In this document: in pieces, positions 1-64,000 of the stretch
How positions within the stretch are numbered: the stretch's first letter is position 1
Layout of the letters: the number at the start of each line of letters is the position of its first letter
From: a virus
Lineage: Duplodnaviria; Caudoviricetes
Direction: 5' to 3' (one strand)
DNA: 64,000 nt
Virus record (IMG/VR): IMGVR_UViG_3300014205_000212
Coordinates: 1-64,000 of that record
Translations under genes and position numbers: made by a program
Notes under the pieces: generated by a model
Databases searched by the model: none
Told to the model about the DNA's origin: nothing
Seen by the model: the letters and a program-made list of their open reading frames with translations, nothing else

Positions 1-462
1 ATAAGCAAGTGAATCGTTTGTGTGTGCTTGGATAGTATCGACATAATTGATAGTAACGACTTTCAATGAGTCGGAATAATCATTAGCGTGAGCTTCTGCT
101 GTATCGACATAATTGATAGTAACCACCTTCAATGAATCGGAATAGTTATTAGCGTGTGCCTCTGCTGTATCAACATATGATAAAGTAATTGCATTTAAAG
201 AATCTATATAAGATCGAATTGCCGCAATAGAATCCTGACTGGTTATCTCTACTTTATTAGTCCCCATACTTTGTAGGGTGCTATCAGTAGCCCCTTTAAG
301 TGTTAATCGCCATATTTTATTATCTTGTGTATTAAGAATAGGTTGTTTGATTGTAACTATTTGTTTAAAGGTAGCCATACTATCTGTTATAACCATAATC
401 GGATATTGTGAAAACCCACTTAATCCAATCAACAAACTTAGTATAAATAATATATTTTTCAT
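1..462 (-). CDS. Signal-peptide-bearing protein with 22-aa repeats, truncated by the left window edge
   Basis: Not in the ORF track. Translated by hand from ATG at 462: MKNILFILSLLIGLSGFSQYPIMV..., open to base 1. About 3 copies of YVDTAEAHANxYSDSLKVVTIN (66-bp period). Confidence 0.8.
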   Translation of the reverse strand, partial: MKNILFILSLLIGLSGFSQYPIMVITDSMATFKQIVTIKQPILNTQDNKIWRLTLKGATDSTLQSMGTNKVEITSQDSIAAIRSYIDSLNAITLSYVDTAEAHANNYSDSLKVVTINYVDTAEAHANDYSDSLKVVTINYVDTIQAHTNDSLAY

Positions 463-469
463 TTTTTAT

Positions 470-760
470 TTATTTAAATGTTGAAACTGTTTCACCATCT
501 GTTAAACCTCCTGTAAAAGTAATCTTTCCTACTGTAGGTGAATTTAATGTTATTCCTGTATAAAAATAAATCCCCTGTTTAAATACTTTAATATTTAATG
601 GTAGAGCAGTTGCTTGTATCGTTATATATCCGTTACTTTCGTCAGTAGCATTTGCTACTATATTTACAGGAGTAGAACTACTTACATAATCACTTATATC
701 TTCTAATTTATGATCATGTAGTAATACTTTACCTAATAATTTATCATATGTTACACTCAT
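470..760 (-). CDS. Hypothetical protein, possibly virion-associated
   Basis: 96-aa ORF in a tightly packed minus-strand operon. Confidence 0.65.
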   Translation of the reverse strand: MSVTYDKLLGKVLLHDHKLEDISDYVSSSTPVNIVANATDESNGYITIQATALPLNIKVFKQGIYFYTGITLNSPTVGKITFTGGLTDGETVSTFK

Positions 761-764
761 ATAC

Positions 765-1058
765 TTAAGAATTAAATATTACATAACTATATGATGCTCT
801 TCCTGCATAAGTTTTATTAAAAGATAAAGAATCGCTGGTTCCTGCTGTTTGAGCTACATATCTATCTATAACATCACTTGTTCCTACTACTGATGTAATA
901 ACTGTTTTAAATATAACTCCATTAATCAATTCTGATGATTGACATGAAGGATCTCTATAAAATTCATAGATTGTAGTTATACCAGTAGAAGGACTATTAT
1001 ATAATACTTCTGTTTTTGTTGCTGGTAAATCTGATTTTGTGTAATACTTATGTGTCAT
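765..1058 (-). CDS. Hypothetical protein
   Basis: 97-aa ORF, 4-bp gap to the next gene. Confidence 0.65.
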   Translation of the reverse strand: MTHKYYTKSDLPATKTEVLYNSPSTGITTIYEFYRDPSCQSSELINGVIFKTVITSVVGTSDVIDRYVAQTAGTSDSLSFNKTYAGRASYSYVIFNS

Positions 1059-1080
1059 TTATTTATTTATTTATTGTACA

Positions 1081-1353
1081 CTATTTCTCTACATTATATC
1101 TTCTTAGTTCTCTTGAATGGAATTTATGCACTTGTAATTTTTTTTCTCCTTCTTTATTTGTTTCCCACCAATGACATTCTATACCTATCATTCTTATTCC
1201 TTTTTCTTTTATTGGAGATCCATCTTTATTTACTCCTTTTATAAATTCACTACTCTCTTTTAAGATTCTAGAAACTATCATTTCAAGTTTTAGGTTCTCT
1301 TTATGACAAACACTTTCTCCTTCTTTAAATATTATTTTCTCTTCTTCACTCAT
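1081..1353 (-). CDS. Hypothetical protein resembling YodC/DUF2158
   Basis: Start reassigned to MSEEEK. Pattern FKEGESV...MIVSRI...ECHWW...FHSREL resembles DUF2158. Confidence 0.45.
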   Translation of the reverse strand: MSEEEKIIFKEGESVCHKENLKLEMIVSRILKESSEFIKGVNKDGSPIKEKGIRMIGIECHWWETNKEGEKKLQVHKFHSRELRRYNVEK

Positions 1354-1402
1354 TTCTATAATCTTATTACAAATATATAACATAAATATATTAAAAAACA
1401 AA

Positions 1403-1429
1403 AAAGGACAGATTTTTTTTCTGTCCTTT
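1403..1429 (-). terminator. Intrinsic terminator
   Basis: AAAGGACAGA/TCTGTCCTTT stem with a U-rich tail on the minus strand, just after the 1438 stop. Confidence 0.7.
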
Positions 1430-1437
1430 CATTTTAA

Positions 1438-1944
1438 TTAGATAATAAAATCTCGTAGAATCATTCTCACATTAGGAGTTATATCATCTGTTATGTCATT
1501 TTCTTTTAAAGAAGAAAAGTTTATTTTTATATCTCCTTCCATAAAAGAATCCATATATTTAACATATTTATCTTGTTTAATAGCATCTTCTTTTATTACA
1601 TCTGTTGTCAATAAATCATTCTTTTCTTTATTAAATGCTTCTGTTTGTTCCGGACTTATACTTATCATTCCATCCGTTTCTTTTACTTTACCTGATTCAT
1701 CTTTAATAGCATATTTATCTATAATAGCTTTTTCTCTTGCTAGATATTCCTCTGATAAGATACCTCTAATCTTTAATTGTTCATTATCTACTTTATCTAC
1801 TTCTCTTAACTGTTCTAATATCTTACCTAAGTTAGATGTTACAAATTTAGAGTACTTAGCACCCTTTACATTCATTACAGTCTTATCTCCAAAGATTCTA
1901 GAAAATCTTCTTAAGTCTTTTCTTTTAATTATTTGTAGGTTCAT
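1438..1944 (-). CDS. Hypothetical phage protein
   Basis: 168-aa ORF overlapping the upstream gene (ATGA). Confidence 0.75.
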   Translation of the reverse strand: MNLQIIKRKDLRRFSRIFGDKTVMNVKGAKYSKFVTSNLGKILEQLREVDKVDNEQLKIRGILSEEYLAREKAIIDKYAIKDESGKVKETDGMISISPEQTEAFNKEKNDLLTTDVIKEDAIKQDKYVKYMDSFMEGDIKINFSSLKENDITDDITPNVRMILRDFII

Positions 1945-2357
1945 TCTTTTATATTTTTATGTTTATATTCTACTTTTTTTATTTCTAATGTTGTATTTAT
2001 ATTTTCATCTATCTTTTCTTCTTCAACTTTACAGATAATGTCATGCATAACTACTTTAAAATATTCTTTCTTATTCCAATATACTAAATCTCTAAAAGAC
2101 ATCTGTCTATTTAATAATATCCTATCTCCAATATTATAAAAATCATAAGACATATCAATTACTAATGGTGATTTACATACTATCCTTGCTTGGTATATAT
2201 GTTCCTCAAATGTTTCTATAAGTTCAGCTTTATCAGATATTTTTGTAATATCTTGATTAGGTTTTATTATTGATGAAGGAGATGTTACTATAGGTTTTAT
2301 CTCTATCATCTCTATAAGATAAGTACCTGGTGATGGTGTTAAATTTAGTTTATTCAT
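1941..2357 (-). CDS. GroES/Cpn10-like co-chaperonin
   Basis: LTPSPGTYLIE...SSIIKP...IGDRIL...HDIICKV matches the GroES layout. Phage-encoded GroES is common in large phages. Confidence 0.6.
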   Translation of the reverse strand: MNKLNLTPSPGTYLIEMIEIKPIVTSPSSIIKPNQDITKISDKAELIETFEEHIYQARIVCKSPLVIDMSYDFYNIGDRILLNRQMSFRDLVYWNKKEYFKVVMHDIICKVEEEKIDENINTTLEIKKVEYKHKNIKE

Positions 2358-2361
2358 ATGT

Positions 2362-2652
2362 TTAAAATTTAGGTGTTAATATTTTCTTTAATAAAAGGTC
2401 CATAAAACAAGTATAAGATATTTTAAGTTCTGCATATTCATATTCTTTTTCTTGTTCAATATAGGTCTTAGGAGAAGGTTCTAAGATATAATATTCTCCT
2501 TGTTCTTCTTTTTCTTTGCATTTAAAGATATATGAAAGACCATCCATATTTACAAAGACTAGATTAAAGACATCTCCTTGTTTAATATCATCTATAAACT
2601 TTAGTAAGTCTTTCTCTTCTAGTTCTTTTTTTACTTCTTCTTTATACATCAT
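2362..2652 (-). CDS. Hypothetical protein
   Basis: 96-aa ORF in operon. Confidence 0.65.
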   Translation of the reverse strand: MMYKEEVKKELEEKDLLKFIDDIKQGDVFNLVFVNMDGLSYIFKCKEKEEQGEYYILEPSPKTYIEQEKEYEYAELKISYTCFMDLLLKKILTPKF

Positions 2653-2842
2653 CTTTAATTTTTAAGTTTATATCTAGACTACAACCTATTGCCTCTACCA
2701 TTTTTTTCAACTTATCATCTGCTATATTACTTATTCCTCTTTCATAATTACTTATTGTAACTCTATTTATATTTGTTCTTTTACTTACATCTTCTATTGA
2801 ATAACCCATTAACTTCCTTACTTTTTTCCATTTGTCCTTCAT
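2642..2842 (-). CDS. XRE/Cro-C1 family HTH regulator
   Basis: KKVRKLMGYSIEDVSKRTNINRVTISNYERG is a typical HTH_3 pattern. Confidence 0.85.
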   Translation of the reverse strand: MKDKWKKVRKLMGYSIEDVSKRTNINRVTISNYERGISNIADDKLKKMVEAIGCSLDINLKIKDDV

Positions 2843-2874
2843 AATAGTTAATGAGAATCATTATAGATGTATAT

Positions 2875-2925
2875 TATTCTTTACATTTCTATGCAATTAT
2901 ATAAACTATTCTTTACATTTCCAAA
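2875..2925 (-). promoter_or_regulatory. Bacteroidota-type promoter overlapped by two 15-bp direct repeats (candidate operators)
   Basis: Minus strand TTTG (2925-2922), 20 nt, TATAATTG (2901-2894; one mismatch to TAnnTTTG). TATTCTTTACATTTC occurs at 2875-2889 and 2907-2921. Confidence 0.5.
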
Positions 2926-3290
2926 TATTTATTTTATAATATTTATTTGAGTTATGAACATAAAGGTTCTTTTTCCATGATAGAGAGTATCTGAGGCTAA
3001 TACGCCCAGACCTTTATCATGAAATATTATATATCCTTTAATACTCTTATGATATATAACAATAGCAGGCTAATCCGACCCCATTCCATAAGGAGTTACA
3101 TATGAGTCCTTCGTCAATGACGCGTATCATGGACCAGGGTGACAACCTTAAAGTCAGATCCTGGATTTGTTTAAATATGTAACTGGATTTTCTACAACAG
3201 AGTTTTACTAGTATATTAGAGTATTTTAGACTAGACCACCGAACTCCTGACCCCAAAGGTATATGTTTCATAATGGAAATTTTAACAGTA

Positions 3291-3320
3291 CAAATATAAA
3301 TTAAAATTTTATTTTACAAA
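3291..3320 (-). promoter_or_regulatory. Bacteroidota sigma-A-type promoter (leftward)
   Basis: TTTG-N18-TATATTTG on the minus strand; consensus is TTTG-N19-21-TAnnTTTG. Confidence 0.55.
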
Positions 3321-3324
3321 TATA

Positions 3325-3355
3325 TTTGGATATAATAATTATTAACTTATCTTTG
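3325..3355 (+). promoter_or_regulatory. Bacteroidota sigma-A-type promoter (rightward)
   Basis: TTTG (3325-3328)-N19-TATCTTTG (3348-3355), an exact match to consensus. Confidence 0.7.
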
Positions 3356-3571
3356 TAGTGAAATTTTTCCTGAACCCAAAGGTTTCAAATTAAACCCTCA
3401 AAAGGAGAAATCCCAAGAGGGTTTAAAATTTTAATAAGTACCCATTCCATGATGCGTAAATAACCAGAGGAGAAACATTTCTCAAAAATGTTCTCCTCTC
3501 TTGCATTTATATAAATAATAAATTATCTTTACAATAGTTTTTCATATAGTTTGTTTTATTGGTTAAAGTTA

Positions 3572-3607
3572 AAAGGTCCCGATGTCTTAATAAAGATCGG
3601 GACCTTT
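3572..3607 (-). terminator. Intrinsic terminator after the radical SAM gene
   Basis: 12-bp stem AAAGGTCCCGAT/ATCGGGACCTTT. Confidence 0.65.
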
Positions 3608-3630
3608 CCTATTATATATATTATCTATTA

Positions 3631-4386
3631 TTATTTAAGATATTTCTTTATTGATTCTTTAAAATATACGATAGGTCTATGTATTGGGGTTCTCATAATA
3701 TATTTCTCTACATCATTAACAAATTGAGAAACATCTTTCGAATCATATTGTATGAATGTTGATTCTAAACCTATTTTATATTCATCTGTTATATCTATAG
3801 TATCTCTTATGATATTTAAACCTTTTTCAAAAGATATTAAAGGTTCCATAGATATCCATGTATAATAATTTAATTTTGATAATTTTTGTAATGCTATCAT
3901 CCTATCTATATTAGGAGAAGCATTAGGTTCTAAAATATCTTGATTAGTGATAGTAAATCCAAACTTAATAAAATTCTTATAAGGTTTCATTATATCAAAA
4001 TAATAATTATCAGTAATCCATGAAGCATTTTTGGTAAGAATTCTTGTATAAATATCTTTCTTAGCATTAATTTTTATTATTTCTAAAGTTAGATTAACTG
4101 TTGTTTCTATGAAAGGATCTGTTACAAAAGAAAGAAATACAGATTTATCATTTGTAGATTTTATAAGACTTTCTTTCTTTATAAATTCTTTACGATATTG
4201 ATTTATAGCATCTGTATTGTCTTTAAAACATTTTCTTAACTTTGCTTCATTAGTAAATAGATTAGATAAATTTCCTGTCTTATTAAAGCAATAAGAACAG
4301 TTATGAGGACAACCAATATAACCATTAAATGCATATTCCCCATATTCTAATGCAGCACCTTTAGGTTTATAAATTAATTCTGACAT
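3631..4386 (-). CDS. Radical SAM protein (spore-photoproduct-lyase-like clade suspected)
   Basis: CxxxCxxC motif (GCPHNCSYCF), then LSFVTDPF, ILTKN and WISMEPL motifs. Confidence 0.8.
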   Translation of the reverse strand: MSELIYKPKGAALEYGEYAFNGYIGCPHNCSYCFNKTGNLSNLFTNEAKLRKCFKDNTDAINQYRKEFIKKESLIKSTNDKSVFLSFVTDPFIETTVNLTLEIIKINAKKDIYTRILTKNASWITDNYYFDIMKPYKNFIKFGFTITNQDILEPNASPNIDRMIALQKLSKLNYYTWISMEPLISFEKGLNIIRDTIDITDEYKIGLESTFIQYDSKDVSQFVNDVEKYIMRTPIHRPIVYFKESIKKYLK

Positions 4387-4391
4387 ATATT

Positions 4392-4589
4392 TTAGTTTAA
4401 TATTAATGACATATTTTCTAAATCATTTAATGATTTAATAGGTATACTTACACCTTCTCCACATATCGGACATCTAAGAAGTTTTCCTTTAGGAGTATTC
4501 CATATCTTATCATATCCTACATTAAAAATATTTCCACATGCAGGACATAATACTTCCGGCATAGTATAATATTTAATACTTGCACTCAT
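4392..4589 (-). CDS. Small zinc-ribbon protein
   Basis: CPAC...CPIC. Confidence 0.65.
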   Translation of the reverse strand: MSASIKYYTMPEVLCPACGNIFNVGYDKIWNTPKGKLLRCPICGEGVSIPIKSLNDLENMSLILN

Positions 4590-4822
4590 GATTTCTTTTT
4601 TATAAGTCTATAATCTTTTAATCTATTATTTTTAATTACTTTCTTATCTTCTTCTGTAAGTAAACTCTTCCATGTATTACCTCTACATACATCTCTAAAA
4701 GACCACCATCCTATAAGATAACTATAGTTTTTAAATATCGATTTATAACTATCTCCTTTCAACAATCTATCTCTTATGCATCTAACTTGAAAGTCTGTTA
4801 GTTTATATCTAAATTTATCCAT
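4586..4822 (-). CDS. Small HTH-like protein
   Basis: LTDFQVRCIR...RDVCRGNTWK resembles the HTH appended to HNH homing endonucleases. Confidence 0.5.
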   Translation of the reverse strand: MDKFRYKLTDFQVRCIRDRLLKGDSYKSIFKNYSYLIGWWSFRDVCRGNTWKSLLTEEDKKVIKNNRLKDYRLIKKKS

Positions 4823-4970
4823 TTTCTATTTTAACCATCGTTGAACATTTATTACAAATAATATATTTAGTCACATCATTAATACCTTCTCTAACACCTA
4901 CACTAAAGATGTCTTTCTTACTATATGATGTAGTCTTCTTACAATATGGACACACTATTTTTTTATACAT
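4815..4970 (-). CDS. Small zinc-ribbon protein (51 aa)
   Basis: Below the track cut-off; MYKKIVCPYCKK...CNKCSTMVKIENG; fills the gap between neighbours. Confidence 0.55.
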   Translation of the reverse strand: MYKKIVCPYCKKTTSYSKKDIFSVGVREGINDVTKYIICNKCSTMVKIENG

Positions 4971-5464
4971 TTTTCTGGAGTTAAAGGTTTAATTAACATT
5001 TGTAATGGCATTTTATTCTCTTCATCATTACATAAAAGATTTCTAATTTCTTTATTCCTTTCAAACATTTTTTGAACTTCATAATTTTGATCTAATATTT
5101 CATGTATTACCTTTCTTAATTTTTTTAGTTTTAATGTTCCTTTTGTATCTACAGCATGGTCTAATATTATTCCTATTACATTATAGAACATTTGTAAGTC
5201 TTTGAGAAAATTACTAATATTAAATTCATTTAAATAATTAACCTTTCTTATTATCATTCGTGAAAATATTTTTTTAATAGGAGACAATCCTAACTTACCA
5301 CCATCATCTATACAAATACAGAAACTTTTCAGCAAATGACATTTAGGACAATATCCAGCAAAAGATTCTAACTGTTTTTTACCTTTTTTACATGCTTCAC
5401 CCCAATTAACTTTAGGAACTTCTATTTTCCCAACACCATTTGTTTTTTCTACTTTAGTTTTCAT
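4955..5464 (-). CDS. Hypothetical protein
   Basis: 169-aa ORF with CPKC...CIC. Confidence 0.65.
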   Translation of the reverse strand: MKTKVEKTNGVGKIEVPKVNWGEACKKGKKQLESFAGYCPKCHLLKSFCICIDDGGKLGLSPIKKIFSRMIIRKVNYLNEFNISNFLKDLQMFYNVIGIILDHAVDTKGTLKLKKLRKVIHEILDQNYEVQKMFERNKEIRNLLCNDEENKMPLQMLIKPLTPEKCIKK

Positions 5465-5469
5465 ACTTT

Positions 5470-5754
5470 TTATTTTTTATTAAATTTAATATTACTATAA
5501 ATATCTTTATCATTTTCGAATACATCAATTAACTTTTTTTTTTCATAAATTTTCCAATCAATAACTTTAATTCTTTTATCTTGTCTTTGAAATTTAGGTC
5601 TTACTCCACCTAGTCTAGAGTCCCAAAATATAATCCCATTTACTTTAAATTCATACATCATTGTTTCATATGTAAATCCTAAAGGAATACTACATATATC
5701 TAAAATAACTCTACAATTCTTAATTGCTTTTTTTAATTTTCTTGGTTGTTTCAT
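5470..5754 (-). CDS. Hypothetical protein
   Basis: 94-aa ORF in operon. Confidence 0.65.
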   Translation of the reverse strand: MKQPRKLKKAIKNCRVILDICSIPLGFTYETMMYEFKVNGIIFWDSRLGGVRPKFQRQDKRIKVIDWKIYEKKKLIDVFENDKDIYSNIKFNKK

Positions 5755-6230
5755 AATTTATTTTTAAAATTAATTAATTTATATTTTAAATTCCATATTC
5801 TCATAGTTCCTAATTTAGCAACTTTAAATATTTCTTTATCTGTTAATGGTAAACTGTCTTTATTTATTTTAGCTTCTCTAACTATATCTGCAATATTTAC
5901 ATTATAATCTTTATGTTTATTTATTACTATTATACCACAGTCTTTAGGAATTAAAACTTTAGCTTTATCATATAACACATCCGGAATAGCATAATAAAAC
6001 TGTTTAATACGTTTATCTTTATGTCCATGACCTTTATCAAAGTCTTTCTTTAAATCACTTATAGACCTCTTTATTTCAACTTCTATTGCATGTCCTGAAG
6101 GTCTTACTATAAGTAAATCACATTCATGAATAAATAATCCCCATGATATATTAGGAACAATAATATTCTTTCTAATACCAAATCTCACAGATATTGCATA
6201 TTCTATTTCTTCTAAAGAAATTATTTTCAT
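5751..6230 (-). CDS. MmcB-like PD-(D/E)XK nuclease-fold protein
   Basis: ECDLLIV...EVEIKRSISDLKKD...FYYAIP. Confidence 0.7.
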   Translation of the reverse strand: MKIISLEEIEYAISVRFGIRKNIIVPNISWGLFIHECDLLIVRPSGHAIEVEIKRSISDLKKDFDKGHGHKDKRIKQFYYAIPDVLYDKAKVLIPKDCGIIVINKHKDYNVNIADIVREAKINKDSLPLTDKEIFKVAKLGTMRIWNLKYKLINFKNKL

Positions 6231-6577
6231 ATTTTATAACTTATTAGTTAAACAAATATAATAAATATATTCTTACACCCCCTGTATCTATAACTATTTA
6301 TTCAAACAAGTTATTAACCCAATAAAGAAACCCCACATATCATAAACATAATTAATAAATTTTCCAGTAATAATACCTTACAACATTTTATAATTGAAAA
6401 TTACTATACTTATACACATTATATAAATACCCCAACCATACTTAGTATATCATAACCTTCTCTATTTATCTATTTCTTATACCAATCTATTCAAATTCTT
6501 ACCCCCCTCATGAACACCTATATGTATCCCCCCCGATGTCTTAAGTTAAATAAAGTAATAATTAATAAATTAAACTT

Positions 6578-6931
6578 ATGAAAATTAAAGTAGTACCAGG
6601 ACAACAGTATGAGAAAGCTTCTTTCGAAGACTTCGATTTGCAGATTTGTAAGGAAGAGAAATTGGTATTGGGATCAAAATCCAAAGCCGAGTTTGCAATC
6701 ATCAGAGGTACAGTGGATGAAAGACTCCACATGCCAAGTGCAGCATCATTCTGCAAATTAGCAGAAGAAGGAGCACCAATACTATTGGATGATAACGGTA
6801 ATGTAGTTTCAAAACCTGCTATAGGAAGTAGCCTGAATATTAACTTCGACCTATTAATAGGTCAGGTTAACGGGTGTACCGTATGGTCTCATCCTGTAGC
6901 AGAAACTACAAAGAAAACTACAAAGAAGTAA
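6578..6931 (+). CDS. Hypothetical protein, first gene of the rightward arm
   Basis: 117-aa ORF followed by a terminator. Confidence 0.7.
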   Translation: MKIKVVPGQQYEKASFEDFDLQICKEEKLVLGSKSKAEFAIIRGTVDERLHMPSAASFCKLAEEGAPILLDDNGNVVSKPAIGSSLNINFDLLIGQVNGCTVWSHPVAETTKKTTKK

Positions 6932-6935
6932 GATT

Positions 6936-6969
6936 TATGGGATGATTAAGTTCATCCCATAATTTTTTT
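6936..6969 (+). terminator. Intrinsic terminator
   Basis: TTATGGGATGA/TCATCCCATAA stem followed by a T-tract. Confidence 0.8.
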
Positions 6970-7263
6970 AATTTTTTTTTATGTATAGGTGATGTGGTAA
7001 AGGACGAAAGTTACGACTATATCTTAATTGATGTACTTCAGCCTATATATTTCTCTCGCAAGTATTCTAGTTAAGCATTAACAAAAAGAGAGTGATGTCT
7101 CTGGCTACTAGAGCTCAAAACATTTATGAATATAATAAGTATTCTGCCGATTGACTATATAAGAGATATAGAATAACATCGAGAAGTTCCAAAAGGTTAC
7201 GGATGGAAGGAAGTGCGGACAGCTATGAGACAAAGGTTATTCTCAAACACCAATGTCATTTAA

Positions 7264-7311
7264 GGTATGTGCTAGTCGGTAGCGTAAGAGGTTCGACTCC
7301 TCTACATACTC
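7264..7311 (+). ncRNA. Minimal tRNA-like element (acceptor stem, one arm, T-arm; no anticodon arm)
   Basis: GGTATGT/ACATACT stem, GCTA-GTCGG-TAGC arm, AGAGG-TTCGACT-CCTCT canonical T-arm. Confidence 0.4.
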
Positions 7312-7513
7312 CTAATTTTTAATCTCAATATTATGTACGATGAAATAGTTATCTCAGTTAAGACACTATCTACATCTCTTGACATCCTTATTATGGATGT
7401 TGATGATGAATAGAGTGCATTAACTTAGATATATGAACATCCCTTTCCAAGCTTTAGGATGGTATAAACATGAAAGCTTTTCTATTGATTAATTAATTAA
7501 TAAACTAAATAAA

Positions 7514-7825
7514 ATGAGACAATTAAGATTCACAACTAAAAACCAAGTAGACTTAGAATGTATAAGGAAAACATATTTAACGTCTAATGTAAAATGTACT
7601 AAAGCTTATATCCATGGTGAAGCTGAGGATATAGCGGGATTTGATTGTCCTGACTTTATCGATGGTGATATGGAGCAACTAGAATTACCTATTGATAAAC
7701 AGGACATTCTTATGGTACTTCTTAATGGAGACTTCAAATGTAAAGCTGAATTTCTTCATCGTCCAAAATCTACTTCTTATTATCTTTTAACCCTAAAAGA
7801 TGAAAAATCTGCTTTAGAAGATTGA
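7514..7825 (+). CDS. Hypothetical protein
   Basis: 103-aa ORF. Confidence 0.65.
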   Translation: MRQLRFTTKNQVDLECIRKTYLTSNVKCTKAYIHGEAEDIAGFDCPDFIDGDMEQLELPIDKQDILMVLLNGDFKCKAEFLHRPKSTSYYLLTLKDEKSALED

Positions 7826-7828
7826 TAC

Positions 7829-8019
7829 ATATATATATTGTATAGGTATTTTGAGTTCTATAATATACTGTTTGCTTACATATTTTTGTCTCCAAGCGGG
7901 AGCACTTCGAATAACTGTAAGTATAATAGCCTTTATTAATTATAATATGTAATCATTTCACTTACATATTATAATATCATTATACTCCTAAATTCAAAAT
8001 ACCTATACAATATATATAT
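7829..8019. repeat. Long inverted repeat with a nested hairpin
   Basis: 7829-7857 vs 7991-8019 are 28/29 complementary. Inner perfect 14-bp IR at 7939-7952/7962-7975. Confidence 0.85.
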
Positions 8020-8063
8020 AGGATACTTTATTCTTGATAGTATTTACCTTAAATTTTAATATT

Positions 8064-8249
8064 ATGAATCTACATGTTAATTTCGACAGTCCTACTAAAA
8101 TGGATAATAATTTTATTATTCATTTTCCTAAAGGTTCTTTTCTTTATATTCAATATGAAGATAAAACCTTTATTGATAGAGTCTTTAACGAACTTAAAGA
8201 GGAAGGGTTTGATGGTAATATCACCATTAACTTTATAATGATTGTCTAA
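8064..8249 (+). CDS. Hypothetical protein
   Basis: 61 aa from the first ATG in the track ORF. Confidence 0.5.
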   Translation: MNLHVNFDSPTKMDNNFIIHFPKGSFLYIQYEDKTFIDRVFNELKEEGFDGNITINFIMIV

Positions 8250-8254
8250 TTCAT

Positions 8255-8298
8255 ACTAACCTTGTCCAATTGCTTTGCCATAGGATGAGGTTAGTTTT
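8255..8298 (+). terminator. Putative intrinsic terminator
   Basis: ACTAACCTTGTCC/GGATGAGGTTAGT stem (two G.T pairs) followed by TTT. Confidence 0.5.
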
Positions 8299-8702
8299 AC
8301 CCTATTTTCGTCTTGGACATACAACCACGTGCCTCTCAGAGGTCTACAAATACCCATTTTTACCATATTTCTACCTTTAATTAGATATCTTTATTAACCT
8401 ATTCTTATTCTCTCCAATTGCCCTCAATCCCTTACTGGTATTGACTTTCAGCTCTCTTAAAATGTGAATATATATTAAAGCTAGGTTGTTGATATAGTTG
8501 AGTATATGAGTTATAATAGGTGTATAAGTAGACTTATGGTAAGGTGGAAAATTTTAAATCATAAGATGGGAAAGATAAGAGTGGGAGGTGATGTTGCTGG
8601 AAGATTTAATAATGGATTATATAGATATATATGATAATGTTATATTTGTATGGTTATTTTAATTTGATTTTAAGTAATAAATATTTTTAAATATTTTATA
8701 AT

Positions 8703-8804
8703 GGAGAAGACTATCTATGTATACGCTGATAGGAGGTATCAATACAAGAGATGAATTATTTTCTGAATTGTATTTGATTGAAGGTTCGAATCCTTACTTC
8801 TCCA
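8703..8804 (+). ncRNA. tRNA-like element with an atypical long central arm
   Basis: 7-bp acceptor GGAGAAG/CTTCTCC plus A; CTATC/GATAG arm; long ATCAATACAA/TTGTATTTGAT arm; AAGG-TTCGAAT-CCTT T-arm. No D-loop GG and no normal anticodon loop. Confidence 0.4.
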
Positions 8805-8832
8805 CTAATTTTTATTGTTTAATTTTAATAAT

Positions 8833-9225
8833 ATGGAAAATAAATTTGATAAGATGACTATTCTCTTTAATAATATTTCTATTTTAAATAATGAAATTAA
8901 AGATATTGAAGATATAGCTATGAATGTAGCCAATGGAAATATTAAAGCTAAAATTAACCTACTTGTGGAAGATTTACGCAAGGTTAAAGATAATCTATTT
9001 GATAAAGATGGTTCTTTAATTAATAAAAATAATAATAATGAACAAGAAGAATATCATATGAGATTTAAAAAATTAGGATTTCTTCACTTCGATAAACCTA
9101 AAGATTTTTCTTTTAAATATGATATATCTGAAGAGATAACATTAAAAGTTCTTGCTATTGTTCTTAATGAGAAAAATAACATGAAGAATTCCTTACTAAA
9201 TGAATTAACTAAAATAAATCAATAA
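8833..9225 (+). CDS. Hypothetical protein
   Basis: 130 aa from ATG 8833. Confidence 0.7.
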   Translation: MENKFDKMTILFNNISILNNEIKDIEDIAMNVANGNIKAKINLLVEDLRKVKDNLFDKDGSLINKNNNNEQEEYHMRFKKLGFLHFDKPKDFSFKYDISEEITLKVLAIVLNEKNNMKNSLLNELTKINQ

Positions 9226-9235
9226 TATTAAGATT

Positions 9236-10048
9236 ATGGAAACATTTGAAACTTTAAAACCAGAAATTGTAAAAAGAGCTAAACAAGAAGGTGCTTGTGA
9301 ACCTGAATTTAAAAGAGTAATTAAATCTACTAATTCAAAAGAACTTTGTCAGGTTATAAAAGACAATTTCAATTGGGCTTATAAACACAAAATAATTGAT
9401 TGTGAATTAATAAAAAAATTTGAAGATATATTTTCTGAACAGGATATATATCAAAACCAATCTATAAGTACAGGCTATTTGCTTTGTGATTCTGCTAGTG
9501 TTGAAGCTTATGATTCTGCTATTGTTAAAGCTTATGATTCTGCTATTGTTAAAGCTTATGATTCTGCTAGTGTTAAAGCTTATGATTCTGCTAATGTTGA
9601 AGCTTATGATTCTGCTAATGTTGAAGCTTATAATTCTGCTAATGTTGAAGCTTATAATTCTGCTAATGTTAAAGCTTATAATTCTGCTAATGTTAAAGCT
9701 TATAATTCTGCTATTGTTAAAGCTTATGATTCTGCTAGTGTTAAAGCTTATGATTCTGCTAATGTTGAAGCTTATAATTCTGCTAGTGTTGAAGCTTATG
9801 ATTCTGCTAATGTTGAAGCTAATAATTCTGCTAATGTTGAAGCTTATAATTCTGCTAATGTTGAAGCTTATAATTCTGCTAGTGTTATAGCTTATGATTT
9901 TGCTAGTGTTAAAGCTTATGGTTTTGCTTATATAAATTGTATTAACACTATTGAAATAAAGATATCTGAAAATGCAATTTATAGATTACATGATGAAATA
10001 TATTATTCTAATCCAAATATGAAATTTAATCTTGTAAAAAATGAATAA
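9236..10048 (+). CDS. Protein with 18 tandem octapeptide repeats (predicted beta-solenoid)
   Basis: (D/N)SA(S/N/I)V(E/K)AY x18. Confidence 0.85.
   Translation: METFETLKPEIVKRAKQEGACEPEFKRVIKSTNSKELCQVIKDNFNWAYKHKIIDCELIKKFEDIFSEQDIYQNQSISTGYLLCDSASVEAYDSAIVKAYDSAIVKAYDSASVKAYDSANVEAYDSANVEAYNSANVEAYNSANVKAYNSANVKAYNSAIVKAYDSASVKAYDSANVEAYNSASVEAYDSANVEANNSANVEAYNSANVEAYNSASVIAYDFASVKAYGFAYINCINTIEIKISENAIYRLHDEIYYSNPNMKFNLVKNE
9488..9919 (+). repeat. 24-bp coding tandem repeat, 18 copies
   Basis: Unit (G/A)ATTCTGCTA(G/A/T)TGTT(G/A)AAGCTTAT. Confidence 0.95.
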
Positions 10049-10277
10049 GATACTTATTATAATAATAACTATTAATCTGTTTAGCTGGTTACTCCAGCTA
10101 GCAGATTATATGATGTATAAATCTTTTAATCGTGGTAACTACTATAGTGCTATTGATGAATCACTACATCATTATTCTATTAAGAAAGATAGATACTTCA
10201 TTAAAGGATTGTTTTTGTTTGATTTATTATCTATTATTGCTTTGTTTAGTCTATTAATTAATTTAATTTTAAAATAA
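10041..10277 (+). CDS. Small membrane protein
   Basis: Two hydrophobic segments. Confidence 0.65.
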   Translation: MNKILIIIITINLFSWLLQLADYMMYKSFNRGNYYSAIDESLHHYSIKKDRYFIKGLFLFDLLSIIALFSLLINLILK

Positions 10278-10618
10278 TTAAACCTACAGTTTCAAGATAT
10301 TGCCAATATGATAATAAATTAGAAAAGTATTATATCAAATATGTAGATGAGATATATGAAATTTTAAAAAAAGAATATCCTGAGATCACAAAAAAACAAA
10401 TAAACCATACACTTAAATTCTTTATAAGGAATATGGTTATTGTAATAAGAGGTAAATGGGATATTAATCTTTCTGGGTATTTTATTATCATAAGGAAATT
10501 GAAGATAAGACATATCGTACCTTTTAATATCATTAAATATTCTTTTGATATATATCAGAAACTATTTGGAGATGATGATGCTGTAATAAATATTAAAAAA
10601 TTAAGAAATAATGAATAA
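10277..10618 (+). CDS. Possible HU/IHF-like DNA-binding protein (start uncertain)
   Basis: The frame of track ORF 10433..10618 stays open upstream with no ATG. ITKKQINHTLKFFIRNMVIVIRGKWDINLSGYFII resembles the HU fold. Confidence 0.35.
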   Translation: MKPTVSRYCQYDNKLEKYYIKYVDEIYEILKKEYPEITKKQINHTLKFFIRNMVIVIRGKWDINLSGYFIIIRKLKIRHIVPFNIIKYSFDIYQKLFGDDDAVINIKKLRNNE

Positions 10619-10636
10619 TAATATAAAAATAATAAT

Positions 10637-10936
10637 ATGTCGATGTCTAAAGCACAAGGATTTTTAATTAAACAATGTTTAAAATCTCCTACTATAAAAT
10701 CCCCTTGGGATATAATTCATCAAGATAATATTGCTAAAGAAAAATTTCACAGAGGATATATTCCTTATTATGGTGATTCATTTAGTAATTGTACAGTATT
10801 TAAATCATATAAAACAAATATATCTTATGGATATACAAAAACTTTGATATCTGATAAATTACCTGAAAGAAATGAATTATGTATTTGTGGATCTGGAATT
10901 AAATTTAAAAAATGTTGTTTAACTAAATATAATTAA
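10637..10936 (+). CDS. SEC-C motif protein
   Basis: C-terminal PERNELCICGSGIKFKKCC. Confidence 0.8.
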   Translation: MSMSKAQGFLIKQCLKSPTIKSPWDIIHQDNIAKEKFHRGYIPYYGDSFSNCTVFKSYKTNISYGYTKTLISDKLPERNELCICGSGIKFKKCCLTKYN

Positions 10937-10938
10937 TT

Positions 10939-11199
10939 ATGATGCAGTCAATGAATAGTCCATACATTAAAATGTATGATGAAAAAGGATTTTTAACTAA
11001 TCCTATTAGTGAAGATTATAAATCTGAGTATCCAAATCGTACAAAGAGAAGAGAGGAAATGAATATACCCCGATTTAAAGGTAATAATAAGGGTGTATCA
11101 ATGACATATTCACCTCATGGTACATTTACTAAAGAAAATCAAAATATCACATTAAAAGATGGTTCTGTAAAGATTATTAATCATTATAGAACTAAATAA
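10939..11199 (+). CDS. Hypothetical protein
   Basis: 86-aa ORF in operon. Confidence 0.65.
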   Translation: MMQSMNSPYIKMYDEKGFLTNPISEDYKSEYPNRTKRREEMNIPRFKGNNKGVSMTYSPHGTFTKENQNITLKDGSVKIINHYRTK

Positions 11200-11272
11200 T
11201 AAATTAAGGCTTTAATTGTAGGTTTACCTTCTAATGAAACCTACTTATCTATTAATCTTAAATATTAAAATT

Positions 11273-11635
11273 ATGAAAAGAGTATTTAAATCATATTTTG
11301 ACAGATCTGTATTTTATGTATTCTTTGTAATATGTATTACTACAACAATATGTTCATTCTTCCCTTTCGATTTATTGAGTATATTAACTATTGGAACTTC
11401 TTTTATTATTCTTATATCTGTTTATTATCTTTCTACAAGAATAGAATATATGAAATATTATTATCCTATTGTACAAGAATATATAGATGGTCCTTTTAAT
11501 TATCCTTTAAAATGTAAAATTACAAAACATGGAATAGGTAGCTTATCCTGTAAATGTTGTAAGCATAATATAGGTAGATCACAAGATAAAACATATTGGA
11601 TTCAATGTTCTAAAATTTATAAAGCTATAAAATGA
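11273..11635 (+). CDS. Membrane protein with Cys-rich C-terminus
   Basis: Two hydrophobic helices; start reassigned to MKRVFK. Confidence 0.6.
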   Translation: MKRVFKSYFDRSVFYVFFVICITTTICSFFPFDLLSILTIGTSFIILISVYYLSTRIEYMKYYYPIVQEYIDGPFNYPLKCKITKHGIGSLSCKCCKHNIGRSQDKTYWIQCSKIYKAIK

Positions 11636-11928
11636 TTAAAGTACATTCAGAATATGGATTAAATGCCTATATTATTGATAAAGGTATTCTTAGTACTATT
11701 GGTGCATATCCTTTAAAAGAATGTGTCTATGATACCTTAAAATCAATAATTGATGATAATAAATATTATCCGGATGATATTAATGTTTATATAAGAAAAT
11801 ATAATCATAAACAATCTAAAGAATATTTAGATATAATTATATTCTTTATTAATAATAGTATCAAAAAGAATGAAATATTTTCTAATAAAATATCTGATTT
11901 TACTAGAGAATTAATAATTAATAATTAA
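11632..11928 (+). CDS. Hypothetical protein
   Basis: 98-aa ORF ending just before cassette array A. Confidence 0.65.
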   Translation: MIKVHSEYGLNAYIIDKGILSTIGAYPLKECVYDTLKSIIDDNKYYPDDINVYIRKYNHKQSKEYLDIIIFFINNSIKKNEIFSNKISDFTRELIINN

Positions 11929-11931
11929 ATA

Positions 11932-12174
11932 TTACGGCTGTGATATGCGATGTTTGGCGATTACGAGAACAAACCTATCAAAATACATAGAACGTGGACA
12001 ATACAATATTATGGAAACGATAAACTATTTATATGAATAAGAAAGAAAAAAGAATCCAAATTATCGCAATGCTTTACCAAAACATGGATAAAGTAGATGC
12101 AGATGAAACATTAAAACTTATTGATGAATTCAGCACTATGGCAGTAATAAATAATGCCGTATTACCGCATGTTA
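11932..12174 (+). repeat. attC-like site A0 (degenerate/chimeric; TTAC instead of TAAC; arms do not match)
   Basis: Right arm AATGCCGTATTACCGC-A-TGTTA is nearly identical to the right arm of site E0. Confidence 0.6.
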
Positions 12175-12293
12175 TAAACCGAAGGGAACTGTTAATTGAT
12201 TTTTCTATGAAAAGAAATAAAGCACCTGAAGAATTTAAGGCGCAATATGAGAAAGAAGTTGATGACTACTTAAAATCAATTAATAGTTTATAA
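12033..12293 (+). CDS. Cassette hypothetical protein (starts inside the A0 loop; stop is the TAA of TAAC)
   Basis: 86-aa ORF crossing GTTA in frame (NAVLPHVINR). Confidence 0.7.
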   Translation: MNKKEKRIQIIAMLYQNMDKVDADETLKLIDEFSTMAVINNAVLPHVINRRELLIDFSMKRNKAPEEFKAQYEKEVDDYLKSINSL

Positions 12294-12414
12294 CGGTTAC
12301 AAATATGAAACGGCAGGGATTACGTGCAAAACCCTATCAGCCGACTACAAATGATGAATAGTAGCACAAAGTATAAAATAAGCATTACGCCCTGCTGTTT
12401 TATATTTGATGTTA
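12291..12414 (+). repeat. attC-like hairpin A1 (124 bp)
   Basis: TAAC-GGTTA-CAAATATGAAACGGCAGGG...CCCTGCTGTTTTATATTTG-AT-GTTA; 19-bp stem with 2 G.T. Confidence 0.9.
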
Positions 12415-12435
12415 TGGTGCGTTTATTTTACTAAC

Positions 12436-12663
12436 ATGGTTGATTTTAACGGATTAGACACAAAAAAAAATGCTGTAAAACTTCAAGTAAAAACAGCAAC
12501 GATATTTATTTGGAAAGAAAGTAACTTAACTGCCCTTATTTCTGTTAGAGATAAAGATGGCAAAGCATTATGGCAAAAGGCGCATTGTGATGCTTCTGAC
12601 TTACCATTTGCTATTGAAGTTGCTAACAGAAATATACAGACTGGTATGTTTGAAACGGATTAA
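12436..12663 (+). CDS. Cassette hypothetical protein
   Basis: 75 aa from ATG 12436 within body 12411-12675. Confidence 0.65.
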   Translation: MVDFNGLDTKKNAVKLQVKTATIFIWKESNLTALISVRDKDGKALWQKAHCDASDLPFAIEVANRNIQTGMFETD

Positions 12664-12671
12664 ATGCACCA

Positions 12672-12759
12672 TAACGGTCGGCAATATGAAACGGTTGCCT
12701 TGTAAGACGTTTCAAATTTAGTAATAGCCTATCGGCAACTGTTTTTATATTGCTTGTTA
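12672..12759 (+). repeat. attC-like hairpin A2 (88 bp)
   Basis: GCAATATGAAACGGTTGCC/GGCAACTGTTTTTATATTGC. Confidence 0.9.
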
Positions 12760-12780
12760 GGCACAGTTAAATTTAAAACC

Positions 12781-12951
12781 ATGAAAAGAATAACTATTTG
12801 GTTAATGAAGCGCCAACTAAAAGCAGCAAAAAATTATCGTAATAATTTAGATAATAGTATTGTAATTAAAGCATATGACTACGTTATAAAGAATTACGAA
12901 GATACAATAATGTTTTTGCGTGCTGAACTTAAATCGAAGGCACGGTCTTAA
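12781..12951 (+). CDS. Cassette hypothetical protein
   Basis: 56 aa from ATG 12781 within body 12756-12962. Confidence 0.6.
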   Translation: MKRITIWLMKRQLKAAKNYRNNLDNSIVIKAYDYVIKNYEDTIMFLRAELKSKARS

Positions 12952-12958
12952 TTATGCC

Positions 12959-13084
12959 TAACGTTGATAATATGAAAAGTTGGGGGATTAAAAGAGCAAA
13001 AATATCGGGTCGCAACCGAAGCCTTGACGGTAGCTGGGAGGTAACATACACCGCTGCACCCCCAATTTTTTATATTATGTGTTA
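12959..13084 (+). repeat. attC-like hairpin A3 (126 bp)
   Basis: ATAATATGAAAAGTTGGGGG/CCCCCAATTTTTTATATTAT; 20-bp stem with 2 G.T. Confidence 0.9.
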
Positions 13085-13123
13085 GCAACTGGGCTTTATT
13101 TATAAACTTAAAACTAAATAAAA

Positions 13124-13330
13124 ATGGAAGTAAATGATTTAATAGACCTTAGATTCACTTCATCTACTAAGGGACCCATTCCTATCTCAAGAACTATAGA
13201 TGGGAAATTTGCCCTTATTAATGGAACATTCAGAGGTATAATTGACATAGGCTCTACTTGGAAATGTAGAATAGATAAAATAGAAAAGTTTAAAGTTATA
13301 ATAAGTCCAATATCATTACAGAAATTATAA
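13124..13330 (+). CDS. Hypothetical protein (TRAM-like beta-barrel possible)
   Basis: 68-aa ORF; PISRTIDGKFALI...GSTWKCRI...VII. Confidence 0.55.
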   Translation: MEVNDLIDLRFTSSTKGPIPISRTIDGKFALINGTFRGIIDIGSTWKCRIDKIEKFKVIISPISLQKL

Positions 13331-13354
13331 TAATAATTAATAAATTTCAATATT

Positions 13355-13747
13355 ATGGAAACAAAAAACAATGTATTAGTCGTTCTTAAATCTAAGTTAG
13401 ACTATAAAGAAAACAAATCAAATACAAGAGAGTTTACAAAAGAAGAGATAACTTTACTAAGAGAGTACTGTATCTCTTTAGATTACCATTTTTCAATTAA
13501 TAAGCAAAACAAGATAGTTAAGATATTCAATCCTATTACATTTAAATATGGATACCTTAAAGTTCTTAATAATGAGATATGCTATGGCTATTTCGTTAAA
13601 GAGAACGATAATTCTAAATTTATTGTAAAATATAATGTTCTCTTAGAGTTAAATAACTTTAAAAAAATAAAAGGTTATAATATAAGAGTAAATAGAATGA
13701 TCCAATCTGTTATGTTTGGTATATATGACTTAGAAATTTTAAAATAA
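13355..13747 (+). CDS. Hypothetical protein
   Basis: 130-aa ORF. Confidence 0.65.
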   Translation: METKNNVLVVLKSKLDYKENKSNTREFTKEEITLLREYCISLDYHFSINKQNKIVKIFNPITFKYGYLKVLNNEICYGYFVKENDNSKFIVKYNVLLELNNFKKIKGYNIRVNRMIQSVMFGIYDLEILK

Positions 13748-13755
13748 ATAGAATA

Positions 13756-14145
13756 ATGAAAAGAGATATTGATTGGAAAGGATTTCAAGAAAATGTAGAA
13801 ACCTATATTAAAAAAAATAGAGGCATAGGTGCAAAGTTTTTAAAAATATTATTCGATAATTATTCTACAAAGGGTATAAAAAATTTGAATATACAAAAAA
13901 CTGTAAAAAGTGATTTAGGTATTATTAGCGATAATACTTCTAACTTAGAAAATATTTTAGGAATGCTACACGAATTTAGGAATTGGAATAGGGAATGGGA
14001 TATTTACTTTGCAAAACACCCTAAAAATGTTGATGAGTTTGCAAAATTATTGTCAAAAAGATACAAAGTTAAACGTGTTAACGTTAATTATAAAAAATCG
14101 GTGAGGAGTTCGGAGCTACGGAACTATCAACTGATACAAAACTAA
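13756..14145 (+). CDS. Hypothetical protein reading into hairpin B0
   Basis: 129-aa ORF; the last ~22 codons are the left arm/loop of B0. Confidence 0.6.
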   Translation: MKRDIDWKGFQENVETYIKKNRGIGAKFLKILFDNYSTKGIKNLNIQKTVKSDLGIISDNTSNLENILGMLHEFRNWNREWDIYFAKHPKNVDEFAKLLSKRYKVKRVNVNYKKSVRSSELRNYQLIQN

Positions 14146-14203
14146 TTTAGTAGCAAGTGGTTTAAAATAAGCACGATACCCCACTGTTTTTTATAATGTG
14201 TTA
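14079..14203 (+). repeat. attC-like hairpin B0 (125 bp)
   Basis: TAAC-GTTA-ATTATAAAAAATCGGTGAGG...CCCCACTGTTTTTTATAAT-GT-GTTA. Confidence 0.8.
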
Positions 14204-14252
14204 TCGGCTGCCTTTTTAAAATTTAATTATTCACTTAAAAACTTAAATAACA

Positions 14253-14585
14253 ATGGAACAAATTAGAAATTCAGACCTTATCGAAGGTAAGACTATTGAA
14301 AGAACGGATTATTTAGATAATAAATTCTTTCTATTTTTTACAGACAATACCTTTTGTATAATATCAGGTTGTGGCTGGGATGAAAAAGATGTTGAATTTA
14401 ATGAAAATGAATTTGAAGTTGAACCTAATACAAGCAACTACGATGATCTTAAAAGTATTGGAATTATTGATGAAGCTACCTTCTTTAAATTTAAAGATCT
14501 TAAAGAACAAAATAGCAAAGAGTATAGAAAGCAACAAGACATTAAACAACTTAATGAATTACGCAAAAAGTATCCAGATGCGTAA
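14253..14585 (+). CDS. Cassette hypothetical protein
   Basis: 110-aa ORF after GTTATCGGCTG. Confidence 0.7.
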   Translation: MEQIRNSDLIEGKTIERTDYLDNKFFLFFTDNTFCIISGCGWDEKDVEFNENEFEVEPNTSNYDDLKSIGIIDEATFFKFKDLKEQNSKEYRKQQDIKQLNELRKKYPDA

Positions 14586-14666
14586 GGTTGCCGTATTAAA
14601 TACGAGAAATAAAATTTCAATTTACAACAAAACTACACGGGCAAAATGGCGTATGAGCCCGTGTTA
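14578..14666 (+). repeat. attC-like site B1, outer left arm deleted
   Basis: Remnant GATGCGTAAGGTTGCC; intact right arm GGCAAAATGGCGTATGAGCCCGTGTTA. Confidence 0.6.
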
Positions 14667-14701
14667 GCAGTTGTTTTTATTAATCTAAATATAAATTTAT
14701 T

Positions 14702-15079
14702 ATGAAATACGAAATTAAATATAAAGAACTTGAAAGTTATTTAACTTCTTTACCTGAAAAAGAATTTCAGGACAAAAAATATAATCCAAACGGAATTATT
14801 AAAGAGGCAGAATTGATGACAGATATTGACTTTTTTAAAAAAGATAAATCGAAATTCCCAATAAGTAAAGTTATTGATTACGGAATGCCATTTTTACTTG
14901 ATGCTTTAGGCAATGATTTATCTATATGTATTTTAACTAAAAGAAAATTTAAGCTACCAACTGGAAGACCAATACAAGCTAAATTAGACCGTACAATTAT
15001 ATCAAATTGTCGAAAAATATATGGAACACCTTTGAATGGATGCTGGGTAATACCTGAGCAGTTCGTGGTTTTAAAATAA
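14702..15079 (+). CDS. Cassette hypothetical protein
   Basis: 125-aa ORF filling body 14663-15087. Confidence 0.75.
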   Translation: MKYEIKYKELESYLTSLPEKEFQDKKYNPNGIIKEAELMTDIDFFKKDKSKFPISKVIDYGMPFLLDALGNDLSICILTKRKFKLPTGRPIQAKLDRTIISNCRKIYGTPLNGCWVIPEQFVVLK

Positions 15080-15083
15080 CTGC

Positions 15084-15207
15084 TAACCGTTGAAGCTATG
15101 ACCAGTAAAGGATTACGGAGCGATGCACTATCCACCGATACTAAGCTGGATGCGAGCTACAACGTTTGATTAACCACCACAACCTTTATTGGTTATAGCT
15201 TGTGTTA
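15084..15207 (+). repeat. attC-like hairpin B2 (124 bp)
   Basis: AAGCTATGACCAGTAAAGG/CCTTTATTGGTTATAGCTT; 2 G.T. Confidence 0.9.
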
Positions 15208-15253
15208 GTGCCAGTTATTTATTTGATTATCAATTTTTAAAAACAAAAATACA

Positions 15254-15820
15254 ATGAAGAAAATTAGCACACTTTACAAAAAAGACCCGAACGATTTAAG
15301 CAGGGTAATTAATGAAATTGCACCCGAAAATAAATGGGTAATTGATGGCGAAGGTATTCCGACACGCAAGTTTGATGGAACTGCAACCGCTATTATTGAT
15401 GGCGAATTATACAAACGATACGATGTTAAAAAAGGTAAGCAAGTGCCACTAAATGCGATACCATGCCAAGAGGCTGACGAAATTACAGGACACCACCCGC
15501 ATTGGATTAAATGCGACCGAAACAACCCAGCTGATAAATGGCATTTTGTTGGTTTTGATGCCTTAGAAAATAAAGAAGATGGAACTTATGAACTTTGTGG
15601 CGAAAAATTACAAGGCAACCCAGAACATTTAACTGGACACATTTTAGTTAAACACGGAATAGAAGTATTACCAGTAACCGACTTTTCATTTGAAGGAATA
15701 AAAAACTACTTATCAAATTCTGAATTAGATATTGAGGGTATTGTTTTTCATCATAAAAACGATGGGCGTATGTGCAAAATTCGCAAATGCGATTTCGGTA
15801 TCAAGCGGGCTGTTTTATAA
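15254..15820 (+). CDS. Cassette-borne RNA ligase-like nucleotidyltransferase (DUF5565/RLIG1-like)
   Basis: Motif I TRKFDGT, YELCG, motif IV EGIVFHH, motif V CKIR. Confidence 0.7.
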   Translation: MKKISTLYKKDPNDLSRVINEIAPENKWVIDGEGIPTRKFDGTATAIIDGELYKRYDVKKGKQVPLNAIPCQEADEITGHHPHWIKCDRNNPADKWHFVGFDALENKEDGTYELCGEKLQGNPEHLTGHILVKHGIEVLPVTDFSFEGIKNYLSNSELDIEGIVFHHKNDGRMCKIRKCDFGIKRAVL

Positions 15821-15827
15821 TTGGCAC

Positions 15828-15951
15828 TAACGGATTATATATGCGTTCGGTTGCTGACGCAAAACAGCACCAACTTAATTTAAAAAACAAAAGTAAAATG
15901 AAAGCACAAGACAACAAAAAAGAGAAAGCAACTGACGTATATACGTTGTTA
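15828..15951 (+). repeat. attC-like hairpin B3 (124 bp) containing a start codon
   Basis: TATATGCGTTCGGTTGCT/AGCAACTGACGTATATA; ATG at 15898 in the loop. Confidence 0.9.
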
Positions 15952-16107
15952 CCTGCCGTTTTAGATGAGATCATTGAATACATTGAAGATACTGAACAAA
16001 CCATTGATGGTGAATGGGGTTCGTGTAGAGACTTGAAAGAGTTGATTAGAGATAAACAAATGCCTGAATTATATGATAAGTTAATTGCTTTGAGAAATGG
16101 CAGGTAA
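15898..16107 (+). CDS. Cassette hypothetical protein (starts in the B3 loop; stop is the TAA of TAAC)
   Basis: 69 aa, MKAQDNKKEKATDVYTLLPAVLDE... Confidence 0.7.
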   Translation: MKAQDNKKEKATDVYTLLPAVLDEIIEYIEDTEQTIDGEWGSCRDLKELIRDKQMPELYDKLIALRNGR

Positions 16108-16141
16108 CTCACTTATATATACAGTTCAAAATATTGAAGTA
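16105..16141 (-). other. attI-like array-terminal site T1
   Basis: + strand TAACTCACTTATATATACAGTTCAAAATATTGAAGTA; homologous to T2 and T3. Confidence 0.7.
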
Positions 16142-16392
16142 TGCCAAAACTAATAGAATCGGTAGATATAAAAAATAGAATAATAGAACTGATTAATAAT
16201 AATAATTTATTTATTAATGATGAACTTCAAATTTTTGAAGCACTTATTAATAAATATAAACCTATATCCATTTCTAATTGTTCTAATCTTTTAGGAAAAA
16301 AATATAACTCTATAAAGTATATGGTTAACCATAATTCTTTACCTTTTATTTCTATTAATAATAGTAAACATATTTTAAAATCTTTAATATAA
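16141..16392 (+). CDS. Small HTH protein (excisionase/MerR-like HTH suspected)
   Basis: ISISNCSNLLGKKYNSIKYMVNHNSLPFISINNSKHIL. Confidence 0.5.
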   Translation: MPKLIESVDIKNRIIELINNNNLFINDELQIFEALINKYKPISISNCSNLLGKKYNSIKYMVNHNSLPFISINNSKHILKSLI

Positions 16393-16396
16393 TTAT

Positions 16397-16858
16397 ATGG
16401 AAATTTTAAATTTAATTTTGATAGGAGTAATATCAAGTGGTATTACTCTTATGTATCAAAGAGGATTTTTTCCGGGAATGATATTTCATTCTTGGTTTAG
16501 ATGGTTAATAATGACAAAGTATGAAATATTAGCTAAAATATTAGGCAAATGTCATTATTGTAATGGATTCTGGATAAATATTATTATAACCTTTTTATTT
16601 ACTCATAACTGGCTTTATTTCATCATAACTTCAGGTTCTTGGTATTTATGTACAGTTATCGTTTCTAATGTAATAGAATGTATTTATGTGCCAATAATAT
16701 ATAAATCAGCCTTAGATTGGTGGAACAGTTTAAATATATTCGAAAAAAGTAATTTAACTGAAAAATATAAAATTAATGTTCCTGATAATGGATTAAAAGG
16801 AATAAATCAATATATAATACAAGGAATAGCAAATAAAGAAAAAATATTAATAAAATAA
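16397..16858 (+). CDS. Membrane protein, DUF1360-like
   Basis: Hydrophobic helices and LGKCHYCNGFW. Confidence 0.55.
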   Translation: MEILNLILIGVISSGITLMYQRGFFPGMIFHSWFRWLIMTKYEILAKILGKCHYCNGFWINIIITFLFTHNWLYFIITSGSWYLCTVIVSNVIECIYVPIIYKSALDWWNSLNIFEKSNLTEKYKINVPDNGLKGINQYIIQGIANKEKILIK

Positions 16859-16877
16859 TAATATAATTAATTTAATT

Positions 16878-17159
16878 ATGAATTACGAAGAATATTTACA
16901 AAAAGGGAAAGAACTCGAATCAGAATTTGAGAATAAGAAAACAGAATTAATGAAAGAATTTGTAAAGGCAAATAATCCTTATAAAATTGGTGACAAAATA
17001 ACAGACCATATTGGCTCAATAATTATTGAAAAAATGGGGTTTGCGTGGGGTTTCGGTAATAAGCCATGTGCCACATATACAGGTTTAGAACTTAAAAAAG
17101 ATGGCACTCCAACTAAAAAAGAATCACGTAGACAAGTGTGGCAGTCAAATATTGTCTAA
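16878..17159 (+). CDS. Hypothetical protein, probable eroded cassette gene
   Basis: 93 aa; stop is the TAA of TAAC at site C0. Confidence 0.7.
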   Translation: MNYEEYLQKGKELESEFENKKTELMKEFVKANNPYKIGDKITDHIGSIIIEKMGFAWGFGNKPCATYTGLELKKDGTPTKKESRRQVWQSNIV

Positions 17160-17168
17160 CATATGTTA
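17157..17168 (+). repeat. Collapsed attC-like site C0
   Basis: TAAC-ATAT-GTTA: both boxes present with the interior deleted, followed by CCGCCAG like other body starts. Confidence 0.6.
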
Positions 17169-17207
17169 CCGCCAGTTTTTATTTATTAATCTTAATATCA
17201 AAACTAT

Positions 17208-17813
17208 ATGAAATCATGGAAAGAACCTACAAAAGAAAGATGGGGAATGGATTATCGTCCCGGAATTACAGAAGAATTTTCACAACTAATTAAATTAGCT
17301 AAAGAAAAGATTGAGCCATTTTCATATAAAGAAATTTCAAGATATACTTATTACTTTAAAGTAAAAGGTGAGGAAATTTCGAGTGAATTTGATTGCTGCG
17401 ATGATGAAAAATGTATCAAAGAAGCCAAAAAAGCTATAAGAAAACAATACGGGAAAAATACGCATATTGAAGAATGTTATTCGGATAATGACGAAGACCA
17501 TGAGAGTATTGAAATATGTAGTATTTGTGGAAAACCTATGAATGAATATCTTACTTGGTGTAATTCAGAATTAGAGTACTTAGAAGAAAATAAACCTTGG
17601 GACGCTCAATTTTTAGCTGATGAAGGTTTTGTAATTGGCGTTATTTTAGATAGTACTCCAACTATGGATTGTAATATTTCAGATTATGCAAAATATCAAA
17701 AAGGCGAAACACTTCAAAAGGCATTACAATCAAGAGAAGAATTTTTTCAAAGAATCGGTAAATTAGCTCAATCAGTAATTGATGCAGACTTCGCTGTCTT
17801 AAATGGACGGTAA
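17208..17813 (+). CDS. Cassette hypothetical protein (acidic, Cys motifs)
   Basis: 201 aa; stop is the TAA of TAAC. Confidence 0.8.
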   Translation: MKSWKEPTKERWGMDYRPGITEEFSQLIKLAKEKIEPFSYKEISRYTYYFKVKGEEISSEFDCCDDEKCIKEAKKAIRKQYGKNTHIEECYSDNDEDHESIEICSICGKPMNEYLTWCNSELEYLEENKPWDAQFLADEGFVIGVILDSTPTMDCNISDYAKYQKGETLQKALQSREEFFQRIGKLAQSVIDADFAVLNGR

Positions 17814-17934
17814 CGGTGAAGCTATGACCAGTAAAGGAATGCGGGCTTCGTGCCTGTCAAAATAGTAGAAACTTAATAGAAAATACAAAATGAAAATTAA
17901 CGCAGAAACCCCCAATTGCATAAACATATTGTTA
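17811..17934 (+). repeat. Chimeric attC-like site C1 (124 bp)
   Basis: Left arm shares 21 identical bp with B2; right arm CCCCCAATTGCATAAACATATTGTTA is not its complement. Confidence 0.75.
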
Positions 17935-18360
17935 TATGCTGCTTTTTCTTCTATTCCATTAGATATTGAAGGTTCAAATTTAGAAAATACTGGTTGGATT
18001 CCTTCCGAAAATGATAAAAAGTATATGGATGGAAAAAACTATTTACTTGCTATTGAAGAAGCTAATTCCAAAAATGCTAAAGTAATATTTAAAAATGTAT
18101 CTCTACAATGGGATAGTTGTGATTGCGGAGATTATTATGGTTGTTCGCATGGGAATTATGTTTATGATATTGACATAATAAATGAAAATAAAAAAATTAA
18201 CATAGAATATACCGATGGAGATTCTCTGGAATTTTATAACAATGGGAAGTCCTGTAAGATTCCAACAGCAGGAGCAACTATTTTTGATTTTATAAGAATG
18301 TGTCAAATTTGTGAAATTGAATTAGAGCTAACAGATTACGCAGAAACTCTTTTAAAGTAG
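17890..18360 (+). CDS. Cassette hypothetical protein (starts in the C1 loop)
   Basis: 156 aa, MKINAETPNCINILLYAA... Confidence 0.75.
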   Translation: MKINAETPNCINILLYAAFSSIPLDIEGSNLENTGWIPSENDKKYMDGKNYLLAIEEANSKNAKVIFKNVSLQWDSCDCGDYYGCSHGNYVYDIDIINENKKINIEYTDGDSLEFYNNGKSCKIPTAGATIFDFIRMCQICEIELELTDYAETLLK

Positions 18361-18393
18361 CATATAATTTATTTATATGTGCATAAAAAGTAA

Positions 18394-18401
18394 TACTTTT
18401 G
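18394..18401 (+). promoter_or_regulatory. Bacteroidota -7 promoter element
   Basis: TACTTTTG(CA) matches TAnnTTTG; no clear -33 TTTG. Confidence 0.4.
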
Positions 18402-18599
18402 CATACTAATCAATTGAAATATAGACTATTAAATAAAAGCATTAAATTAAGTAAAAACGAGTTGCATTACTTATATATTTTGAAATTTAAATACAAAATG
18501 AAAGTTAATCAATTTATCCGTGATGCTATCATCGAAAAATTAAAAAAAGATGTTCCAGTAATAAGAATAAATTTTAATAAAGAATATGAACCATTCTAA
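18399..18599 (+). CDS. Ribbon-helix-helix-like DNA-binding protein (start uncertain)
   Basis: KSIKLSKNELHYLYILK...KVNQFIRDAIIEKLKK. Confidence 0.5.
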   Translation: MHTNQLKYRLLNKSIKLSKNELHYLYILKFKYKMKVNQFIRDAIIEKLKKDVPVIRINFNKEYEPF

Positions 18600-18609
18600 C
18601 TTATACTAA

Positions 18610-18999
18610 ATGATAATAAAGATATGTTTAATAATATTATTTATTATGTGTAGTCTTTCTATTACTCATAATATGATAGTGTCTATTTATCCTGTTTATT
18701 TAAGTTTTAATGTTACTGTAACTATATATAATGCAGAATCAAATCAATGTGATGATACACCTCTTATTACAGCTTCTAATGATAAAATAAATGAAAATTC
18801 TATAAATTGGATAGCTTTATCTAGAGATTTAAAAAAAAATTGTAGATTTGATGATACAATAGAACTATTTATAAATGGTAGGTATAAAAAATATATAGTT
18901 AAAGACTTAATGAATAAGAGATGGACAAATAGAGTTGACATCTTAATTCATACTAAAAAACACTTTAAAGTAACTTCAGTTTTATATATAAAATTATAA
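18610..18999 (+). CDS. 3D-domain (double-psi barrel) putative lytic transglycosylase with N-terminal anchor
   Basis: VTVTIYN...QCDDTPLITAS...IALSRDL...VKDLMNKRWTNRVDIL. Confidence 0.75.
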   Translation: MIIKICLIILFIMCSLSITHNMIVSIYPVYLSFNVTVTIYNAESNQCDDTPLITASNDKINENSINWIALSRDLKKNCRFDDTIELFINGRYKKYIVKDLMNKRWTNRVDILIHTKKHFKVTSVLYIKL

Positions 19000-19180
19000 T
19001 TATGGAAACGTGGAAGATAATAACAATAATAATAGTAGTATCTATTATCTTTATTTTATGCTTTATGAAAGGTAAAAAAAGAGATGAAGAAGATTGATAT
19101 GATAATAACTTTATTTTTTTTAATAATATGTCTAATTATATTAGGCTTATATGCTAATGGAATATTAATAAATTAAAATT

Positions 19181-19381
19181 ATGGCATTAAATAAAATTAC
19201 GACAAAACCATCTAAACATAAGTTTTTTTATGTTGTTTTTAATATAAATGGAGATGTTATTGGAATAGCAGATTCTTTTGGTAAAGGATTATCTATTTAT
19301 GAACAACGGTATAATAATACACCTTCAGATTCTAGAAATAATATAATACCTTTTGAAATAAATAAATTTTATTATAAATAA
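19181..19381 (+). CDS. Hypothetical protein
   Basis: 66-aa ORF. Confidence 0.55.
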   Translation: MALNKITTKPSKHKFFYVVFNINGDVIGIADSFGKGLSIYEQRYNNTPSDSRNNIIPFEINKFYYK

Positions 19382-19540
19382 TAATTATGGTAATTAAATT
19401 ATTAGGAATATTATTTGTTATTATTTCTATATATATGATAAGTATTAGAATAAATTATAATGATTGGTTTGATACAATAGGATGGGTGTGTTCTTTTTTT
19501 TGGTGTGTTAATTCTACATTTTTACATAAATCTTAAAACA

Positions 19541-19843
19541 ATGAATTTTAATAGCTCAATTAGATGTATTTTACAAAAAGATAAAATAACACATCCTTTA
19601 TTTCCTAAAGAAATAAAATATATATATTTAAATAACAATAATTTAGTTAATTCTTTAGGAGAACAAATTAATATTAGTGATTATATATTTAATGATGATA
19701 ATTATCATATATATTATTCTGAAATACTAACTAAAGAAGATGAAATATTATTAGTAGCAGTATTTTGGGAATTATTTCGAATAAATTCTAAATATATAGA
19801 TAAATATACTAATTTAATTGATAAATTAAGAATTAAAAATTAA
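19541..19843 (+). CDS. Hypothetical protein
   Basis: 100 aa from ATG 19541. Confidence 0.6.
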   Translation: MNFNSSIRCILQKDKITHPLFPKEIKYIYLNNNNLVNSLGEQINISDYIFNDDNYHIYYSEILTKEDEILLVAVFWELFRINSKYIDKYTNLIDKLRIKN

Positions 19844-19847
19844 AATT

Positions 19848-20060
19848 ATGGTAACAGGAATATTAGATGAAGACTATCTCAATGAAGAGAGATTAAAGGA
19901 TCACATTAAAGAATTAGAAGAATATGATAAGATAAGAGAGGAAAGAAATAATGCTTTAGAATTATATTGTGTAGAATGTGATAAATATATTCCAAAAGAA
20001 AAAGTTATATGGAGAAATGATACTCCTTATTGTGAATGTGGTAATATATTAGAATTATGA
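19848..20060 (+). CDS. Small zinc-ribbon protein
   Basis: CVEC...CECG. Confidence 0.65.
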   Translation: MVTGILDEDYLNEERLKDHIKELEEYDKIREERNNALELYCVECDKYIPKEKVIWRNDTPYCECGNILEL

Positions 20061-20464
20061 TAGAAGAAGAAGCATTAGAAGAAATAATAAAGTTAGCAAA
20101 TGGTACATCAGACCCTGCTACAATAAAGGCTTATTATAAACAACAATTCTTTAATGGAAAGAAGATGCTATTTGATGGTACTATCATTACAGCACTACTT
20201 ATATTAGAAAAATACAAGGCTTACACAGATTATTGGGATTCTTCATTTGGAAATAAAAATCCTCAATATATAAAATCTGTAGATAAAAAAATGTCTATTT
20301 CTGATTTCTTAGTAAAAGGAGAATATAATAAAACATTTATTCTTCCGGCAAGAAATAGAGATATATATCTATTTGGTACTAATAGTCTTAATGAACTTAA
20401 AGTAAAATTAATTAATTTTAATAAAAGACTTAATGAAAGAAAGAACACTTCCCGAGGGAACTAA
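20057..20464 (+). CDS. Hypothetical protein upstream of the helicase
   Basis: 135-aa ORF overlapping both neighbours. Confidence 0.7.
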   Translation: MIEEEALEEIIKLANGTSDPATIKAYYKQQFFNGKKMLFDGTIITALLILEKYKAYTDYWDSSFGNKNPQYIKSVDKKMSISDFLVKGEYNKTFILPARNRDIYLFGTNSLNELKVKLINFNKRLNERKNTSRGN

Positions 20465-21815
20465 AATACCACCTCATGATTTAAGAATAGAAGAAACTAT
20501 ATTAGGTCAGTTAATGATAGAAGTAAATAAAAATACTATTAATGCTATTAGCATCATTAATGAAGATGATTTTTATAAAGAATCACATAAATTAATTTAT
20601 AGAACAATATCTTTATTATATAAACGAGATAATGTTTGTAATTTCATTATTGTATGTCATGAATTAATGAAGATTCAAGCATTAGAAATAGTAGGTGGTA
20701 GTTATATTATAAGTACTTTATCTTCTAATGTATCTTCTACTTTAAATGTTATTTATCATGCAAGAATTCTTAAACAGTTATCAATTGCTAGAAAATTAAT
20801 TGCTATTTCATATAATGTTCAAACTTCTGTATATGAAATGAAAGATGTAAAAGAGATAATAGATACTTTAAATAAAGACATTAATAATATCTATAAAGAT
20901 GTTGATAAAGAAGATTCTATTGTCTTAGCTTCTAAAGTATCTGATGAATTAATGAAAGATTTATTAAATGATAATTTTGTATTAAATAAAAAGAATACAG
21001 GATTTAAAATTTTAGATAAAATAATTGGTATTACATTAAATAAAATATTATTAGTTGCTGGTCCTGCAAAACATGGGAAAAGTAAGTTTATAAGTATGAT
21101 AATGATGAATATTTTAGAAAAATATTCTGATGTAAGTATATTTTGGATTACATTAGAAGATTCTGCTAAAGATATCATTGCCGGTTATATTGCTTCTAAA
21201 ATTTTAATTACTCCTAAAGACATCATTGAAAGAACATATTCTAAAGACTGTAATTCTATTATTAAACCTCATATAGAGAAGTTTAAAACCTTTGATATAG
21301 AATTCCAAGAAAAAAGTGCTAAAGTGTCTCAATTTGGCATTAAATTCATTGAATTCTGTAAAATGCGAAAAGGAAGATTTAATATTTTAATAATTGATAA
21401 TATGCTTTCATTATCTGATAAAGATGATTTTAAAGGTAATGATAATGGAATGTATGATTATATTATGCTTCAGTTATTAAATATTAAACAAAGGACTAAT
21501 GCTTTAATAATTCCTATTCATCATTATAGAGATGCTCAACAAGCAGAAGGAAAGATAGAAAGTGCATATAGACCAAGATTAATAGACATGAAAGGAACAG
21601 AAGCTTTTAGAAGAGTTCCTAATCAAGTATTACTATTAAATAATCCGGGAAAATATAAAGATTTAGTTATAGAATATAAAGGTCATAAAGACTTACTAAA
21701 GAGTATCTTTATATGTGATACTGGTGCTAATAGGAATGCTTCCGATGATGATGATAGTGCTTTAATAAGATTCTTTCACACACTAGAATTTAATATTTTT
21801 GAAGAAATAAATTAA
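20433..21815 (+). CDS. dnaB: DnaB-like replicative helicase
   Basis: N-terminal PPHDLRIEETILGQLM...EDDFYKESHKLIY, Walker A AGPAKHGKS, LIIDN, RPRLIDMKGT. Confidence 0.9.
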   Translation: MKERTLPEGTKIPPHDLRIEETILGQLMIEVNKNTINAISIINEDDFYKESHKLIYRTISLLYKRDNVCNFIIVCHELMKIQALEIVGGSYIISTLSSNVSSTLNVIYHARILKQLSIARKLIAISYNVQTSVYEMKDVKEIIDTLNKDINNIYKDVDKEDSIVLASKVSDELMKDLLNDNFVLNKKNTGFKILDKIIGITLNKILLVAGPAKHGKSKFISMIMMNILEKYSDVSIFWITLEDSAKDIIAGYIASKILITPKDIIERTYSKDCNSIIKPHIEKFKTFDIEFQEKSAKVSQFGIKFIEFCKMRKGRFNILIIDNMLSLSDKDDFKGNDNGMYDYIMLQLLNIKQRTNALIIPIHHYRDAQQAEGKIESAYRPRLIDMKGTEAFRRVPNQVLLLNNPGKYKDLVIEYKGHKDLLKSIFICDTGANRNASDDDDSALIRFFHTLEFNIFEEIN

Positions 21816-21839
21816 CGGTGAGCGTATGAAATCGTGTTA
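21813..21839 (+). repeat. Collapsed attC-like site D0 (27 bp)
   Basis: TAACGGTGAGCGTATGAAATC-GT-GTTA: left arm start joined to the last bases of a right arm. Confidence 0.7.
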
Positions 21840-21882
21840 GTTGCAGCCTTTTATTTAGTAATTAATTTTTAAAAACAAAAAT

Positions 21883-22230
21883 ATGAAAGTAACATTAAAC
21901 ATTGAAAACGATGCCGAAATGAGAGCATACGTTAAAGATTGCATTAAAGGACAAGTATTGTCAATTGTTCGTGAAGAAATGCAAGAAATGATTAAAGAAG
22001 AGTTGAACCGAAAAATAAAAGGGTTGAACGATTCCAATTTTCAGCGGATATTTACAGATGCGATGGTGAAGAATGTAAAAGACATTTTACAAGCAAATCA
22101 CAATGTGAAAAGCTGGGATAATAATTGGATTAAACCTATTATAGCTTCTTTAATGGAGCAATATGTAAAGCAAAACGAATCGTTAATTAATCAACTTGCA
22201 AAAGAGAAGGTTAAGTTGCTGGTTGGTTAG
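21883..22230 (+). CDS. Cassette hypothetical protein
   Basis: 115 aa filling body 21836-22242. Confidence 0.75.
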   Translation: MKVTLNIENDAEMRAYVKDCIKGQVLSIVREEMQEMIKEELNRKIKGLNDSNFQRIFTDAMVKNVKDILQANHNVKSWDNNWIKPIIASLMEQYVKQNESLINQLAKEKVKLLVG

Positions 22231-22238
22231 GTTGCAAC

Positions 22239-22444
22239 TAACGGCTGCGGGTGTGACATCGGTTTTTTTGCGGATTAACAACTAAAATTTAAAAATATGG
22301 TACAGATAGTAGAACAGACAAAGGAAGAAAAAATGGCAATGTATATGAAATTGTCTAAGAAGCAAATAGCAGAAATGCTTATTAATTGCAATAACATTAT
22401 AACAGCACTAACGCAAGCAAAAAACTGTGTTATACCTGCTGTTA
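22239..22444 (+). repeat. attC-like hairpin D1 (206 bp; loop encodes ~40 codons)
   Basis: GCGGGTGTGACATCGGTTTTTT/AAAAAACTGTGTTATACCTGC; 4 G.T. Confidence 0.85.
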
Positions 22445-22542
22445 TGGGTGAGTTAACTTGCGATAGTTGCGGTTGCCATCCAAATACAATATATCAAACA
22501 AGCAAGGGTCGGTTTTGTGAACGGTGCAATCCAGCAAGTTAA
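22297..22542 (+). CDS. Cassette zinc-finger-like protein (starts in the D1 loop)
   Basis: 81 aa; CDSC...CERC. Confidence 0.7.
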   Translation: MVQIVEQTKEEKMAMYMKLSKKQIAEMLINCNNIITALTQAKNCVIPAVMGELTCDSCGCHPNTIYQTSKGRFCERCNPAS

Positions 22543-22549
22543 TTACCCA

Positions 22550-22671
22550 TAATGGCTGCGGGTTTGAAATGTAAGGGATTTCAGAACGCTTCCGTATCAC
22601 ACGAGATAAATTAACTTAGTAGTAACCAGCTTTACAACAGATAAAACCCTTATATTTTAAACCCGTTGTTA
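22550..22671 (+). repeat. attC-like hairpin D2 (122 bp; TAAT variant)
   Basis: CGGGTTTGAAATGTAAGGG/CCCTTATATTTTAAACCCG; 2 G.T. Confidence 0.88.
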
Positions 22672-22689
22672 GGCACAGTACGGTAAATT

Positions 22690-22854
22690 ATGATACAATA
22701 TAAAACGAAGCAATTAATTCAAGTTCCTTGTAAAAATAAACTTACAGGTAGCATTGAAACATTTGAGATAATGGCTTATGATTTTTCAGATGCTAAAAAG
22801 GAACTTGAATGGGTTTTAGATTTACGATGGATAATTGGTTATGGTTCAATGTAG
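22690..22854 (+). CDS. Cassette hypothetical protein (54 aa)
   Basis: Below the track cut-off; MIQYKTKQLIQVPCKNK...GYGSM; fills body 22668-22867. Confidence 0.65.
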   Translation: MIQYKTKQLIQVPCKNKLTGSIETFEIMAYDFSDAKKELEWVLDLRWIIGYGSM

Positions 22855-22863
22855 TATTGTGCC

Positions 22864-22988
22864 TAACGGTTCGTGTATGACCCGTTTGGGATTAAATAGT
22901 ACAAACTTTCAAAATGGAACAAATGAATATAAATGACTTAGACTTTCAGCAAACTACCGAACCCCAAATGGGTTATGACACGGTGTTA
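22864..22988 (+). repeat. attC-like hairpin D3 (125 bp) containing a start codon
   Basis: CGTGTATGACCCGTTTGGG/CCCAAATGGGTTATGACACG; one bulged G on the 3' arm. Confidence 0.88.
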
Positions 22989-23156
22989 TCGGCAGGTATT
23001 TGTGATACTTGTTCTATTCCTAAAATGATGAATACAGGCGATGGTATAAATGAACCATCTGACCCTATTCTTTATTGTCATAAAATGAAACGTGAAATAT
23101 GTCCAGAACCACCAGAGGATAGGATGGTCGAATGTCGGTTTTATACTTGCCGATAA
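22914..23156 (+). CDS. Cassette Cys-rich protein (starts in the D3 loop; stop is the TAA of TAAC)
   Basis: 80 aa; CDTC...C...C...C. Confidence 0.7.
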   Translation: MEQMNINDLDFQQTTEPQMGYDTVLSAGICDTCSIPKMMNTGDGINEPSDPILYCHKMKREICPEPPEDRMVECRFYTCR

Positions 23157-23190
23157 CTCGTTTATATGTATAGTTCAAAAAAATGAAGTA
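23154..23190 (-). other. attI-like array-terminal site T2
   Basis: + strand TAACTCGTTTATATGTATAGTTCAAAAAAATGAAGTA; partial inverted partner at 23242-23258. Confidence 0.75.
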
Positions 23191-23302
23191 GTCTATATAT
23201 TAAATAGTTATATGTTTTATTGTATTCATTTTATATAATTATACTTCAATTTATTGAAATAATAGTAAATTAATAAATAATAGTAAACTAATAAATAATA
23301 AA

Positions 23303-23671
23303 ATGAAATATAAAGATTATGAAGGATTTACAAAAACATATGTTATTGTTTATGTAACAGGAACAGGATGTATGGAAGATAATTTTATTGACCATGATGT
23401 TGTTTTTGAAACAGACAACAAAGATGAAGCAGAATCAAAAGCAAATGAGTTAAAAATACACAATAACTCACCTGCTGATATAGAATCAACCTGGTATAGA
23501 AATAGATACCATGTAAATATTAATACACTTTCAGAAATGGGTAAAAAATTACTTGAAGAGTTTCGAAATGATTTTAATAAAACATTACAAAAAGGTTTAA
23601 AAGAAGGTATATATGATAAAGTTGAAGTTGACGATATAACTTTTTATATGGATAATAGACGTAAATTTTAA
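23303..23671 (+). CDS. Hypothetical protein
   Basis: 122-aa ORF. Confidence 0.7.
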   Translation: MKYKDYEGFTKTYVIVYVTGTGCMEDNFIDHDVVFETDNKDEAESKANELKIHNNSPADIESTWYRNRYHVNINTLSEMGKKLLEEFRNDFNKTLQKGLKEGIYDKVEVDDITFYMDNRRKF

Positions 23672-23689
23672 TAACTAATAAATAATAAT

Positions 23690-25132
23690 ATGGAAATAAT
23701 AATTGAAATACAAAATTTAGGATTACTTAAAGATTTTAAAGCAGAATTTAAGTCAGGTAATCTCTATTACATACAAGGAAGTAATGGACAAGGTAAGACA
23801 ACTCTTTTAAAGGCTATAGAGACATTATCTACAGGTATAGTACCTAAAGGAGATAACTTAACTAAAGGAGAGACTAATGGGTCTGTAAAAGGAACATATG
23901 AACTTGATGGTGCTAATGGTGTTAAATATAAAGTTATATGGAACCTTACAGAAAAAACTAACACATTTACAATAATAGATCCTTCAACTAATGTTCTTAA
24001 ATCTACTTCAAGAAATAATGTTATAGCAGATATTTTTAAATATAATTCTTTTACTGTTGATGAATGGTTTGCTTGGGGATTAACTGCTGAAGGAAGAAGA
24101 AAGCAATGTGATATATTATTAAATTTATTACCGGAAGAAGCTAAACAAGAATATTTAAAAATAGATTCGGAGATAAATGAACAAGTAGGAACTCTTTATA
24201 TTAAAAGAACTACAGAAAATAAAGAATATGATAAGATTAAAGCTGTAGTAGATTCTAATAAATTATCAGAAGATGAAGAGAAATTATTATTAGAAAAAGA
24301 TAAAATAAATAAAGATTCCGAAGAAATAAATAAAAAATATGAATCAGCTTTATCTAATGATAGAACTACTTTAGAAACAGAACTATCTACATTAAAAGAA
24401 AGTCAAGAGACTAAATTATCTCAGAAGAATAAAGATATTCTATCTGAAGATACATCAATATTAGAACAACAAACTTTAATTAAAGAATATGAAGAGAAGA
24501 TAAAGACAGCTAATAAGAAGATTGAAGAATGTAATAATAAAAAGAAAATATCTATCGATATATTTAAATTAGATATAGCTAAAATAGCAAATAGAAAGAT
24601 AGAAATTGACGAAGCATTATCTAAACTTATTGTAGTAGATATAGAAACAATAAAAAAAGAAAAATCAGAAATAGATACTAAGATAACTAATATTACTTTA
24701 GCAGAAAATAAGAAGAATAATAATATTACTAATAATAAGAATCTGCAAACTAAATTTGATATTATAGAAGATCTAAATAAAACTATAGAAGATAAAAGAA
24801 AGAGGAAGAAAACTATCATCGAAGAAAATAAACTTCCTTCTGATTTGATTATCATAGAAAATGGAGAGGTGTTTTATAAAGTTAAAGATGGTAAAGTTCC
24901 ATTTATAGAATCTAATGTATCTTATTCAGAAGGAGGAATGATAGTTGCTAATTTGATGGCTAAAATCAATAAAACATTACCTATATGGTTAATAGGTAAA
25001 GCAAGTGAATATGATAATGATAGAATAAAAGAATTTGTTAAACTTGCTAAAGATAATAATGGAATTATTATCGCTGATAGAGTTATTGAAGAAGCAAACA
25101 CACCATTGACTATTAAATGTATTGAAAATTAA
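23690..25132 (+). CDS. SMC/Rad50-like ATPase with long coiled coil
   Basis: IEIQNLG..., Walker A GSNGQGKTT, central coiled coil, C-terminal YSEGG signature-like segment. Confidence 0.8.
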   Translation: MEIIIEIQNLGLLKDFKAEFKSGNLYYIQGSNGQGKTTLLKAIETLSTGIVPKGDNLTKGETNGSVKGTYELDGANGVKYKVIWNLTEKTNTFTIIDPSTNVLKSTSRNNVIADIFKYNSFTVDEWFAWGLTAEGRRKQCDILLNLLPEEAKQEYLKIDSEINEQVGTLYIKRTTENKEYDKIKAVVDSNKLSEDEEKLLLEKDKINKDSEEINKKYESALSNDRTTLETELSTLKESQETKLSQKNKDILSEDTSILEQQTLIKEYEEKIKTANKKIEECNNKKKISIDIFKLDIAKIANRKIEIDEALSKLIVVDIETIKKEKSEIDTKITNITLAENKKNNNITNNKNLQTKFDIIEDLNKTIEDKRKRKKTIIEENKLPSDLIIIENGEVFYKVKDGKVPFIESNVSYSEGGMIVANLMAKINKTLPIWLIGKASEYDNDRIKEFVKLAKDNNGIIIADRVIEEANTPLTIKCIEN

Positions 25133-25156
25133 TTATTAACTTAAATAAATTAAATT

Positions 25157-25813
25157 ATGCCACTAGTTGATCAAAGTAGTAGAAACACCATCTACTTAAC
25201 ATTTAAAAATCTTAGAAAGCCTGATGAAGCACCTTATATAGAAGCTTATCATGGTCCGGAAAACATTACAAAGCATATGGCTATAGTAGGAGAACTAGTT
25301 AAAATTAATTTTGGAGAAGGAGAATATGAAAAAAAGAAATTTCCAACTGTTGAATTAATATTAAAAGATGAAGATACCACATATAAATTAAGATGTGGTA
25401 TGGGTAAATGGACAGGAATAATGAGAACATTACTTAATAGTCTATTATCTTTAGAATCTTACGATAATCTTAATATAGCAATATTTGGAAAGAAAGATGA
25501 ATGGAAGAATGTATCAGTAAAACAAAATGATGAAAAAGTAGATTGGTTCCTTTCTTTAGATGAACAAAAAGAATTTAAAGAAACAGTTACTTTTAAAGGA
25601 GAAACACAGACTGATTATACCAAGTTAGAAAATAAATTAAAAGAACTATGTGAAAGTAAGATTAATGCTATATTAAGCATTACACATAAAAATGAACCTA
25701 AACCTTCTGAATCTATTCCTAAATTAGATATTCCTAACGAAGAACATGAACAGAAAGAAAGTATATCTAATGATTTACCTGATTTTAATACTGAAGATGA
25801 ATTACCATTTTAA
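25157..25813 (+). CDS. Putative single-stranded DNA-binding protein
   Basis: Acidic C-terminal tail ending EDELPF; located in the recombination module. Confidence 0.6.
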   Translation: MPLVDQSSRNTIYLTFKNLRKPDEAPYIEAYHGPENITKHMAIVGELVKINFGEGEYEKKKFPTVELILKDEDTTYKLRCGMGKWTGIMRTLLNSLLSLESYDNLNIAIFGKKDEWKNVSVKQNDEKVDWFLSLDEQKEFKETVTFKGETQTDYTKLENKLKELCESKINAILSITHKNEPKPSESIPKLDIPNEEHEQKESISNDLPDFNTEDELPF

Positions 25814-25824
25814 ATAAATAAATT

Positions 25825-26106
25825 ATGAATTTTGATAACAGTTCAGCTCGCGAAGTGGCTATAGAATGTGCAATTACATTTGCTAAACATAAGAAGTTAA
25901 CACCTTCATTAGATGATATAATAAAAATAGCAGAAGTAGTATTTGTAAAGTGGATTAATCCACAATCTATAAAAGATTATAATATGCATAGAAATGCTGC
26001 ATTAAAAAGAGCATTGATGCATTTAGATATCTCTAAAGAACCTATTGAATCAACTAAAGACATTTTAGTCTTAGCAGATAAATATTGGGAATATATAACT
26101 AAATAG
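25825..26106 (+). CDS. Hypothetical protein
   Basis: 93 aa with an internal duplicated helix motif. Confidence 0.7.
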   Translation: MNFDNSSAREVAIECAITFAKHKKLTPSLDDIIKIAEVVFVKWINPQSIKDYNMHRNAALKRALMHLDISKEPIESTKDILVLADKYWEYITK

Positions 26107-26108
26107 AT

Positions 26109-27170
26109 ATGCCATTAATAGATTTTAATGAAAGTAATATTTCAAAAGAATCTTTACCGGAGAAAAAGAAACATCTACAGGAAAATCTTGTAGATGTTTC
26201 TAATATCCTTCCTAAAGAGAATATTACTAAATCGAACATAAAAGATTATTATAGGAAAAAAGGGTTTATATTAATAAGTCAATCTCTTATTACAAAACTA
26301 ATTGATAAAAGACAAGAAGAAGTTATTTTCTGTCCTAGATATATACATGAATCATATATATTAAAATCAATTGATACTATAGCTACAGAACCTATGCAAG
26401 GAGGTAGTTATTTTGAAACAGGATGTCTTGGTAGTGGAGTAGGAGGAAAAAAGACTATTGACCTTCCTAGAAAGGTTTTAAGTAAAGCTAAGATAGCTCA
26501 ACTTATTGCCGAAGGAAAACCTTTAATAGGAGAAAAGAAAATTGACCAACTTAGAATAGATATACAAATCGAAAGATTTAAACTAAGATGTCAAGAACTA
26601 GGTATAAACATTATTCCAGATGTTAATACACAAATACCTATTATAAAAACTTATGATAATAAGTATCTTGTTTCCGGAGAATTAGATATATTTCCTACAA
26701 CTATTATGTATGAGAACTGCATTAGAGCAGCTATAATAGATTTAAAACTATCAGGTGATGTAAATAATACAAGTGGTCATTATTGTTGGGGAACACCTCA
26801 ATATATGGATCCTATTCAAGGTGACATGTATCATTATCTAATAAGAGATATAGATTTTAATCTTAATCCTCATCTTAAAGAAATAATAAATCAAGGATTA
26901 ATAGATGCTATAAAATTAAATCAAGTACTATTTCTATATTGGATATTTGGTAAGAAAGAACCTTTACATAACCAAGAGAAGTTTGTAGAAAGAGAATATA
27001 ATCCTATGAATATTCAAGAATTGAAAGAAAGGATTAGAAAGACTATCTATATAATAGAAAGAGAAGAACAGTTTGGATGGATAGAAAATCCATGCGATAA
27101 TTGCAATAACTGTGCATTAAATAAATCCTATGGTGGAGAATGTCAATCATCAATAATAAGAAAAGTTTAA
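26109..27170 (+). CDS. PD-(D/E)XK (Cas4/RecB-like) exonuclease
   Basis: GELDIFP...IIDLKLSG; N-terminal FCP and C-terminal CDNCNNC...C cluster. Confidence 0.75.
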   Translation: MPLIDFNESNISKESLPEKKKHLQENLVDVSNILPKENITKSNIKDYYRKKGFILISQSLITKLIDKRQEEVIFCPRYIHESYILKSIDTIATEPMQGGSYFETGCLGSGVGGKKTIDLPRKVLSKAKIAQLIAEGKPLIGEKKIDQLRIDIQIERFKLRCQELGINIIPDVNTQIPIIKTYDNKYLVSGELDIFPTTIMYENCIRAAIIDLKLSGDVNNTSGHYCWGTPQYMDPIQGDMYHYLIRDIDFNLNPHLKEIINQGLIDAIKLNQVLFLYWIFGKKEPLHNQEKFVEREYNPMNIQELKERIRKTIYIIEREEQFGWIENPCDNCNNCALNKSYGGECQSSIIRKV

Positions 27171-27187
27171 TTAAATAAATAAAAATT

Positions 27188-28018
27188 ATGTGTACAAGAG
27201 TATTAGAGTTTAAAGAGAAACAAGAAGTTATTACATTAGATGAATTAAAATTATCTGTAACAGCTAAAGCAGCAGGAGTAAAGAGACAAATAGAGCATTT
27301 TAATATCTTTGATGATATATTAGAAAAATGTGTTAAACAAAATTATAATACATTAGTTAGTCCTATTTATGTTGCAGGAGGTGTATCTGCAAAAAAGATT
27401 CCTGCATTAGAACCTCACGTTGGAGTAAATAATATTCAAGCTTGGTATTTAGATAAAATAACAGGAACAATAACCTTTCCTTCATTTAATAATGAACTTA
27501 CAACTTGTAAAATTAATATTGAACATAGTGATAGAGGTTTATCTATTGCATTTGGTAAAGTTGTTTTGATCTGCAGTAATGGAATGACTGCATTTAGAAG
27601 TGATATAGTAACTACATATGGTGAAGGTAAGTTAAACTATAATCAATGTTTAGAACTTGTAGAAAAATGGTTATATGAACTTCCAGAGAAAAACGAACAA
27701 TATGATAATCTAATTACACAAATGATTAATAGACCTATCATTAAAGAAGCAATACCTGAACTTATAGGTAAGTTAGAACTTAAAGCTGTAGAACAAGCAT
27801 ATTGTAAAGGTGATGAAGCTCCATTTAATATTTCTCAAGTATCTAATTTCTCTAAAAATATTATCACATCTTATAAAGAAGAAAAACCTATTACTAATGT
27901 TTGGGAATTATATAATGCAGGAACATTAATTCAAAAACCAAACTTAATGGATATTAGTACTATAAATAATACTAACTTCCTTCTTACAGATTTCTTTATG
28001 AAAGAATATTTAAATTAA
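27188..28018 (+). CDS. DUF932-like protein
   Basis: LSIAFGKVVLICSNGMT...WELYNAGT. Confidence 0.65.
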   Translation: MCTRVLEFKEKQEVITLDELKLSVTAKAAGVKRQIEHFNIFDDILEKCVKQNYNTLVSPIYVAGGVSAKKIPALEPHVGVNNIQAWYLDKITGTITFPSFNNELTTCKINIEHSDRGLSIAFGKVVLICSNGMTAFRSDIVTTYGEGKLNYNQCLELVEKWLYELPEKNEQYDNLITQMINRPIIKEAIPELIGKLELKAVEQAYCKGDEAPFNISQVSNFSKNIITSYKEEKPITNVWELYNAGTLIQKPNLMDISTINNTNFLLTDFFMKEYLN

Positions 28019-28031
28019 GTTATTTAACTTT

Positions 28032-28068
28032 TAGAGGAATATCTTTAATAAGGTATTCCTCTATTTAA
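28032..28068 (+). terminator. Putative intrinsic terminator
   Basis: TAGAGGAATA/TATTCCTCTA stem. Confidence 0.6.
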
Positions 28069-28080
28069 TAAATTAAAATT

Positions 28081-28338
28081 ATGCCTACAAGTATATTCAT
28101 AGAAAGTTTAACTAAAAGAAATATTTTAGTTAAAAACGGTAGAGAAGATTTAATATTTCATGTTGGTTCAAGTTCTAAAAATACACATAAATTTATTTCT
28201 ATATCTATTAAAGAAAAAATAATTGGAAACAATAAACATTTCTATTTTTATTTAGATGGAATATTAAAAAAAGAATCAGTTTGGGAATGTAAAAATAATA
28301 GAGCAACAATTCATATAATAGATATAAATCATGTATAA
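28081..28338 (+). CDS. Hypothetical protein
   Basis: 85 aa in a run of overlapping small ORFs. Confidence 0.6.
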   Translation: MPTSIFIESLTKRNILVKNGREDLIFHVGSSSKNTHKFISISIKEKIIGNNKHFYFYLDGILKKESVWECKNNRATIHIIDINHV

Positions 28339-28534
28339 AAGATTTGCAATAATTGACGATTATGGAACAATACATTCTAGTACCGAAGAAGAAATGAGAT
28401 TAGCAATTACTGCCATGACAGATTCTGATTCTTTAGTAGGCACTAAAAGTGATATATTAAAATTAAAAGCTAAATATTATTCTCCTTGGGTTGGAGATTT
28501 AAAATTAGTAGAAATTCATAAATTATATAAATAA
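28331..28534 (+). CDS. Hypothetical protein
   Basis: 67 aa, coupled to neighbours. Confidence 0.6.
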   Translation: MYKRFAIIDDYGTIHSSTEEEMRLAITAMTDSDSLVGTKSDILKLKAKYYSPWVGDLKLVEIHKLYK

Positions 28535-28737
28535 TGAAAAAAAGAATAACTAAAGAAGATAATAATACATTAGATAATGTAGAAAAGCCACTTTGGAAAG
28601 ATATAGATGGGAAACCTGTATTGCCTATGAATCATAAAAAGATTTGTGCTAATGCTACTTGGGATTACATTATTGTCTATTTTGATCTTAAAAAATCTCC
28701 TGAAGTATTTAATATTTCTAAACCTAAAAATAAATGA
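28534..28737 (+). CDS. Hypothetical protein
   Basis: 67 aa, TAATG coupling. Confidence 0.6.
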   Translation: MKKRITKEDNNTLDNVEKPLWKDIDGKPVLPMNHKKICANATWDYIIVYFDLKKSPEVFNISKPKNK

Positions 28738-28976
28738 AAACATTTTATTATACAAGAAATCAAAAAGAAGGACATAGTGGATATATAGTTACATTAGAAA
28801 TTTATAAAATAGAGAAAAAAATACCATATCATTTATGTTCTCACACTTTTAATACTGCATCTACAAGAGGAGAAGAATCAGAAGTATTTAATGGATTAGC
28901 AAAAAATGGTTTTCTTCCAAAGAAATATCAAGATAAGTATGCTAGAGAAATTCCACATAAAGCTTATAGATTATGA
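28734..28976 (+). CDS. Hypothetical protein
   Basis: 80 aa, ATGA coupling. Confidence 0.6.
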   Translation: MKTFYYTRNQKEGHSGYIVTLEIYKIEKKIPYHLCSHTFNTASTRGEESEVFNGLAKNGFLPKKYQDKYAREIPHKAYRL

Positions 28977-29221
28977 AATATTACAATAATAAAGGAGCAT
29001 TAGTAGATAGTCATAATGGAGATGCATTATTTATATTAATAGAATTAGAAAATAATTCTTTTATGTCAGTAGAATATAGTTCTGAAGATTATCCTTCGAC
29101 AACAATATTATTCTATAAAAATTTAAAAGAAGTAAAAGAATCATTAAAAAATAATCCGGAATGGATATTAAATGGTATTAAAAATATAAAATTAAAGAAA
29201 TGGTTAAAATCAATCCAGTAG
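28973..29221 (+). CDS. Hypothetical protein
   Basis: 82 aa, ATGA coupling. Confidence 0.6.
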   Translation: MKYYNNKGALVDSHNGDALFILIELENNSFMSVEYSSEDYPSTTILFYKNLKEVKESLKNNPEWILNGIKNIKLKKWLKSIQ

Positions 29222-29418
29222 AAGTTGCAAGTGTATTAGCTACAAATGCAACTTTTGATGAAGTAAAAGTTAATCCTGCAAATAATGTACAGGAAGAAGA
29301 TGATATGTATGAAGAAATAAGTAAAAATGAATATAGATTTAAAGGTATTTTTCAAAATATATTTAATATTCATTATGATTATTATTATAATATTTTAATT
29401 GCCCATAATTATGAATAA
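29200..29418 (+). CDS. Hypothetical protein
   Basis: 72 aa. Confidence 0.6.
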   Translation: MVKINPVEVASVLATNATFDEVKVNPANNVQEEDDMYEEISKNEYRFKGIFQNIFNIHYDYYYNILIAHNYE

Positions 29419-29501
29419 TTCTAAATTTTAAATAGTAATTAATTGTATAGAATAAATATCTTATTTTAAAAGAATTGTTTGTTTAATTAAATAATTGTCA
29501 T

Positions 29502-30122
29502 ATGAAAATGTTAAAAGAAATAGCTGAAAATTATTCAGCACTAAATTACAACTCTGATAACTATTTTATAGGAGGAGGTTTAGATGGCTCAAAATTCGCT
29601 TCTAATCGGCACGAGGATGCACGTAATGATTCAGGAAAGCTTACACTTGGGGAATTAACTGCACTTCTCAAGAAGGTCACAAAAATAGACATAGATGTTA
29701 TAAAGTCTGTAATTAATTACGCAGTGCCTAACATGGAATGGCATCATGCCGGGAAATTGCCAAAACAATACGGTGGAGGCATGAAGAAGACATATTTTTT
29801 AAATGCAAAAGAAATTTGTGATATTGCAACTAATTTCGAAGATTATAAAAATAAAGTTGAAATTGCAATTGTTACTAAAAAGGCTGAGGCAGAGGCACAA
29901 AATACATTAGTCCAACGTCAATTAGACTACCTTAAAGGAAATGCCACTAAATTTAGCAGAGTGTCAAATTTACCTCAATTTTACACAATTACTGAAAGCG
30001 AAATGAACGGTAAATATGGGTGGTTTGATGCTTCCGGAAAGTCGTATAGTTTACCGATATATTACTCCGGTTGGGAATTTAAAAATCAAGAAGATTTAAA
30101 TAACTATCACTTAATTCGTTAA
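29502..30122 (+). CDS. Hypothetical protein (GC-richer than flanks)
   Basis: 206-aa ORF with EWHHAG motif. Confidence 0.75.
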   Translation: MKMLKEIAENYSALNYNSDNYFIGGGLDGSKFASNRHEDARNDSGKLTLGELTALLKKVTKIDIDVIKSVINYAVPNMEWHHAGKLPKQYGGGMKKTYFLNAKEICDIATNFEDYKNKVEIAIVTKKAEAEAQNTLVQRQLDYLKGNATKFSRVSNLPQFYTITESEMNGKYGWFDASGKSYSLPIYYSGWEFKNQEDLNNYHLIR

Positions 30123-30283
30123 TATGAAAGTTACTGTGACTTATATCAAAGTAATCAAGAAAGTTATAAAAGCGAAAGACAACGCAGAACTTTTAATACT
30201 TATTGATGAAAAGTGCCCTAAAGGTTATATTTTACAAAAATTTTAATTTTATAATTTAGTAATAATTTTTAAAACGAAATAAA

Positions 30284-30724
30284 ATGAAAAATACTATTGA
30301 TAAATTAAAATTGAAAAAATATCATTCTAAAATAATAAAAGCTAAAATAATAACTAGTAAAAATGCATACGATTATATTAGACAGTTTTACTTTGATGAT
30401 ATAGATATTTATGAAAGTGTTTTTATATTACTCATAGATGCCTCTAATACAACAATAGGATATGCTAAAATAAGTCAAGGAGGAGTTATAGGAACAGTTA
30501 TAGATGTTAAGTTAATATGTAAATATGTTATAGATAGTTTAGCGATGGGAGTTATATTAGCTCATAACCATCCTACAGGTAACCTTAAAGCAAGTGATTC
30601 TGATATGCAAATAACATCTAAAGTAAAAGATGCTTTAAATATCTTTGATTGTAAATTATTAGATCATATTATACTTAGTTCTAATAAATATTTATCCATG
30701 GCAGATGAAGGAATTTTAATTTAA
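30284..30724 (+). CDS. RadC-like JAB/MPN domain protein
   Basis: ESVFILL...ISQGGVIGTVID...AHNHPTG...SDSD...LLDHII. Confidence 0.9.
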   Translation: MKNTIDKLKLKKYHSKIIKAKIITSKNAYDYIRQFYFDDIDIYESVFILLIDASNTTIGYAKISQGGVIGTVIDVKLICKYVIDSLAMGVILAHNHPTGNLKASDSDMQITSKVKDALNIFDCKLLDHIILSSNKYLSMADEGILI

Positions 30725-30730
30725 AATATT

Positions 30731-30958
30731 ATGAAAAATAAATATGTTTATTATATAATGGAAACTGATATATGGCAATCAAATTATTCAGAAACTCTAT
30801 TTGGTATTTATGATGATTATGATATAACTTTTAAAGAGTTTAATAAATTATCAGAATTTTATAATAAAGAAAATATTAATGGAGATATTATTATGTATTA
30901 TACTATTATAAATCAAAAACATGAATCTATAAAAATTATGTCTAAATCTGGTAATTAA
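30731..30958 (+). CDS. Hypothetical protein
   Basis: 75 aa. Confidence 0.6.
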   Translation: MKNKYVYYIMETDIWQSNYSETLFGIYDDYDITFKEFNKLSEFYNKENINGDIIMYYTIINQKHESIKIMSKSGN

Positions 30959-31188
30959 TGAATAAAGAAGAAAAAGAATTATTTATAAATAATTTTATAA
31001 ATAGTATAAAAGAAGATTTATTATCTAAATTAGATTCTATTCCTGAAAATTGGGATGGATTTGAATTAAGACATTATATTAATATTAAATTCGAACAAGA
31101 AAATTTATGGAAAAGAAAAATATTAAGTAATACAGATAAAATAAGAAAACAAAGATGTCTTAATGATATTTATAATAATGGGTTGTAG
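30958..31188 (+). CDS. Hypothetical protein
   Basis: 76 aa, TAATG coupling. Confidence 0.6.
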   Translation: MNKEEKELFINNFINSIKEDLLSKLDSIPENWDGFELRHYINIKFEQENLWKRKILSNTDKIRKQRCLNDIYNNGL

Positions 31189-31393
31189 TGTATTAAATTG
31201 GAGTAGGGAGTTACATAATAAAAAAGTAACTCCTGACCGTAATGATGGTAAAATAACAGTTAAAATACCAAATGGATATATCACATTTTCCACTGAAGAA
31301 GAAAAACAAGATTGGCTTAAAAGATATTTAAATAAACAAATTGTTGAAAATAAACCTTTAAAATTTAATCGTTATAAAAAAAGAAATAAATGA
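31163..31393 (+). CDS. Hypothetical protein (start uncertain)
   Basis: 76 aa. Confidence 0.5.
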   Translation: MIFIIMGCSVLNWSRELHNKKVTPDRNDGKITVKIPNGYITFSTEEEKQDWLKRYLNKQIVENKPLKFNRYKKRNK

Positions 31394-31815
31394 AAGCAGA
31401 AGAATATAAAGACATTTTAAATCATTATATGTATCGTTTTAAATTAGAACATACAGATGAATATCATAATTATATAAAATTAAAATATTTCTATACAAAA
31501 AATTCAGAAATTACAGTAGATAATATTATAAAACTTGTATGTGAAGGAGAGAAAGTAGATATAGAAGATATGAAAAGAACCGGAAGAAATAGAAATTTAA
31601 ATATTCAACCTAGACAAATAGCTTCTTATCTTATTACTAAACACATTAAAGGACTTACATTAGAATCAATAGGTAAAGCTTTAAGAAATGAACCTTTAGA
31701 TCATGCAACAGTTATTCATGCTAATAAAACTATTAATAATCTTATAGATACAGATAAGAGAATGAAAAATAAATTAATTCATTATGAAGACATCATTAAA
31801 GCTTGGAAAGAATGA
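31390..31815 (+). CDS. Protein with DnaA C-terminal (domain IV) HTH
   Basis: RQIASYL...TLESIGKAL...DHATVIHANKTI matches the DnaA domain IV signature. Confidence 0.8.
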   Translation: MKAEEYKDILNHYMYRFKLEHTDEYHNYIKLKYFYTKNSEITVDNIIKLVCEGEKVDIEDMKRTGRNRNLNIQPRQIASYLITKHIKGLTLESIGKALRNEPLDHATVIHANKTINNLIDTDKRMKNKLIHYEDIIKAWKE

Positions 31816-32468
31816 CAGAGATAGAAAAGTTCTTTAAAGATACATATGTTAGAAATACACCTATAATAGAATATCTAAGAGAAGCTACAAGAAATAAATT
31901 AGCATATTTTATTCCTCTTAATACACCATCATTAAAAAATAGTAAACAGATACAACAGATATTTACTAAGAATTCTACTTGCTGTCATTCTAGAGGTGGA
32001 TTGGTTATTAAAACATCTACAGGAGGATTAATTTGTTCTCATTGTCAACAACCTTGTGGAAGACATACAAGACCTATTTTAAATGCTTCAGATGGCGTAC
32101 AGGAATATGAAAAAAATATATTACCTTTTGTAAATGTCTTTAAAGGTATATTTAAAGAATGGAAAGTAGGAAAGACAGAACCTTTAGTTATGTGTTTTTA
32201 TTTTATAAGAAACCAATATAGAGATTTTGATTATGGAAACGCTTCTGAGGTACTTTTAGATATGTTTAAAGACCAAACTGATAAGAAGACTAAAGAAGTT
32301 ATACCGAGATTAATTACTGATGATTGTATGCGTTTTGTAAAACCTTTCTTTCTAGGTTGTCATTATTCACAAGATAAACCTGGTACTATCATTACTTTAC
32401 TTACAAAAGAACTACTTGAAATATATAGTAAAGTATATTTAGATTATAAACCTAATACATTATTCTAA
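31803..32468 (+). CDS. RusA-like Holliday junction resolvase with a zinc-ribbon insertion
   Basis: IPLNTPSLKNSK, FYFIR...DFDYGN...DM...ITDD; inserted CC...CSHC. Confidence 0.6.
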   Translation: MERMTEIEKFFKDTYVRNTPIIEYLREATRNKLAYFIPLNTPSLKNSKQIQQIFTKNSTCCHSRGGLVIKTSTGGLICSHCQQPCGRHTRPILNASDGVQEYEKNILPFVNVFKGIFKEWKVGKTEPLVMCFYFIRNQYRDFDYGNASEVLLDMFKDQTDKKTKEVIPRLITDDCMRFVKPFFLGCHYSQDKPGTIITLLTKELLEIYSKVYLDYKPNTLF

Positions 32469-32740
32469 TGAAAACATATAAACCAATAACTAAAAAAATA
32501 ATAATAGATATATTAACCGATGTAGAACATTATAATCAAAGTCCATTAAATTTAATAATTAATGGATATAATATTGATGAAAATATCACTTGTAGAAAAA
32601 TATGTGTTAAAAAAGGTAGAATAGAATATTTCTATTATAAAGATTCTCCTGAAAGTATGGAAAGATTTAAAATGTTACTTAACCAAATATTAAATAGAAA
32701 TGAAAAAAGTAAGTATAGTAATAGTATCAAGAATGTATAA
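32468..32740 (+). CDS. Hypothetical protein
   Basis: 90 aa. Confidence 0.6.
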   Translation: MKTYKPITKKIIIDILTDVEHYNQSPLNLIINGYNIDENITCRKICVKKGRIEYFYYKDSPESMERFKMLLNQILNRNEKSKYSNSIKNV

Positions 32741-32888
32741 TGTAATACATGAAGATGATTTATCTGAAACAGGAATATTAAGATTAGCAGAAAACAACTT
32801 TGATAATGAAATTAACCTATTAACTTCTAATTTAGAAGATGGTGATTTTGCTTATGAAATAAAAAGTACTAACGATTATAAAGTTTGA
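32700..32888 (+). CDS. Hypothetical protein
   Basis: 62 aa. Confidence 0.55.
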   Translation: MKKVSIVIVSRMYNVIHEDDLSETGILRLAENNFDNEINLLTSNLEDGDFAYEIKSTNDYKV

Positions 32889-32889
32889 T

Positions 32890-33225
32890 ATGGAACAGTC
32901 ATTTATAGAAAAAAGAATTGCAAGTAAAGCAACTGAAAGAGTAGATAAAGATTATAGAGAATTTATAGATTTTTGTAATAAAAATCCTTTTGCTAAACAA
33001 ATACAAATTAAAGTAAATAATATAAATATTTTTTTAACTGGTAATAATTATAATAATCAAGAATTATTTTCTCCTCATAATACAAATAATAAAAATAATG
33101 ATTTTACCAACTATATAGATATATTCAATAAGCTTCAAAAAAAATATGAAAAAGAAGAAACAGAAATTTTACTTGATAAATTAGATAGTGTAAAATATTT
33201 ATTTGATAACTTAAATAACATATAA
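32890..33225 (+). CDS. Hypothetical protein
   Basis: 111 aa. Confidence 0.65.
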   Translation: MEQSFIEKRIASKATERVDKDYREFIDFCNKNPFAKQIQIKVNNINIFLTGNNYNNQELFSPHNTNNKNNDFTNYIDIFNKLQKKYEKEETEILLDKLDSVKYLFDNLNNI

Positions 33226-33230
33226 TTAAT

Positions 33231-33596
33231 ATGCAAAAACATACAGAAATATATTTAAATCATTTTCATCTTCATCAAGGAGAAGTTATAGTAAGTGAGA
33301 TATCCGGAACTACCAATGGTATAAACATTCATCATTTAGATTCTAAAAAGATGGGTGGTAGTGATACTAAAGATTATATAGAGAATCTATGTGCTATTAC
33401 CATTACAGAACATGAGTTATGCCATAGATATAAAGAATATAATGAATATGTAAAGAAGATACATGAATTATTCTTAACTATTAATCCTTATTCTTATCCT
33501 CATCTCTTTCTTGATAATACAATTTATAAAAAATATCAAAAAGATTTATATCAGATACTTAAAGAATGTGGACATTATAAAAAATATAGTAAATGA
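33231..33596 (+). CDS. HNH endonuclease-like protein
   Basis: NIHHLDSKKMGG...IENLCAITITEHELCH. Confidence 0.7.
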   Translation: MQKHTEIYLNHFHLHQGEVIVSEISGTTNGINIHHLDSKKMGGSDTKDYIENLCAITITEHELCHRYKEYNEYVKKIHELFLTINPYSYPHLFLDNTIYKKYQKDLYQILKECGHYKKYSK

Positions 33597-33611
33597 ATAT
33601 AGATAATAATG

Positions 33612-33739
33612 TAACGGCTGGCGGTATGCGGTCGTTGCCGAACTATCAAATTAGTAATAACTTAAATACGAGAACAAAATTATGAATACAGAAAAAAGTA
33701 TCAACGAAGCGGAAGGCAATGCCGTATTACCGCTTGTTA
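33612..33739 (+). repeat. attC-like hairpin E0 (128 bp) containing a start codon
   Basis: GCGGTATGCGGTCGTTGCC/GGCAATGCCGTATTACCGC; ATG at 33682. Confidence 0.85.
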
Positions 33740-34050
33740 CCACCCGTTTTTTATTGCTCAGTCTGAAATGGACTAACAAAAAAGATAAGTGGTTTACGTT
33801 TTGGCGTGAAAATTCAGCAGGGTATTGCTGGTTCAAAGAATGGTGTGGACTTTATGATATTGAAAAAGCAAGAGAAACGCACGGACACGACAATACTATT
33901 ATGGTTGATGGATTCCTTATTAAACACCTTTGGAAAGAAATTGAATACGAAGGTAAAAAACGTGAAATACTTCCAAATACGGAAGAGGTGCGTAAATTTT
34001 TATCTATTCAACTTCGAGATTTAAAAGCATTGCACCGCACTACTCATTAA
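33682..34050 (+). CDS. Cassette hypothetical protein (starts in the E0 loop)
   Basis: 122 aa, MNTEKSINEAEGNAVLPLVTTRF... Confidence 0.75.
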   Translation: MNTEKSINEAEGNAVLPLVTTRFLLLSLKWTNKKDKWFTFWRENSAGYCWFKEWCGLYDIEKARETHGHDNTIMVDGFLIKHLWKEIEYEGKKREILPNTEEVRKFLSIQLRDLKALHRTTH

Positions 34051-34058
34051 ATGGGTGG

Positions 34059-34148
34059 TAACGTTTTGCGTATATACGAGGTACGCCTTAACGATGAATT
34101 TTAAATTACAACAAACGCTTATAGGCGTATCTTGTATATACGCTGTTA
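34059..34148 (+). repeat. attC-like hairpin E1 (90 bp)
   Basis: GCGTATATACGAGGTACGCCT/AGGCGTATCTTGTATATACGC; 21-bp stem with 2 G.T. Confidence 0.9.
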
Positions 34149-34163
34149 GCACCAGTACGGATT

Positions 34164-34430
34164 ATGAGAACTGAACTAAATTTATATGATGACAAATTAA
34201 AACAAGCAATACTTGATTTGCCATACAATACAAAGATTGATGATAATGGTGTTGATTGCGATATGGTTTTCATCCCTGAAAGTGATTATGGATTTGCTGA
34301 AATATACAGAATGTACGATGATATTTTAGTTTTTTTAATCCCAACTTACGGAGGAACACCATCATTGCAATATCACGTTAGTAGACACGCTATTGATTAT
34401 CTGATTTCTGAATTGAAAAAGATAACGTAG
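34164..34430 (+). CDS. Cassette hypothetical protein
   Basis: 88 aa filling body 34145-34443. Confidence 0.75.
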   Translation: MRTELNLYDDKLKQAILDLPYNTKIDDNGVDCDMVFIPESDYGFAEIYRMYDDILVFLIPTYGGTPSLQYHVSRHAIDYLISELKKIT

Positions 34431-34439
34431 TATTGGTGC

Positions 34440-34476
34440 TAACTAGTTTATATATATAGTTCAAAAAAATGAAGTA
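34440..34476 (-). other. attI-like array-terminal site T3
   Basis: + strand TAACTAGTTTATATATATAGTTCAAAAAAATGAAGTA; perfect 21-bp inverted partner at 34536-34556. Confidence 0.75.
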
Positions 34477-34581
34477 ATAGATTTATTAAGGCTTTCAACT
34501 TAGTTTTTATAATTATTTTTATACCTATTATATTTTATTACTTCATTTTTTTGAACCTTTTAATAAAAATAAAAAAATTAA

Positions 34582-34767
34582 ATGAATAAACTTAAATTAA
34601 CACATAAAGAACAACTTATTAAGTTACTTAATGATTTCACAATGTCATATGTTGATGATGGGAAGAAAATAGTATTCTATAATCCTACAGTATATTTCTT
34701 ACATTATATAGACTTTAAAATAAATTTCATGAAAGGAGAATATTATTATGTGTATAAAAGAGGATAA
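34582..34767 (+). CDS. Hypothetical protein
   Basis: 61 aa. Confidence 0.5.
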   Translation: MNKLKLTHKEQLIKLLNDFTMSYVDDGKKIVFYNPTVYFLHYIDFKINFMKGEYYYVYKRG

Positions 34768-35002
34768 AAGTATTAAATATACAATAACTGATAAATCTTT
34801 TTATTATAGAATAATGTTTGCTATTTCTTATAAAAATGATATATTTACAGTAGAATGTTCTATGATAAATTCTTCTAAACTATTAAAATTAAATGATATT
34901 AATGTTGAAATACTTTCTACTAAGATACCTCAAAGAGTAAAGAATAAAATAACTAAAGATTTACAATTATTAGTTTATAATAAATATTATTTAAATAAAT
35001 AA
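34748..35002 (+). CDS. Hypothetical protein
   Basis: 84 aa. Confidence 0.55.
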   Translation: MCIKEDKSIKYTITDKSFYYRIMFAISYKNDIFTVECSMINSSKLLKLNDINVEILSTKIPQRVKNKITKDLQLLVYNKYYLNK

Positions 35003-35021
35003 TACTATAAATAATTTAATT

Positions 35022-35393
35022 ATGGAAACAAACTTATTTGAACTTATTTGGGATGATTGGGATGGAAGTGATAACTACTTGTTTTTACATTCCAATAAAA
35101 CGCAAGAAGAATTTAATTCTGATGTAAAATTATTGCTCAAAAAATATGGCAAAGAGTATATAGATAGTAATATTGACCAATTTGTAGGAGCGGATGGATG
35201 GATTAGTTTCATAGTACCTAAAATGTCCGAACTTGGATATATCCCTGCTATCCCGATGAGATAGATTTTCTCCTATGCTTCAATAATAAAAGATAAAGAA
35301 GATGAACAAGATAAAAAATGGGGTAATATTGTAGGTAAAAAACTATTAGAAAAAGCGATTCTGAAGAATAAAAAAATTATAGAAAGTCTTTAA
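35022..35393 (+). pseudogene. Hypothetical gene interrupted by one in-frame TAG (35262-35264)
   Basis: 80 codons, TAG, then 42 further sense codons without ATG to TAA at 35391. Confidence 0.45.
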
Positions 35394-35467
35394 AAATGAA
35401 ATTAGACTATTCAACTAATATATTAAATAATATAAGAAATATAAAATTTGAAAAAATATTAGAATAA

Positions 35468-35821
35468 ATGGATGATAAAATTATAATAAATATAGATAAA
35501 AACAAGGTTGATAATATATCAGTTTTAATACCTATAAAAGATTTAAAAGAACTAACTGATTTTAGAAATAATTATCATAAAGATGAAATAACTGTAATAG
35601 AATATCCTAATATATATAATATAAATGAAAATAATTTTAATCCTCGTGATTGTTTAAGAGTTTATAAATTTATGTCTCCAGATGAATTTATGATTAAATT
35701 AAATAATTTTAATAATACTTTACTTAAAAATATTACAGAATTAATGAAGATAAAAAGTGTAGTTATTGAATACAATAAATTATCTTGGTATAGAAAAATA
35801 TTCTATAATATAAAATTATAA
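35468..35821 (+). CDS. Hypothetical protein
   Basis: 117 aa. Confidence 0.6.
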   Translation: MDDKIIINIDKNKVDNISVLIPIKDLKELTDFRNNYHKDEITVIEYPNIYNINENNFNPRDCLRVYKFMSPDEFMIKLNNFNNTLLKNITELMKIKSVVIEYNKLSWYRKIFYNIKL

Positions 35822-35842
35822 GTTTATTTTTATTTGACTATT

Positions 35843-35884
35843 AGAAGGGTTTGAACTATGACAGTTCAAACCCTTCTTTTTTTT
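35843..35884 (+). terminator. Intrinsic terminator
   Basis: 15-bp perfect stem AGAAGGGTTTGAACT/AGTTCAAACCCTTCT followed by a T-tract. Confidence 0.85.
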
Positions 35885-35910
35885 AATATATTTGTATAAA
35901 GATAATTACT

Positions 35911-36603
35911 ATGAAAAATTTAACATTTATTATTCCTTATCAGAAGGATTCAGAAGAAAGATTTAAAAATCTACTTTGGAATATTCAATATCTTCATTCT
36001 CATTTTAACAGTCCAATTTTAATATCTACAACAAAAAAGGATTATCAGGATATAAAAGAATGGAAAGATGTAGAAATAACCTTTATTGATGATATAGAAG
36101 GTAGTTATAGAACATTATTAGGTAACGAAGGTTATAAACATTGTAAAACTAAATATTTCTGTCTTACAGATGTAGATGTCTTTACAGAATATAAACATTA
36201 TATATCCTCATATTGTGCATTAGATGATTATGATTTCTCTATTCCATACTATACAAAGATGTATGATGTGAAATTTAATAATCTATGGTCTAAAGATATT
36301 ATTAAGTATGAAGGTAGTATTGGAGGTTTATTCTTTGGTAGATTAGATAAGATATTAGAAGTAGGTGGTGAGAATATTAATATGAAAGGTTGGGGTTATG
36401 AAGATTTCGAAAGAGTAGAAAGATGTAAAAGACTATTATATAATATTCATCAAACTAACTATGACCTATATCATCTATACCATCCGGAATCGAAAAATCC
36501 TGAACAAGTTAAACTTAATCATGATTATCTCAATAAACTTTATAGATTTAAATACCATCAATGGTATAAACTTGCTGAAGAATTAAAAATTAATTTCCAG
36601 TAA
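35911..36603 (+). CDS. GT-A fold glycosyltransferase (GT7/galactosyltransferase-like)
   Basis: FIIPY...RFKNL, DVD motif, GGENINMKGWGYED, YHLYH. Confidence 0.8.
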   Translation: MKNLTFIIPYQKDSEERFKNLLWNIQYLHSHFNSPILISTTKKDYQDIKEWKDVEITFIDDIEGSYRTLLGNEGYKHCKTKYFCLTDVDVFTEYKHYISSYCALDDYDFSIPYYTKMYDVKFNNLWSKDIIKYEGSIGGLFFGRLDKILEVGGENINMKGWGYEDFERVERCKRLLYNIHQTNYDLYHLYHPESKNPEQVKLNHDYLNKLYRFKYHQWYKLAEELKINFQ

Positions 36604-37381
36604 TCACTATAGGTAATGTTCTTGTTATCTTAATTTCTTCAGATGTCATTCTAAACTCATTAATAAAAGGTGGATTACTTTCTATAGTAGTTTTAATATT
36701 TAAGGTTCCATCTGTTCCTTCTACATAAGAGAAAGAATTATAACATAAAGAATCTGAAAAATCTTGATTTATTCCATTAGGATCATAATCATCTACAATT
36801 TTTACATAAGCTTGTGTAGTACTTATTAAATCAATAATCATAACATATTTATGCATCTCTGTAGCAGGATCTAAATCTGAACCTTTAGTAAATAGAAATG
36901 GGAATGTTTGATTACTTCCTAATGTCAATTTAAAATCTACTTTATTAATCCCACTAACAGAATAATAAATAGAACTTCCTGCTAACATAGTTATTACTAT
37001 TCTATTTCCTGTTCTAAAATAAGAACCAGGTATAGTTAATGTTCTATCTAAAGGACTAGAATTTGTAAATAGGGTACACGGAGATATATGTCTTAATGTA
37101 GCTATATCTAAAGGTAATTGATGAGGTTGTACAAATCTTATAAAAGAATCTGTATATCCATTATACCTTATAGCCACTTCATTATCTGTAGCTGTCTTAG
37201 CATGACCAGCATCTGTTAAACTAGCACTATTATCTGAATCTTTACTAAATAATAAAGATTCAAATAGATATCTAAATGTCGTTTCATCAGGATAGTTACC
37301 TTGTTTAAATCTTTTATAAGCAGAACCTTTAGGAAGTAATGAACTCCAAAAGAAACTTCTATTTTTTCTATTTAATGACAT
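36590..37381 (-). CDS. Tail fibre/spike-like protein (paralog of 37393-38634)
   Basis: Shares an ~90-aa N-terminus ending VQPHQLP with the next gene; beta-rich C-terminus. Confidence 0.6.
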   Translation of the reverse strand: MSLNRKNRSFFWSSLLPKGSAYKRFKQGNYPDETTFRYLFESLLFSKDSDNSASLTDAGHAKTATDNEVAIRYNGYTDSFIRFVQPHQLPLDIATLRHISPCTLFTNSSPLDRTLTIPGSYFRTGNRIVITMLAGSSIYYSVSGINKVDFKLTLGSNQTFPFLFTKGSDLDPATEMHKYVMIIDLISTTQAYVKIVDDYDPNGINQDFSDSLCYNSFSYVEGTDGTLNIKTTIESNPPFINEFRMTSEEIKITRTLPIVITGN

Positions 37382-37392
37382 ATCTTTAATTT

Positions 37393-38634
37393 TTAAATAT
37401 TACTTCCTGTACAACCTACATACATAGCATAAAATACTACAAATGATTTCTGTCTTATATCTACATCTACACTTGCTACTTGTGCAGATGATTCATCTGT
37501 ATATCCTGATATTGTATGTCCATGCATCTCTGTCGCTTGACTTCCTGTTGCCATAGTAGGTGCATTAATTATATTTGCTGTTCCTGTAGTTGTATATATA
37601 AATCCTGCATCTGTTCCAGCAGTGGCTATTACTGTTTGAATTCTATGTACATGTTTAGAATAAATATTTGTTGCTGATACTTGCAAAGGATCATAAGGAG
37701 TTGTTGGTTCCACAAGTCCACTACCTGGTGTATTTTTATGTCTATGTGCATCTAATGGAATATTTGCTTTTACTAATGTCCTTCCATCTGCTCCAGATAA
37801 ATCAAATCCTTTATTAGAAGAATATCCTATAGGAACTCTAGATGTTGTATCAGGTGCTGTATATGTATTAAGAGCAGGATTATAAAATATATTTTTTACT
37901 ATATCATCATTATAACCAGGGAAACTTCCTTGTCCTTGTCCTTTTATTATAATCCATCCTACCCAATCTCCTTTTGCTCCATCTATTCCTATATTTCTTC
38001 CTACACCATTAACATCAAATTCAAATAAAGAATCTCCTAATGTCCTATTATAAGAAGAATACATTCTTACTTCTCCTATTTTACCACTATCTACTTTATT
38101 TGATACTGTAGTAACTGATGCTATTGTTGCAGGAGTTCCTACTTGACTTGTTATCTTTGCCCCTATTAATGTATCTAATGCTGTATTATTAACATCTAAA
38201 ACAACATCATTCCCTGCTCCTCCTGTTTGTGTAACATCAAGAATAGAACCTGATGCTTTTGTAACAGACATATTATTACTTACTGTATATCTATTACCAT
38301 TACCTCCTGTTCTTCCTGTTGCATTACTGTTTTTTGCCACAGAAACACCATTTCCTGCATCTATAATAGGTAGTTGATGTGGTTGTACTACTTTAGCATA
38401 TTGTCTTGTTGTATGCTTTGTAGAATCACAATTAGCTGCATCAACATCTCCGGATAGTTCTACAAACCCTTGTTGAGTTATTGTAGCTGTATCATCGCTT
38501 TCTTTAAGAAATCCTAAACTCTGAAATAAATTATTAAACATACTCTTATCAGGTTTATTACTTGTAGAGAATTTCTTATATGATTCTCCATCTGGTCCAA
38601 AGAAATAACTTCTTAATCTTCTTGTTAATGACAT
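37393..38634 (-). CDS. Tail fibre protein with tail-collar-like region
   Basis: KIGEVRMY...GWII...APDTTSRVPIG and repeated H-x-H motifs typical of collar/needle fibres. Confidence 0.65.
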   Translation of the reverse strand: MSLTRRLRSYFFGPDGESYKKFSTSNKPDKSMFNNLFQSLGFLKESDDTATITQQGFVELSGDVDAANCDSTKHTTRQYAKVVQPHQLPIIDAGNGVSVAKNSNATGRTGGNGNRYTVSNNMSVTKASGSILDVTQTGGAGNDVVLDVNNTALDTLIGAKITSQVGTPATIASVTTVSNKVDSGKIGEVRMYSSYNRTLGDSLFEFDVNGVGRNIGIDGAKGDWVGWIIIKGQGQGSFPGYNDDIVKNIFYNPALNTYTAPDTTSRVPIGYSSNKGFDLSGADGRTLVKANIPLDAHRHKNTPGSGLVEPTTPYDPLQVSATNIYSKHVHRIQTVIATAGTDAGFIYTTTGTANIINAPTMATGSQATEMHGHTISGYTDESSAQVASVDVDIRQKSFVVFYAMYVGCTGSNI

Positions 38635-38650
38635 ATTCTTAATTTTTTAA

Positions 38651-39148
38651 TTATCTAACTTTAAATATTCTCTTTCCTGTCTCACATAAAGGATTACTAC
38701 TTCCTCCTATCATCATATATCCTATTCCATCTAATCCTTGTAGATCTGGATTCAATCCAAAGACATCTAATGCTTCTTGTATATCATATCCTTGTCCCAT
38801 ACAACTAAAATGTTTCTGTATGCAGTCTAAATTATATTTATCAATATAATATTGAGTTCCTTGGTCAACACCACAACCATCATCTATTAATAGATTAACT
38901 CTAGCATCATTAACTCTTTCTATATATATTATCATCAACAATCCAAATAGATAATGAAAATCATTAACCATATTATATAATGTCTCTGTCTCCTTACCAA
39001 AAAGTTCTGCAGAATAAATATTAGATAATATTTTCTGTAAGTTTTCTTTCATAGCACTATAATAGTCTTTAGCTAAATAATGTTCTGTCTCTGCATTTAC
39101 AAAATGAAAGTCAGTATTATGAAATGGTTGTAAAATATTAGTTGCCAT
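38651..39148 (-). CDS. Putative virion structural protein
   Basis: Start reassigned to MATNILQ (coupled to the upstream micro-ORF). Confidence 0.65.
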   Translation of the reverse strand: MATNILQPFHNTDFHFVNAETEHYLAKDYYSAMKENLQKILSNIYSAELFGKETETLYNMVNDFHYLFGLLMIIYIERVNDARVNLLIDDGCGVDQGTQYYIDKYNLDCIQKHFSCMGQGYDIQEALDVFGLNPDLQGLDGIGYMMIGGSSNPLCETGKRIFKVR

Positions 39149-39201
39149 TATTTCCCACAATTACAAGGTTTTGTACTCTTTTTAGTTATCTTCTTAGCCA
39201 T
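39148..39201 (-). CDS. 17-aa micro-ORF MAKKITKKSTKPCNCGK
   Basis: Fills the gap after the 39213 stop; its TAA overlaps the next ATG (TAATG). Confidence 0.5.
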   Translation of the reverse strand: MAKKITKKSTKPCNCGK

Positions 39202-39212
39202 AATATTTTATT

Positions 39213-40646
39213 TTATAATTTATTATATATATTTTTATTTAGATATAATCTATTTAATGGTGTTGAATTATTATTATAATTATATTTTAGTGCATATTTT
39301 AAAACTTCATTAGTATAATCAACATCTTTATTTTTAGCATAATCATTTTCATTTTTAAATTTACCTATTGATCTACTTTTTGCTGGAGAATTATGTTTTG
39401 TAATAGCTCTATATAAGGCTGATGGATTATCATAATTTTTGTTTTTAAAATATTTATAATTATCAGATAATAATTTCATTGTATAAATATATGAACCATA
39501 TTCATTATCTATATCTTTTATATTAAAATATTGTTTTATATTGTTTAAAGTAGAAGGATCAAAATTAGTATCATATTTTATTCTACTTAATCCTTGAGAT
39601 GTTTCGCTATATTCTTCATTTTTTGGTAAAAAAGTATTTGCAATTGTTTTATATAATGAAGACATTGTTTCATAAGGTTCTCTTAAATCAATTCCTATTT
39701 TAGTAAATGATTCATCAAATTTTGTTTCTTTATTTATAATACCTAATGTTGCACGTGTTAAATCTTCAAATTCTGAATCAGATATATTTAAATAAGAAGC
39801 TATTTTATTTTTATTTGCATTCGCATAATTTATAATATTATTTTCATATTTATTTGATGATGTATTAGTTAATTTTTCTTTATCATAAATATAATTTGTT
39901 GATGATAATTGATTATAATCAGGTCGTATTACTTTTGCTACTTTATAAAATGGAAAATTATTTAATTCATTATTTTTAACTGTTGAAGTATAAACATGAC
40001 CTTCATATTTATTACTTAGATTATTCATTTTATGTATATTATGTTCAATATCATATGTTCCATCATTATTTATTTTAGATATAAAAGCTGTATGAGTATT
40101 TCCATCTCCATATTTATTAGCTTCTTTTTGATAATTACTATAACCACCAGTATTAATTAGTACTACATCTCCTACTTTATAATCTTTATCTATTAATTCA
40201 CCATTTTTTATATTTTGTGATAATTGCCAAGCATTTCCATATAAACCTAATTTTTTTCTAAAGTCTTCTTGTGATATATTTGAATTACTAATTCTATAAA
40301 TTTCTTTTTGTACATAATCAGAACATTGTCCTTCTGTGCATTTTGTGCCATTATCTTTTTTTACAGGTTTCAATTGTAATTTTCCAGTATAGGGTTTATC
40401 ATTATTTTTATTTGCGTTTATTTTATTAACTAAAGATGTAATATATTCTTTTTTATCTTGAATTAAAATAGGAACAGAATTATTTACATAAGTTTTATCT
40501 CTTATTGATATTTCTTTTTTTGGTATAATATTATTATATAATTCTTTCTTTGGAATTTGATAATTAGAAGTATTTAATTTAAAATTAATAAATATATCTT
40601 TATTACTCAAATCAATTCCTTTATTTTTTAATATTGGCTCTGGCAT
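39213..40646 (-). CDS. Virion-associated peptidoglycan hydrolase (CHAP/amidase-like plus lysozyme-like)
   Basis: QCSDYV...GNAWQ...KVGDVV...HTAF (Cys/His dyad); second region LGIINKETKF...SQGLSRIK...AITKHNS. Confidence 0.65.
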   Translation of the reverse strand: MPEPILKNKGIDLSNKDIFINFKLNTSNYQIPKKELYNNIIPKKEISIRDKTYVNNSVPILIQDKKEYITSLVNKINANKNNDKPYTGKLQLKPVKKDNGTKCTEGQCSDYVQKEIYRISNSNISQEDFRKKLGLYGNAWQLSQNIKNGELIDKDYKVGDVVLINTGGYSNYQKEANKYGDGNTHTAFISKINNDGTYDIEHNIHKMNNLSNKYEGHVYTSTVKNNELNNFPFYKVAKVIRPDYNQLSSTNYIYDKEKLTNTSSNKYENNIINYANANKNKIASYLNISDSEFEDLTRATLGIINKETKFDESFTKIGIDLREPYETMSSLYKTIANTFLPKNEEYSETSQGLSRIKYDTNFDPSTLNNIKQYFNIKDIDNEYGSYIYTMKLLSDNYKYFKNKNYDNPSALYRAITKHNSPAKSRSIGKFKNENDYAKNKDVDYTNEVLKYALKYNYNNNSTPLNRLYLNKNIYNKL

Positions 40647-40650
40647 AGTC

Positions 40651-41793
40651 TTAACAATTACAAGGTTTAAAACTTCCTGATGTATTAGTAGTAGAAGTAG
40701 TTGTTGTCTGCCATGCCCCTTGACATAGTTCGCATCTCTCTAGTATATCATTTATCTTATCCATTAACATATCTATCTGTTCAGCATAGTCATATCTTGT
40801 CTGGTCATATTCTATAAATCCTAAATAAGAAATAAACTCTTCATTAATATATGCTAGTAATAAAGGATATAAAGCAACTATCTGATTTAAAGACTGTCTT
40901 TGTCTTATCTTCTTCTGTTTTGCTTCTTCATCACAATTATCACAACATGGATCCCAATTATTACACATTACCGACTGTACTAAATAATTATAGCAAGTCT
41001 TTAACTTACAATAACTATAAAGAGGAAATTGTGCAACAACACTATTCGTTCCTGTAGTAAAATCACTACTCGTTGCATTCTCTTCTATGGTTATGATAAA
41101 GACACCATCACTAGGTATTGTAATGTCTGCAATAGTACCTGTAGTCAATCCATTATAGTAAACAGGAACTAATGTACTATCATTAGTAACCATTGTATCT
41201 ATATCATCTCCTATTGCTATATCATAACCAGTAATTAAATATCTTTTATAATATCCTGTTGTTGTATGGTCTATTAATTTAAAACTATCATCACATTCTA
41301 TTAAAACAGTTTCATAATCTACATGAGGAAATACACTCTCATAGATAGTTTCTGAACTAAGAGTTGTATCTGTAGCAAATATAGTTGCTATTGCCCCTGT
41401 TCCTATAACTGTCCATTCTGTTCCTGTTCCCGGTTCTTCTGTTGAACTTGCTACATTACAATAATAAAATGTATCTACTAAGAATACAACAGTATTTAAT
41501 GTATATGTTCCTGCTATCCATACCGGACACCAATAAGCAATTATCTCATAGTTAACTCTTGAATTTGGAAATGCAATGTCCCATGTTCCTGCAGTACCTG
41601 TAATACCAGGATTAGTTATATCATTTAAAGATGTATCTTCTGTATATGTCCCACTACCTGGATCTGTTTTAACTATTAAAGCTATACCATAGTCTTCTCT
41701 TATTGTAGGACTACTATATGTAGAACCATCTATTACTGTTATAAATCCTTCAGTAGTTGTCTGATTCGATGTTAATGATGTTGCTAGTGCCAT
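40651..41793 (-). CDS. Putative virion structural protein
   Basis: 380-aa acidic, Thr-rich ORF in the virion module. Confidence 0.7.
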   Translation of the reverse strand: MALATSLTSNQTTTEGFITVIDGSTYSSPTIREDYGIALIVKTDPGSGTYTEDTSLNDITNPGITGTAGTWDIAFPNSRVNYEIIAYWCPVWIAGTYTLNTVVFLVDTFYYCNVASSTEEPGTGTEWTVIGTGAIATIFATDTTLSSETIYESVFPHVDYETVLIECDDSFKLIDHTTTGYYKRYLITGYDIAIGDDIDTMVTNDSTLVPVYYNGLTTGTIADITIPSDGVFIITIEENATSSDFTTGTNSVVAQFPLYSYCKLKTCYNYLVQSVMCNNWDPCCDNCDEEAKQKKIRQRQSLNQIVALYPLLLAYINEEFISYLGFIEYDQTRYDYAEQIDMLMDKINDILERCELCQGAWQTTTTSTTNTSGSFKPCNC

Positions 41794-41795
41794 AA

Positions 41796-44700
41796 TTATT
41801 CTGTTTTAAAAATTTCTTCAATATTATAATAATTTCTCGTTAATCCAAATTGTCTTGCTACTTTTTCCATATCTCCAGTTCCTATAGACTTAAACATCCT
41901 ACCATAGATAGAGAATACTGTAAACGGATTCATGCTTAATTGTAAAGCTGTAGGACCAGGAGTTAAATCTTTTCCATATTCCCATAATACAGATATTAAT
42001 TTTTTCTTTTTATCTTCATCATCACTTCCTGCAAAAAAGAATATAGCTATTAATGTTAACATAGTAGTTTGAATACTCATTTTAGCAAGATTAAATTTAG
42101 TCATAGTATCTAAATCACCTCCATAGATTAATTTATTAGCTAATTTAGTTACTGACTGAAGCATACCTTCTATTTTAATAATTTCCTTTTCTGTAATCCA
42201 ATTACCATCTTCATCCTTTATAGCTCTATAGCCTACTCCTTTTGTAGTATTTCTAGTTCCTGCAAATATTCCTAAATTTTCTAATCTAGTTAACATGAAT
42301 GTTTGAAATTGACTTATCATCATACCTAAAAACATAGAACCTAGAAATGCTTTATTTGTAGGATCCATTGCTCCAATAATAAACTTATCAGCATACCATT
42401 TAAAAGAACCATCAGATTCTTCAAATGAATATCCTAATATAGGATTCTTTTCAGTTTCATCCTGTTGTCCTTCTTCTATTAGTCTTTGTCTTAATGATTC
42501 TAATAATACATGTTCTCCATTTTTGGTTTTTGCTTTTCCATTTGTGTCATAGTATCTACCATCTTTAGTTTTATCATATATAACTTCACCAGTTTGTTTA
42601 TCTATACTAAATGCCTTATATGAATCATCTTTAATCATTATTGCAGCCATTGAAATAACCCTTGCCATTTCATCACCTGCTTGATTCATTAAGTGCATAT
42701 AATATGTCTGAAAAATATTATTCTTATTAACTTTAGTCATTCTTGGATTGTCGATTAAATCTTTATCCTGACTTAATATTAAATTGTATCTCTTTCCTAA
42801 TTTATAAATTAATTCAAAGTCTTTTGTATCTCCTATCATTACATTTGCCATTCTTATCATTGCTTCATTAATATGTGTAATTCCCGGCATTGCTATATTG
42901 GATTTTGATGCTCCTGATAATGTAGCTGATAATGAATTAGTAAATAAAGCTATATTATTAAATACAGCAGACTTAATAGCTGATTTAATATTATATGCTA
43001 ATATCCATGAAGACGAAGAATGTATCATTGACTTACCGAATTGAGATAAATTCATACCTCCTCCTATTTGAAATCCCGGCTGTATAATTTGTCCATCTGC
43101 TGCAACTTTTTGCTTAAATACTATAGAAGGTAGATTAAGATTTAACTTCTCATCTTTATCTTGCTTGAAAACATTACGTTTTAAGTATGCTTCTAAATAT
43201 TCTTTATTATTTAGCAAATCAGTATGAGGGTACATTTCCATTATAGACAATGTAGCATTATAAATAGGTATGATTTTATTTTCAATAATTTCTTTTCTAA
43301 TAGAAGATAACATAAACATTCCATGTATCTTTTCTAAATCTAAAGACATAACTTCATTAAGATAATTATCTTTAATAATATATCTAGGTTTATCTGAACC
43401 TTTATCATATTCAACATTTAATCCTGCTCTTGATAATATTTCAGCATGGTTAACTTGATTTCCTAATTTAGCAAAAATATTCTGATAATTATCATTATTC
43501 CTATTTATATCTTCTTCTATTAATTCCGATGAATTTCCTGTTACTTTAAAATATTTCTTTATAGAATCTGATATGTGTCCAGATACAAGCAATTCATTAA
43601 TCGTTTTATCCATTACCGGTATATATCCTCTTTCATATCCTGATGACTTAAGAATATTTAATGCATCTTCTCTAGTTCTTTCTACTTTATTATTTAATGA
43701 TTCATTATGAAGAATATTATCTATATATCTTTCTTCTAATAAATCTAAAAATAAATTAGCAAACTTTAGATCATCTTCAGTAAGTGTCTTTCCTATTTCA
43801 TTCTTAGTATCTAAATTTGATTTATCCCAATGGATATAAGGAATAAATATTTTTTTAACTTCTTTACCAATACCTTTACTTGCTTCTACTGTTTTAAATA
43901 AATGTTGAAATGTATTACTTCCTTGATCACTTACATATTTTCCTATTGTACTTCTATTTACTGAACCTTTAATAACTTTATCTATTAATTCATCTTTTCT
44001 TAATTTCTTAATAGCTTCTTTAGTCTTAAATATTATTTCATTGTTTGACTTAATATAGTTATCTCTAAACCATTGTAATATAGAATCGGATATCATATGT
44101 GCAGATTGGAAATACTTTTGCATAGAACCCATATCTTCAACTTTATTATATAACTCTGTAAAGCCTGAAGTTTTCTCCATTACAGCTCTAGCCAATAATT
44201 GATATTCTTCATTCTTATACACTTCTTCTAAAGACATTAGCTTTTCTAAATATCTCATTCTATTAATTAAGACTTTTGTAATATCTCTATTGCTAATATC
44301 ATCTCTTGTAAGAATGTTATATTGCTTTAACTCAAATGCTCTTCTTGCATCTGTTAAAGAACTATCAGTAGATAAGTCTTTTATATGATTAGTTAATATT
44401 GCAAAATAATTCTGCTTGTATTTTATATTATATAATGTGTCATTATTGATAGTAGCCAATATAGCTTCGTTCTTTATCAAATTTAAAAATACAGGAAACT
44501 TCTTTAATATCTTAACTTGTTCAACCATCATAGATAGTTCTGTTATCATTCTAGATTGAATAAGTTTATATGAAGGTGATACAACACCTATATTTCTAAT
44601 CTTTATCTTTGATTCATTATTTGCTATCATGTTAGACTGCATATTCATCATAGTCAACGTAAGAAGTAAATTTCTTATATCTCCATTGCTATTATTTAAT

Positions 44701-45959
44701 GTTCCTCCTAGTGCTTTATATTTACTATCTGATGCTACTATACTTATTATATTTTTATTGAACTCTGCTGCATCATTTCTTTCAAAGATATGTTTAGTGG
44801 ATATATCAATTAATGATAAGTCAATATGACCATCTGAATCTATATTATGAATTATTACTAATGGATTAAATCCTTTCATGTTTTTATTATATAAAGCCCT
44901 GAATCTTGCATCCGTTGATTTTTCTAAATCCGAATACTTCATTGCTTTATAAACATTCAAATTAACCCCTAAAACTGTCAACAACTCCTTTATAGTTCTT
45001 TCACTAAATCTCTTATCTCCAAATACCTCTTTAGTTAATTCTTTAATGTCTAATTCTGATTTATCGATCTCAGCTATTCTATTTATAAAATTTACAAATA
45101 AATCTTTTTCTTGTTCTCCAAATGCAAACTTCAAAGGAATAATATCTTGTCTAATCTTACTTCTTAATTCTTCTTCTGTTAATGATGTAGCATAAGTGAA
45201 TTTCTGTTCCTTATCATATACATAATCATTATCTATCTTATTCTGATATAAACTTCTTAATACCTGATTTTCTATTTTAGTTTTTTCAGCTTCAATAGTT
45301 TTTTCATTTTCGCTTTCTGAATTATTAAGTAGATTAAATAATTCTCGTACATCATCTTTAACTACTTCTAAACTATATCTTAAATTATTATCCGGTATAG
45401 CTACTATTTTTACATTATCTTTATCATAAACTACTAATCTAGTCTTAATACCATAATCTCTTTCTATAATCCATGATGTTGCTACTGCATCTTTATTTGG
45501 TACTATAGCTAAATCATAATTATTCCTATTATTCTGAAATATAAACCTTGCATTTTGAGAAACACCTTTTGTAGAAATATTATTTTGCGTTATCATATTA
45601 CTATTAGCAAAATACTTCTTAATGTTTTCTCTAGCTTTTATCTCTGTTTCAGAACCTAATGTATATACTTCATTTAAAGATAAAAATTTTGATTTTCTAT
45701 ATGATTCTATTTTATCTTCTAATGTATTCTCTTTATAGCCCATTATTTTATAGGAAGATGTACTATCTATACCTTTACCTACTAAACCAAATGCCATTCC
45801 TTTAAATAAGCTAGTCATGTTTAATTCAGCTATTAGCTTTTCATTTATAGAGGAACCGTATTGTGATAAATTAGTATCATCGAATATTTTCCGTAATCCT
45901 TCTTCTGAATATTTATCAGGACTTAATTCATTTCCTATTTTTATTTTATAACATGCCAT
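41796..45959 (-). CDS. Large virion/ejection (cargo) protein
   Basis: 1387 aa, adjacent to the RNAP polyprotein, hydrophobic C-terminal segments; matches the crAss-like cargo gene layout. Confidence 0.7.
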   Translation of the reverse strand: MACYKIKIGNELSPDKYSEEGLRKIFDDTNLSQYGSSINEKLIAELNMTSLFKGMAFGLVGKGIDSTSSYKIMGYKENTLEDKIESYRKSKFLSLNEVYTLGSETEIKARENIKKYFANSNMITQNNISTKGVSQNARFIFQNNRNNYDLAIVPNKDAVATSWIIERDYGIKTRLVVYDKDNVKIVAIPDNNLRYSLEVVKDDVRELFNLLNNSESENEKTIEAEKTKIENQVLRSLYQNKIDNDYVYDKEQKFTYATSLTEEELRSKIRQDIIPLKFAFGEQEKDLFVNFINRIAEIDKSELDIKELTKEVFGDKRFSERTIKELLTVLGVNLNVYKAMKYSDLEKSTDARFRALYNKNMKGFNPLVIIHNIDSDGHIDLSLIDISTKHIFERNDAAEFNKNIISIVASDSKYKALGGTLNNSNGDIRNLLLTLTMMNMQSNMIANNESKIKIRNIGVVSPSYKLIQSRMITELSMMVEQVKILKKFPVFLNLIKNEAILATINNDTLYNIKYKQNYFAILTNHIKDLSTDSSLTDARRAFELKQYNILTRDDISNRDITKVLINRMRYLEKLMSLEEVYKNEEYQLLARAVMEKTSGFTELYNKVEDMGSMQKYFQSAHMISDSILQWFRDNYIKSNNEIIFKTKEAIKKLRKDELIDKVIKGSVNRSTIGKYVSDQGSNTFQHLFKTVEASKGIGKEVKKIFIPYIHWDKSNLDTKNEIGKTLTEDDLKFANLFLDLLEERYIDNILHNESLNNKVERTREDALNILKSSGYERGYIPVMDKTINELLVSGHISDSIKKYFKVTGNSSELIEEDINRNNDNYQNIFAKLGNQVNHAEILSRAGLNVEYDKGSDKPRYIIKDNYLNEVMSLDLEKIHGMFMLSSIRKEIIENKIIPIYNATLSIMEMYPHTDLLNNKEYLEAYLKRNVFKQDKDEKLNLNLPSIVFKQKVAADGQIIQPGFQIGGGMNLSQFGKSMIHSSSSWILAYNIKSAIKSAVFNNIALFTNSLSATLSGASKSNIAMPGITHINEAMIRMANVMIGDTKDFELIYKLGKRYNLILSQDKDLIDNPRMTKVNKNNIFQTYYMHLMNQAGDEMARVISMAAIMIKDDSYKAFSIDKQTGEVIYDKTKDGRYYDTNGKAKTKNGEHVLLESLRQRLIEEGQQDETEKNPILGYSFEESDGSFKWYADKFIIGAMDPTNKAFLGSMFLGMMISQFQTFMLTRLENLGIFAGTRNTTKGVGYRAIKDEDGNWITEKEIIKIEGMLQSVTKLANKLIYGGDLDTMTKFNLAKMSIQTTMLTLIAIFFFAGSDDEDKKKKLISVLWEYGKDLTPGPTALQLSMNPFTVFSIYGRMFKSIGTGDMEKVARQFGLTRNYYNIEEIFKTE

Positions 45960-45962
45960 AGC

Positions 45963-48900
45963 TTAACAATTAACTTTTTGTGTATTTGTGTTTTTAAATT
46001 CTGCAAATGATATTTCAGTATTTAATATTCCATCTTTATTCATTGTATTATTTAAAGCATTATATATTTCTCCTCTTTTATTTGCAATATAATTCCATAT
46101 TTCATTTATAGCTTTAGAATCATTAAACTTTATATTATTATTATTTAACATAAAATCTCTTACTGCTTTTTCAGATGATAGTCCAGCAACTGTACAAATT
46201 ATTTCTTCAACTAAATCTCCAGGAGTATATTTAATATTATTCCTTTCAAATTTCTGTTTTATCATTTCAGATAATTCATGATTTTCATTTATCATAGTTA
46301 CAGCTTCTTCTACTAATTCATTATATTTTGATTTATCTGAAATACGTAATGTCTTAAACCATAAATGTGCTATTTCATGTACTAAATCTGTCGTTAATAC
46401 AATATCGGAATTAACATATATTTCTCCATTATGAACTAAAGCTCTTGTATTAATAGGTCTTCCTAAATGTTCATTCATTTGTTCTGTAGTAAATATATTA
46501 ATCTTTAATCCTGGTACCATGCTTTGTAAATATTGTATAAACATAGTTAAATTTTCTCTATTCAATCTTAATCCATCCATAAATTTCAAGTCAGTACTAT
46601 CTAAAGAGAATTTACTATTTAATTCTTTTATCTTCTCTAATAGATTAGCAGATTCTTCATTTACATCTGCTTTAACAAATTTAACTGTTGTATTATCTAT
46701 TGGAACAGCTTTAATTAAAACTCCTGTCTTTGTAGAATAAACAGATTTAGGATCATAATTATATCCATTTAAAAATGTCTTTATGATAGGAATAAAATTA
46801 TCCTTATTCATATCAGATTCTTCTTCTGCACTAAATACTTTTATTAATTCAAATGATGTAGCCTTTTTTATGACTTTATCTGTATCGACTTGATTATTAT
46901 TAACCCATACTGCATTAGTGTCTAAATACAAGTTATCTAGCGATTTCTTAATGTGTTTAAATTGATAAAGCTTTTTGTCTAAATAAACTTTCTTCAATAC
47001 TACATCAGGTCTTGCTCCATAAATATCTGTTGAATGTTTTTCTTTAGAATAGAAGTTAGAACCTCTATAACTATTAAACATTATATCTGATAATTGACTT
47101 GCTATATTATCTCTAAAATTCTTATCTGATAATTTAGATTCAAATGCTTTTATAGATTCTGAATAATTTTTCATCCAATCTACTCCCATCACATGAAGAA
47201 TACTTCCATTTATGAATTTTAAATCTCTTTGTATTATTTCATAAATCTGCATTAACTCTTTTATTTTATTTGGGAAACTTCTAAATTCATCTACATATTT
47301 CTTAATAGTATTTTCATTTATTTCCATACTATTTCTTAATATCAATGTCTGTGTTCCTTCAAAACCTGTAGTTTCTATTTGAGAAAAGAAATCACTTCTT
47401 CTTAATTTATTTAACTGATCAGGAGAAAAATTATATTCCGGATATTTTTCCATAATTTGTAAGTCAGTTAATTCTTTTACATCATCTCTAAATGTTATAA
47501 AGAATTCTGGAAACTTAGATATAAATAATTCTCTATCTGATAATAATGATAAATTTAATTTTTGTAAAATATTTTCATTAGAAGAATATTGTCCAAAGAT
47601 ATTTAGTTCTTTAGTAGATAAATCAAATGTTCTATCACTATAATATTGTTTAAAATATATATCATTTATAGGTTTTGCAAATAACTTCTGAAAGTTTATC
47701 ATATTATTTTGATAATCCCATTTTTGTAATTCATTTCTTCTTAAATGATACTGTTCTATTTCTTTTATAGCATCTGAATACATATAGAAATAATCTTTTT
47801 CTAAATCTCTTTGTTGACGTATAAGAGAAATATTTTTCATAAAGTGTGGAAAACTTCTTGCTATCTCAACTAAATTACCATTTGAATAAATATTTCTTTC
47901 TCTTCTAATTAATGCTTCTGTTAATAATTCTCCTTTACCAATATTAGAAGGTCTTACTTTTATAACTCTATCAACATAAAATTTAGATTCATCATTAGTC
48001 CATTTTTTAACTGATATTATAGGTTTATCATTTATATCTGATATAACCCCTTGTTCATTATAAGATACTATTACAGGAAGAATATTAAGTCCAGATGTTT
48101 CTTTAGTTATATCAAAATTATTAACTGTAGAAACATTAAGATTAAGTAATAATAATTTATCATAAAGATTTAATTGGTCTTTATTAGCTTTTGCCTTTGA
48201 TTCATAAATAGCATTACCACTTTCATATTCATTATTATAATTATCATAAGACTTTTGTGTCATAGTTTTTAAATCATAAATTCTAAAACTACCTTTCTTA
48301 TCTACGGTAATAATATCTAACTCTCCAGCTACTCCGATATTATCGCTTTTTATTCCTTTAATTTCACCTTCTAATTCTCTGCTCTTTAACTTAATATTAG
48401 ATGCATAAACTTTCTCTCCACGTAATTCAAATCCTTCTTTTAATGATTTTAAATATGTAACATATTTATCAAATACATCTTTAGAAGTAAATGCAGATGC
48501 ATAATCTTCATATTTCAATGATACGCCATTAAAATACTTTCTTAATATTTCATCTGACATATTACCTACTTCAATTGCTACTGATTTTACAGAAGTTATT
48601 TTTTTACCTTTTATAGTAGATAGATAATCTGAACTCCTTTGATAATAATATTCTATTTCACCTTCTGTATTTCTATCTACATAATGAGTTTTATCTGAAG
48701 CCAAAGAAACATATTGTTGTTGCTCAATCATTTTCTTAACTACTTCTGTTGTATTATAATTATATGTATCTCTAACTATAGTAGTTCCTGAAGATAATCT
48801 TTCTTCTGCTAATTTAGCTCTGTAATATTCATTATCAGATAATTTAAAATTCTCTTCATGATTATTGGATTGCCATTCTTTATTATCTAATAAATCATCT

Positions 48901-51900
48901 ATCGACATACCCATCTTTTCTATCTCACTTATTGTCGAAGCAAATTCAAAATCATTAACTTTTAAACCATTTCTTGTACCTACTACTGAACCAAATCTTC
49001 TAATCCATTCTGATTTACTTACTATGTCTTGAAGTGTGGTTAGAAGCTCTGTATTCTCTTTTATGATATCATCAATATTTGATAAATCTTGTTCATCTAA
49101 TTCAATTTCTTCTTGTTCTCCCATTAGAGCAATTTTCATCTCATTGAATTTAGAATTAAGATATTTATAATGAAGTGGGAAAGTTTCTTTTATAGACTTT
49201 CCAAGTTCTTCTTTATGGAGAATAACTATTTTTCCTTCTTTAGATCTACTCAATACTTTATTAATTCGACTATCTACATGAGTTTTATAGGCTTCTATAT
49301 TCATTAAAGATAAATCACCACTATCTATAATGTTTAAAGCATTCTCCATGCCTCTTATACTCTTTATTCCTTTTCCTGGACCTATAGGACTTTCATAGTT
49401 TTCTATATTATCTCCAAATACATATAACTTATTTGGATTATTAATTACTACTTGTTTAGTTATAGTATCTCGAGTTACAAATATTTTAGCTTTATCATAG
49501 CTTTGTTTATATTCTTTCTCTCTTTCATAAATCCTTTTAGTATTAGATTCAATATTTAATAAATATCTATTTATAATATCTAAAATTCTATGTTCTTGTT
49601 TGCTCTCTAATACATTAAATCCTTCTTTAACATCTGCATAAACAGATTTTATTATAGGTTCATTGAGGAATAACTTTATTTGAATATCATTATATCCTAG
49701 CATTAATAAGATAGGAACTATTGGAGATGTTGTTTCATCTACTCCCATCTTACCTAATGATGAATTTTTAATATTATCAATAGCTAATACAAGATAATCC
49801 CCTATTCTGATAGGTATAGACTTTAACCCTTTTACTTTAGATAATGATACTATATCTTTAAATCCCGGCATTAAAGAAGATAATTGTTCTTCTTTTAACT
49901 GCATAAGATATGATACTGTAGATAATGATTTAGCAAGTATATCAATAGACCTTAATCCGGAATTAGTCATTTCATATTGACTAATCATCGTATTATAAAG
50001 ATTGAATGATTTATTTGCAAATCCTCTATCTCTTAATTTTAGATATTTTTTTTGTTCCTTTTCAGTAAGATTATTAAAATCTTCTGTTTCTGTTACCTTA
50101 ATACTATTATTAGCTATATCATTTATAGCATCTACTGATGATTCAAGTAAAATATTTTCAGCATTTTCTATATTATAAACTGATTTTATTTTCTCAATTA
50201 TGTAGTCATTCAACTTATTATATGAATCTAATTCTTTTATATCCGATAATATTGATATTCCAGATGCTTTTAATGAAGCAGAAGCTGACTTATAATATAC
50301 CTGTAATTGGTCAATGTCAAAGTCACTATCATTTAATATTGTCAATTTAGGATTTATATAAATAACATTTCCTTTATCTTGTATAAAACCAATAATCTTT
50401 GCAGGAATACCAAATCCAAGTCTTGAAGAAGGTACACGTACTAAATATAGATTTAAACTATCTTCAAATGTTTCTAATGCAGTTATATAATCTCCTAATG
50501 ATAATACTTCTTTATCTTCATTTCTTAATAAAATGGTCTTCTCTCTATTTATTACTGATGTTTTTAATTCTTCTACTATCTTTTCATCTATAAGTGTATG
50601 AGCAACTTTTTTTAGATCTCCTTCTTTAGTAGTGTAATATAAAAATCTTGCATCATTAATATTTTCTGTTTCTAAAAATCCATATTTCTTAAAATGTGAA
50701 TACGATGCCACTACTTCAGCTTCTTGTAAACCTTCTTTAGTTATGTCTAATGTCTTTAAATCTCTTACTTTAAATTCTCCAAAGGTTCCATTCTTTTTTG
50801 CTTCTGTCAAAGTAAGATTATCTATAGTGCCAAATTCCTTCTCTATTGAATTAAGAAGTCTTGTTTGACCATTTGCATCTTCAAAGATTAATATTCCATC
50901 TCCACTTAATTGTGTGCTTCTAATACCATTAACTTTCTGTCTTATTAATGATGATGTCATATAATTCCTTATAATTTGTATCAAAGGTATTCTTACATTG
51001 TTTGTCTGTAATGATAAAGTCTTTGTTGATAATACTTCTCCTAATGCTCCGGCATACTTACTTCTATTTATAGATGATAGTCCAGTAGTTCTTAACCAAC
51101 TATCGAAATCATTTCCTATTTCTTCTATGATATTTGCATTTTCCATATCATAGATTAAAGAGAATGCTGTAAATATATCATTAGCATTATCTTTATTAGT
51201 TTCTTCTCCTGTACCTATAATAGATAGTATCTGATGCATTAATTGAACATTCTTTGTATTCTCTATATCTTGATAAGGGTTTAATACAAATCCTAAATTT
51301 CTTGTATTGAATTCTCTTCCATATAATCTTTGAGTAACAACTTCGCCTTTATCATTTGTAGCATATATTCCTTCGAAATTAAATGGATTTACTATTTCGG
51401 TTCCAGATTTACTATTTGTGGTTCCGGCTATACCCCAAGGAATATTAGACTTAATGATTTTTTTATTTTCATCTTTATTTAAATCTTCAATAAGCATATC
51501 AGATGCTTTCTCTATAGATTTAGTAGATGCAAAATACTTCATGAATTTCGCTCTTCCATTAAATGTATATTCTCCTAAATCATTTTCCTTGAAACTATCA
51601 ATATTATCTTGATCCCATGAAAATAACATACTATCTAACTTAATTCTATCAAGTAGATTTATATTATATGATTCGGTGGTTATGTCTTCCGAAGAATGTT
51701 TAATTGTATGATGATTATCTGTTACATAATCATGATCAACTAATAATGTTTTATATACCTTACCTTGAAAAGGAACATTCGTTTCTCCACCAAAGTTTTT
51801 TATAATTAATCGTGAGAATATAGGAAAGGATGTCATACCACCATCGTTTCTAGGAATAGATTTACCTAACTTTTCATCTTTGATATATGTGTCATTATTA

Positions 51901-54900
51901 TATCCTTGATCATCTATGATATAATATTTTGCTTTTAACTCAATACCATCTTCCGATATACTTTCTCCTATATTAGCATAATTAGCCGGTGTAGTTGTAG
52001 GTCCTAAATATTTAGTTTGCTTTGATAAATCTGAAAATGCTGTTGTATGATTCATTATCAAAGGCATTATATTTTGGTTAGTAAACATATATGAAAAGAA
52101 ATGACCTTTTAATAAAGGATTTAAATTATTATTCTTATCATAATATACTCCACCATCTACTCCATTTAGACTTGCTACATCTTTAGGTAACATAGTCTTT
52201 AATTCATATAGTTTATTTGTATATTCTCTATATGTTAAAGCAAATAATTTATCTCTATTTGATGTTGATTTATCTGATTCCCATTTAACTGAATTCTCAT
52301 AGTTAAAGACTCTATTATAATTTAATTTAGAGTTTTTAATATATGATTGATATGTTAATGCTAATCCCGGAAGAATAATTGTTTTAATTTTTTCTTTACC
52401 TGTTATTTTATCTACTTCTTTAGTTTTAGAAACAATATAATCTTTACCATCTTTAAGATTTAATAATACTGCTTGATAAAAAGCTTTTTTATTTTCTTCT
52501 GATAATCTATTTTGAAAACTTTCAAAGGCATTATATAATAATAAATGATTACCTGGTTTAAATATATCTTTTTCGTCAGATAATAAATCAGTCATTTCAT
52601 TTGCTGAAAATAATTTAGTATCTAAAAGATATTTAGAAAATCGTTTCCATCTTCTTGTAGATAAAGAATTTTCTCTTTTTAATCTTTTAAATTCTAAATC
52701 TACATGATTGTTAATTAGATTATCATTTAATTTAATACTTTCTATTTGACCATTATTTAATACAGTATAGAACATTCTTTCAGTTCCATTATTATCAAAT
52801 ATAATTTCTGCTTTAAATAATGATTCTGTATCTGATACTGTATTCAAGGATAATGATAATCTTTCTAATTTTGATGCAGAAGATTTCTTTACACTCTCTA
52901 TAAACATTCCGAGCATCATTTTATTCAAATCTATAGATGTTGGCTGTAATGTACCTTTATATCCTTCTATTCCTTTAAATGGCTTTATATATTCTAAAGT
53001 CATAGTATTTTTATGATTAGAAGAAGTTCCTATGATAGGATATAATAATTCCCCATTGTCATCTACTAGATTGCTTGTTAATATTGCCTGTGTTTCATTA
53101 TCATTTAATTCAGTTTTTATATCTTCCATTACTTGTTTTGGATTATTCATAATCCTTGATAATGAATTTTTCTGTATCAACTTAAATTCTCTTGTGTTAT
53201 CTTTTCTTCTTATCATTGAGATTCTATCATATGGTCTAATTTGTAAATCCATATCTGCAATGACATTTAGAAATGTATATAGGTCTGTTGGTTTATGAAA
53301 ATCATTTCCTACGAAATTATCATACTCTGATGCTTCTTCATCCATCATTTTCTGTTTATCACTAACAGATGATTTCTCTCCATAAATACCTATAGTCTTT
53401 TTATATTCTTCTATTTCATCATTAAATACATTAAGATTTTTAACATCTTGATTATATAATTCTTTTATTGCATCAGACATTTCAGGAGCATTTTCTCCAA
53501 AATAATCTTTATATGTATCAGAATTTCTTAATTCTTCTATTCCTAAAGTTTGATTTATATTGTTATATGTTGCCTTAAACATATTTAATAAACCATTAGC
53601 TATGAAATTTTCACCTATCTTGTTTTTAGGTGCCATAGTTTTAAAATTAGGAATTATTTGTTTAACTCTTAATTCTGTTGCTTCGCTATCTTTTAATAAA
53701 TTAAGAAATGTTGTCGGAGCTATTCCATTTAATCCAAATAATTTCTTTAACTTTAATATGTAGAATAAAGCATTTGATTTAAATTCATCTGTTAATTGAA
53801 CAACTCCATCTTCAGTTGTAATTAATTTAATTACATTATTACCTAATATTATAGATAGTGAATCTGATGTAACAATAAATTGTTTATATTTTTTACTTAC
53901 AAATTTATTCATAATTGACTCATACATTCTATCATTGAATCCAAACATATGCATAATCATTTGTTGTGACATCTCATTAGTTAATGATGCAACATTTGTA
54001 TTATTAATATTAGTAGTAGTAACTATCTCTCCATTTTTAGTTTGTTTTACTTCTGCAGTAAATCCACTTTGTAAATGCAATGAATTATTCAATGAACCAA
54101 AATGATTTAATATATTTTCTAATTCATCTCTTCTTAATTTAGATTCCTTATCTTTTCTTATATCTGCTTGCATGATATATTTCTCAAAAGAAACCTTCTC
54201 TGTATCATTAATAACTACATTAGTATCAAATAACCTTGCAATTAAATTATATGCTACTTGTGCCCTTCTTGTAGTTATAGGTTGCTGTTTTACATATTCT
54301 AATATTTCATCTTTAAATTCTAATAAAAATGATTTTTCTTTTAATCCTCTTTTATTAATTCTATCAGATATTTCATTTATCAAAGATTCAATATCATGTT
54401 TAGAAAAGAATGTTTTATTATCCCATCTACCTAATTTAATTTTACCATTGAATGCTTCTATGTTTCTATATGGTAAAGTTTCTAATATAAGTTTTAGATT
54501 ATTTGAAATTAAATCAGCCGGTTTAAATTGTTTACTCCATGTCATTGCATCAGTAGTTTTCATTCTCTGCAATGTTTCCGGATTAGTATCTGATACTATA
54601 TCAAAGAAGATAGCATCAAAGACATCTTTTTTAGATAATTGAAATCTTAAATATTTTTTAAAATCTGAATCTGATTCAATATTTTTAGCTTGATCAAAAT
54701 TTAACTCATTTAAACTATATTCTTCAGAACCTATATTTACTTTATATTCAGCATCTACTTCATTATCTTTATAAAACTGTAATAGATTAGAATATATATC
54801 TGAAATATTATTTCCTTTTACACTAGATAAAGATGAATAGAATGATTGTTGAACAAAACTATGAGCTATTTCATTTCTTAAAGATTGTACATTTCTCCCA

Positions 54901-57900
54901 AGTAATTTATTTAATTCTTGATATGTTACTTTCTTTGACTTCTTTACTTTCTTATTTATTATTTCAGATGATTCTGTATCATATTCTTCTTCTAATAAAT
55001 GTTCTTCTTCATTCAATGTTTCATCAGAAGACATCTTTGTAACATGATGATTATTTATAATCGGTGATTTATCTTTATAGTATCCGGATTCTATTTCTTC
55101 AAGTAAATCATTTAATTTATTTGTTTGAAGAATGTATCTATTATAGACACCTTCTAACCACTTCATAAATCTTTGTAGTAATCCTTTTACTGTGTATATA
55201 GATTCAAACTTATCTGATTGATGTTTATATCCATATTTATTAGCCATCCATTCTTCAGCATGGTCTTTATTATCAATTCCTATTACTTCACTTACTTCTT
55301 CATATATTTCTGTTTTCTGTTCTTCAGTTAAATAATAGTTCCAAATAACGTGAAATATTTCATGTCTTATTGTTGGATTGTTTACTCCTCCATTTTGTAG
55401 TCTTAATCTAATACTTCCATCTTTTAATAAGCCAAAACATTTTCTACCTTTATTTACTAATTCATTTTCATATAAGGTATTCTTACCCCATAATTCTTCT
55501 CCTAGTATATTATTAATAATTGAATTAGATTCTTCTATTGAAGATGTTAAATTAGCTCTTAACATTTTATTTAATAATCTATCATCTATAACTTTTTCTC
55601 TAGTTAATTCTGCATCATAAGTATCATCATTTGATTTATTTTCATTATCAACTAGATTATTAATATTAAAGAAATTATAAGGCATGTGGATATCCTCTGC
55701 ATTTGTTATAACCTTCTCTTTTACTTCATCAGATGTTATGTCATAACCATCTTTACTAAATTTCAAGTAATCATATCTTTCATCTAATTTAGATGTCAAA
55801 TAAGATATTTCTAATTCTTCATTATTCTTTTTTCCTGTTTTATTTATTCCGGATTGAAGATTAATTAAAAATGCTTTTAACATTCTTACTTCAGCATTGA
55901 TTCCGGTAAATCCTTTAGCATATATATCTAATAATGAACTATTTTTTATTCCTTCATAATTAGTGTTTATTCTTGTAATAGAATTCAATCCCTGTACTAC
56001 ATTTAAATATTTAGATATAACACCTAATTCTTCACTACTAAATAATGATTTATTATTATTTAAAATTTGAATTATATGTAAGGAATTAATTATACTATTT
56101 ACTTGTGGAGTTATTTTATCTTTTAATATTTCCTCTATCATTAATAAATCTTCTTCGATATAATTATTAACGATAGATGTATTTAGTTTTCTTGTATTCG
56201 CAACAACCCAAGGAGAAGAATTATTTATTTGTCCATAATCCCATCTTACAATTAATCTTGTTCTTCCATTTAGTGAGTCAAATAAAACCTTAGTATTAAA
56301 TTTTATATCTGATTTACTTGTTTGGTTTTGTATAGATTCAATAAATGAACTTATAGGTTGTTCTTGTTTACCATATATAACTGTTCCTTTTACTGATTCA
56401 TTACTTGATAAATTAATTAAACCTAAAGATACTTGTTCAAGATTATCCTTTTTAGATAAATCAAATCCTTTTTTTCTTAATCTGGCTGTATTTAAATTAA
56501 GTTGATTTAAACTTGGATTGCTAGTTTGAAAACCATTATTAATTTCTTCTTCAATTTCTGCTTCTGTTCTATTATAATTAGTAATTCTATTTTCATTAGT
56601 TAATTCAGTAGATTTAAATGTGTCCATAAGAACTGTAAGAAATAGAAAATCATCATCTAATAATATATCACCATTAGCATCGGTAAACTTGTTAACTATA
56701 TAATCATGTAATTCTTTATTAGTCTTATTAAGTTTATACATATACTCTTTCAATTCTTGTTGATTAGGTACAAACTTTATTGCAAGTATATTTGAACCTC
56801 TAAATTTTGCATCTGCTAATGATGCTTCTTTTAGATATATTAATTCTAAATTATTAATATTTAAATTATCAAAGATGAATTTAGTGAAAAGTCTTTTATT
56901 ATCTTTTCTTTCTTGTGTAATAGGTTCTTTACTTAATCCTTCGATGTATGTAAAATTTGTTCCAAACACTAAATTGCTATCTGAAACTTTAAATACTTTA
57001 TTTAATTTACTTTCTAATGTTTTATCTACTTTAGGATTTATATAAGAAATAAATTCTCCTTGATTAAATATTTTACCATTAGTTAATTCAAATACAGGAA
57101 CAGTATTATTTAATTTGATAGATTTTAATTCTACCATATTACCATCATTAATAAAGAAAACATCTCCTACAGATATATCTACTTCTTCTTCGTTTATTTG
57201 TATTGATAATGAATCTTTATTAACTTCTTCTATATTTTTATTTTCCTTTTTTTCTAATAAATTATAGTTTATTAAAGATTTATCTGTTTCATTTCCTTTA
57301 TCATCATATAATTGAATAGATACTTCTCCATTTGAATTTACATCATCTGATAATATTTTACATGTTATATTATTTAATGAAGGAATTACATACCAATCTT
57401 CTTTATTAATATTTTCTTTTGCTTTTATAACTTCTGCATTTATTCCTTTTGAAGCATTCTGTTTTATATCTTTTACTTTATCATCACCATAAATAATCTT
57501 ATCTAAATATATAGCCTCTAATTTCTTTGTTTCAAGTGCTTTTTCTTTATTTAAAACATTTACTGATGCAATATCTGTTTTGATATCATCAATCCACCAT
57601 GTAGGCTTTTTATCGTATTTTAAAGATGTAATTCCTATCATAGATATATATCCATAATTAGATACTCTACTTAATGCTGTATAAAAAACATTACCTTTAA
57701 GTCTATCATCTGTATATTGAGAATATTTTGCATAGTTTGGAAAATCTATTGCAATATAAATATTCTTCATTCGTAAACCTTGTATATTCTTATATTTGGT
57801 TTGAGATTTATTTGGATCTATAACATATATAAAATCTTCTTTACCTACTAGTCCAGGATTACTTGCAATGAATTTATCTGCTTCTTCTTGATTTAAAAAT

Positions 57901-60900
57901 ATTATAGCCTTATCAACTGATGTCTGTGAAAGAAAATCATTTATTACATCTGTTTCTGTTAATGAATATTTAACTCCTCTACTTATTCTATCTACTACTT
58001 CATGATATACTCTTGGCATTATATCTCCTTGCAAAGTTGAATAATTACCATTAGTCAGTCCTGATACAGCCCAATTAGTCATAATTTTTAAAGCTGGATC
58101 CTCATTACTAAATGTGTATGTTAATGGAAATGTACTTAAACCGGTATATACATTATATCTATTTAAATCTAATGAATTTAGTGGTATCATCTGAGTTCTA
58201 TCCCCGGCAAATATTACTTTAGTATTTACACTTGCGAATTTATTTTTAAGATTAATTATATCTTCTTTTGTTAATGTAGAACTTTCATCTATTACTACTA
58301 CATCATATTTAGAAACATCAATCTTATTATCTTTTAATAAATCTTTAGTTAAAATTGTATCTATAGATGAACTATAAAATTTTAAACTATTTTTTGTTCC
58401 TGTTAATAAATCCTCAGTTAATGATACTACAGCAATTTTTAAATCTGTTTTGGTTAATGATTTATGCAATAATAAACTCTCTACTAATACTTGCATTGTC
58501 TTTCCTGAACCGTAGGCTCCTGATATGCTTAATGCGTTTTTAAATTTAATATTATTAGTTAAACCGGTATTATACATATCTAATACTGACATTCCATCAA
58601 TCAAATATGATACTATTAGTTTTTGAGATTCTTTCTGTTCTTCAGTAGATATATTAACTTTATCTTTAAGTTTTGATAATATAAGTTTATCTACATCATT
58701 TAAGTTAACTGCATTCATTTGAGTTAACAGATTTATAATATATTTACTTCTTGCACCAATTAATACACTAGATACCTCACTTGTAGATACTTCTCTTAAA
58801 CTTTCTAAAGTAGATACATTAGCAGTTTCACCTTTAACTAAATAATTAAATTCATTAGTAACATTTAATTGCTTTTTAATATTATCAATTAGTTCTTGCG
58901 TAACTAACTTTTTGCCATTTAGGAATTTATATAATGTATCAAATATTTGATTTAATAACTTATTATTTTCAAGTATTAACTTTGCATTATCATTAGATAT
59001 ATCTAATGCTTTATCATTTGATAAAACAATATCTTTTAATAATTCTACTGCACCTTTTAACCCAGCTTCATTAAATATGTCAGGAATAGCTTTTTGTATT
59101 TCTTTTATTGCATATACCTTATTCTTACAATGTATCTCTTTCGCTTTATTATTATAAGCATCTCTACTCTGTCCTAACTGTTTTACTTTATCAGATAATA
59201 CCTGTGCTTCTGATTCAAGTTCTATTAGTCTTTTAGATAATATTTCTAATTCTTGATTTGATAATGTTTTTTCTCCTAAATATAAATGCTTCTGTATTTG
59301 ATTACTTACTCCTAAAATATTTTTTGCTTTTATAAATTCATTCATAAAATGAATAAAATTCTGCAATCTATCTATTTTAAAATTTATATCATTTATATTG
59401 AAATTTTTATTATTTATTAATTCCTCTATAGATACTAATTCATTTTCTATTCCGGAAGTAATATAATTTCTATAATGTGTTTGTTCATCTATTAATTGTT
59501 CATCTGAAATTGTTAAAGCTGATTTATCAACTATAATTTCAGGATTATCTTTAGTTTCTACAATATACTTATTATCCTTCTGTAAATGCTTTCTAACTAT
59601 GGCTCTTTCAATTCCTTTTTCTGTTTTAACATTTACTATCTCTCCTGATGAAAAATCTGTTAATTCTCTTGTATTTGAGTTTCCAAGAAATGACTTAAAT
59701 CTATTTAATGTTTCTAATGTTGTTTTCACACTTGCATTAAAAGACATTAATTCTAATTCATCTGTTTCTTTAGATTCTGTTTCTTCAACTACTTTAGTGA
59801 TATTACTTATTATATTTTGTATCTTATTTGATAGTAATTGAGAAAAGTCATTCTTCATAGTTACTAATGGAACATTATCTGTTAATGTACCATCTGTATT
59901 AAATATATATGAATTTAATTCTTTATTTAACCTATCTAATTCATTTGTAGTTTCTTTTGTAGTTCCTTTTGTATTTATTATAGGATTAAACTCTGTAAGT
60001 TTAGTATTATAATTAGTTCTTTTAATTTGTAATGCATCTATATTCTCTTTAGTATTTAATTTACTTATATAGTTATTAAATTCTAAATCAAAATCCCTTG
60101 TATTTAAATATAACTGTTGATTTACAAAAGCAAATCTTTTATTATATTCCTTTAAGTATTTTGGACTATTCCTAAATTCATTCGTAATTTTTTCTTTTTG
60201 TTGTTCGAAATATTTATCCGTGGAATCCTTTACTGTTTCTGTTATAACTTTTAATTGTTTTCTTCTATCATTAATAAATGCAGGAAATGCTGTTCCTTTT
60301 TCTATAGTAGTCAGATTTTTATAATCATTTAATAATCCTCTTTTAAAAATAACATCTTTCCTTTGTAATTGATCGAGTTTTAAATATGCTTCTTTATTAC
60401 CATTTAAATCTTCATTAACCTTATCAATCTCTACTTCTATTTTTGCTTTCTCTTCTTCGGTCTTTGCTTCACTTAAAGATGTTGTTAATTCGTTTAATTT
60501 AGTTTTTGCTTTCTTTATATCTCTTTGTACATTTAATGTCTTAAATACATAGTTATCTTCATCTGATTCATTTGTTAATGCATTCCAAATTAAAGGATTA
60601 CTAGTTTTAAATTCTTCTCTATCTTCTAATCTCTCATTAATTCTTCTTCTATATAAATCATATAAATATTCATTCTGATTCTCTACAATATTTGTATTAG
60701 TATTTTTCCATGGAATATTATATTCAACTTCATATTTTTGTTGATTTGTCTTCTCTATAGTTATTGGTTCTCCATCAATATTTAATTCATTACTTCCTAA
60801 TAATCCTTTTGAACCTAATGTAGTTAAATGATCAATTAATTTAGTGGCTCCTGCTATTCCATCTTTATCAATTATTTTATCTATACTTTCACTTCTCTTT

Positions 60901-62507
60901 CTTCCTACATCTCCCATTATACCGTTTCCTATGGCACCTGTTAATCCTCCAATCCAAAATGATGAATTAATATCATCCCATGTGTTATACATAGAATATA
61001 AACCTTTACCTTCAGCTAAATCCTTTTTAGTTGAATATATCTTTTTAGCTTCATTAAATACATATCTTGATAATGCATTACCACCAGCTTCTGTACCTTC
61101 TTGTAATCCTTCTCTTACAAATCCTTCTACTATTTGCTTTCCTTTATTTAATACAGGATTCGACAACTTAATATATTCTGAATCTCCTTTTATAAATTCA
61201 ACAGCTTTCTTAATAAATGTTTGCTTACCTTCAATACTATTAATATTAATATTGTTTTGTTGCATATATTCTTTAGCCTTATTAACATCTTTAGTAAGTG
61301 TCTTCATTGCATCATCTCCAAGACCTCTCACTAACATATCAGCACTTATAAGTCTTTCACTTAGAAATACTGTTGCTGCATCAACCATTGACATATTTAA
61401 TGCTTCTTGATGAGATAATCCCATCGCTCTTGATGCATCATAAGAAGGACCCATAACTTGTAATGCCCCAGCTCCTGCAGTCATAGTAGCAAGAGATTTA
61501 GATGTCATACCTAATAATGATCCTCCATATCCTGCTATATACATCTGTGCTAAAGAACCTATTCCTTGTCCTACATTCTCTAATATCTTTGCATAGTCCT
61601 GATTCCATTTAGCATTTATTTGTTCTTCAGAAGGTATGTTTCTCCATTTATTTAGATAATCTATATTTTCATTGAAATATCCTTGTACTGATTCATTATA
61701 TTCGTTTTTAGTATCTTTATCTATTAGTCCTAATATAGGATCTGTAATAATTGGTTTTACTAAATATTCATTTAAAATCTGCATAGGTGTATAAGGCATT
61801 CTTACTATACCAGCTGTTACTTCATAAACACCTTTATATAATCCTTCTAATGACGTTATTCCATACTTATCATATGTACCTTCAAAATTATCAAATGCTC
61901 TATATCCAGGTATTGTATAAATATCTTTATCAGGATTATCTATTCTAGCATAATATTCACCAGAATTTTCATCATAAAATATTCCTGATTTATAATCTAT
62001 CTTTTCTTGTTGTGTCATAGGTCTATCAATCCATTCTCCTGTGGCACCATCATAGAATTTTGGTTTAGCTAATACTTTATCCAAATCATTGATATGACTT
62101 CCAAATTCATTAGTTATAGGATCAATATAATCATATTGAGATTTATCTGTATTTATTCTTTCATATCCTCTTCCTTGTATTCCTGTATTAAATATGTCAG
62201 AACCAGAAAATATTTTTTCTCTTGGACCTACTAATGACGGATTTTCTATAATATATGTTTTTAAATTATTTACATAACTATATAAACTTTCAAAATCTTT
62301 ATCTTGAATATCTGGATTTTCTGTTTTTATCTTATCATTAATACTTTTATAATAATCAAAATCATGTAACACTAATTCTTGATTAGTATTAAATGCCATC
62401 ATCAATTCATCTACAGTTGCATTTGGAGAACTAAATACTGTCTTATATAAATCTACTTTAGGTTTTTCTATTACTTCTTCTTTTGGTAAATTATCTTGCT
62501 CTGCCAT
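45963..62507 (-). CDS. Giant virion RNA polymerase polyprotein (with SF1 helicase, zincin and nuclease-like domains)
   Basis: 5514 aa. DFDID at 50310-50324; GAYGSGKT 58497-58520; VVIDES, FAGDRTQ, YTALSR; HEIFH 55350-55364; HEIAH 46365-46379; GELDII...IYDLKT ~48260-48340. Confidence 0.85.
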   Translation of the reverse strand: MAEQDNLPKEEVIEKPKVDLYKTVFSSPNATVDELMMAFNTNQELVLHDFDYYKSINDKIKTENPDIQDKDFESLYSYVNNLKTYIIENPSLVGPREKIFSGSDIFNTGIQGRGYERINTDKSQYDYIDPITNEFGSHINDLDKVLAKPKFYDGATGEWIDRPMTQQEKIDYKSGIFYDENSGEYYARIDNPDKDIYTIPGYRAFDNFEGTYDKYGITSLEGLYKGVYEVTAGIVRMPYTPMQILNEYLVKPIITDPILGLIDKDTKNEYNESVQGYFNENIDYLNKWRNIPSEEQINAKWNQDYAKILENVGQGIGSLAQMYIAGYGGSLLGMTSKSLATMTAGAGALQVMGPSYDASRAMGLSHQEALNMSMVDAATVFLSERLISADMLVRGLGDDAMKTLTKDVNKAKEYMQQNNININSIEGKQTFIKKAVEFIKGDSEYIKLSNPVLNKGKQIVEGFVREGLQEGTEAGGNALSRYVFNEAKKIYSTKKDLAEGKGLYSMYNTWDDINSSFWIGGLTGAIGNGIMGDVGRKRSESIDKIIDKDGIAGATKLIDHLTTLGSKGLLGSNELNIDGEPITIEKTNQQKYEVEYNIPWKNTNTNIVENQNEYLYDLYRRRINERLEDREEFKTSNPLIWNALTNESDEDNYVFKTLNVQRDIKKAKTKLNELTTSLSEAKTEEEKAKIEVEIDKVNEDLNGNKEAYLKLDQLQRKDVIFKRGLLNDYKNLTTIEKGTAFPAFINDRRKQLKVITETVKDSTDKYFEQQKEKITNEFRNSPKYLKEYNKRFAFVNQQLYLNTRDFDLEFNNYISKLNTKENIDALQIKRTNYNTKLTEFNPIINTKGTTKETTNELDRLNKELNSYIFNTDGTLTDNVPLVTMKNDFSQLLSNKIQNIISNITKVVEETESKETDELELMSFNASVKTTLETLNRFKSFLGNSNTRELTDFSSGEIVNVKTEKGIERAIVRKHLQKDNKYIVETKDNPEIIVDKSALTISDEQLIDEQTHYRNYITSGIENELVSIEELINNKNFNINDINFKIDRLQNFIHFMNEFIKAKNILGVSNQIQKHLYLGEKTLSNQELEILSKRLIELESEAQVLSDKVKQLGQSRDAYNNKAKEIHCKNKVYAIKEIQKAIPDIFNEAGLKGAVELLKDIVLSNDKALDISNDNAKLILENNKLLNQIFDTLYKFLNGKKLVTQELIDNIKKQLNVTNEFNYLVKGETANVSTLESLREVSTSEVSSVLIGARSKYIINLLTQMNAVNLNDVDKLILSKLKDKVNISTEEQKESQKLIVSYLIDGMSVLDMYNTGLTNNIKFKNALSISGAYGSGKTMQVLVESLLLHKSLTKTDLKIAVVSLTEDLLTGTKNSLKFYSSSIDTILTKDLLKDNKIDVSKYDVVVIDESSTLTKEDIINLKNKFASVNTKVIFAGDRTQMIPLNSLDLNRYNVYTGLSTFPLTYTFSNEDPALKIMTNWAVSGLTNGNYSTLQGDIMPRVYHEVVDRISRGVKYSLTETDVINDFLSQTSVDKAIIFLNQEEADKFIASNPGLVGKEDFIYVIDPNKSQTKYKNIQGLRMKNIYIAIDFPNYAKYSQYTDDRLKGNVFYTALSRVSNYGYISMIGITSLKYDKKPTWWIDDIKTDIASVNVLNKEKALETKKLEAIYLDKIIYGDDKVKDIKQNASKGINAEVIKAKENINKEDWYVIPSLNNITCKILSDDVNSNGEVSIQLYDDKGNETDKSLINYNLLEKKENKNIEEVNKDSLSIQINEEEVDISVGDVFFINDGNMVELKSIKLNNTVPVFELTNGKIFNQGEFISYINPKVDKTLESKLNKVFKVSDSNLVFGTNFTYIEGLSKEPITQERKDNKRLFTKFIFDNLNINNLELIYLKEASLADAKFRGSNILAIKFVPNQQELKEYMYKLNKTNKELHDYIVNKFTDANGDILLDDDFLFLTVLMDTFKSTELTNENRITNYNRTEAEIEEEINNGFQTSNPSLNQLNLNTARLRKKGFDLSKKDNLEQVSLGLINLSSNESVKGTVIYGKQEQPISSFIESIQNQTSKSDIKFNTKVLFDSLNGRTRLIVRWDYGQINNSSPWVVANTRKLNTSIVNNYIEEDLLMIEEILKDKITPQVNSIINSLHIIQILNNNKSLFSSEELGVISKYLNVVQGLNSITRINTNYEGIKNSSLLDIYAKGFTGINAEVRMLKAFLINLQSGINKTGKKNNEELEISYLTSKLDERYDYLKFSKDGYDITSDEVKEKVITNAEDIHMPYNFFNINNLVDNENKSNDDTYDAELTREKVIDDRLLNKMLRANLTSSIEESNSIINNILGEELWGKNTLYENELVNKGRKCFGLLKDGSIRLRLQNGGVNNPTIRHEIFHVIWNYYLTEEQKTEIYEEVSEVIGIDNKDHAEEWMANKYGYKHQSDKFESIYTVKGLLQRFMKWLEGVYNRYILQTNKLNDLLEEIESGYYKDKSPIINNHHVTKMSSDETLNEEEHLLEEEYDTESSEIINKKVKKSKKVTYQELNKLLGRNVQSLRNEIAHSFVQQSFYSSLSSVKGNNISDIYSNLLQFYKDNEVDAEYKVNIGSEEYSLNELNFDQAKNIESDSDFKKYLRFQLSKKDVFDAIFFDIVSDTNPETLQRMKTTDAMTWSKQFKPADLISNNLKLILETLPYRNIEAFNGKIKLGRWDNKTFFSKHDIESLINEISDRINKRGLKEKSFLLEFKDEILEYVKQQPITTRRAQVAYNLIARLFDTNVVINDTEKVSFEKYIMQADIRKDKESKLRRDELENILNHFGSLNNSLHLQSGFTAEVKQTKNGEIVTTTNINNTNVASLTNEMSQQMIMHMFGFNDRMYESIMNKFVSKKYKQFIVTSDSLSIILGNNVIKLITTEDGVVQLTDEFKSNALFYILKLKKLFGLNGIAPTTFLNLLKDSEATELRVKQIIPNFKTMAPKNKIGENFIANGLLNMFKATYNNINQTLGIEELRNSDTYKDYFGENAPEMSDAIKELYNQDVKNLNVFNDEIEEYKKTIGIYGEKSSVSDKQKMMDEEASEYDNFVGNDFHKPTDLYTFLNVIADMDLQIRPYDRISMIRRKDNTREFKLIQKNSLSRIMNNPKQVMEDIKTELNDNETQAILTSNLVDDNGELLYPIIGTSSNHKNTMTLEYIKPFKGIEGYKGTLQPTSIDLNKMMLGMFIESVKKSSASKLERLSLSLNTVSDTESLFKAEIIFDNNGTERMFYTVLNNGQIESIKLNDNLINNHVDLEFKRLKRENSLSTRRWKRFSKYLLDTKLFSANEMTDLLSDEKDIFKPGNHLLLYNAFESFQNRLSEENKKAFYQAVLLNLKDGKDYIVSKTKEVDKITGKEKIKTIILPGLALTYQSYIKNSKLNYNRVFNYENSVKWESDKSTSNRDKLFALTYREYTNKLYELKTMLPKDVASLNGVDGGVYYDKNNNLNPLLKGHFFSYMFTNQNIMPLIMNHTTAFSDLSKQTKYLGPTTTPANYANIGESISEDGIELKAKYYIIDDQGYNNDTYIKDEKLGKSIPRNDGGMTSFPIFSRLIIKNFGGETNVPFQGKVYKTLLVDHDYVTDNHHTIKHSSEDITTESYNINLLDRIKLDSMLFSWDQDNIDSFKENDLGEYTFNGRAKFMKYFASTKSIEKASDMLIEDLNKDENKKIIKSNIPWGIAGTTNSKSGTEIVNPFNFEGIYATNDKGEVVTQRLYGREFNTRNLGFVLNPYQDIENTKNVQLMHQILSIIGTGEETNKDNANDIFTAFSLIYDMENANIIEEIGNDFDSWLRTTGLSSINRSKYAGALGEVLSTKTLSLQTNNVRIPLIQIIRNYMTSSLIRQKVNGIRSTQLSGDGILIFEDANGQTRLLNSIEKEFGTIDNLTLTEAKKNGTFGEFKVRDLKTLDITKEGLQEAEVVASYSHFKKYGFLETENINDARFLYYTTKEGDLKKVAHTLIDEKIVEELKTSVINREKTILLRNEDKEVLSLGDYITALETFEDSLNLYLVRVPSSRLGFGIPAKIIGFIQDKGNVIYINPKLTILNDSDFDIDQLQVYYKSASASLKASGISILSDIKELDSYNKLNDYIIEKIKSVYNIENAENILLESSVDAINDIANNSIKVTETEDFNNLTEKEQKKYLKLRDRGFANKSFNLYNTMISQYEMTNSGLRSIDILAKSLSTVSYLMQLKEEQLSSLMPGFKDIVSLSKVKGLKSIPIRIGDYLVLAIDNIKNSSLGKMGVDETTSPIVPILLMLGYNDIQIKLFLNEPIIKSVYADVKEGFNVLESKQEHRILDIINRYLLNIESNTKRIYEREKEYKQSYDKAKIFVTRDTITKQVVINNPNKLYVFGDNIENYESPIGPGKGIKSIRGMENALNIIDSGDLSLMNIEAYKTHVDSRINKVLSRSKEGKIVILHKEELGKSIKETFPLHYKYLNSKFNEMKIALMGEQEEIELDEQDLSNIDDIIKENTELLTTLQDIVSKSEWIRRFGSVVGTRNGLKVNDFEFASTISEIEKMGMSIDDLLDNKEWQSNNHEENFKLSDNEYYRAKLAEERLSSGTTIVRDTYNYNTTEVVKKMIEQQQYVSLASDKTHYVDRNTEGEIEYYYQRSSDYLSTIKGKKITSVKSVAIEVGNMSDEILRKYFNGVSLKYEDYASAFTSKDVFDKYVTYLKSLKEGFELRGEKVYASNIKLKSRELEGEIKGIKSDNIGVAGELDIITVDKKGSFRIYDLKTMTQKSYDNYNNEYESGNAIYESKAKANKDQLNLYDKLLLLNLNVSTVNNFDITKETSGLNILPVIVSYNEQGVISDINDKPIISVKKWTNDESKFYVDRVIKVRPSNIGKGELLTEALIRRERNIYSNGNLVEIARSFPHFMKNISLIRQQRDLEKDYFYMYSDAIKEIEQYHLRRNELQKWDYQNNMINFQKLFAKPINDIYFKQYYSDRTFDLSTKELNIFGQYSSNENILQKLNLSLLSDRELFISKFPEFFITFRDDVKELTDLQIMEKYPEYNFSPDQLNKLRRSDFFSQIETTGFEGTQTLILRNSMEINENTIKKYVDEFRSFPNKIKELMQIYEIIQRDLKFINGSILHVMGVDWMKNYSESIKAFESKLSDKNFRDNIASQLSDIMFNSYRGSNFYSKEKHSTDIYGARPDVVLKKVYLDKKLYQFKHIKKSLDNLYLDTNAVWVNNNQVDTDKVIKKATSFELIKVFSAEEESDMNKDNFIPIIKTFLNGYNYDPKSVYSTKTGVLIKAVPIDNTTVKFVKADVNEESANLLEKIKELNSKFSLDSTDLKFMDGLRLNRENLTMFIQYLQSMVPGLKINIFTTEQMNEHLGRPINTRALVHNGEIYVNSDIVLTTDLVHEIAHLWFKTLRISDKSKYNELVEEAVTMINENHELSEMIKQKFERNNIKYTPGDLVEEIICTVAGLSSEKAVRDFMLNNNNIKFNDSKAINEIWNYIANKRGEIYNALNNTMNKDGILNTEISFAEFKNTNTQKVNC

Positions 62508-62508
62508 A

Positions 62509-64000
62509 TTATTTGTCTAAAATTAAATTTACAATATTTTGATTTTTTGGATTTGATAATAGTTGGGTATTATAATGATTTGCTACATCATTTCCTTTTC
62601 CTTGTAAATACCATGCTTCAGGAATTGGAATAAGAACTTCTATTGCATGATAACTACCTTCTGCATCAGGAGATGATGATACGGGCTGCATTTCATAATA
62701 TTTACTTCCATTATCTCTAGTTTTAGAAACTTTTTCATATACATCTTTTACTCCAAATGTATTTTTTAATATATCTGGTATTTCATCGAATGTGTCATCT
62801 GATTCCCATATAAAAGAACTTTCTTTTGCTTTACTATAATTTACTTTTTTTATTCCATCTACTGTTGTTACTATTTTATCTTCATCATCTTTCTTTAATT
62901 TAGCTTCTGGTATTTGAATATCCTCTATTAAATCTGAATTATCTTTATTAACTAAAACAGTTGCAGTTATATATTTTTCTATTACAAGATTTCCTTTATT
63001 ATCAACTTCGTAATCGTTTATTAATTTTCCTGTTTCCGGATCCTTTTTCCTTTTTGGTGCTTCTATTATATCAGTACCAAATTCTAATAATTCAACTGTT
63101 CCTGCTTGTTTGCCTTTTATATTTAAAACATTCCCATTAGTTTTAATTATAAATGAACCATTATTAAATTCAGAAGTCAATAAATCGGTAGAAGTTCCAT
63201 TTTCTTTTTGACTATTATTATAACCATAATCTTTATTTAATTTTGGAACTTCTTCATATGATGATGCACTTACAGTTCTAGCTTCATAATCTTCTGTTCC
63301 TATAAGTTTTCCATTTTCAAATACTGGAATTAATAATTTTTGAAGCTCTTTTGTTTTATCAAAATAACTTCCTGATGAAATTGCACCCCAGAAATTTACT
63401 TTTGGTTCTGTAGCATCATTTCCACTTCCACCTCTTTGTAATTTATTTAAATCCCAAAATTCATCTATACTTTCTGTATATTTAGTACTAACATTTTGTT
63501 CGTATTTTGATATTGCTAAATCTCTTATATATTTTTTAACCATATTATTATAACCAATTCTATCTTCTGATTTTGTAAAATCAAATGAATTAGTCATTTT
63601 TTTATACATCATATCATAATCTTCAAAATAATATCTATTTATATCTTCACTTGTTAAATTAACTTCCTCTTTAATCCCATCTTCATTAGTTTTAGATATA
63701 GTTGATTTACCATTTAAAGTTAATGTTTTTAAACTATTTCTATATTCTATTTCTATATCTTTTTTATTATCTATTAGCGTTTTTATTAATTCAGGTTTAT
63801 AATTAATATCATTTTTTTTATCAAATTGATGTGCTAAATCCAATTTCGCTGTTTCTGATAATTGATTGTATATATTATCTACTAAAGCTAGAAGTTCAGG
63901 TTCATTTGTTGTATATCCATTTTTAGCTAAATATGCTACTACTGCTCCATCATTAGCAGTTAAAGAAACATATGATTTTTTCCCATTTGCATCTGTAACT
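62509..64000 (-). CDS. Large virion/ejection protein, 5' part beyond the window
   Basis: The frame of track ORF 62509..63843 stays open to the right edge (VTDANGKKSY...). Confidence 0.75.
   Translation of the reverse strand, partial: VTDANGKKSYVSLTANDGAVVAYLAKNGYTTNEPELLALVDNIYNQLSETAKLDLAHQFDKKNDINYKPELIKTLIDNKKDIEIEYRNSLKTLTLNGKSTISKTNEDGIKEEVNLTSEDINRYYFEDYDMMYKKMTNSFDFTKSEDRIGYNNMVKKYIRDLAISKYEQNVSTKYTESIDEFWDLNKLQRGGSGNDATEPKVNFWGAISSGSYFDKTKELQKLLIPVFENGKLIGTEDYEARTVSASSYEEVPKLNKDYGYNNSQKENGTSTDLLTSEFNNGSFIIKTNGNVLNIKGKQAGTVELLEFGTDIIEAPKRKKDPETGKLINDYEVDNKGNLVIEKYITATVLVNKDNSDLIEDIQIPEAKLKKDDEDKIVTTVDGIKKVNYSKAKESSFIWESDDTFDEIPDILKNTFGVKDVYEKVSKTRDNGSKYYEMQPVSSSPDAEGSYHAIEVLIPIPEAWYLQGKGNDVANHYNTQLLSNPKNQNIVNLILDK

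Follow-up and report, generated by a model that had tools for sequence, protein, structure and literature searches.

The 64-kb window, i.e., the whole stretch of viral DNA analyzed here, contains five arrays of small genes and hairpin sites that are likely to be integrase-less, integron-type cassette arrays, which are comparable to CALINs and whose attC-like sites belong to a family specific to Bacteroidota. The arrangement itself is real and integron-like. The preliminary description of this DNA had proposed an integron-like system of cassette capture and shuffling, and this part survived every test run, which included those of structure, matched ends, mobility, an indel and chromosomal arrays. 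Its IntI frame stood in part: an integrase-like recombinase is found beside the chromosomal arrays, but the phage has no integrase and the chromosomal enzyme departs from the canonical IntI.

Each site forms an imperfect hairpin of ~88 or ~124 nt. Its two arms, which pair over 19 bp around a loop, are set off from the leading TAAC by 4–5 unpaired nt and from the closing GTTA by a spacer of 1–3 nt. The sequence of the arms is free while their pairing is kept, with one or two G·T wobbles at fixed places and sometimes a bulged T. The covariance model R1, mostly built from other phages, identified 11 sites in the 64 kb (E < 4e-6), all on the plus strand and all within the arrays, with no match outside them. 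Five short, degenerate or hybrid junctions were recognized by eye, so that the 16 sites in five arrays first described are all accounted for, as is the claim that the system occupies several loci of the phage. The sites and junctions are as follows.

11932 to 12030 (approximate), plus strand: degenerate first junction of array 1, with TTAC for TAAC, left arm good, right arm decayed; by reading, R1 negative
12291 to 12414, plus strand: attC-like hairpin, long class (124 nt); R1 94.6 bits, E 2e-17
12672 to 12759, plus strand: attC-like hairpin, short class (88 nt); R1 40.9 bits, 78% identity to a site of phage G004
12959 to 13084, plus strand: attC-like hairpin; R1 80.3 bits
14079 to 14203, plus strand: attC-like hairpin opening array 2, left arm overlapping the end of the backbone ORF 13756–14145; R1 72.2 bits
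14586 to 14666, plus strand: atypical junction with TAAG for TAAC and two small hairpins; by reading, R1 negative
15084 to 15207, plus strand: attC-like hairpin; R1 91.5 bits, family in 12 other viral and 2 MAG contigs
15828 to 15951, plus strand: attC-like hairpin, the ORF of the next body starting in its loop (ATG 15899); R1 51 bits
17148 to 17159, plus strand: minimal junction without hairpin, TAAC-ATAT-GTTA; by reading
17811 to 17934, plus strand: hybrid site, left arm of the 15084 family and right arm of another (two separate matches), ORF 17890–18360 beginning in its loop; R1 46.7 bits
21813 to 21839, plus strand: short remnant of a junction that retains the left arm alone, with the TAAC overlapping the stop codon of a helicase gene; by reading
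22239 (approximate) to 22290, plus strand: truncated junction, TAAC and left arm without a matching right arm; by reading
22550 to 22671, plus strand: attC-like hairpin with TAAT for TAAC; R1 64.1 bits
22864 to 22988, plus strand: attC-like hairpin; R1 84.5 bits
33612 to 33739, plus strand: attC-like hairpin, ORF 33682–34050 starting in its loop; R1 49.1 bits
34059 to 34148, plus strand: attC-like hairpin, short class; R1 52 bits

The plain pattern TAAC-N(10-40)-GTTA occurs at chance level (51 found and 49 expected); the signal is the pairing and not the two tetramers. Paired cells amount to 95.5%, compared with 65% in shuffles, the former value being inflated because the site detector favors pairing, whereas covariation and the fixed wobble are unaffected by it. 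The covariation score is 0.716, compared with 0.144 in shuffles, and was reached by none of 500 shuffles; 17 of the 19 arm pairs show compensatory changes, and one arm pair is an invariant G·T (G·U) wobble in all 28 sites. The array islands have a GC content of ~0.35–0.39 with plentiful CpG, while the backbone has ~0.24 and almost none, which bears out the initial remark that the cassettes are richer in G/C and CG.

Between the sites lie gene bodies, which start with GTTA-N6-G and finish with T-N6'-TAAC. A perfect body was defined in a script search as GTTA+N6 ... N6'+TAAC with 10/10 inverted ends and at least three G/C in N6. Nine such bodies were found in the window, the number originally reported, while 200 dinucleotide shuffles gave a mean of 0.04 and a maximum of 1, and 4-mers other than GTTA gave at most two each in the same script.

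12024 to 12294, plus strand: body with ORF 12033–12293; ends 7/10
12411 to 12675, plus strand: body GTTATGGTGC; ends 10/10
12756 to 12962, plus strand: body GTTAGGCAC; ends 8/10
14663 to 15087, plus strand: body GTTAGCAGTT with ORF 14702–15079; perfect ends
15204 to 15831, plus strand: body GTTAGTGCCA with an RNA-ligase-like gene, 15254–15820 (Pfam RLIG1); perfect ends
15948 to 16108, plus strand: body GTTACCTGCC, last in array 2; perfect ends
17156 to 17815, plus strand: body GTTACCGCCA with ORF 17208–17813; ends 8/10
17932 to 18367, plus strand: body closing with TAAT for TAAC, a degenerate end motif coming next; by reading, ends within the 7–9/10 range of the imperfect bodies
21836 to 22242, plus strand: body GTTAGTTGCA with ORF 21883–22230; perfect ends
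22668 to 22867, plus strand: body GTTAGGCACA; perfect ends
22985 to 23157, plus strand: body GTTATCGGCA, last in array 4; perfect ends
33736 to 34062, plus strand: body GTTACCACCC; perfect ends
34145 to 34443, plus strand: body GTTAGCACCA, last in array 5; perfect ends

That the end of a body pairs with its own start and not with that of its neighbor was confirmed in 28 bodies from several records, in which own start and end match at a mean of 5.0 of 7 positions, compared with 2.95 of 7 when the flanks on either side of a single site are matched and 2.7 when pairs are drawn at random. The ends of diverged homologous bodies co-vary, and the rule also holds in chromosomal arrays (10 of 11 identical, G versus A at position 11). 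Both boxes, R and L, fit TA-N6-G, as would be expected if two monomers of a tyrosine recombinase bound the core site.

Comparison of contigs supports the view that each body moves as a unit of its own, with the core sequences as breakpoints. The RNA-ligase-like body 15204–15831 shares 91% nucleotide identity with a body of the unrelated contig L018, and the homology spans exactly GTGTTAG to CTAACGG, i.e., the breakpoints are at GTTA and TAAC and the flanks are unrelated. Homology confined to this body is found in at least 10 other contexts. Between L033 and L063, the homologous segment consists of an upstream hairpin and its body, from TAAC to TAAC. The two ends of the G005 contig read X-A-Y-B-Z and X-B-Z, and differ by an exact, TAAC-bounded indel of 1209 bp that comprises hairpin A and body Y. 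The same body nonetheless carries different hairpins on both sides in the window and L018, and one hairpin family carries differing R boxes. This assortment is freer than a strict "cassette = gene + own attC" predicts and counts against the integron reading.

The search of Bacteroidota genomes and viral contigs suggested earlier gave R1 matches in 82 of the 151 Bacteroidota genomes sampled and 86 matches over 457 kb of other viral loci; at least 20 viral contigs contain members of the site family. The chromosomal arrays reach at least 28 sites and adjoin a conserved, IntI/XerA-like tyrosine recombinase of 346–355 amino acids. This family was found in 48 of the 151 genomes, 40 of which carry sites, and among the sites listed one lies within 15 kb of the recombinase in at least 21 genomes. 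Sequence comparison shows clear homology between the phage site L050:1794 and chromosomal sites of G178. Because the same kind of site is found in phages and beside the integrase in Bacteroidota chromosomes, phage and host seem to share a single system of cassette shuffling. The chromosomal recombinase scores below the TIGR02249 cut-off and has no IntI-specific insertion, which was counted against the integron reading.

The 74-kb record, a fragment with a CheckV completeness of 39%, encodes no tyrosine recombinase, and none was found in two complete phages with arrays. The phage arrays are therefore CALIN-like and probably depend on a host enzyme; the action of such an enzyme on phage DNA is inferred. 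G000, G004 and G005 have almost no proteins in common. Based on these findings, we propose that single strands are folded and exchanged at TAA|C during infection by a host recombinase of the array-adjacent family, and that the unit of movement may be a hairpin plus its downstream body. In a free circle, the matched ends GTTA-N6-G and T-N6'-TAAC would join up so that the hairpin becomes a single long, bipartite stem. A conserved backbone motif directly 3' of the last TAAC in three arrays (2, 4 and 5) may be a phage-borne, attI-like entry site.

16109 to 16145, plus strand: conserved motif straight after the last TAAC of array 2; candidate attI-like platform
23158 to 23195, plus strand: conserved end motif of array 4, left arm of a backbone inverted repeat; candidate attI-like platform
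34444 to 34571, plus strand: conserved end motif of array 5 with its own 36-nt inverted repeat (halves 34444–34479 and 34536–34571); candidate attI-like platform

The cassettes may bring accessory or counter-defence genes: an RNA ligase is found in the window and DNA methyltransferases in another phage (G005).

Phage cassettes carry their genes in reverse polarity relative to the chromosomal ones. The phage gene is on the strand with the G·T wobbles, so that each site lies ahead of the gene it belongs to, and the start codons of some genes fall within the site loop; the chromosomal gene is mostly on the other strand (31 vs. 7). The loops and the leaders after GTTA hold conserved A/T-rich motifs and start codons, and the elements thus very likely serve expression as well. 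These features would also be expected if the hairpins were composite terminator/promoter stem-loops like the PeSLs of T4-type phages, among which genes are shuffled by homologous recombination during co-infection. Such shuffling with mini-circles is documented (PMC2839356, PMC4122927), and some pairs here share hairpin and leader but differ in gene. This explanation is nevertheless very unlikely, given that the arms of neighboring sites differ, that the breakpoints fall exactly at TAAC(G)/(T)GTTA, the only sequences in common and too short for homologous exchange, and that neither the complementary, co-varying ends of each body nor the chromosomal arrays adjoining a tyrosine recombinase are explained by it.

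Highly improbable, too, are structures that function in RNA only, for processing or stability, with the G·U wobbles as recognition marks, the paired 5' and 3' ends as protection of the mRNA and the borders resulting from selection. In phages, every wobble is a G·U when read on the sense strand, and gene starts lie inside loops; it is also the sense strand that folds more favorably (in 60 of 67 sites under DNA parameters and 54 of 67 under RNA parameters, although site orientation was partly chosen by this same criterion). In chromosomes, however, the wobble strand is mostly antisense, the arrays adjoin a recombinase, breakpoints and indel alike are precise to the single nucleotide, and no Rfam family matches. 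Scarcely credible is the view of hairpins or bodies as small non-autonomous transposons (MITE-, REP- or IS200/IS605-like) moved by a single-strand HUH transposase. Hairpin-rich repeats are indeed scattered over unrelated genomes, and the conserved tetranucleotide borders recall the target and cleavage sites of IS608, but the record has no Y1_Tnp, target-site duplications are absent, and terminal inverted repeats that match within a copy and differ between copies are not a property of transposons. The organization in arrays with an adjacent tyrosine recombinase fits integrons.

Among known systems, sedentary chromosomal integrons share with the present arrays tandem small cassettes between imperfect hairpins on a 57–141-nt scale with AAC...GTT cores, a structure conserved over variable sequence, first cassette bases complementary to the cassette's own inverse core and similarity among sites of one array; the Bacteroidota chromosomal arrays also have a tyrosine recombinase at one end and defence genes among their cassettes. 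The attC geometry is non-canonical, as initially proposed: the paired R box is 10–15 bp here and 7 bp in integrons, G·T wobbles at fixed places, in some cases accompanied by a bulged T, replace the classical extrahelical bases, and the extra unpaired bases are carried by the very arm in which cleavage is thought likely to occur, a position that counts against the integron reading. The IntI insertion missing from the recombinase is essential in known integrons, and the phage arrays differ further in the lack of an integrase, several arrays per genome, reversed gene polarity and start codons in the site loop. CTX-phi-type phages use Xer recombinases on a folded single-stranded attP, and an Xer-like enzyme that lacks the IntI insertion could similarly work on a forked hairpin formed by a single strand. 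The pdif modules of Acinetobacter plasmids are likewise units bounded by sites in alternating orientation, but no dif-like 11-6-11 site is evident here and the box spacing differs.

PeSLs (promoter-early stem-loops) mediate modular gene shuffling with mini-circles in T4-type phages (PMC2839356, PMC4122927). Both systems place small accessory genes, each flanked by a stem-loop with expression signals, in hyperplastic regions of lytic phages, where genes are gained, lost or replaced at the motifs. PeSLs are conserved in sequence and thought to act via homologous recombination, whereas here the arm sequences are not conserved, each body has self-complementary ends and the sites in host chromosomes are accompanied by a dedicated family of recombinases. 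On the phage side, Qi et al. (2023) reported integrase-less attC clusters (CALINs) in virulent phages, in 17 of 10,705 genomes; these include a phage of the Bacteroidota host Polaribacter and, like G005 here, DNA methyltransferase cassettes (PMC9892861). Those clusters have 2–4 sites predicted with proteobacterial attC models (PMC9892861). Here, one phage has 11–16 sites in five arrays, the site family is tied to a Bacteroidota chromosomal system, and comparison shows exact cassette exchange. Phage attC clusters without integrase are thus already published in general (PMC9892861), but not the present family and not at the present scale.

The window makes up the first 64 kb of its source record, which is linear, 74,106 bp long and 39% complete by CheckV; two metagenomes contain the phage, X1 from groundwater and X2 from landfill. 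A script was used to search for bodies, the gene-bearing segments between sites, as GTTA plus six nucleotides (N6, with at least three G/C) followed 100-900 nt on by the exact reverse complement. Nine perfect 10-mer end pairs were found, all between 12.4 and 34.5 kb, against a mean of 0.04 and a maximum of 1 in 200 dinucleotide shuffles, and in the same scan tetramers other than GTTA yielded at most two perfect pairs each. The nine bodies with 10/10 inverted matches between their own ends, reported in the preliminary description, were thus recovered, and in four more bodies of the window the ends match at 7-9 of 10 positions. Over seven end positions, the two ends of a body pair at 5.0 positions on average, whereas the flanks on either side of a single site reach 2.95 and random pairs 2.7. 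Six or more of the seven positions are paired in 36% of the bodies vs. 1.8% of the random pairs. As in integrons, the start of a cassette is complementary to its own inverse core and not to that of its neighbour, both in the window and in the chromosomal arrays described below. The pairing of body ends extends over 11-15 bp, and at positions 10-11 shows the same irregularity as the hairpin arms (CAG/CAA, TCG/CA or CTGG/CAAG), the G standing at the start of the body and the T at its end. The R' box (TA-N4-CWG) and the L'' box (TATG-N4-G), when read outward, conform alike to TA-N6-G, from which we infer a pseudo-twofold core site of the type used by tyrosine recombinases.

The cassettes had been described as richer in G/C and CG than the backbone, and the islands indeed have a GC content of 0.35-0.39 and many CpG, vs. 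about 0.24 and almost no CpG in the backbone. Neither sites nor matched ends can be recognised in another island rich in G+C and CpG, at 29502-30250, which contains two ORFs (29502-30122 and 30124-30246) and may have been acquired earlier and lost its borders by decay.

In each site, TAAC and GTTA enclose two complementary arms of about 19 nt with a loop between them; a spacer of 4-5 nt (mostly GTT or GGT) separates TAAC from the first arm, and one of 1-3 nt separates the second arm from GTTA. The sites fall into two length classes of about 84-93 nt and 120-129 nt. Alignment A2 brings together 28 sites of the long class, taken from the window and from 16 further loci of 14 different records, and pairs were counted on the structure read from them. 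TAAC and GTTA are invariant in 28/28 of these sites. Paired cells make up 95.5%, a value inflated because the site detector rewards pairing, vs. 65% in shuffles and 37-49% with the partner slid. Neither the covariation nor the fixed wobble is affected by the detector: the covariation score is 0.716 vs. 0.144 and was reached by 0/500 shuffles, compensatory changes occur in 17/19 arm pairs, and one pair is G·U in 28/28 sites, with a second G·U five positions off in 17/28. A bulged T lies next to the wobble in some sites (TCG opposite CA). The sites are therefore conserved in structure and variable in sequence between AAC...GTT cores, as integron attC sites are, while the placement of the asymmetric spacer (4-5 vs. 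1-3 nt), the occasional bulged T and the fixed G·T wobbles relative to the inferred cleavage is unlike that of canonical attC.

A covariance model built from A2 (R1) identified 11 sites in the window at E < 4e-6, all on the + strand and all inside arrays, and had no matches outside the arrays on either strand of the 64-kb window; only two of these 11 sites were in the training set. Of the 16 sites in five arrays that had been counted by eye, these 11 stand as modelled sites, and the other five are short, truncated or hybrid junctions. The bare pattern TAAC-N(10-40)-GTTA occurs at chance level in the window; what stands out is the hairpin that the two tetramers enclose. No Rfam family passed the gathering threshold, relaxing the limit to E = 5 added only noise, and no tRNA or tmRNA was found. 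A small peptide encoded in the hairpin was rejected, as its frame is broken in several copies and is not the same at all sites. By eye, the leaders contain no convincing match to the Bacteroidota promoter consensus TAnnTTTG. The loops share motifs, with GGATT.. after the left arm, CTATC or TTTCAA in mid-loop and CAC-AAAC before the right arm (e.g., window 12320-12385 and 15115-15180; A2 columns 36-110), and long-class loops often carry the leader and start codon of the next gene. The loops are thus not random, and promoter, leader or second protein-binding site are possible roles.

Cassette mobility was supported by comparisons with other contigs. The 21-nt left arm of the site at 15084 is found exactly in 12 other IMG/VR contigs and two Bacteroidota MAG contigs, among which the whole hairpin of about 124 nt, 77-94% identical, is the sole nucleotide similarity. 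When one hairpin family was searched by BLAST against 301 Flavobacteriaceae genomes, it was found only in a 12-kb MAG contig; sequence search misses sites that the structure model finds. The body at 15204-15831, which encodes an RNA-ligase-like protein (Pfam RLIG1), shares 96% protein and 91% DNA identity with that of the viral locus L018, in an alignment bounded by GTGTTAG and CTAACGG, with both flanking hairpins unrelated. Homologues of this body were found in 49 viral loci, of which about a dozen, including the closest, lie in a GTTA...TAAC frame, in at least 10 contexts, while the more distant ones are mostly in ordinary contexts without the frame. In nearly all pairwise comparisons of these loci, homology is limited to the body; between loci L033 and L063 it takes in the upstream hairpin as well, beginning at the TAAC in front of that hairpin and stopping at the TAAC that closes the body. 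In the frames of diverged homologues N6 differs and the two ends change together. The RLIG1 protein is the only cassette protein for which a Pfam or PHROG family was found.

An exact indel is seen in the complete 72-kb phage G005, whose overlapping contig ends give two readings (L023:1-1450 and L026:11760-12079). One reads X-TAAC-hairpin A-GTTA-Y-TAAC-hairpin B-GTTA-Z and the other X-TAAC-hairpin B-GTTA-Z, so that the difference, an observation on the assembly graph and not at the level of reads, is exactly the 1209 bp of hairpin A plus body Y. From its PCQ-type motifs, body Y is predicted to encode a cytosine-5 DNA methyltransferase; the adjacent body X likewise resembles a DNA methyltransferase gene. 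As with integron cassettes, these are discrete mobile units in varied contexts with borders at core sites. The linkage of hairpin and body is loose: one hairpin family occurs with different R boxes on both sides, and one frame may hold different genes. The site at 17811 is a chimera of two families; this hybrid hairpin (17811-17934) combines the left arm and early loop of the 15084 family with the late loop and right arm of a family seen in the complete array-bearing phage G004, and looks like the product of deletion or exchange within two loops sharing a conserved motif. In two related phages (L034 and L047, at about 3055-3090) the RNA-ligase gene lies outside any array, with a remnant of the cassette 3' tail, which in L047 reads ...GCGTATAAC and in L034 is mostly deleted; these genes look like fossil cassettes fixed in the backbones.

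The closest phage-only analogue is the shuffling of promoter-early stem-loop (PeSL) cassettes in T4-type phages, where a sequence-conserved promoter and stem-loop accompany the genes and exchange would proceed by homologous recombination within the motif. That arrangement was not found here: neighbouring sites have only TAAC(G) and (T)GTTA in common, and the breakpoints are at the tetramers and not within shared sequence. An enzyme encoded by the phages themselves was also considered. The profiles PF00589, PF01797 and PF00239 revealed no tyrosine recombinase, Y1 transposase or serine recombinase in the 74-kb record, and no tyrosine recombinase (PF00589) was found in the complete phages G004 and G005. 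The window phage, G004 and G005 share essentially no proteins, which speaks against an enzyme common to the array phages. The only proteins that the window phage has in common with G005, at 31-49% identity, are a backbone RadC-like JAB protein (30284-30724), a DnaA C-terminal HTH protein (31390-31815) and a DnaB-like helicase (20433-21815). No close relatives of the window phage were found in INPHARED, IMG/VR or a metagenome scan. Its proposed crAss-like identity was not confirmed: nine large ORFs had no match in PHROGs and the first 5000 residues of the 5514-aa ORF had none among PDB sequences. This ORF and its large neighbours, none with a PHROG or PDB sequence match, occupy 45963-62507 on the - strand; the phage is very divergent.

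A candidate recombinase was found on host chromosomes. A search with R1 gave matches in 82/151 genomes drawn from the whole phylum to which the Lutibacter MAG belongs (Bacteroidota), with E down to 1e-19, and these matches were often clustered on megabase contigs. Four chromosomal clusters were inspected; the following arrays, called by R1 in three Bacteroidota genomes, correspond to loci L094-L100.

Chromosomal arrays of attC-like sites
G178, C12:206290-228369, at least 28 sites over 20 kb
G424, C1:120548-147645, array adjoining a recombinase gene
G315, C1:47384-58984, array adjoining a recombinase gene

The body ends of the chromosomal arrays obey the phage rule (10 of 11 positions identical, G vs. 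A at position 11), and the phage site L050:1794 is visibly homologous to the chromosomal sites of G178. After the last cassette of the chromosomal arrays lies a gene for a tyrosine recombinase of 346-355 aa (e.g., L095:9326-10366). The three array-adjacent recombinases are 60-72% identical to each other and score 216-248 bits with NF040815 ("site-specific tyrosine recombinase/integron integrase"; cut-off 220) and 203-221 bits with TIGR02249 (integron integrase; cut-off 265). The latter match is in two stretches, and the skipped profile positions, about 180-254, are where IntI carries its specific insertion; the best PDB relatives are archaeal XerA, then VchIntIA. A canonical IntI integrase was therefore found neither in the phage record nor beside the chromosomal arrays, and no complete integron, with an intI gene bearing the IntI insertion beside attI and an array, was observed.

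At a threshold of E <= 1e-70, this recombinase family was found in 48/151 genomes; sites occur in 40/48 of these vs. 42/103 of the others, if both 151-genome samples are the same genomes, as their shared handles suggest. At least 21 genomes have a listed site no more than 15 kb from the recombinase gene. In most of them the gene comes after the 3' end of the array, as defined on the model strand, and at least two of the 21 (G312 and G367) have it on the opposite side of the listed sites. In G424 the cassette nearest to the integrase encodes a retron-type reverse transcriptase (L099:12047-12883), and a type I restriction-modification system is located between integrase and array in G315 (L100:4616-10641), which suggests, as judged from the predicted genes, that host arrays may carry defence genes.

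Gene polarity separates the chromosomal from the phage arrays. In the chromosomal arrays the longest ORF of the body is opposite to the model strand in 31/38 cases (31 vs. 7), as in canonical integrons, provided that recombination acts on the wobble strand. In the window, 11/11 sites and all listed cassette ORFs are on the + strand, and at the RNA-ligase loci outside the window 33/35 sites are on the strand of the gene. The canonical order, in which the attC comes after its own ORF, the ORF lies opposite the recombined strand and cassettes mostly lack promoters, is therefore that of the chromosomal arrays and not that of the phages. It follows from the shared strand of sites and ORFs that, in gene-sense coordinates, the phage site precedes its own gene. 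This order agrees with the G005 indel, with the L033/L063 unit, with start codons lying in loops and with a TAA|C crossover; some phage ORFs begin inside the loop of the site before them. In three of the window arrays the final TAAC is succeeded by a conserved motif, itself one arm of a backbone inverted repeat, and the G178 array ends similarly beside the integrase, with TAAC, TAATATATAGG and an inverted repeat. The motif after the last TAAC may hint at a candidate attI-like platform, or entry site, the likeness being one within A/T-rich sequence.

The cassette arrangement is thus confirmed, and the integron-like reading is supported by matched ends, covarying hairpins, borders at the cores and the exact G005 indel. 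With at least two attC sites, called by R1, close to each other and no integron integrase nearby, the window arrays are CALIN-like, that is, attC clusters lacking an integrase, with Bacteroidota-type attC and reversed gene polarity. The enzyme acting on the phage sites would be a host IntI/XerA-like recombinase. We consider it an even call whether Bacteroidota and virulent phages share an unrecognised integron class, characterised by an insertion-less IntI/XerA-like integrase, G·T-marked attC and long self-complementary R boxes, in which the hosts, judging from sequence, would stock at least some defence cassettes (retron RT, type I R-M) and the phages would keep integrase-less, reverse-polarity arrays at several attI-like platforms of their own and make use of the host enzyme; two cassettes of the phages resemble counter-defence genes (RNA ligase, DNA methyltransferases). 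If so, the integron would be a battlefield shared by defence and counter-defence, and host recombinase is predicted to act on phage DNA during infection. Such a class would explain the spread of small accessory genes between unrelated Bacteroidota phages, including a putative crAss-like one.

The prevailing view is that Bacteroidota have few integrons or none. Reviews place the phylum among those bearing integrons, and IntegronFinder 2.0 found in Bacteroidetes only empty integrases and one Salinibacter integron. Standard integron finders, which have reported almost no integrons in Bacteroidota, appear to miss the class proposed here. A full-text literature search on Bacteroidetes, crAss-like phages, cassettes and hairpins returned no description of the present site family. 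From phages, only scattered clusters of 2-4 sites have been known: in 10,705 genomes, 17 integrase-less attC clusters of virulent phages were found, with at least two predicted sites each, and 5/6 tested sites were recombined by IntI1 (PMC9892861). The present case differs in that a single site family occurs in more than half of the genomes sampled across a phylum and also in 20 or more phage contigs unrelated to each other, and in the direct comparative evidence of cassette movement. Compared with known integrons, the system would also offer a natural experiment, in which attC is recognised by G·T wobbles instead of extrahelical bases and by an integrase without the IntI insertion.

Follow-up and report, generated by a model that had tools for sequence, protein, structure and literature searches.

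Complementary cassette ends with a recurrent G.T pair as the probable outer stem of attC-like hairpins in Bacteroidota phages

The window analysed here, a 64-kb stretch of phage DNA (64,000 nucleotides), carries four arrays of cassettes bounded by GTTA and TAAC, with end sequences that vary between cassettes and are complementary within most of them. This end code is probably (at roughly 0.8) the outer half of a recombinase-binding R stem, belonging to the attC-like hairpins of an integron-like cassette system of Bacteroidota phages. The arrays of related phages adjoin a simple Xer-type recombinase instead of a true integron integrase. An earlier note on this DNA had read the ends as the record of selection on a circular intermediate; taken as a whole that interpretation is partly supported, and its argument is the classic reasoning applied to integron cassettes, not a new principle.

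The window contains 16 GTTA cassette ends, all at positions listed in the earlier note. Recounting confirmed G at +11 in 15 of them, against a background G frequency of 0.156 (binomial p ~1e-11); the sole exception, end 22441, has A opposite T. The claim that T stands opposite in most bodies also agrees with the data, T being found at -11 in 14 of 16 partner ends, with the decayed ends 14079 and 14583 as exceptions. The six intervening bases (N6) are perfectly complementary in 10 of the 16 cassettes (12411/12672, 14663/15084, 15204/15828, 15948/16105, 17931/18365, 21836/22239, 22668/22864, 22985/23154, 33736/34059 and 34145/34440). A single mismatch or wobble occurs in three more, two mismatches occur in one, and the last two lack a partner. 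Pairing runs 3-4 bases past the G.T pair, over positions 12-15.

All array features lie on the + strand, and paired energies below refer to the + and - strands in that order. Array 1 opens with hairpin module H1 (11932..12174), which has a degenerate TTAC core, L''/L' arms resembling those of module 33612, and a loop in which ORF 12033-12293 starts. Cassette body 1 (12171..12294, GTTA TAAACC G ... T AGTTTA TAAC) pairs at 5/6 N6 positions, with G/T at 11, and is followed by a 124-nt attC-like module (12291..12414) with an arm fold of -15.6 and -11.8 kcal/mol. Body 2 (12411..12675, GTTA TGGTGC G TTTA ... TAAA T GCACCA TAAC) and body 3 (12756..12962, GTTA GGCACA G ... T TATGCC TAAC; N6 5/6) both have G.T at 11 and paired positions 12-15, and are separated by an 88-nt module (12672..12759; -14.1 and -12.4 kcal/mol). 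A 126-nt module (12959..13084; -13.3 and -12.4 kcal/mol) leads to unit 4 (13081..14082, GTTA GCAACT G), which is without a cognate far end, showing no complementarity and A at -11, and contains a low-GC insert with three ORFs, the GC content of the body being 0.24. Unit 5 (14200..14586, GTTA TCGGCT G), preceded by a 125-nt module (14079..14203; -9.0 and -10.2 kcal/mol), also shows no complementarity, its far end being decayed (TAAG at 14583), and the module that follows is degenerate, with a TAAG core (14583..14666). Body 6 (14663..15087, GTTA GCAGTT G TTTT ... AAAA T AACTGC TAAC) forms 15 pairs with G.T at 11. A 124-nt module with folded arms (15084..15207) precedes body 7 (15204..15831, GTTA GTGCCA G TTAT ... 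ATAA T TGGCAC TAAC), which encodes an RNA ligase (phrog_14301, E 7e-71). The last unit, body 8 (15948..16108, GTTA CCTGCC G ... T GGCAGG TAAC), follows a 124-nt module (15828..15951) with an ORF start in its loop at 15898; a related module in locus L005 has the identical N6, CCTGCC. The array is closed by an attI-like site, TAAC TCACTTATATATACAGTTCAAAATATTGAAGTA (16105..16141), resembling the TAAC-TMCYATATGTA site found 5' of the recombinase gene of relatives.

Array 2 opens with a TAAC-ATAT-GTTA stub (17157..17168) and comprises body 9 (17165..17814, GTTA CCGCCA G ... T GGACGG TAAC; N6 4/6, G.T at 11), a module with poorly paired arms (17811..17934; ORF start in the loop at 17890), body 10 (17931..18368, GTTA TATGCT G CTTT ... 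AAAG T AGCATA TAAT, the TAAT being read at 18365) and a degenerate attI-like site (18365..18400). Immediately following a DnaB-like helicase gene, array 3 begins with a truncated module retaining the L'' half only (21813..21839), and continues with body 11 (21836..22242, GTTA GTTGCA G CCT ... AGG T TGCAAC TAAC), a long module of 206 nt (22239..22444) within which ORF 22297-22542 starts, body 12 (22441..22553, GTTA TGGGTG A ... T TACCCA TAAT; A-T at 11, TAAT read at 22550), a module with a TAAT core (22550..22671), body 13 (22668..22867, GTTA GGCACA G TAC ... GTA T TGTGCC TAAC), a 125-nt module (22864..22988; -14.5 and -11.2 kcal/mol; ORF start in the loop at 22914) and, as last unit, body 14 (22985..23157, GTTA TCGGCA G GTAT ... 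ATAC T TGCCGA TAAC) joined to an attI-like site (23154..23190). Array 4 is opened by a module (33612..33739; -14.7 and -14.0 kcal/mol) whose loop holds the start of ORF 33682-34050, followed by body 15 (33736..34062, GTTA CCACCC G TTT ... AAA T GGGTGG TAAC), a 90-nt module (34059..34148; -16.1 and -12.4 kcal/mol) and the last unit, body 16 (34145..34443, GTTA GCACCA G TAC ... GTA T TGGTGC TAAC). Its attI-like site (34440..34476) is followed by an inverted copy at 34536-34571.

Covariation of the ends was assessed in a larger set of 84 distinct cassettes, 76 of them from phage contigs other than the window; their loci were reached via two proteins only, so that the cassettes are not a random sample. 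Watson-Crick pairing of cognate ends reached 0.71-0.93 at positions 5-10, where shuffled partners gave 0.28-0.42 and the pair of ends flanking one hairpin gave 0.26-0.43; at positions 12-15 it reached 0.68-0.86, and over both segments together the two controls gave 0.26-0.55. Mutual information between cognate ends was 0.5-1.6 bits (0.68-1.58 at positions 5-10) versus at most 0.31 bits in 1000 shuffles, which is the covariation expected from the proposal that the six bases vary freely yet stay complementary within a cassette. The set contains 67 distinct N6 words, and homologous RNA-ligase cassettes alone use GTGCCA, GCAGAT, TACGCT, TGCGCT and GGGCAA, all of which have partners that are largely complementary. 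The ends of neighbouring cassettes in this set showed no covariation at positions 5-10 or 12-15, and among the 84 cassettes the pairing signal was marginal at position 16 and absent from position 17 on. A continuous stem between cognate ends thus stood up to the larger sample, at a length of 15 pairs instead of the 11 first proposed. The G.T pair, described as fixed, proved constant on one side only: T at -11 is invariant (84/84), and +11 is G in 64 cassettes, C in 10, A in 7 and T in 3, so that G.T occurs in 64/84. The ten cassettes with C are bulged, the G coming at +12.

Folding of the predicted junctions was in agreement with the pairing statistics. Hairpins were detected by an energy threshold of our own rather than by a validated attC model. 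On the + strand, joining the two ends lowered the mean energy from -18.3 kcal/mol in the array context to -25.6 kcal/mol, an average gain of about 7 kcal/mol, with the joined form more stable in 81 of 83 cassettes. The joined junction of the - strand averaged -21.5 kcal/mol, and the + strand was lower in 83/83. The ends are not adjacent in the joined form; they make up the stem at the base of a hairpin module of about 110 nt that lies between them. A second fixed G.T pair (TAAC-G with T-GTTA) occurs at the inner edge of the stem in 78 of 104 sites. Of 94 folded sites 90 were readable, and 61 of these have a bulge of 2-4 nt on one side only.

Several patterns place the point of exchange within TAAC. 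Homology between the window and locus L002 spans exactly GTTA to TAAC over the RNA-ligase cassette (15202-15831), the homology blocks of loci L005, L035 and L028 stop at TAAC, and that of L005/L035 also begins there. Right ends of homology blocks fall at TAAC 22-24 times versus 3 times at GTTA, and left ends 35 versus 12 times, so that GTTA accounts for roughly one in four left ends linked to a site. Every array, moreover, has a hairpin module first and a body joined to the attI-like site last. The shared cassettes, block ends and array ends indicate that units move by crossing over in TAAC. As array ends and homology blocks put this crossover at the coding-strand TAAC, each cassette consists of hairpin plus body, with the hairpin 5' of its ORF. 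Hairpin and body also reassort, an identical body being found with differing modules and one module with differing bodies, which a single crossover point leaves unexplained. Neither a circular form nor an empty site was observed.

In 25 loci T-N6'-TAAC terminates the array, TMCYATATGTA comes next, and the ATG of a recombinase gene on the same strand lies 55-56 nt downstream. About 25 contigs of related phages and Bacteroidota MAGs carry this association of array, attI-like site and recombinase, and the arrangement is identical in Flavobacterium, Pedobacter and Saprospiraceae MAG contigs. The linked enzyme is a 276-aa Xer-like tyrosine recombinase with 21 residues where VchIntIA (2a3v) has 64, and is thus without the IntI-specific insert. 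It scores 185 bits against the XerA model (cut-off 220) and 160 bits against the integron integrase model (cut-off 265), and its best matches among solved structures are XerA and XerC-like proteins. Neither the window's record nor four related phage records rated complete contain a tyrosine recombinase. The enzyme acting on the sites of this phage is probably a recombinase of this Xer-like kind, encoded in a part of the genome absent from the record, by a co-infecting phage or by the host.

In the proposed mechanism the mobile unit, read on the + strand, would be C, hairpin module, T-GTTA-N6-G-N4, one-ORF body and N4'-T-N6'-TAA, with crossover inside the common TAAC core and, by analogy with integrons, probably between A and C. 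Within the array a module lies between two mismatched ends, the far one of the unit before it and the near one of the unit to which it belongs, and therefore only TAAC/GTTA would pair. Joining the ends of one unit, as in an excised circle, would create beneath the hairpin a continuous stem of four fixed pairs, six free covarying pairs, one T.G and four further covarying pairs. Inward of it would follow the second fixed G.T, a bulge of 3-4 nt confined to the cleaved arm, and a long L stem. The circle is the form that selection appears to act on, and the + strand the likely folded substrate; on the - strand both fixed wobbles would turn into C.A mismatches. On the cleaved strand the scissile site would lie between an arm of 11 nt (T-N6-TAA) and six central nucleotides (C-G-N4), which we take to be the geometry of a Xer/dif half-site. 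Whatever the array neighbour, the recombinase would constantly meet only TAAC/GTTA, T and G. A role of the G.T pair as a putative recognition element, as first suggested, is plausible from sequence: the fixed T.G may delimit the binding arm on its outer side and help in choosing the strand. The second G.T, at the inner edge, makes strand choice an equally good reading.

Pairing of the ends could instead take place within the linear array, each body being looped out by its own 15-pair stem in the single-stranded DNA of phage replication, so that TAAC sites keep a full R duplex without leaving the array; the target of selection would then be excision or array structure. The stem is long enough, with the energy gained on joining, many window bodies are short (110-650 nt), and array sites would otherwise have a 4-bp R box only, given the adjacent-end control of 0.26-0.43. 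We nevertheless regard it as unlikely, since the R and L stems of one site could not stack as a simple hairpin and the R stem would sit between the arms of two different modules; bodies of up to 2 kb in the larger set pair in the same way, and canonical integrons, which have similar cognate pairing, pass through circles (PMC2727003). Still less probable is that the phage acquired ordinary bacterial integron cassettes (CALIN) of canonical polarity, served by a host IntI, with G/T as the signature of a host attC lineage. The attC-type AAC/GTT core and R/L architecture of the hairpins fit this, as do integrase-less attC clusters published for phages and recombined by IntI1 (PMC9892861). Against it stand the crossover at the coding-strand TAAC, the position of the hairpin 5' of its ORF with six ORFs of the window starting inside modules, the IntI-insert-free recombinase beside the arrays of relatives, the finding of true IntI in a single one of the 301 genomes sampled from the host class, and the breaking of the GTTRRRY purine/pyrimidine rule at positions 5-7 in the larger set.

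Because the folded strand is the coding strand, the hairpins could also be mRNA elements acting in processing, stability or translation control, the pairing of ends being a by-product. On the sense strand every fixed wobble reads G.T and would give stable G.U in RNA, and ORFs start within hairpin loops; yet an RNA-level role, which we hold to be very improbable, leaves unexplained why unrelated phages cease to be homologous precisely at TAAC, why a conserved site next to a recombinase gene terminates the arrays and why the ends of a unit, lying hundreds of bases apart, have to match. Chance, or the terminal inverted repeats of small transposon-like elements, has a negligible probability and is refuted by the chance-pair, shuffle and adjacent-end controls. 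GTTA is indeed common in the AT-rich window, at 616 copies, no more than expected, but chance GTTA-N6/N6'-TAAC pairs from the same loci have AT-rich N6 and a random position 11, against the strong bias to G seen at +11, and with 67 N6 words a transposase model would require one enzyme per element.

The integron-like cassette system favoured here was compared with canonical attC rules (PMC5027507, PMC2727003), integron cassettes being known to go through circles (PMC2727003). Like integron attC sites (class 1, Vibrio chromosomal), the phage sites are imperfect hairpins with an AAC/GTT core and crossover in the core on a folded strand; there is one ORF per unit, and arrays lie, here in relatives, adjacent to both an attI-like site and the gene of a tyrosine recombinase. 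In both, the cassette takes along the R-box portion that lies past the crossover, so that the ends of a cassette match each other and not their neighbours. The phage system differs in its 15-pair stem with invariant T at -11, usually opposite G, in the second fixed G.T at the inner edge, in having a bulge of 3-4 nt on one side where integron sites have a two-sided spacer, and in the absence of the RRRY rule at positions 5-7; its ORFs run towards the attI-like site and recombinase gene where present, and its carriers are phages. Ten class 1 cassettes showed 8-13 contiguous cognate pairs without a fixed T.G, with G at +11 in 1/10 and an ordinary A-T at this position in most.

Qi et al. 2023 (PMC9892861) describe 17 small phage clusters of two or more predicted attC sites, detected by IntegronFinder and HattCI and tested with IntI1. 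These clusters share with the present arrays attC-like sites between small ORFs, virulent phages, records without an integrase and DNA methyltransferase cassettes (here a Dam-type methylase, the last cassette at locus L021). The paper mentions neither crAss-like or Bacteroidetes phages nor a Xer-like recombinase beside arrays, and the inverted ORF polarity and the position-11 rule do not appear in the sections considered here.

A different parallel is offered by Xer recombination at dif and by CTX-type phages (IMEX elements), which use a folded single-strand attP. The recombinase of the phage arrays is Xer-like by sequence, the 11-nt arm ending in TAA, scissile site, roughly 6 nt and second arm recall dif, and the substrate would likewise be a folded single strand. 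Unlike a single element at a chromosomal dif, the phage system forms many-cassette arrays with their own hairpins, has an attI-like site of its own next to the recombinase gene and leaves the outer arm sequence free, pairing alone being required. Vibrio cholerae repeats (VCRs), near-identical attC sites with unrelated cassettes, are comparable in that the inner hairpin module is highly conserved and the cargo differs; the common module is, however, spread over different phages and not within one chromosome. Close copies of module 33612-33739 occur in other phage contigs with both flanks different, the whole TAAC-to-GTTA module being present in four of them. Unlike VCRs, this module supplies a start codon, together with a short leader that is read through into the body.

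The record is 74,106 bp long with about 25% G+C (the window being its bases 1-64000) and is 39% complete according to CheckV. Its four short arrays lie on the + strand between 11.9 and 34.5 kb, within a block of early/replication genes encoding a DnaB-like helicase, an SbcC-like ATPase, a RadC-like protein and a DnaA-C domain protein. In the arrays, attC-like hairpin modules (TAAC ... GTTA, mostly 88-128 nt in the window) alternate with bodies of 110-650 nt that usually carry one ORF each and have the form GTTA-N6-G ... T-N6'-TAAC, N6 being the variable bases 5-10 of a body end. The sites form clusters of 8, 2, 4 and 2, as in CALIN elements (at least 2 attC sites close together, integrase absent nearby); these counts include stubs and degenerate or truncated modules, and the sites were called by fold energy. 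Nothing in the 74-kb record matches PF00589, the tyrosine recombinase family, no Rfam family matched within the window, and no near relative of the DnaB-like helicase, which might have revealed an empty site, turned up.

The earlier note had described the body ends as GTTA, six variable bases and a G at the eleventh position (+11), with T as its partner at the far, TAAC end (-11) and the six bases complementary within a cassette. All 16 of the GTTA ends that it named are present. G occupies +11 in 15 of them, whereas G makes up 0.156 of the bases in the region (p ~1e-11). Its partner position holds T in 14 of the 16 units, and N6 is complementary within the unit perfectly in 10 of 16 and near-perfectly in four, the two unmatched cases being decayed units (13081 and 14200).

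A larger set of homologous cassettes was reached via two proteins only. The RNA ligase encoded by the window cassette at 15204-15831 on the + strand (phrog_14301) has relatives in 49 viral contigs, several of them within like arrays. The second protein, a 276-aa tyrosine recombinase, is encoded right after the array of L021, a 33-kb phage record rated complete; its relatives added 34 viral loci and eight genomic loci from MAGs, three of which, labelled Flavobacterium, Pedobacter and Saprospiraceae, show arrays. Hairpins were detected by arm fold energy within TAAC...GTTA, with a threshold of our own and with the flanking bases under test left out. The yield was 104 hairpins and 84 cassettes, all unique, with 76 of the cassettes lying outside the window; the 84 cassettes are not phylogenetically independent.

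N6 covaries in this set. Between cognate ends (n=84), Watson-Crick pairing at positions 5-10 reaches 0.90, 0.93, 0.93, 0.88, 0.87 and 0.71, goes on at positions 12-15 with 0.86, 0.81, 0.80 and 0.68, and is at background from position 16 on; shuffled partners pair at 0.27-0.55 and ends flanking one hairpin in the array at 0.24-0.43. Mutual information at the ten variable paired positions is 0.5-1.6 bits, versus at most 0.31 bits in 1000 shuffles, and 67 distinct N6 words occur among the 84 cassettes. Five N6 words occur among the RNA-ligase homologues alone; they differ widely, and each faces a mostly complementary partner. The same N6 is found at window position 15948 and at 5348 of the related contig L005, and again at window position 17931 and at 4797 of L022, the bodies being unrelated in both pairs; in the first pair the hairpin modules are related.

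G at +11 is likewise above background in the larger set, position 11 being a T.G pair in 64 of 84 cassettes. The invariance claimed for this pair held for its T, present at -11 in 84/84 cassettes, and failed for its G, +11 being G in 64, C in 10, A in 7 and T in 3. The C class carries G at +12 and reads as a one-base bulge. In a subclass of the form GTTA-N5-T-C-GGYT ... RRC-T-G-N5'-TAAC, the extruded C lets G(+12) pair with the invariant T and the stem go on; it is seen at L010:1749, L022:4327 and 5416, L005:7009, L059:1782, L067:6503, L069:349 and L072:3240. Since their N5 words differ, the subclass is a site variant and not a single cassette family.

In the full set most hairpins measure 114-133 nt and a minority 61-93 nt; the arms fold at -10 to -20 kcal/mol. 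Like integron sites, these are imperfect hairpins with paired R and L boxes and an AAC/GTT core. When the far end of each cassette was joined in silico to its own hairpin, as in an excised circle, the + strand folded with a mean of -25.6 kcal/mol, versus -18.3 kcal/mol with a foreign array flank, in agreement with the expectation of the earlier note; the joined form was lower in energy in 81 of 83 cases. The - strand junction had a mean of -21.5 kcal/mol, the + strand being lower in 83/83; this is indirect evidence for a possible single-strand recombination as in integrons, where the bottom strand recombines and replication resolves the product. In its usual order the fold comprises a 15-pair outer stem formed by the two ends of the body (the R stem), the core C-G pair, an inner wobble, a one-sided bulge and a long L stem. 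The inner wobble joins the G that follows TAAC to the T that precedes GTTA. It is found at 78 of 104 sites (T directly precedes GTTA at 16/16 window sites) and adds to the position-11 T.G, so that the + strand R stem has a bracketing G.T at each end; the - strand has a C.A mismatch in place of each fixed wobble. The bulge, of 2-4 nt and restricted to the TAAC arm, occurs at 61 of 90 readable sites and is the main unpaired feature, the conserved bases of the 3' arm, T(-1), A(-7) and T(-15), being mostly paired or in wobble. Integron attC sites have their extrahelical bases, a G in L'' and a distal T, on the arm that faces the AAC triplet.

Comparison of loci indicates what moves. Homology between the window and L002 is limited to 15202-15831, that is, from GTTA to TAAC. 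In L005, L035 and L028 the ligase body is common up to TAAC and diverges immediately beyond, and in L005 and L035 the upstream hairpin is also common, homology beginning at the TAAC of that hairpin. Over all loci, the right-hand border of homology blocks falls at TAAC in 22-24 cases and at GTTA in 3, the left-hand border at TAAC in 35 and at GTTA in 12. In addition, every array opens with a hairpin module and closes with a body whose TAAC adjoins a non-hairpin site. These four lines agree, and the unit is therefore taken to be hairpin plus body, with crossover in the TAAC of the coding strand. Hairpins and bodies also reassort, one body having been found with different modules.

The non-hairpin site has the form TAAC-TMCYATATGTA and lies 55-56 nt upstream of the recombinase ATG, on the same strand, in 25 loci (TAAC-TACTATATGTA... 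in the L021 type); as in integrons, the attI-like site and the end of the array are found beside the recombinase gene, and this site is taken to play the part of attI. At the four array ends of the window the sequence is TAAC-TNNNTTATATRTA, degenerate in one case, and none of these ends has an adjoining recombinase gene; an exact scan of viral contigs for the attI-like 21-mer of the window gave 0 matches. Cleavage in canonical integrons takes place on the folded bottom strand, at the A/C step of AAC (PMC5027507; PMC2727003), and a crossover in TAAC on the presumed folded strand of the phage sites agrees with this rule. Gene polarity differs: the phage ORFs are on that strand, with the hairpin 5' of the gene (six window ORFs start inside a hairpin loop), and read toward the attI-like site and, in relatives, toward the recombinase gene, unlike the canonical arrangement of attC 3' of the ORF and ORFs reading away from attI under Pc.

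The two ends of a phage cassette match each other and not their neighbours, as expected of integrons, and cognate ends also match in a class 1 control consisting of the tag-anchored ends of 10 annotated cassettes from three plasmids. Cognate class 1 ends show 8-13 contiguous pairs (12-13 in five of ten, none beyond 13), so that pairing past the heptamer is not special to the phage system. Position 11 of the class 1 ends is an ordinary A-T or a mismatch, with G(+11) in 1/10. Specific to the phage sites are the invariant T(-11), its usual G partner, four extra pairs, the inner G.T and the one-sided bulge, and their 15-pair stem with two fixed G.T pairs departs from the design of attC. Nor do the phage ends follow the integron rule RYYYAAC / GTTRRRY: position 4 is always A, position 5 is A in 1, C in 17, G in 31 and T in 35, and positions 6-7 are unrestricted. 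The passages retrieved from PMC9892861, on phage attC clusters, do not mention crAss-like or Bacteroidetes phages, a Xer-like recombinase beside arrays, a position-11 rule or inverted gene polarity, and a literature search for phage integrons returned nothing closer than that article.

Xer-like in sequence, the L021-type recombinase has archaeal XerA and a XerC-like protein as its best solved relatives. Its score is 185 bits with XerA_Arch (cut-off 220) and 160 bits with the integron integrase model TIGR02249 (cut-off 265). Where the integrase VchIntIA (2a3v) has 64 residues it has 21, and the IntI-specific insert is therefore missing; it is not an IntI-clade integrase with an extra domain between patches II and III. 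On the accepted view, recombination in integrons depends on this domain, through which IntI senses the extrahelical bases of a folded attC site. Among the isolated phages searched no close relative of the L021-type enzyme was found, the best being at 33% identity in a Polaribacter phage. Of 301 genomes sampled from the host class, one had a true IntI, whose flank held one attC-like site, too few to compare. Xer enzymes act at dif sites, two arms of about 11 bp round a central region of 6-8 bp, and cleave at the arm border. The presumed cleaved strand of the phage site, T-N6-TAA/C-G-N4 (putative cut at the slash), would fit this layout.

Several other origins were considered for these ends. Chance GTTA-N6/N6'-TAAC pairs do arise elsewhere in the window, with AT-rich N6 and a random base at position 11; these differences and the excess of G(+11) rule out chance as the source of the cassette ends. 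Transposon terminal repeats and intercistronic terminators were rejected as readings. The canonical polarity, with crossover at G/TTA and the hairpin 3' of the ORF, was rejected because arrays open with a hairpin, the piece next to the attI-like site at their other end is a body, and homology stops at TAAC. The central inference of the earlier note, that the ends form one continuous stem in an excised circle and record selection on it, is the classical integron-cassette argument; it is well supported by the covariation and by the evidence of unit movement, short of proof. A stem spanning the body in linear single-stranded DNA of the array would use identical pairs, and is regarded as a minor alternative to the circular intermediate.

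The fixed bases of the ends are exactly those that any array neighbour still presents, T(-11) bounds the 11-nt arm, 10 nt 5' to the presumed scissile bond, and the T.G wobble weakens the - strand only. On these grounds the T.G pair would fit a mark for register and strand choice. Tentatively, with a probability of roughly one in three, the T.G at position 11, the inner G.T and the free paired bases may form a code for recognition, register and strand, read on a folded single-stranded site by a plain Xer-type enzyme lacking the extra domain of integron integrases; this would be an independent or ancestral form of integron chemistry, driving gene exchange among Bacteroidota phages, with the four arrays of this phage served in trans. 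A large phage-borne array family retains the AAC/GTT core and cassette logic, with a short Xer-like enzyme adjoining in relatives, and its arrays document a route for the exchange of small accessory genes between Bacteroidota phages, RNA ligases and DNA methylases among them. Current integron finders search for IntI and canonical attC; the end code offers a simple rule for locating cassette borders in phage genomes.

Individual modules and sites show further features. In L021, the cassette adjoining the attI-like site and recombinase gene (2264-2763) encodes a Dam-type N6-adenine methyltransferase (PF05869, E 3e-19), and the large terminase subunit gene comes after the recombinase gene. Module 33612-33739 has close copies in other phage contigs, with different flanking sequence on both sides; those in L108, L109, L111 and L112 align over the full TAAC-to-GTTA length and those in L107 and L113 over the 3' part only. 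An ATG lies in its loop, and the 3' arm codes for a short leader, MNTEKSINEAEGNAVLPLV, whose reading continues across GTTA into whichever body comes next; module 11932-12174 ends with a relative of this leader, NAVLPHV. A loop motif like AATTTAGTARTA is common to many hairpins (e.g. 12712-12722, 14144-14154, 22615-22625 and 33648-33658), several body 5' leaders hold a resembling word, and the motif may be a promoter-like element. At the attI-like sites, an inverted copy of the AGTTCAAAAAAATGAAGTA part lies 50-80 nt downstream (34444-34571, 23172-23260, 18468-18486), the copies at 34458/34539 forming a 21-bp perfect stem; such copies may act as a terminator or belong to the site.

Two arrays open without a full hairpin, one with a stub at 17157-17168 (TAAC-ATAT-GTTA) and another, directly 3' of the DnaB-like helicase stop, with a remnant at 21813-21839 that retains the 5' arm only (TAAC GGTGAGCGTATGAAATCGT GTTA). 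Unit 4 includes about 1 kb (13124-14060, 24% G+C) that carries three small ORFs, lacks a matching far end and looks like phage-backbone DNA or two decayed cassettes fused. Elsewhere in the window, one ORF of 5514 residues fills 45963-62507 on the - strand, and the neighbouring large - strand genes that were scanned against PHROGs gave zero matches. Finally, GTTA recurs every 24 nt at 9524-9911 within ORF 9236-10048, which weakly matches the C-terminal beta-helix repeat of T4 gp5 (PF22178, E 1.3e-5, below cut-off); the repeat is a coding one and has no connection with the cassettes.

Follow-up and report, generated by a model that had tools for sequence, protein, structure and literature searches.

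The window analysed here covers positions 1-64,000 of the IMG/VR record IMGVR_UViG_3300014205_000212 (74 kb in full), a Caudoviricetes phage whose host phylum is Bacteroidota. Between the TAAC of its first site and the GTTA of its last full site (12291-34148) it carries a series of attC-like hairpins, 11 of which are matched, all on the + strand, by R1, a covariance model that we built from phage sites. They are arranged in five short arrays, and each combines a 4-bp box pair with a stem of about 19 bp that covaries; the unpaired spacer is asymmetric, with about 5 nt on the TAAC side and 1-3 nt on the GTTA side. All sites described below lie on the + strand, and scores in bits are those of R1.

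Array A opens with S1 (12291..12414, 124 nt, 87.8 bits), the TAA of which doubles as the stop codon of the backbone gene 12033-12293. It is followed by the short S2 (12672..12759, 88 nt, 33.9 bits), present as a 77% identical copy in L003, and by S3 (12959..13084, 126 nt, 72.4 bits), whose stem also occurs in metagenomes with a 38-nt rather than a 78-nt loop (joint 12983->13062). S4 (14079..14203, 125 nt) scores 68.7 bits on the + strand and 16.4 bits on the - strand. S5 (15084..15207, 74.7 bits) lies upstream of an RNA-ligase-like cassette (15254-15820), and the loop of S6 (15828..15951, 54.3 bits), a site outside the R1 training set, contains the start codon of the gene 15898-16107. At 16105..16141 an array is closed by a bare TAAC with an AT-rich terminal site, the positional equivalent of attI, and the same arrangement was found at 23154..23190 and at 34440..34476, the last with an inverted copy at 34539-34558; the motif search gave 5 matches against 0.04 expected. 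S7 (17811..17934, 48.7 bits) has a 5′ arm that nearly duplicates that of S5, and its 3′ arm matches poorly. Further downstream, the long S8 (22239..22444, 206 nt), found by arm alignment, holds the 5′ part of the gene 22297-22542 in its loop, S9 (22550..22671, 55.3 bits) has TAAT in place of TAAC, and the loop and 3′ arm of S10 (22864..22988, 84.9 bits) code for the N-terminus of the gene 22914-23156, with the arm-encoded residues retained in the L064 homologue. S11 (33612..33739, 59.1 bits) carries a start codon plus 19 codons and recurs at about 95% identity in five further phage contigs, where the flanks differ on both sides, and the last full hairpin is the short S12 (34059..34148, 90 nt, 53.7 bits). 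Direct reading of the sequence adds a possible degenerate site, TAAG...GTTA (14583..14666), which R1 missed, a mini site TAACATATGTTA between two cassettes (17157..17168) that is probably the remnant of a hairpin deletion, and a truncated site directly 3′ of the DnaB stop codon (21813..21839), where an array starts; in the backbone relatives L051-L056, DnaB and the AAA_23 gene have no array between them.

The first-pass annotation had noted that all 10 non-Watson-Crick positions in five alignable stems are G·T on the + strand and none C·A, with four more G·T in the 22239-22444 site. Arm alignments in which the 5′ arm was compared with the reverse complement of the 3′ arm, both transition types being scored equally, returned the same counts: S1, S3, S5, S10 and S12 each have exactly two such positions (3 nt apart in S12), all G in the 5′ arm and T in the 3′ arm on the + strand, and S8 has four G·T. 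Two G·T were likewise found in S2 and in S6, and S4 has 1 G·T plus one ambiguous column. The core-stem tally over all window sites is 17 G·T vs 2 A·C, both A·C being at doubtful inner-end columns. The 10 window wobbles are not due to chance, yet they are not 10 independent mutations either, because they occupy two conserved stem columns (about +12 to +16 and +17 to +20, counted in nt from TAAC) and always have G in the 5′ arm and T in the 3′ arm.

The same polarity is seen in the family as a whole. We tallied 63 unique sites from 21 contigs, oriented independently of the wobbles by the spacer (5 nt at TAAC, 1-3 nt at GTTA), and counted G(5′)/T(3′) 107 times, T/G 6 times, A·C 8 times and C·A 22 times (binomial p = 1.6e-12), which amounts to 113 G·T vs 30 A·C. 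Since C·A occurs 22 times across these sites, its absence is true of the window only and not of the whole family; 14 C·A are at one fixed position (+10) in one subfamily. The boxes are invariant in 38/38 aligned phage sites and read (T/C)AAC and GTT(A/G) in bacterial members of the family. In the alignment A1 (38 sites), the column pair 28/131 is G·U in 35 sites and never G-C. The covariation score of A1 is 0.481 vs 0.138 in shuffles, and 196 cells changed on both sides vs 64, so that structure is conserved over sequence as in integron attC sites. An imperfect hairpin, about 50-200 nt long and with AAC and GTT boxes at its base, is also shared with attC (59-base elements), for which the expected span is 57-141 nt; lengths here are mostly 86-131 nt (range 56-206 nt), and a single extra 3′-arm base was seen in 86-nt bacterial sites. 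The unpaired spacer is a further likeness, and two differences stand out: one G·T is near-invariant here rather than a statistical excess, and the extrahelical bases of attC belong to the bottom strand's 3′ arm (L''), whereas here the wobble strand has its surplus unpaired bases in the spacer of the 5′ arm (5 nt against 1-3 nt), the arm presumed to be cut.

A comparison of the folding energies of both strands, which had been proposed as a check on strand choice, favours the + strand, with an advantage of about 2 kcal/mol under DNA parameters: ddG (+ minus -) averages -2.06 kcal/mol in the window, where + is better in 9/11 sites, and -1.94 in 55 relatives, of which 49 favour + (Wilcoxon p = 4e-9). 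The - strand can fold too (-10 to -18 kcal/mol). True attC sites show the same kind of bias, with 1.24 G:T in the recombined bottom strand vs 0.39, and a bottom strand more stable by 2.12 kcal/mol (Nivina, 2016; PMC5027507). The claim that the + strand is the folded substrate is strengthened by this agreement, the strand thought to be recombined being, as in attC, both more stable and richer in G:T; we infer its identity from the polarity of the arrays.

R1 matches were found in 71/151 evenly sampled Bacteroidota genomes (47%), including arrays of 10-45 sites, in contrast to IntegronFinder surveys, in which Bacteroidetes yielded almost no integrons or CALINs (PMC9024848). A tyrosine recombinase lies at the array end, in constant relative orientation, in L121, L122, L123, G133, G022 and G020; its gene precedes the cassette genes, reads in their direction and has its 3′ end nearest the array. 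These enzymes score best to NF040815 and TIGR02249. The top match is NF040815 (XerA/integron integrase, 205-248 bits), scores to TIGR02249 are 183-199 bits, under the integron-integrase cut-off of 265, with model positions 180-239 (the IntI-specific segment) unaligned, and the closest PDB entries are XerA, then IntI4. The recombinase scores nearer to XerA than to IntI, and a complete integron, with a TIGR02249-passing integrase that has the IntI-specific insertion beside the array, was seen neither in the phages nor in the bacterial arrays examined. PF00589, PF01797, PF00239 and PF01541 are all absent from the 74-kb record and from three CheckV-complete array-bearing phage genomes, which have the cassettes alone in common, and for this reason the enzyme that acts on the phage sites is probably encoded by the host. 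IS200/IS605 or REP/RAYT hairpin elements do not fit, as PF01797 (Y1 HUH) is absent from five array-bearing phage records and the bacterial arrays adjoin tyrosine recombinases. Counting the phage arrays as CALINs (at least two attC-type sites with no integrase nearby) presupposes that the sites are of attC type.

Phages and bacteria differ in how genes are oriented with respect to the site. Of 36 intervals in phage contigs, 35 have their genes on the G·T strand and 1 on the opposite strand, and of 64 in bacterial arrays 52 have them opposite and 12 on the same strand, while the wobble columns and the spacer asymmetry are unchanged. Phage genes, unlike those of attC cassettes, often begin within the site itself. 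The earlier proposal that the phage genes are inverted relative to the classical cassette convention is borne out by these counts, and they support the conclusion that polarity follows recombination, not transcription. The array ends are asymmetric as well. On the integrase side, the bacterial arrays L122, L123 and L130 end in a bare TAAC read in the orientation of the G·T strand, and its flank is complementary to that next to the GTTA of the last hairpin; in three bacterial and three phage arrays the bare TAAC occurs only at the integrase or terminal-site end; integron arrays, too, start from a site without a hairpin, next to a tyrosine recombinase. In attC cassettes the box flank at the cassette start pairs with that ahead of the following site, which reflects a crossover inside a box. 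Such pairing across the cassette was found in L122, L123, L130 and the window (GTTATGGTGCGTTT / AAATGCACCATAAC, GTTAGTGCCAG / TTGGCACTAAC, GTTAGCACCAG / TTGGTGCTAAC); it is longer than in attC, extending over about 6-10 bp with a further G·T at +11.

The unit of exchange can be seen in population variants of the window phage, for which we used junction unitigs from two metagenomes. One variant is without exactly 12290-12670, that is S1 and its gene (joint 12289->12671, with the 8 nt ATAACGGT shared), and the other is without exactly 22550-22863, S9 and its gene (joint 22549->22864, with TAA alone shared). The unit common to L004 and L034 is exactly TAAC-hairpin-gene-TAAC, and the window differs from L001 by one additional unit, S6 and its gene, placed after the ligase cassette and before the terminal site. 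These TAAC-to-TAAC units and the bare TAAC ends agree with a crossover at the left TAA|C and a mobile unit of hairpin-then-gene, as first proposed; however, mapping crossovers in polymorphic relatives also uncovered hairpin swaps on the GTTA side. Homology of S5 with L001 and L067 begins only at GTTA, and a metagenome has an S5-type arm joined to another flank. Because such exact right-hand junctions exist and the - strand also folds, the data support a left crossover that is predominant but not exclusive. One could go further and regard both boxes as crossover points with neither strand strictly chosen, so that hairpin (TAAC..GTTA) and gene (GTTA..TAAC) modules assort independently; either folded strand or an extruded cruciform, for instance, would then be processed, and the wobbles would merely bias the choice. 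We hold this to be unlikely, though several observations favour it: homology around the S11-type hairpin of L058-L062 breaks exactly at both TAAC and GTTA, S11-type hairpins are fused in frame to at least four different gene bodies, an 89-91% identical ligase unit sits behind three unrelated hairpins in the window, L001 and L067, which share only GTTA..TAAC, and L078 and L034 have the same hairpin followed by different genes. The folding of the - strand fits as well, and lower-frequency top-strand recombination is documented for real attC sites (PMC9892861). Yet the indels between the closest relatives, the two population variants, run from TAAC to TAAC, the ends of the three bacterial and three phage arrays are asymmetric, and it is difficult, unless one strand is preferred, to account for a wobble and spacer asymmetry kept across bacteria and phages.

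Selection on RNA hairpins in phage mRNA (for processing, stability or translational control), in which G·U is tolerated and the DNA cassette pattern is secondary, had been judged impossible to exclude from sequence alone. It is now disfavoured, and we rate it improbable, because the polarity stays with the site when gene orientation flips: the bacterial wobble strand is antisense to the genes in most intervals. The phage sites taken by themselves would fit an RNA function, being co-oriented with transcription in nearly all intervals (a flipped site in L015 sits among minus-strand genes), with several start codons inside loops and a strand stability gap that widens to -6.5 kcal/mol with RNA parameters. 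Rfam 15 gave no match at E <= 1 in 11000-36000, however, and RNA selection leaves the bare-TAAC ends, the TAAC-to-TAAC indels and the cross-gene flank complementarity unexplained. A mutational footprint, in which C-to-T deamination on the more often single-stranded strand turns G-C into G·T, is the least probable of these explanations. The GC skew of the + strand is indeed positive across 8-36 kb, but deamination should hit both arms, and the 107 vs 6 arm asymmetry together with wobbles held in fixed columns of unrelated contigs, where neighbouring pairs covary freely, already contradicts it.

Our preferred reading, to which we assign a probability of about 0.7, is that the TAAC...GTTA hairpins are integron-type sites, that the G·T strand (+ here) is the one folded and cut, and that the genes are inverted in the phage. 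The wobble strand would correspond to the integron bottom strand and fold as single-stranded DNA in vivo, its stem keeping two wobbles with G in the 5′ arm and T in the 3′ arm, one of them near-invariant and the other frequent, and a XerA/IntI-like tyrosine recombinase would cut it at TAA|C on the 5′ arm. The mobile unit would then be [C-hairpin-GTTA-gene-TAA], and new units would enter at the bare TAAC before the conserved AT-rich phage site, which may act as attI. Bacterial genes are carried on the other strand, gene then site, and phage genes on the wobble strand, each behind its own site and possibly starting inside it. The lack of a phage recombinase, the sub-cut-off scores of the bacterial ones, the spacer on the cut arm, the folding of the - strand and the GTTA junctions count against this mechanism, as does the fact that P12002L_attC1, the sole family member tested, which was predicted by HattCI only, was not recombined by the class 1 integrase IntI1 (PMC9892861).

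More tentatively, and at somewhat less than even odds, the family could be a phylum-wide, uncatalogued integron-like system of Bacteroidota that diverse virulent phages tap for early-gene shuffling. Such a system would combine a XerA/IntI-like recombinase with 86- or 125-nt attC-like sites bearing an invariant G·T, to which standard finders would be largely blind; in phages the site would lie upstream of the gene, sometimes giving it a start codon and N-terminus, and the host enzyme would insert cassettes at an attI-like site carried by the phage. Strand choice lies at the heart of integron biology, as it fixes cassette orientation and hence expression. Here one site family is used with both gene orientations, classical in bacterial chromosomes and inverted in phages, while the strand-marking features stay constant, a natural experiment that separates recombination polarity from transcription. 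It suggests that lytic phages lacking a recombinase could swap accessory genes by means of an enzyme of their host. It also indicates that Bacteroidota, a phylum where integron surveys yield almost nothing, hold a large stock of cassette arrays that seems to have been overlooked.

Integrons of the Treponema denticola type, in which the integrase is transcribed in the cassette direction, and the co-directional ones of Chlorobi, Ignavibacteriae and Salinibacter resemble the bacterial relatives in having the recombinase upstream of and co-oriented with the cassettes; unlike the recombinases here, their integrases pass IntI models. In T4-type phages, promoter-early stem-loops (PeSLs) flank small genes in hyperplastic regions and are thought to work via homologous recombination between conserved promoter/stem-loop copies. 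Small accessory genes between stem-loops, shuffled among related phages, are common to both, but the stems described here vary by site and covary, are bounded by TAAC/GTTA boxes and have a tyrosine recombinase as neighbour in bacteria. The closest published parallel is the integrase-less clusters of attC-type sites in virulent phages (CALINs; Qi et al., 2023, PMC9892861), a report that is without the conserved wobble, the gene inversion, the presence in one genome of several small arrays that end in a phage site and the link to Bacteroidota chromosomes. R1 also detects members of the family in the Polaribacter phage P12002L, for which only two predicted sites, in "divergent directions", had been described (PMC9892861).

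The wobble pairs of the attC-like TAAC...GTTA hairpins in the window are polarised by strand. The 5′ arm of each stem was aligned to the reverse complement of its 3′ arm with equal score for both transition classes, and S1 (12291-12414), S3 (12959-13084), S5 (15084-15207), S10 (22864-22988) and S12 (34059-34148) each showed two non-Watson-Crick positions, every one of them G in the 5′ arm and T in the 3′ arm on the + strand. Arm alignment of S8 (22239-22444) gave four further G·T positions, so that the 10 + 4 pairs counted in the first-pass annotation were reproduced by an unbiased procedure. These positions are not scattered but fall in conserved columns, some 12-16 and 17-20 nt past TAAC, and the spacers are asymmetric, with 4-6 nt beside TAAC vs. 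1-3 nt beside GTTA. Free folding of all AAC...GTT pairs was insensitive because the terminal boxes seldom pair in the minimum-energy fold, and constrained folding and an anchored arm aligner were used instead. Relatives were collected with the RNA-ligase-like cassette protein (15254-15820) as query, which gave 49 viral loci to which later searches added others, and the resulting 63 unique sites from 21 contigs were oriented by spacer asymmetry alone. Their stems hold 107 G/T, 6 T/G, 8 A·C and 22 C·A positions, 14 of the last sharing a single fixed position in one subfamily. An alignment of 38 sites (A1) showed strong stem covariation, including one pair that is G·U in 35 of the 38 and G-C in none; in S1 this near-invariant wobble is G22·T106.

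Folding energies calculated for both strands, a check proposed in the first-pass annotation, place the + strand ahead by about 2 kcal/mol. With DNA parameters the mean advantage is 2.06 kcal/mol in the window (9 of 11 sites) and 1.94 kcal/mol in 55 relatives (49 of 55 sites; p = 4e-9); the − strand folds too, at −10 to −18 kcal/mol, and with RNA parameters the strand difference is 6.5 kcal/mol. The gap equals in size that of integron attC sites, whose bottom, recombined strand is 2.12 kcal/mol more stable and carries 1.24 vs. 0.39 G:T mispairs (Nivina 2016, PMC5027507). The premise that the attC strand which folds better is the one recombined agrees with these values and is therefore established knowledge.

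The hairpins lie in a linear record of 74,106 bp, about 39% complete by CheckV; the window covers its first 64 kb. GC content is about 25% and genes from 8 to 36 kb are on the + strand; between the backbone genes stand short runs of small, GC-richer genes, spaced by imperfect hairpins of 88-206 nt bounded by TAAC...GTTA. Backbone and cassette proteins had almost no matches in PHROGs and Pfam, leaving few recognisable backbone families, and the DnaB helicase gene (20433-21815) gave less than 25% identity or nothing against GenBank phages and IMG/VR, after which backbone relatives were obtained via a protein collection. The backbone ORF immediately upstream of the last array (33231-33596) is HNH endonuclease-like by eye (HH...N...H...CH pattern), and a single ORF of 5514 aa occupies 45963-62507 on the − strand, with one of 1387 aa coming after it; neither has a PHROG match among those tested.

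A covariance model built from A1 (R1) recovered 11 window sites; every one is on the + strand and six lie outside the training set. Its score on the reverse strand is at most 16 bits, and Rfam gave no match to the sites. R1 matched at E ≤ 1e-6 in 71 of 151 genomes drawn evenly across Bacteroidota. It also hits a Lutibacter MAG and Flaviaesturariibacter amylovorans, in which 86-nt sites, about 45 in number, recur roughly every 500 nt. In the chromosome of a Flavobacterium pectinovorum isolate (L111, G006:C3:147000-166999), about nine cassettes (TPR, DUF4844 and unknowns among them) with R1 sites form an array flanked by era/der on one side and by the gene for an M13 peptidase on the other; no recombinase was found within 20 kb, and the array is CALIN-like, in an isolate genome. 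The bacterial array loci examined had no cassette in common with the phage cassette proteins. In metagenome contigs the S3 stem also occurs with another loop, of 38 nt in place of 78 nt, at 12983-13062, and thus sites of about 86 and 125 nt may pass from one size class to the other when the loop is replaced. Loops of the long class share a conserved motif, GGATTA past the stem and CTATC..GATAC..TAGTAGCA. In both metagenomes the summed contig depth at 12688-13081 (S2/S3) and 15052-15445 (S5) is 3-4x that of the phage baseline, with contig breaks inside hairpins; near-identical hairpin sequences are therefore present in further genomes from these communities.

Six bacterial arrays (L121, L122, L123, G133, G022 and G020) have a tyrosine recombinase at one end, always on the strand opposite the wobble strand and with its 3′ end facing the array; beside the Lutibacter array (L121) the gene spans 6459-7649. 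It scores best with NF040815 ("XerA/integron integrase", 205-248 bits); at 183-199 bits it falls short of the TIGR02249 cut-off (265), with no alignment across the IntI-specific segment. The closest solved structures are XerA and next IntI4. Neither the roughly 39%-complete record nor three CheckV-complete array-bearing phages had a tyrosine recombinase, Y1 HUH, serine recombinase or GIY-YIG protein, and all-against-all blastp of these four phages showed only cassettes in common; the enzyme acting on the phage sites is probably that of the host. Relatives of the ligase cassette in genomes are all from Bacteroidota. The protein itself (188 aa) matches the RLIG1 RNA ligase weakly (E = 4e-6). Its relatives come from 49 contigs of IMG/VR and 23 genomes of Bacteroidota, and only about one fifth of these loci have hairpin arrays, so the gene is both a cassette and an ordinary gene.

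Crossover at the left TAA|C, as proposed in the first-pass annotation, is supported by array ends and by array polymorphism. Read along the wobble strand, three bacterial arrays (L122, L123, L130) stop beside the integrase at a bare TAAC; the sequence flanking it is complementary to that next to the GTTA of the final hairpin, with a G·T at +11 among the pairs, and the unit is therefore [C-hairpin-GTTA...TAA]. Three phage arrays close with the same polarity, in a bare TAAC and a conserved AT-rich site. Junctions were taken from Logan unitigs (k = 31) of the groundwater and landfill metagenomes containing the phage, with 30-nt flanks as expected for k. One, 12289->12671, was present in both runs, with 8 nt (ATAACGGT) common and exactly S1 and its gene missing; another, 22549->22864, was present in one run, with TAA common and exactly S9 (22550-22671) and its gene missing. 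The segment common to L004 and L034 is exactly TAAC-hairpin-ligase-TAAC, and compared with phage L001 the window has one extra unit, S6 (15828-15951) and its gene, after the ligase cassette and ahead of the terminal site. All four lines of evidence favour the left-hand TAA|C, and the interpretation of the + strand hairpin as substrate is supported.

Exact junctions at GTTA also occur, so that the left-hand crossover does not account for every exchange. The S11-type hairpin (S11, 33612-33739) supplies a start codon plus 19 codons. Copies in five other contigs are about 95% identical to it, but the gene bodies that continue its reading frame differ, as do the flanks upstream. The ligase unit, 89-91% identical, is preceded by three unrelated hairpins; L078 and L034 share a hairpin followed by different genes; and an S5-type arm is found in the metagenome with another flank after it. 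Such hairpin swaps could arise by excision on the less favoured strand and re-insertion on the favoured one; top-strand recombination is documented for real attC sites (PMC9892861). The difference of two cassettes between L057 and L058 (98% identical) was rejected as a site-specific event, its junction lying at the start codon within a hairpin loop. The first 19 codons of S11 (MNTEKSINEAEGNAVLPLV) lie within the loop and 3′ arm, show 88-100% identity in seven other viral loci (L057-L063), and at GTTA run on in frame into unrelated protein bodies. The hairpin appears to be a portable module of start codon and N-terminus.

Selection on an RNA hairpin, which the first-pass annotation had left open, would also polarise the wobbles. 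None of the runs listed as containing this stretch was an RNA run. Bacteria and phages share the same wobble columns and the same 5/2 spacer asymmetry, whereas gene orientation flips: genes lie opposite the wobble strand in 52 cases and on it in 12 in bacterial arrays, vs. 1 and 35 in phage-type contigs. The polarity thus tracks recombination and not transcription, which answers the RNA alternative, and the same counts uphold the claim that phage genes are inverted relative to classical cassettes. Mutation bias as the origin of the wobbles is ruled out by the G/T arm asymmetry and the fixity of the columns. MITE-like insertion and homologous shuffling of the T4 PeSL type give no account of flank pairing across genes, bare-TAAC ends or the recombinase link. 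The phage hairpin system is a variation on the integron theme, not a separate kind.

CALINs have been reported in virulent phages, including Polaribacter phage P12002L (Qi 2023, PMC9892861), and IntegronFinder surveys describe Bacteroidetes as nearly devoid of integrons or CALINs (PMC9024848). R1 finds several family members in P12002L (L126), co-oriented with genes and exceeding the two sites reported in the literature (PMC9892861). Its attC1, the one site in that study that IntI1 failed to recombine (PMC9892861), is a mini member of the hairpin family matched by R1. Family sites at 38035-38090, 38879-38936 and 39122-39245 bracket gp54, which encodes a DNA methyltransferase, and there are further ones close to gp35/gp36. 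Searches of an open-access library turned up no account of the hairpin site family, the invariant wobble or the inverted phage cassettes.

The AT-rich terminal site, the positional equivalent of attI, has three copies in the window (16105-16141, 23154-23190 and 34440-34476), and its 20-mer had no exact match in IMG/VR. It resembles a motif repeated upstream of many genes in the unrelated phage L001 (4368-6620), AACAGTTTAAAATATTAAAC...TTAGTATAAACTTAA, and may also serve as a promoter or operator of the phage. Of the window copies, two have an inverted partner 60-80 nt downstream.
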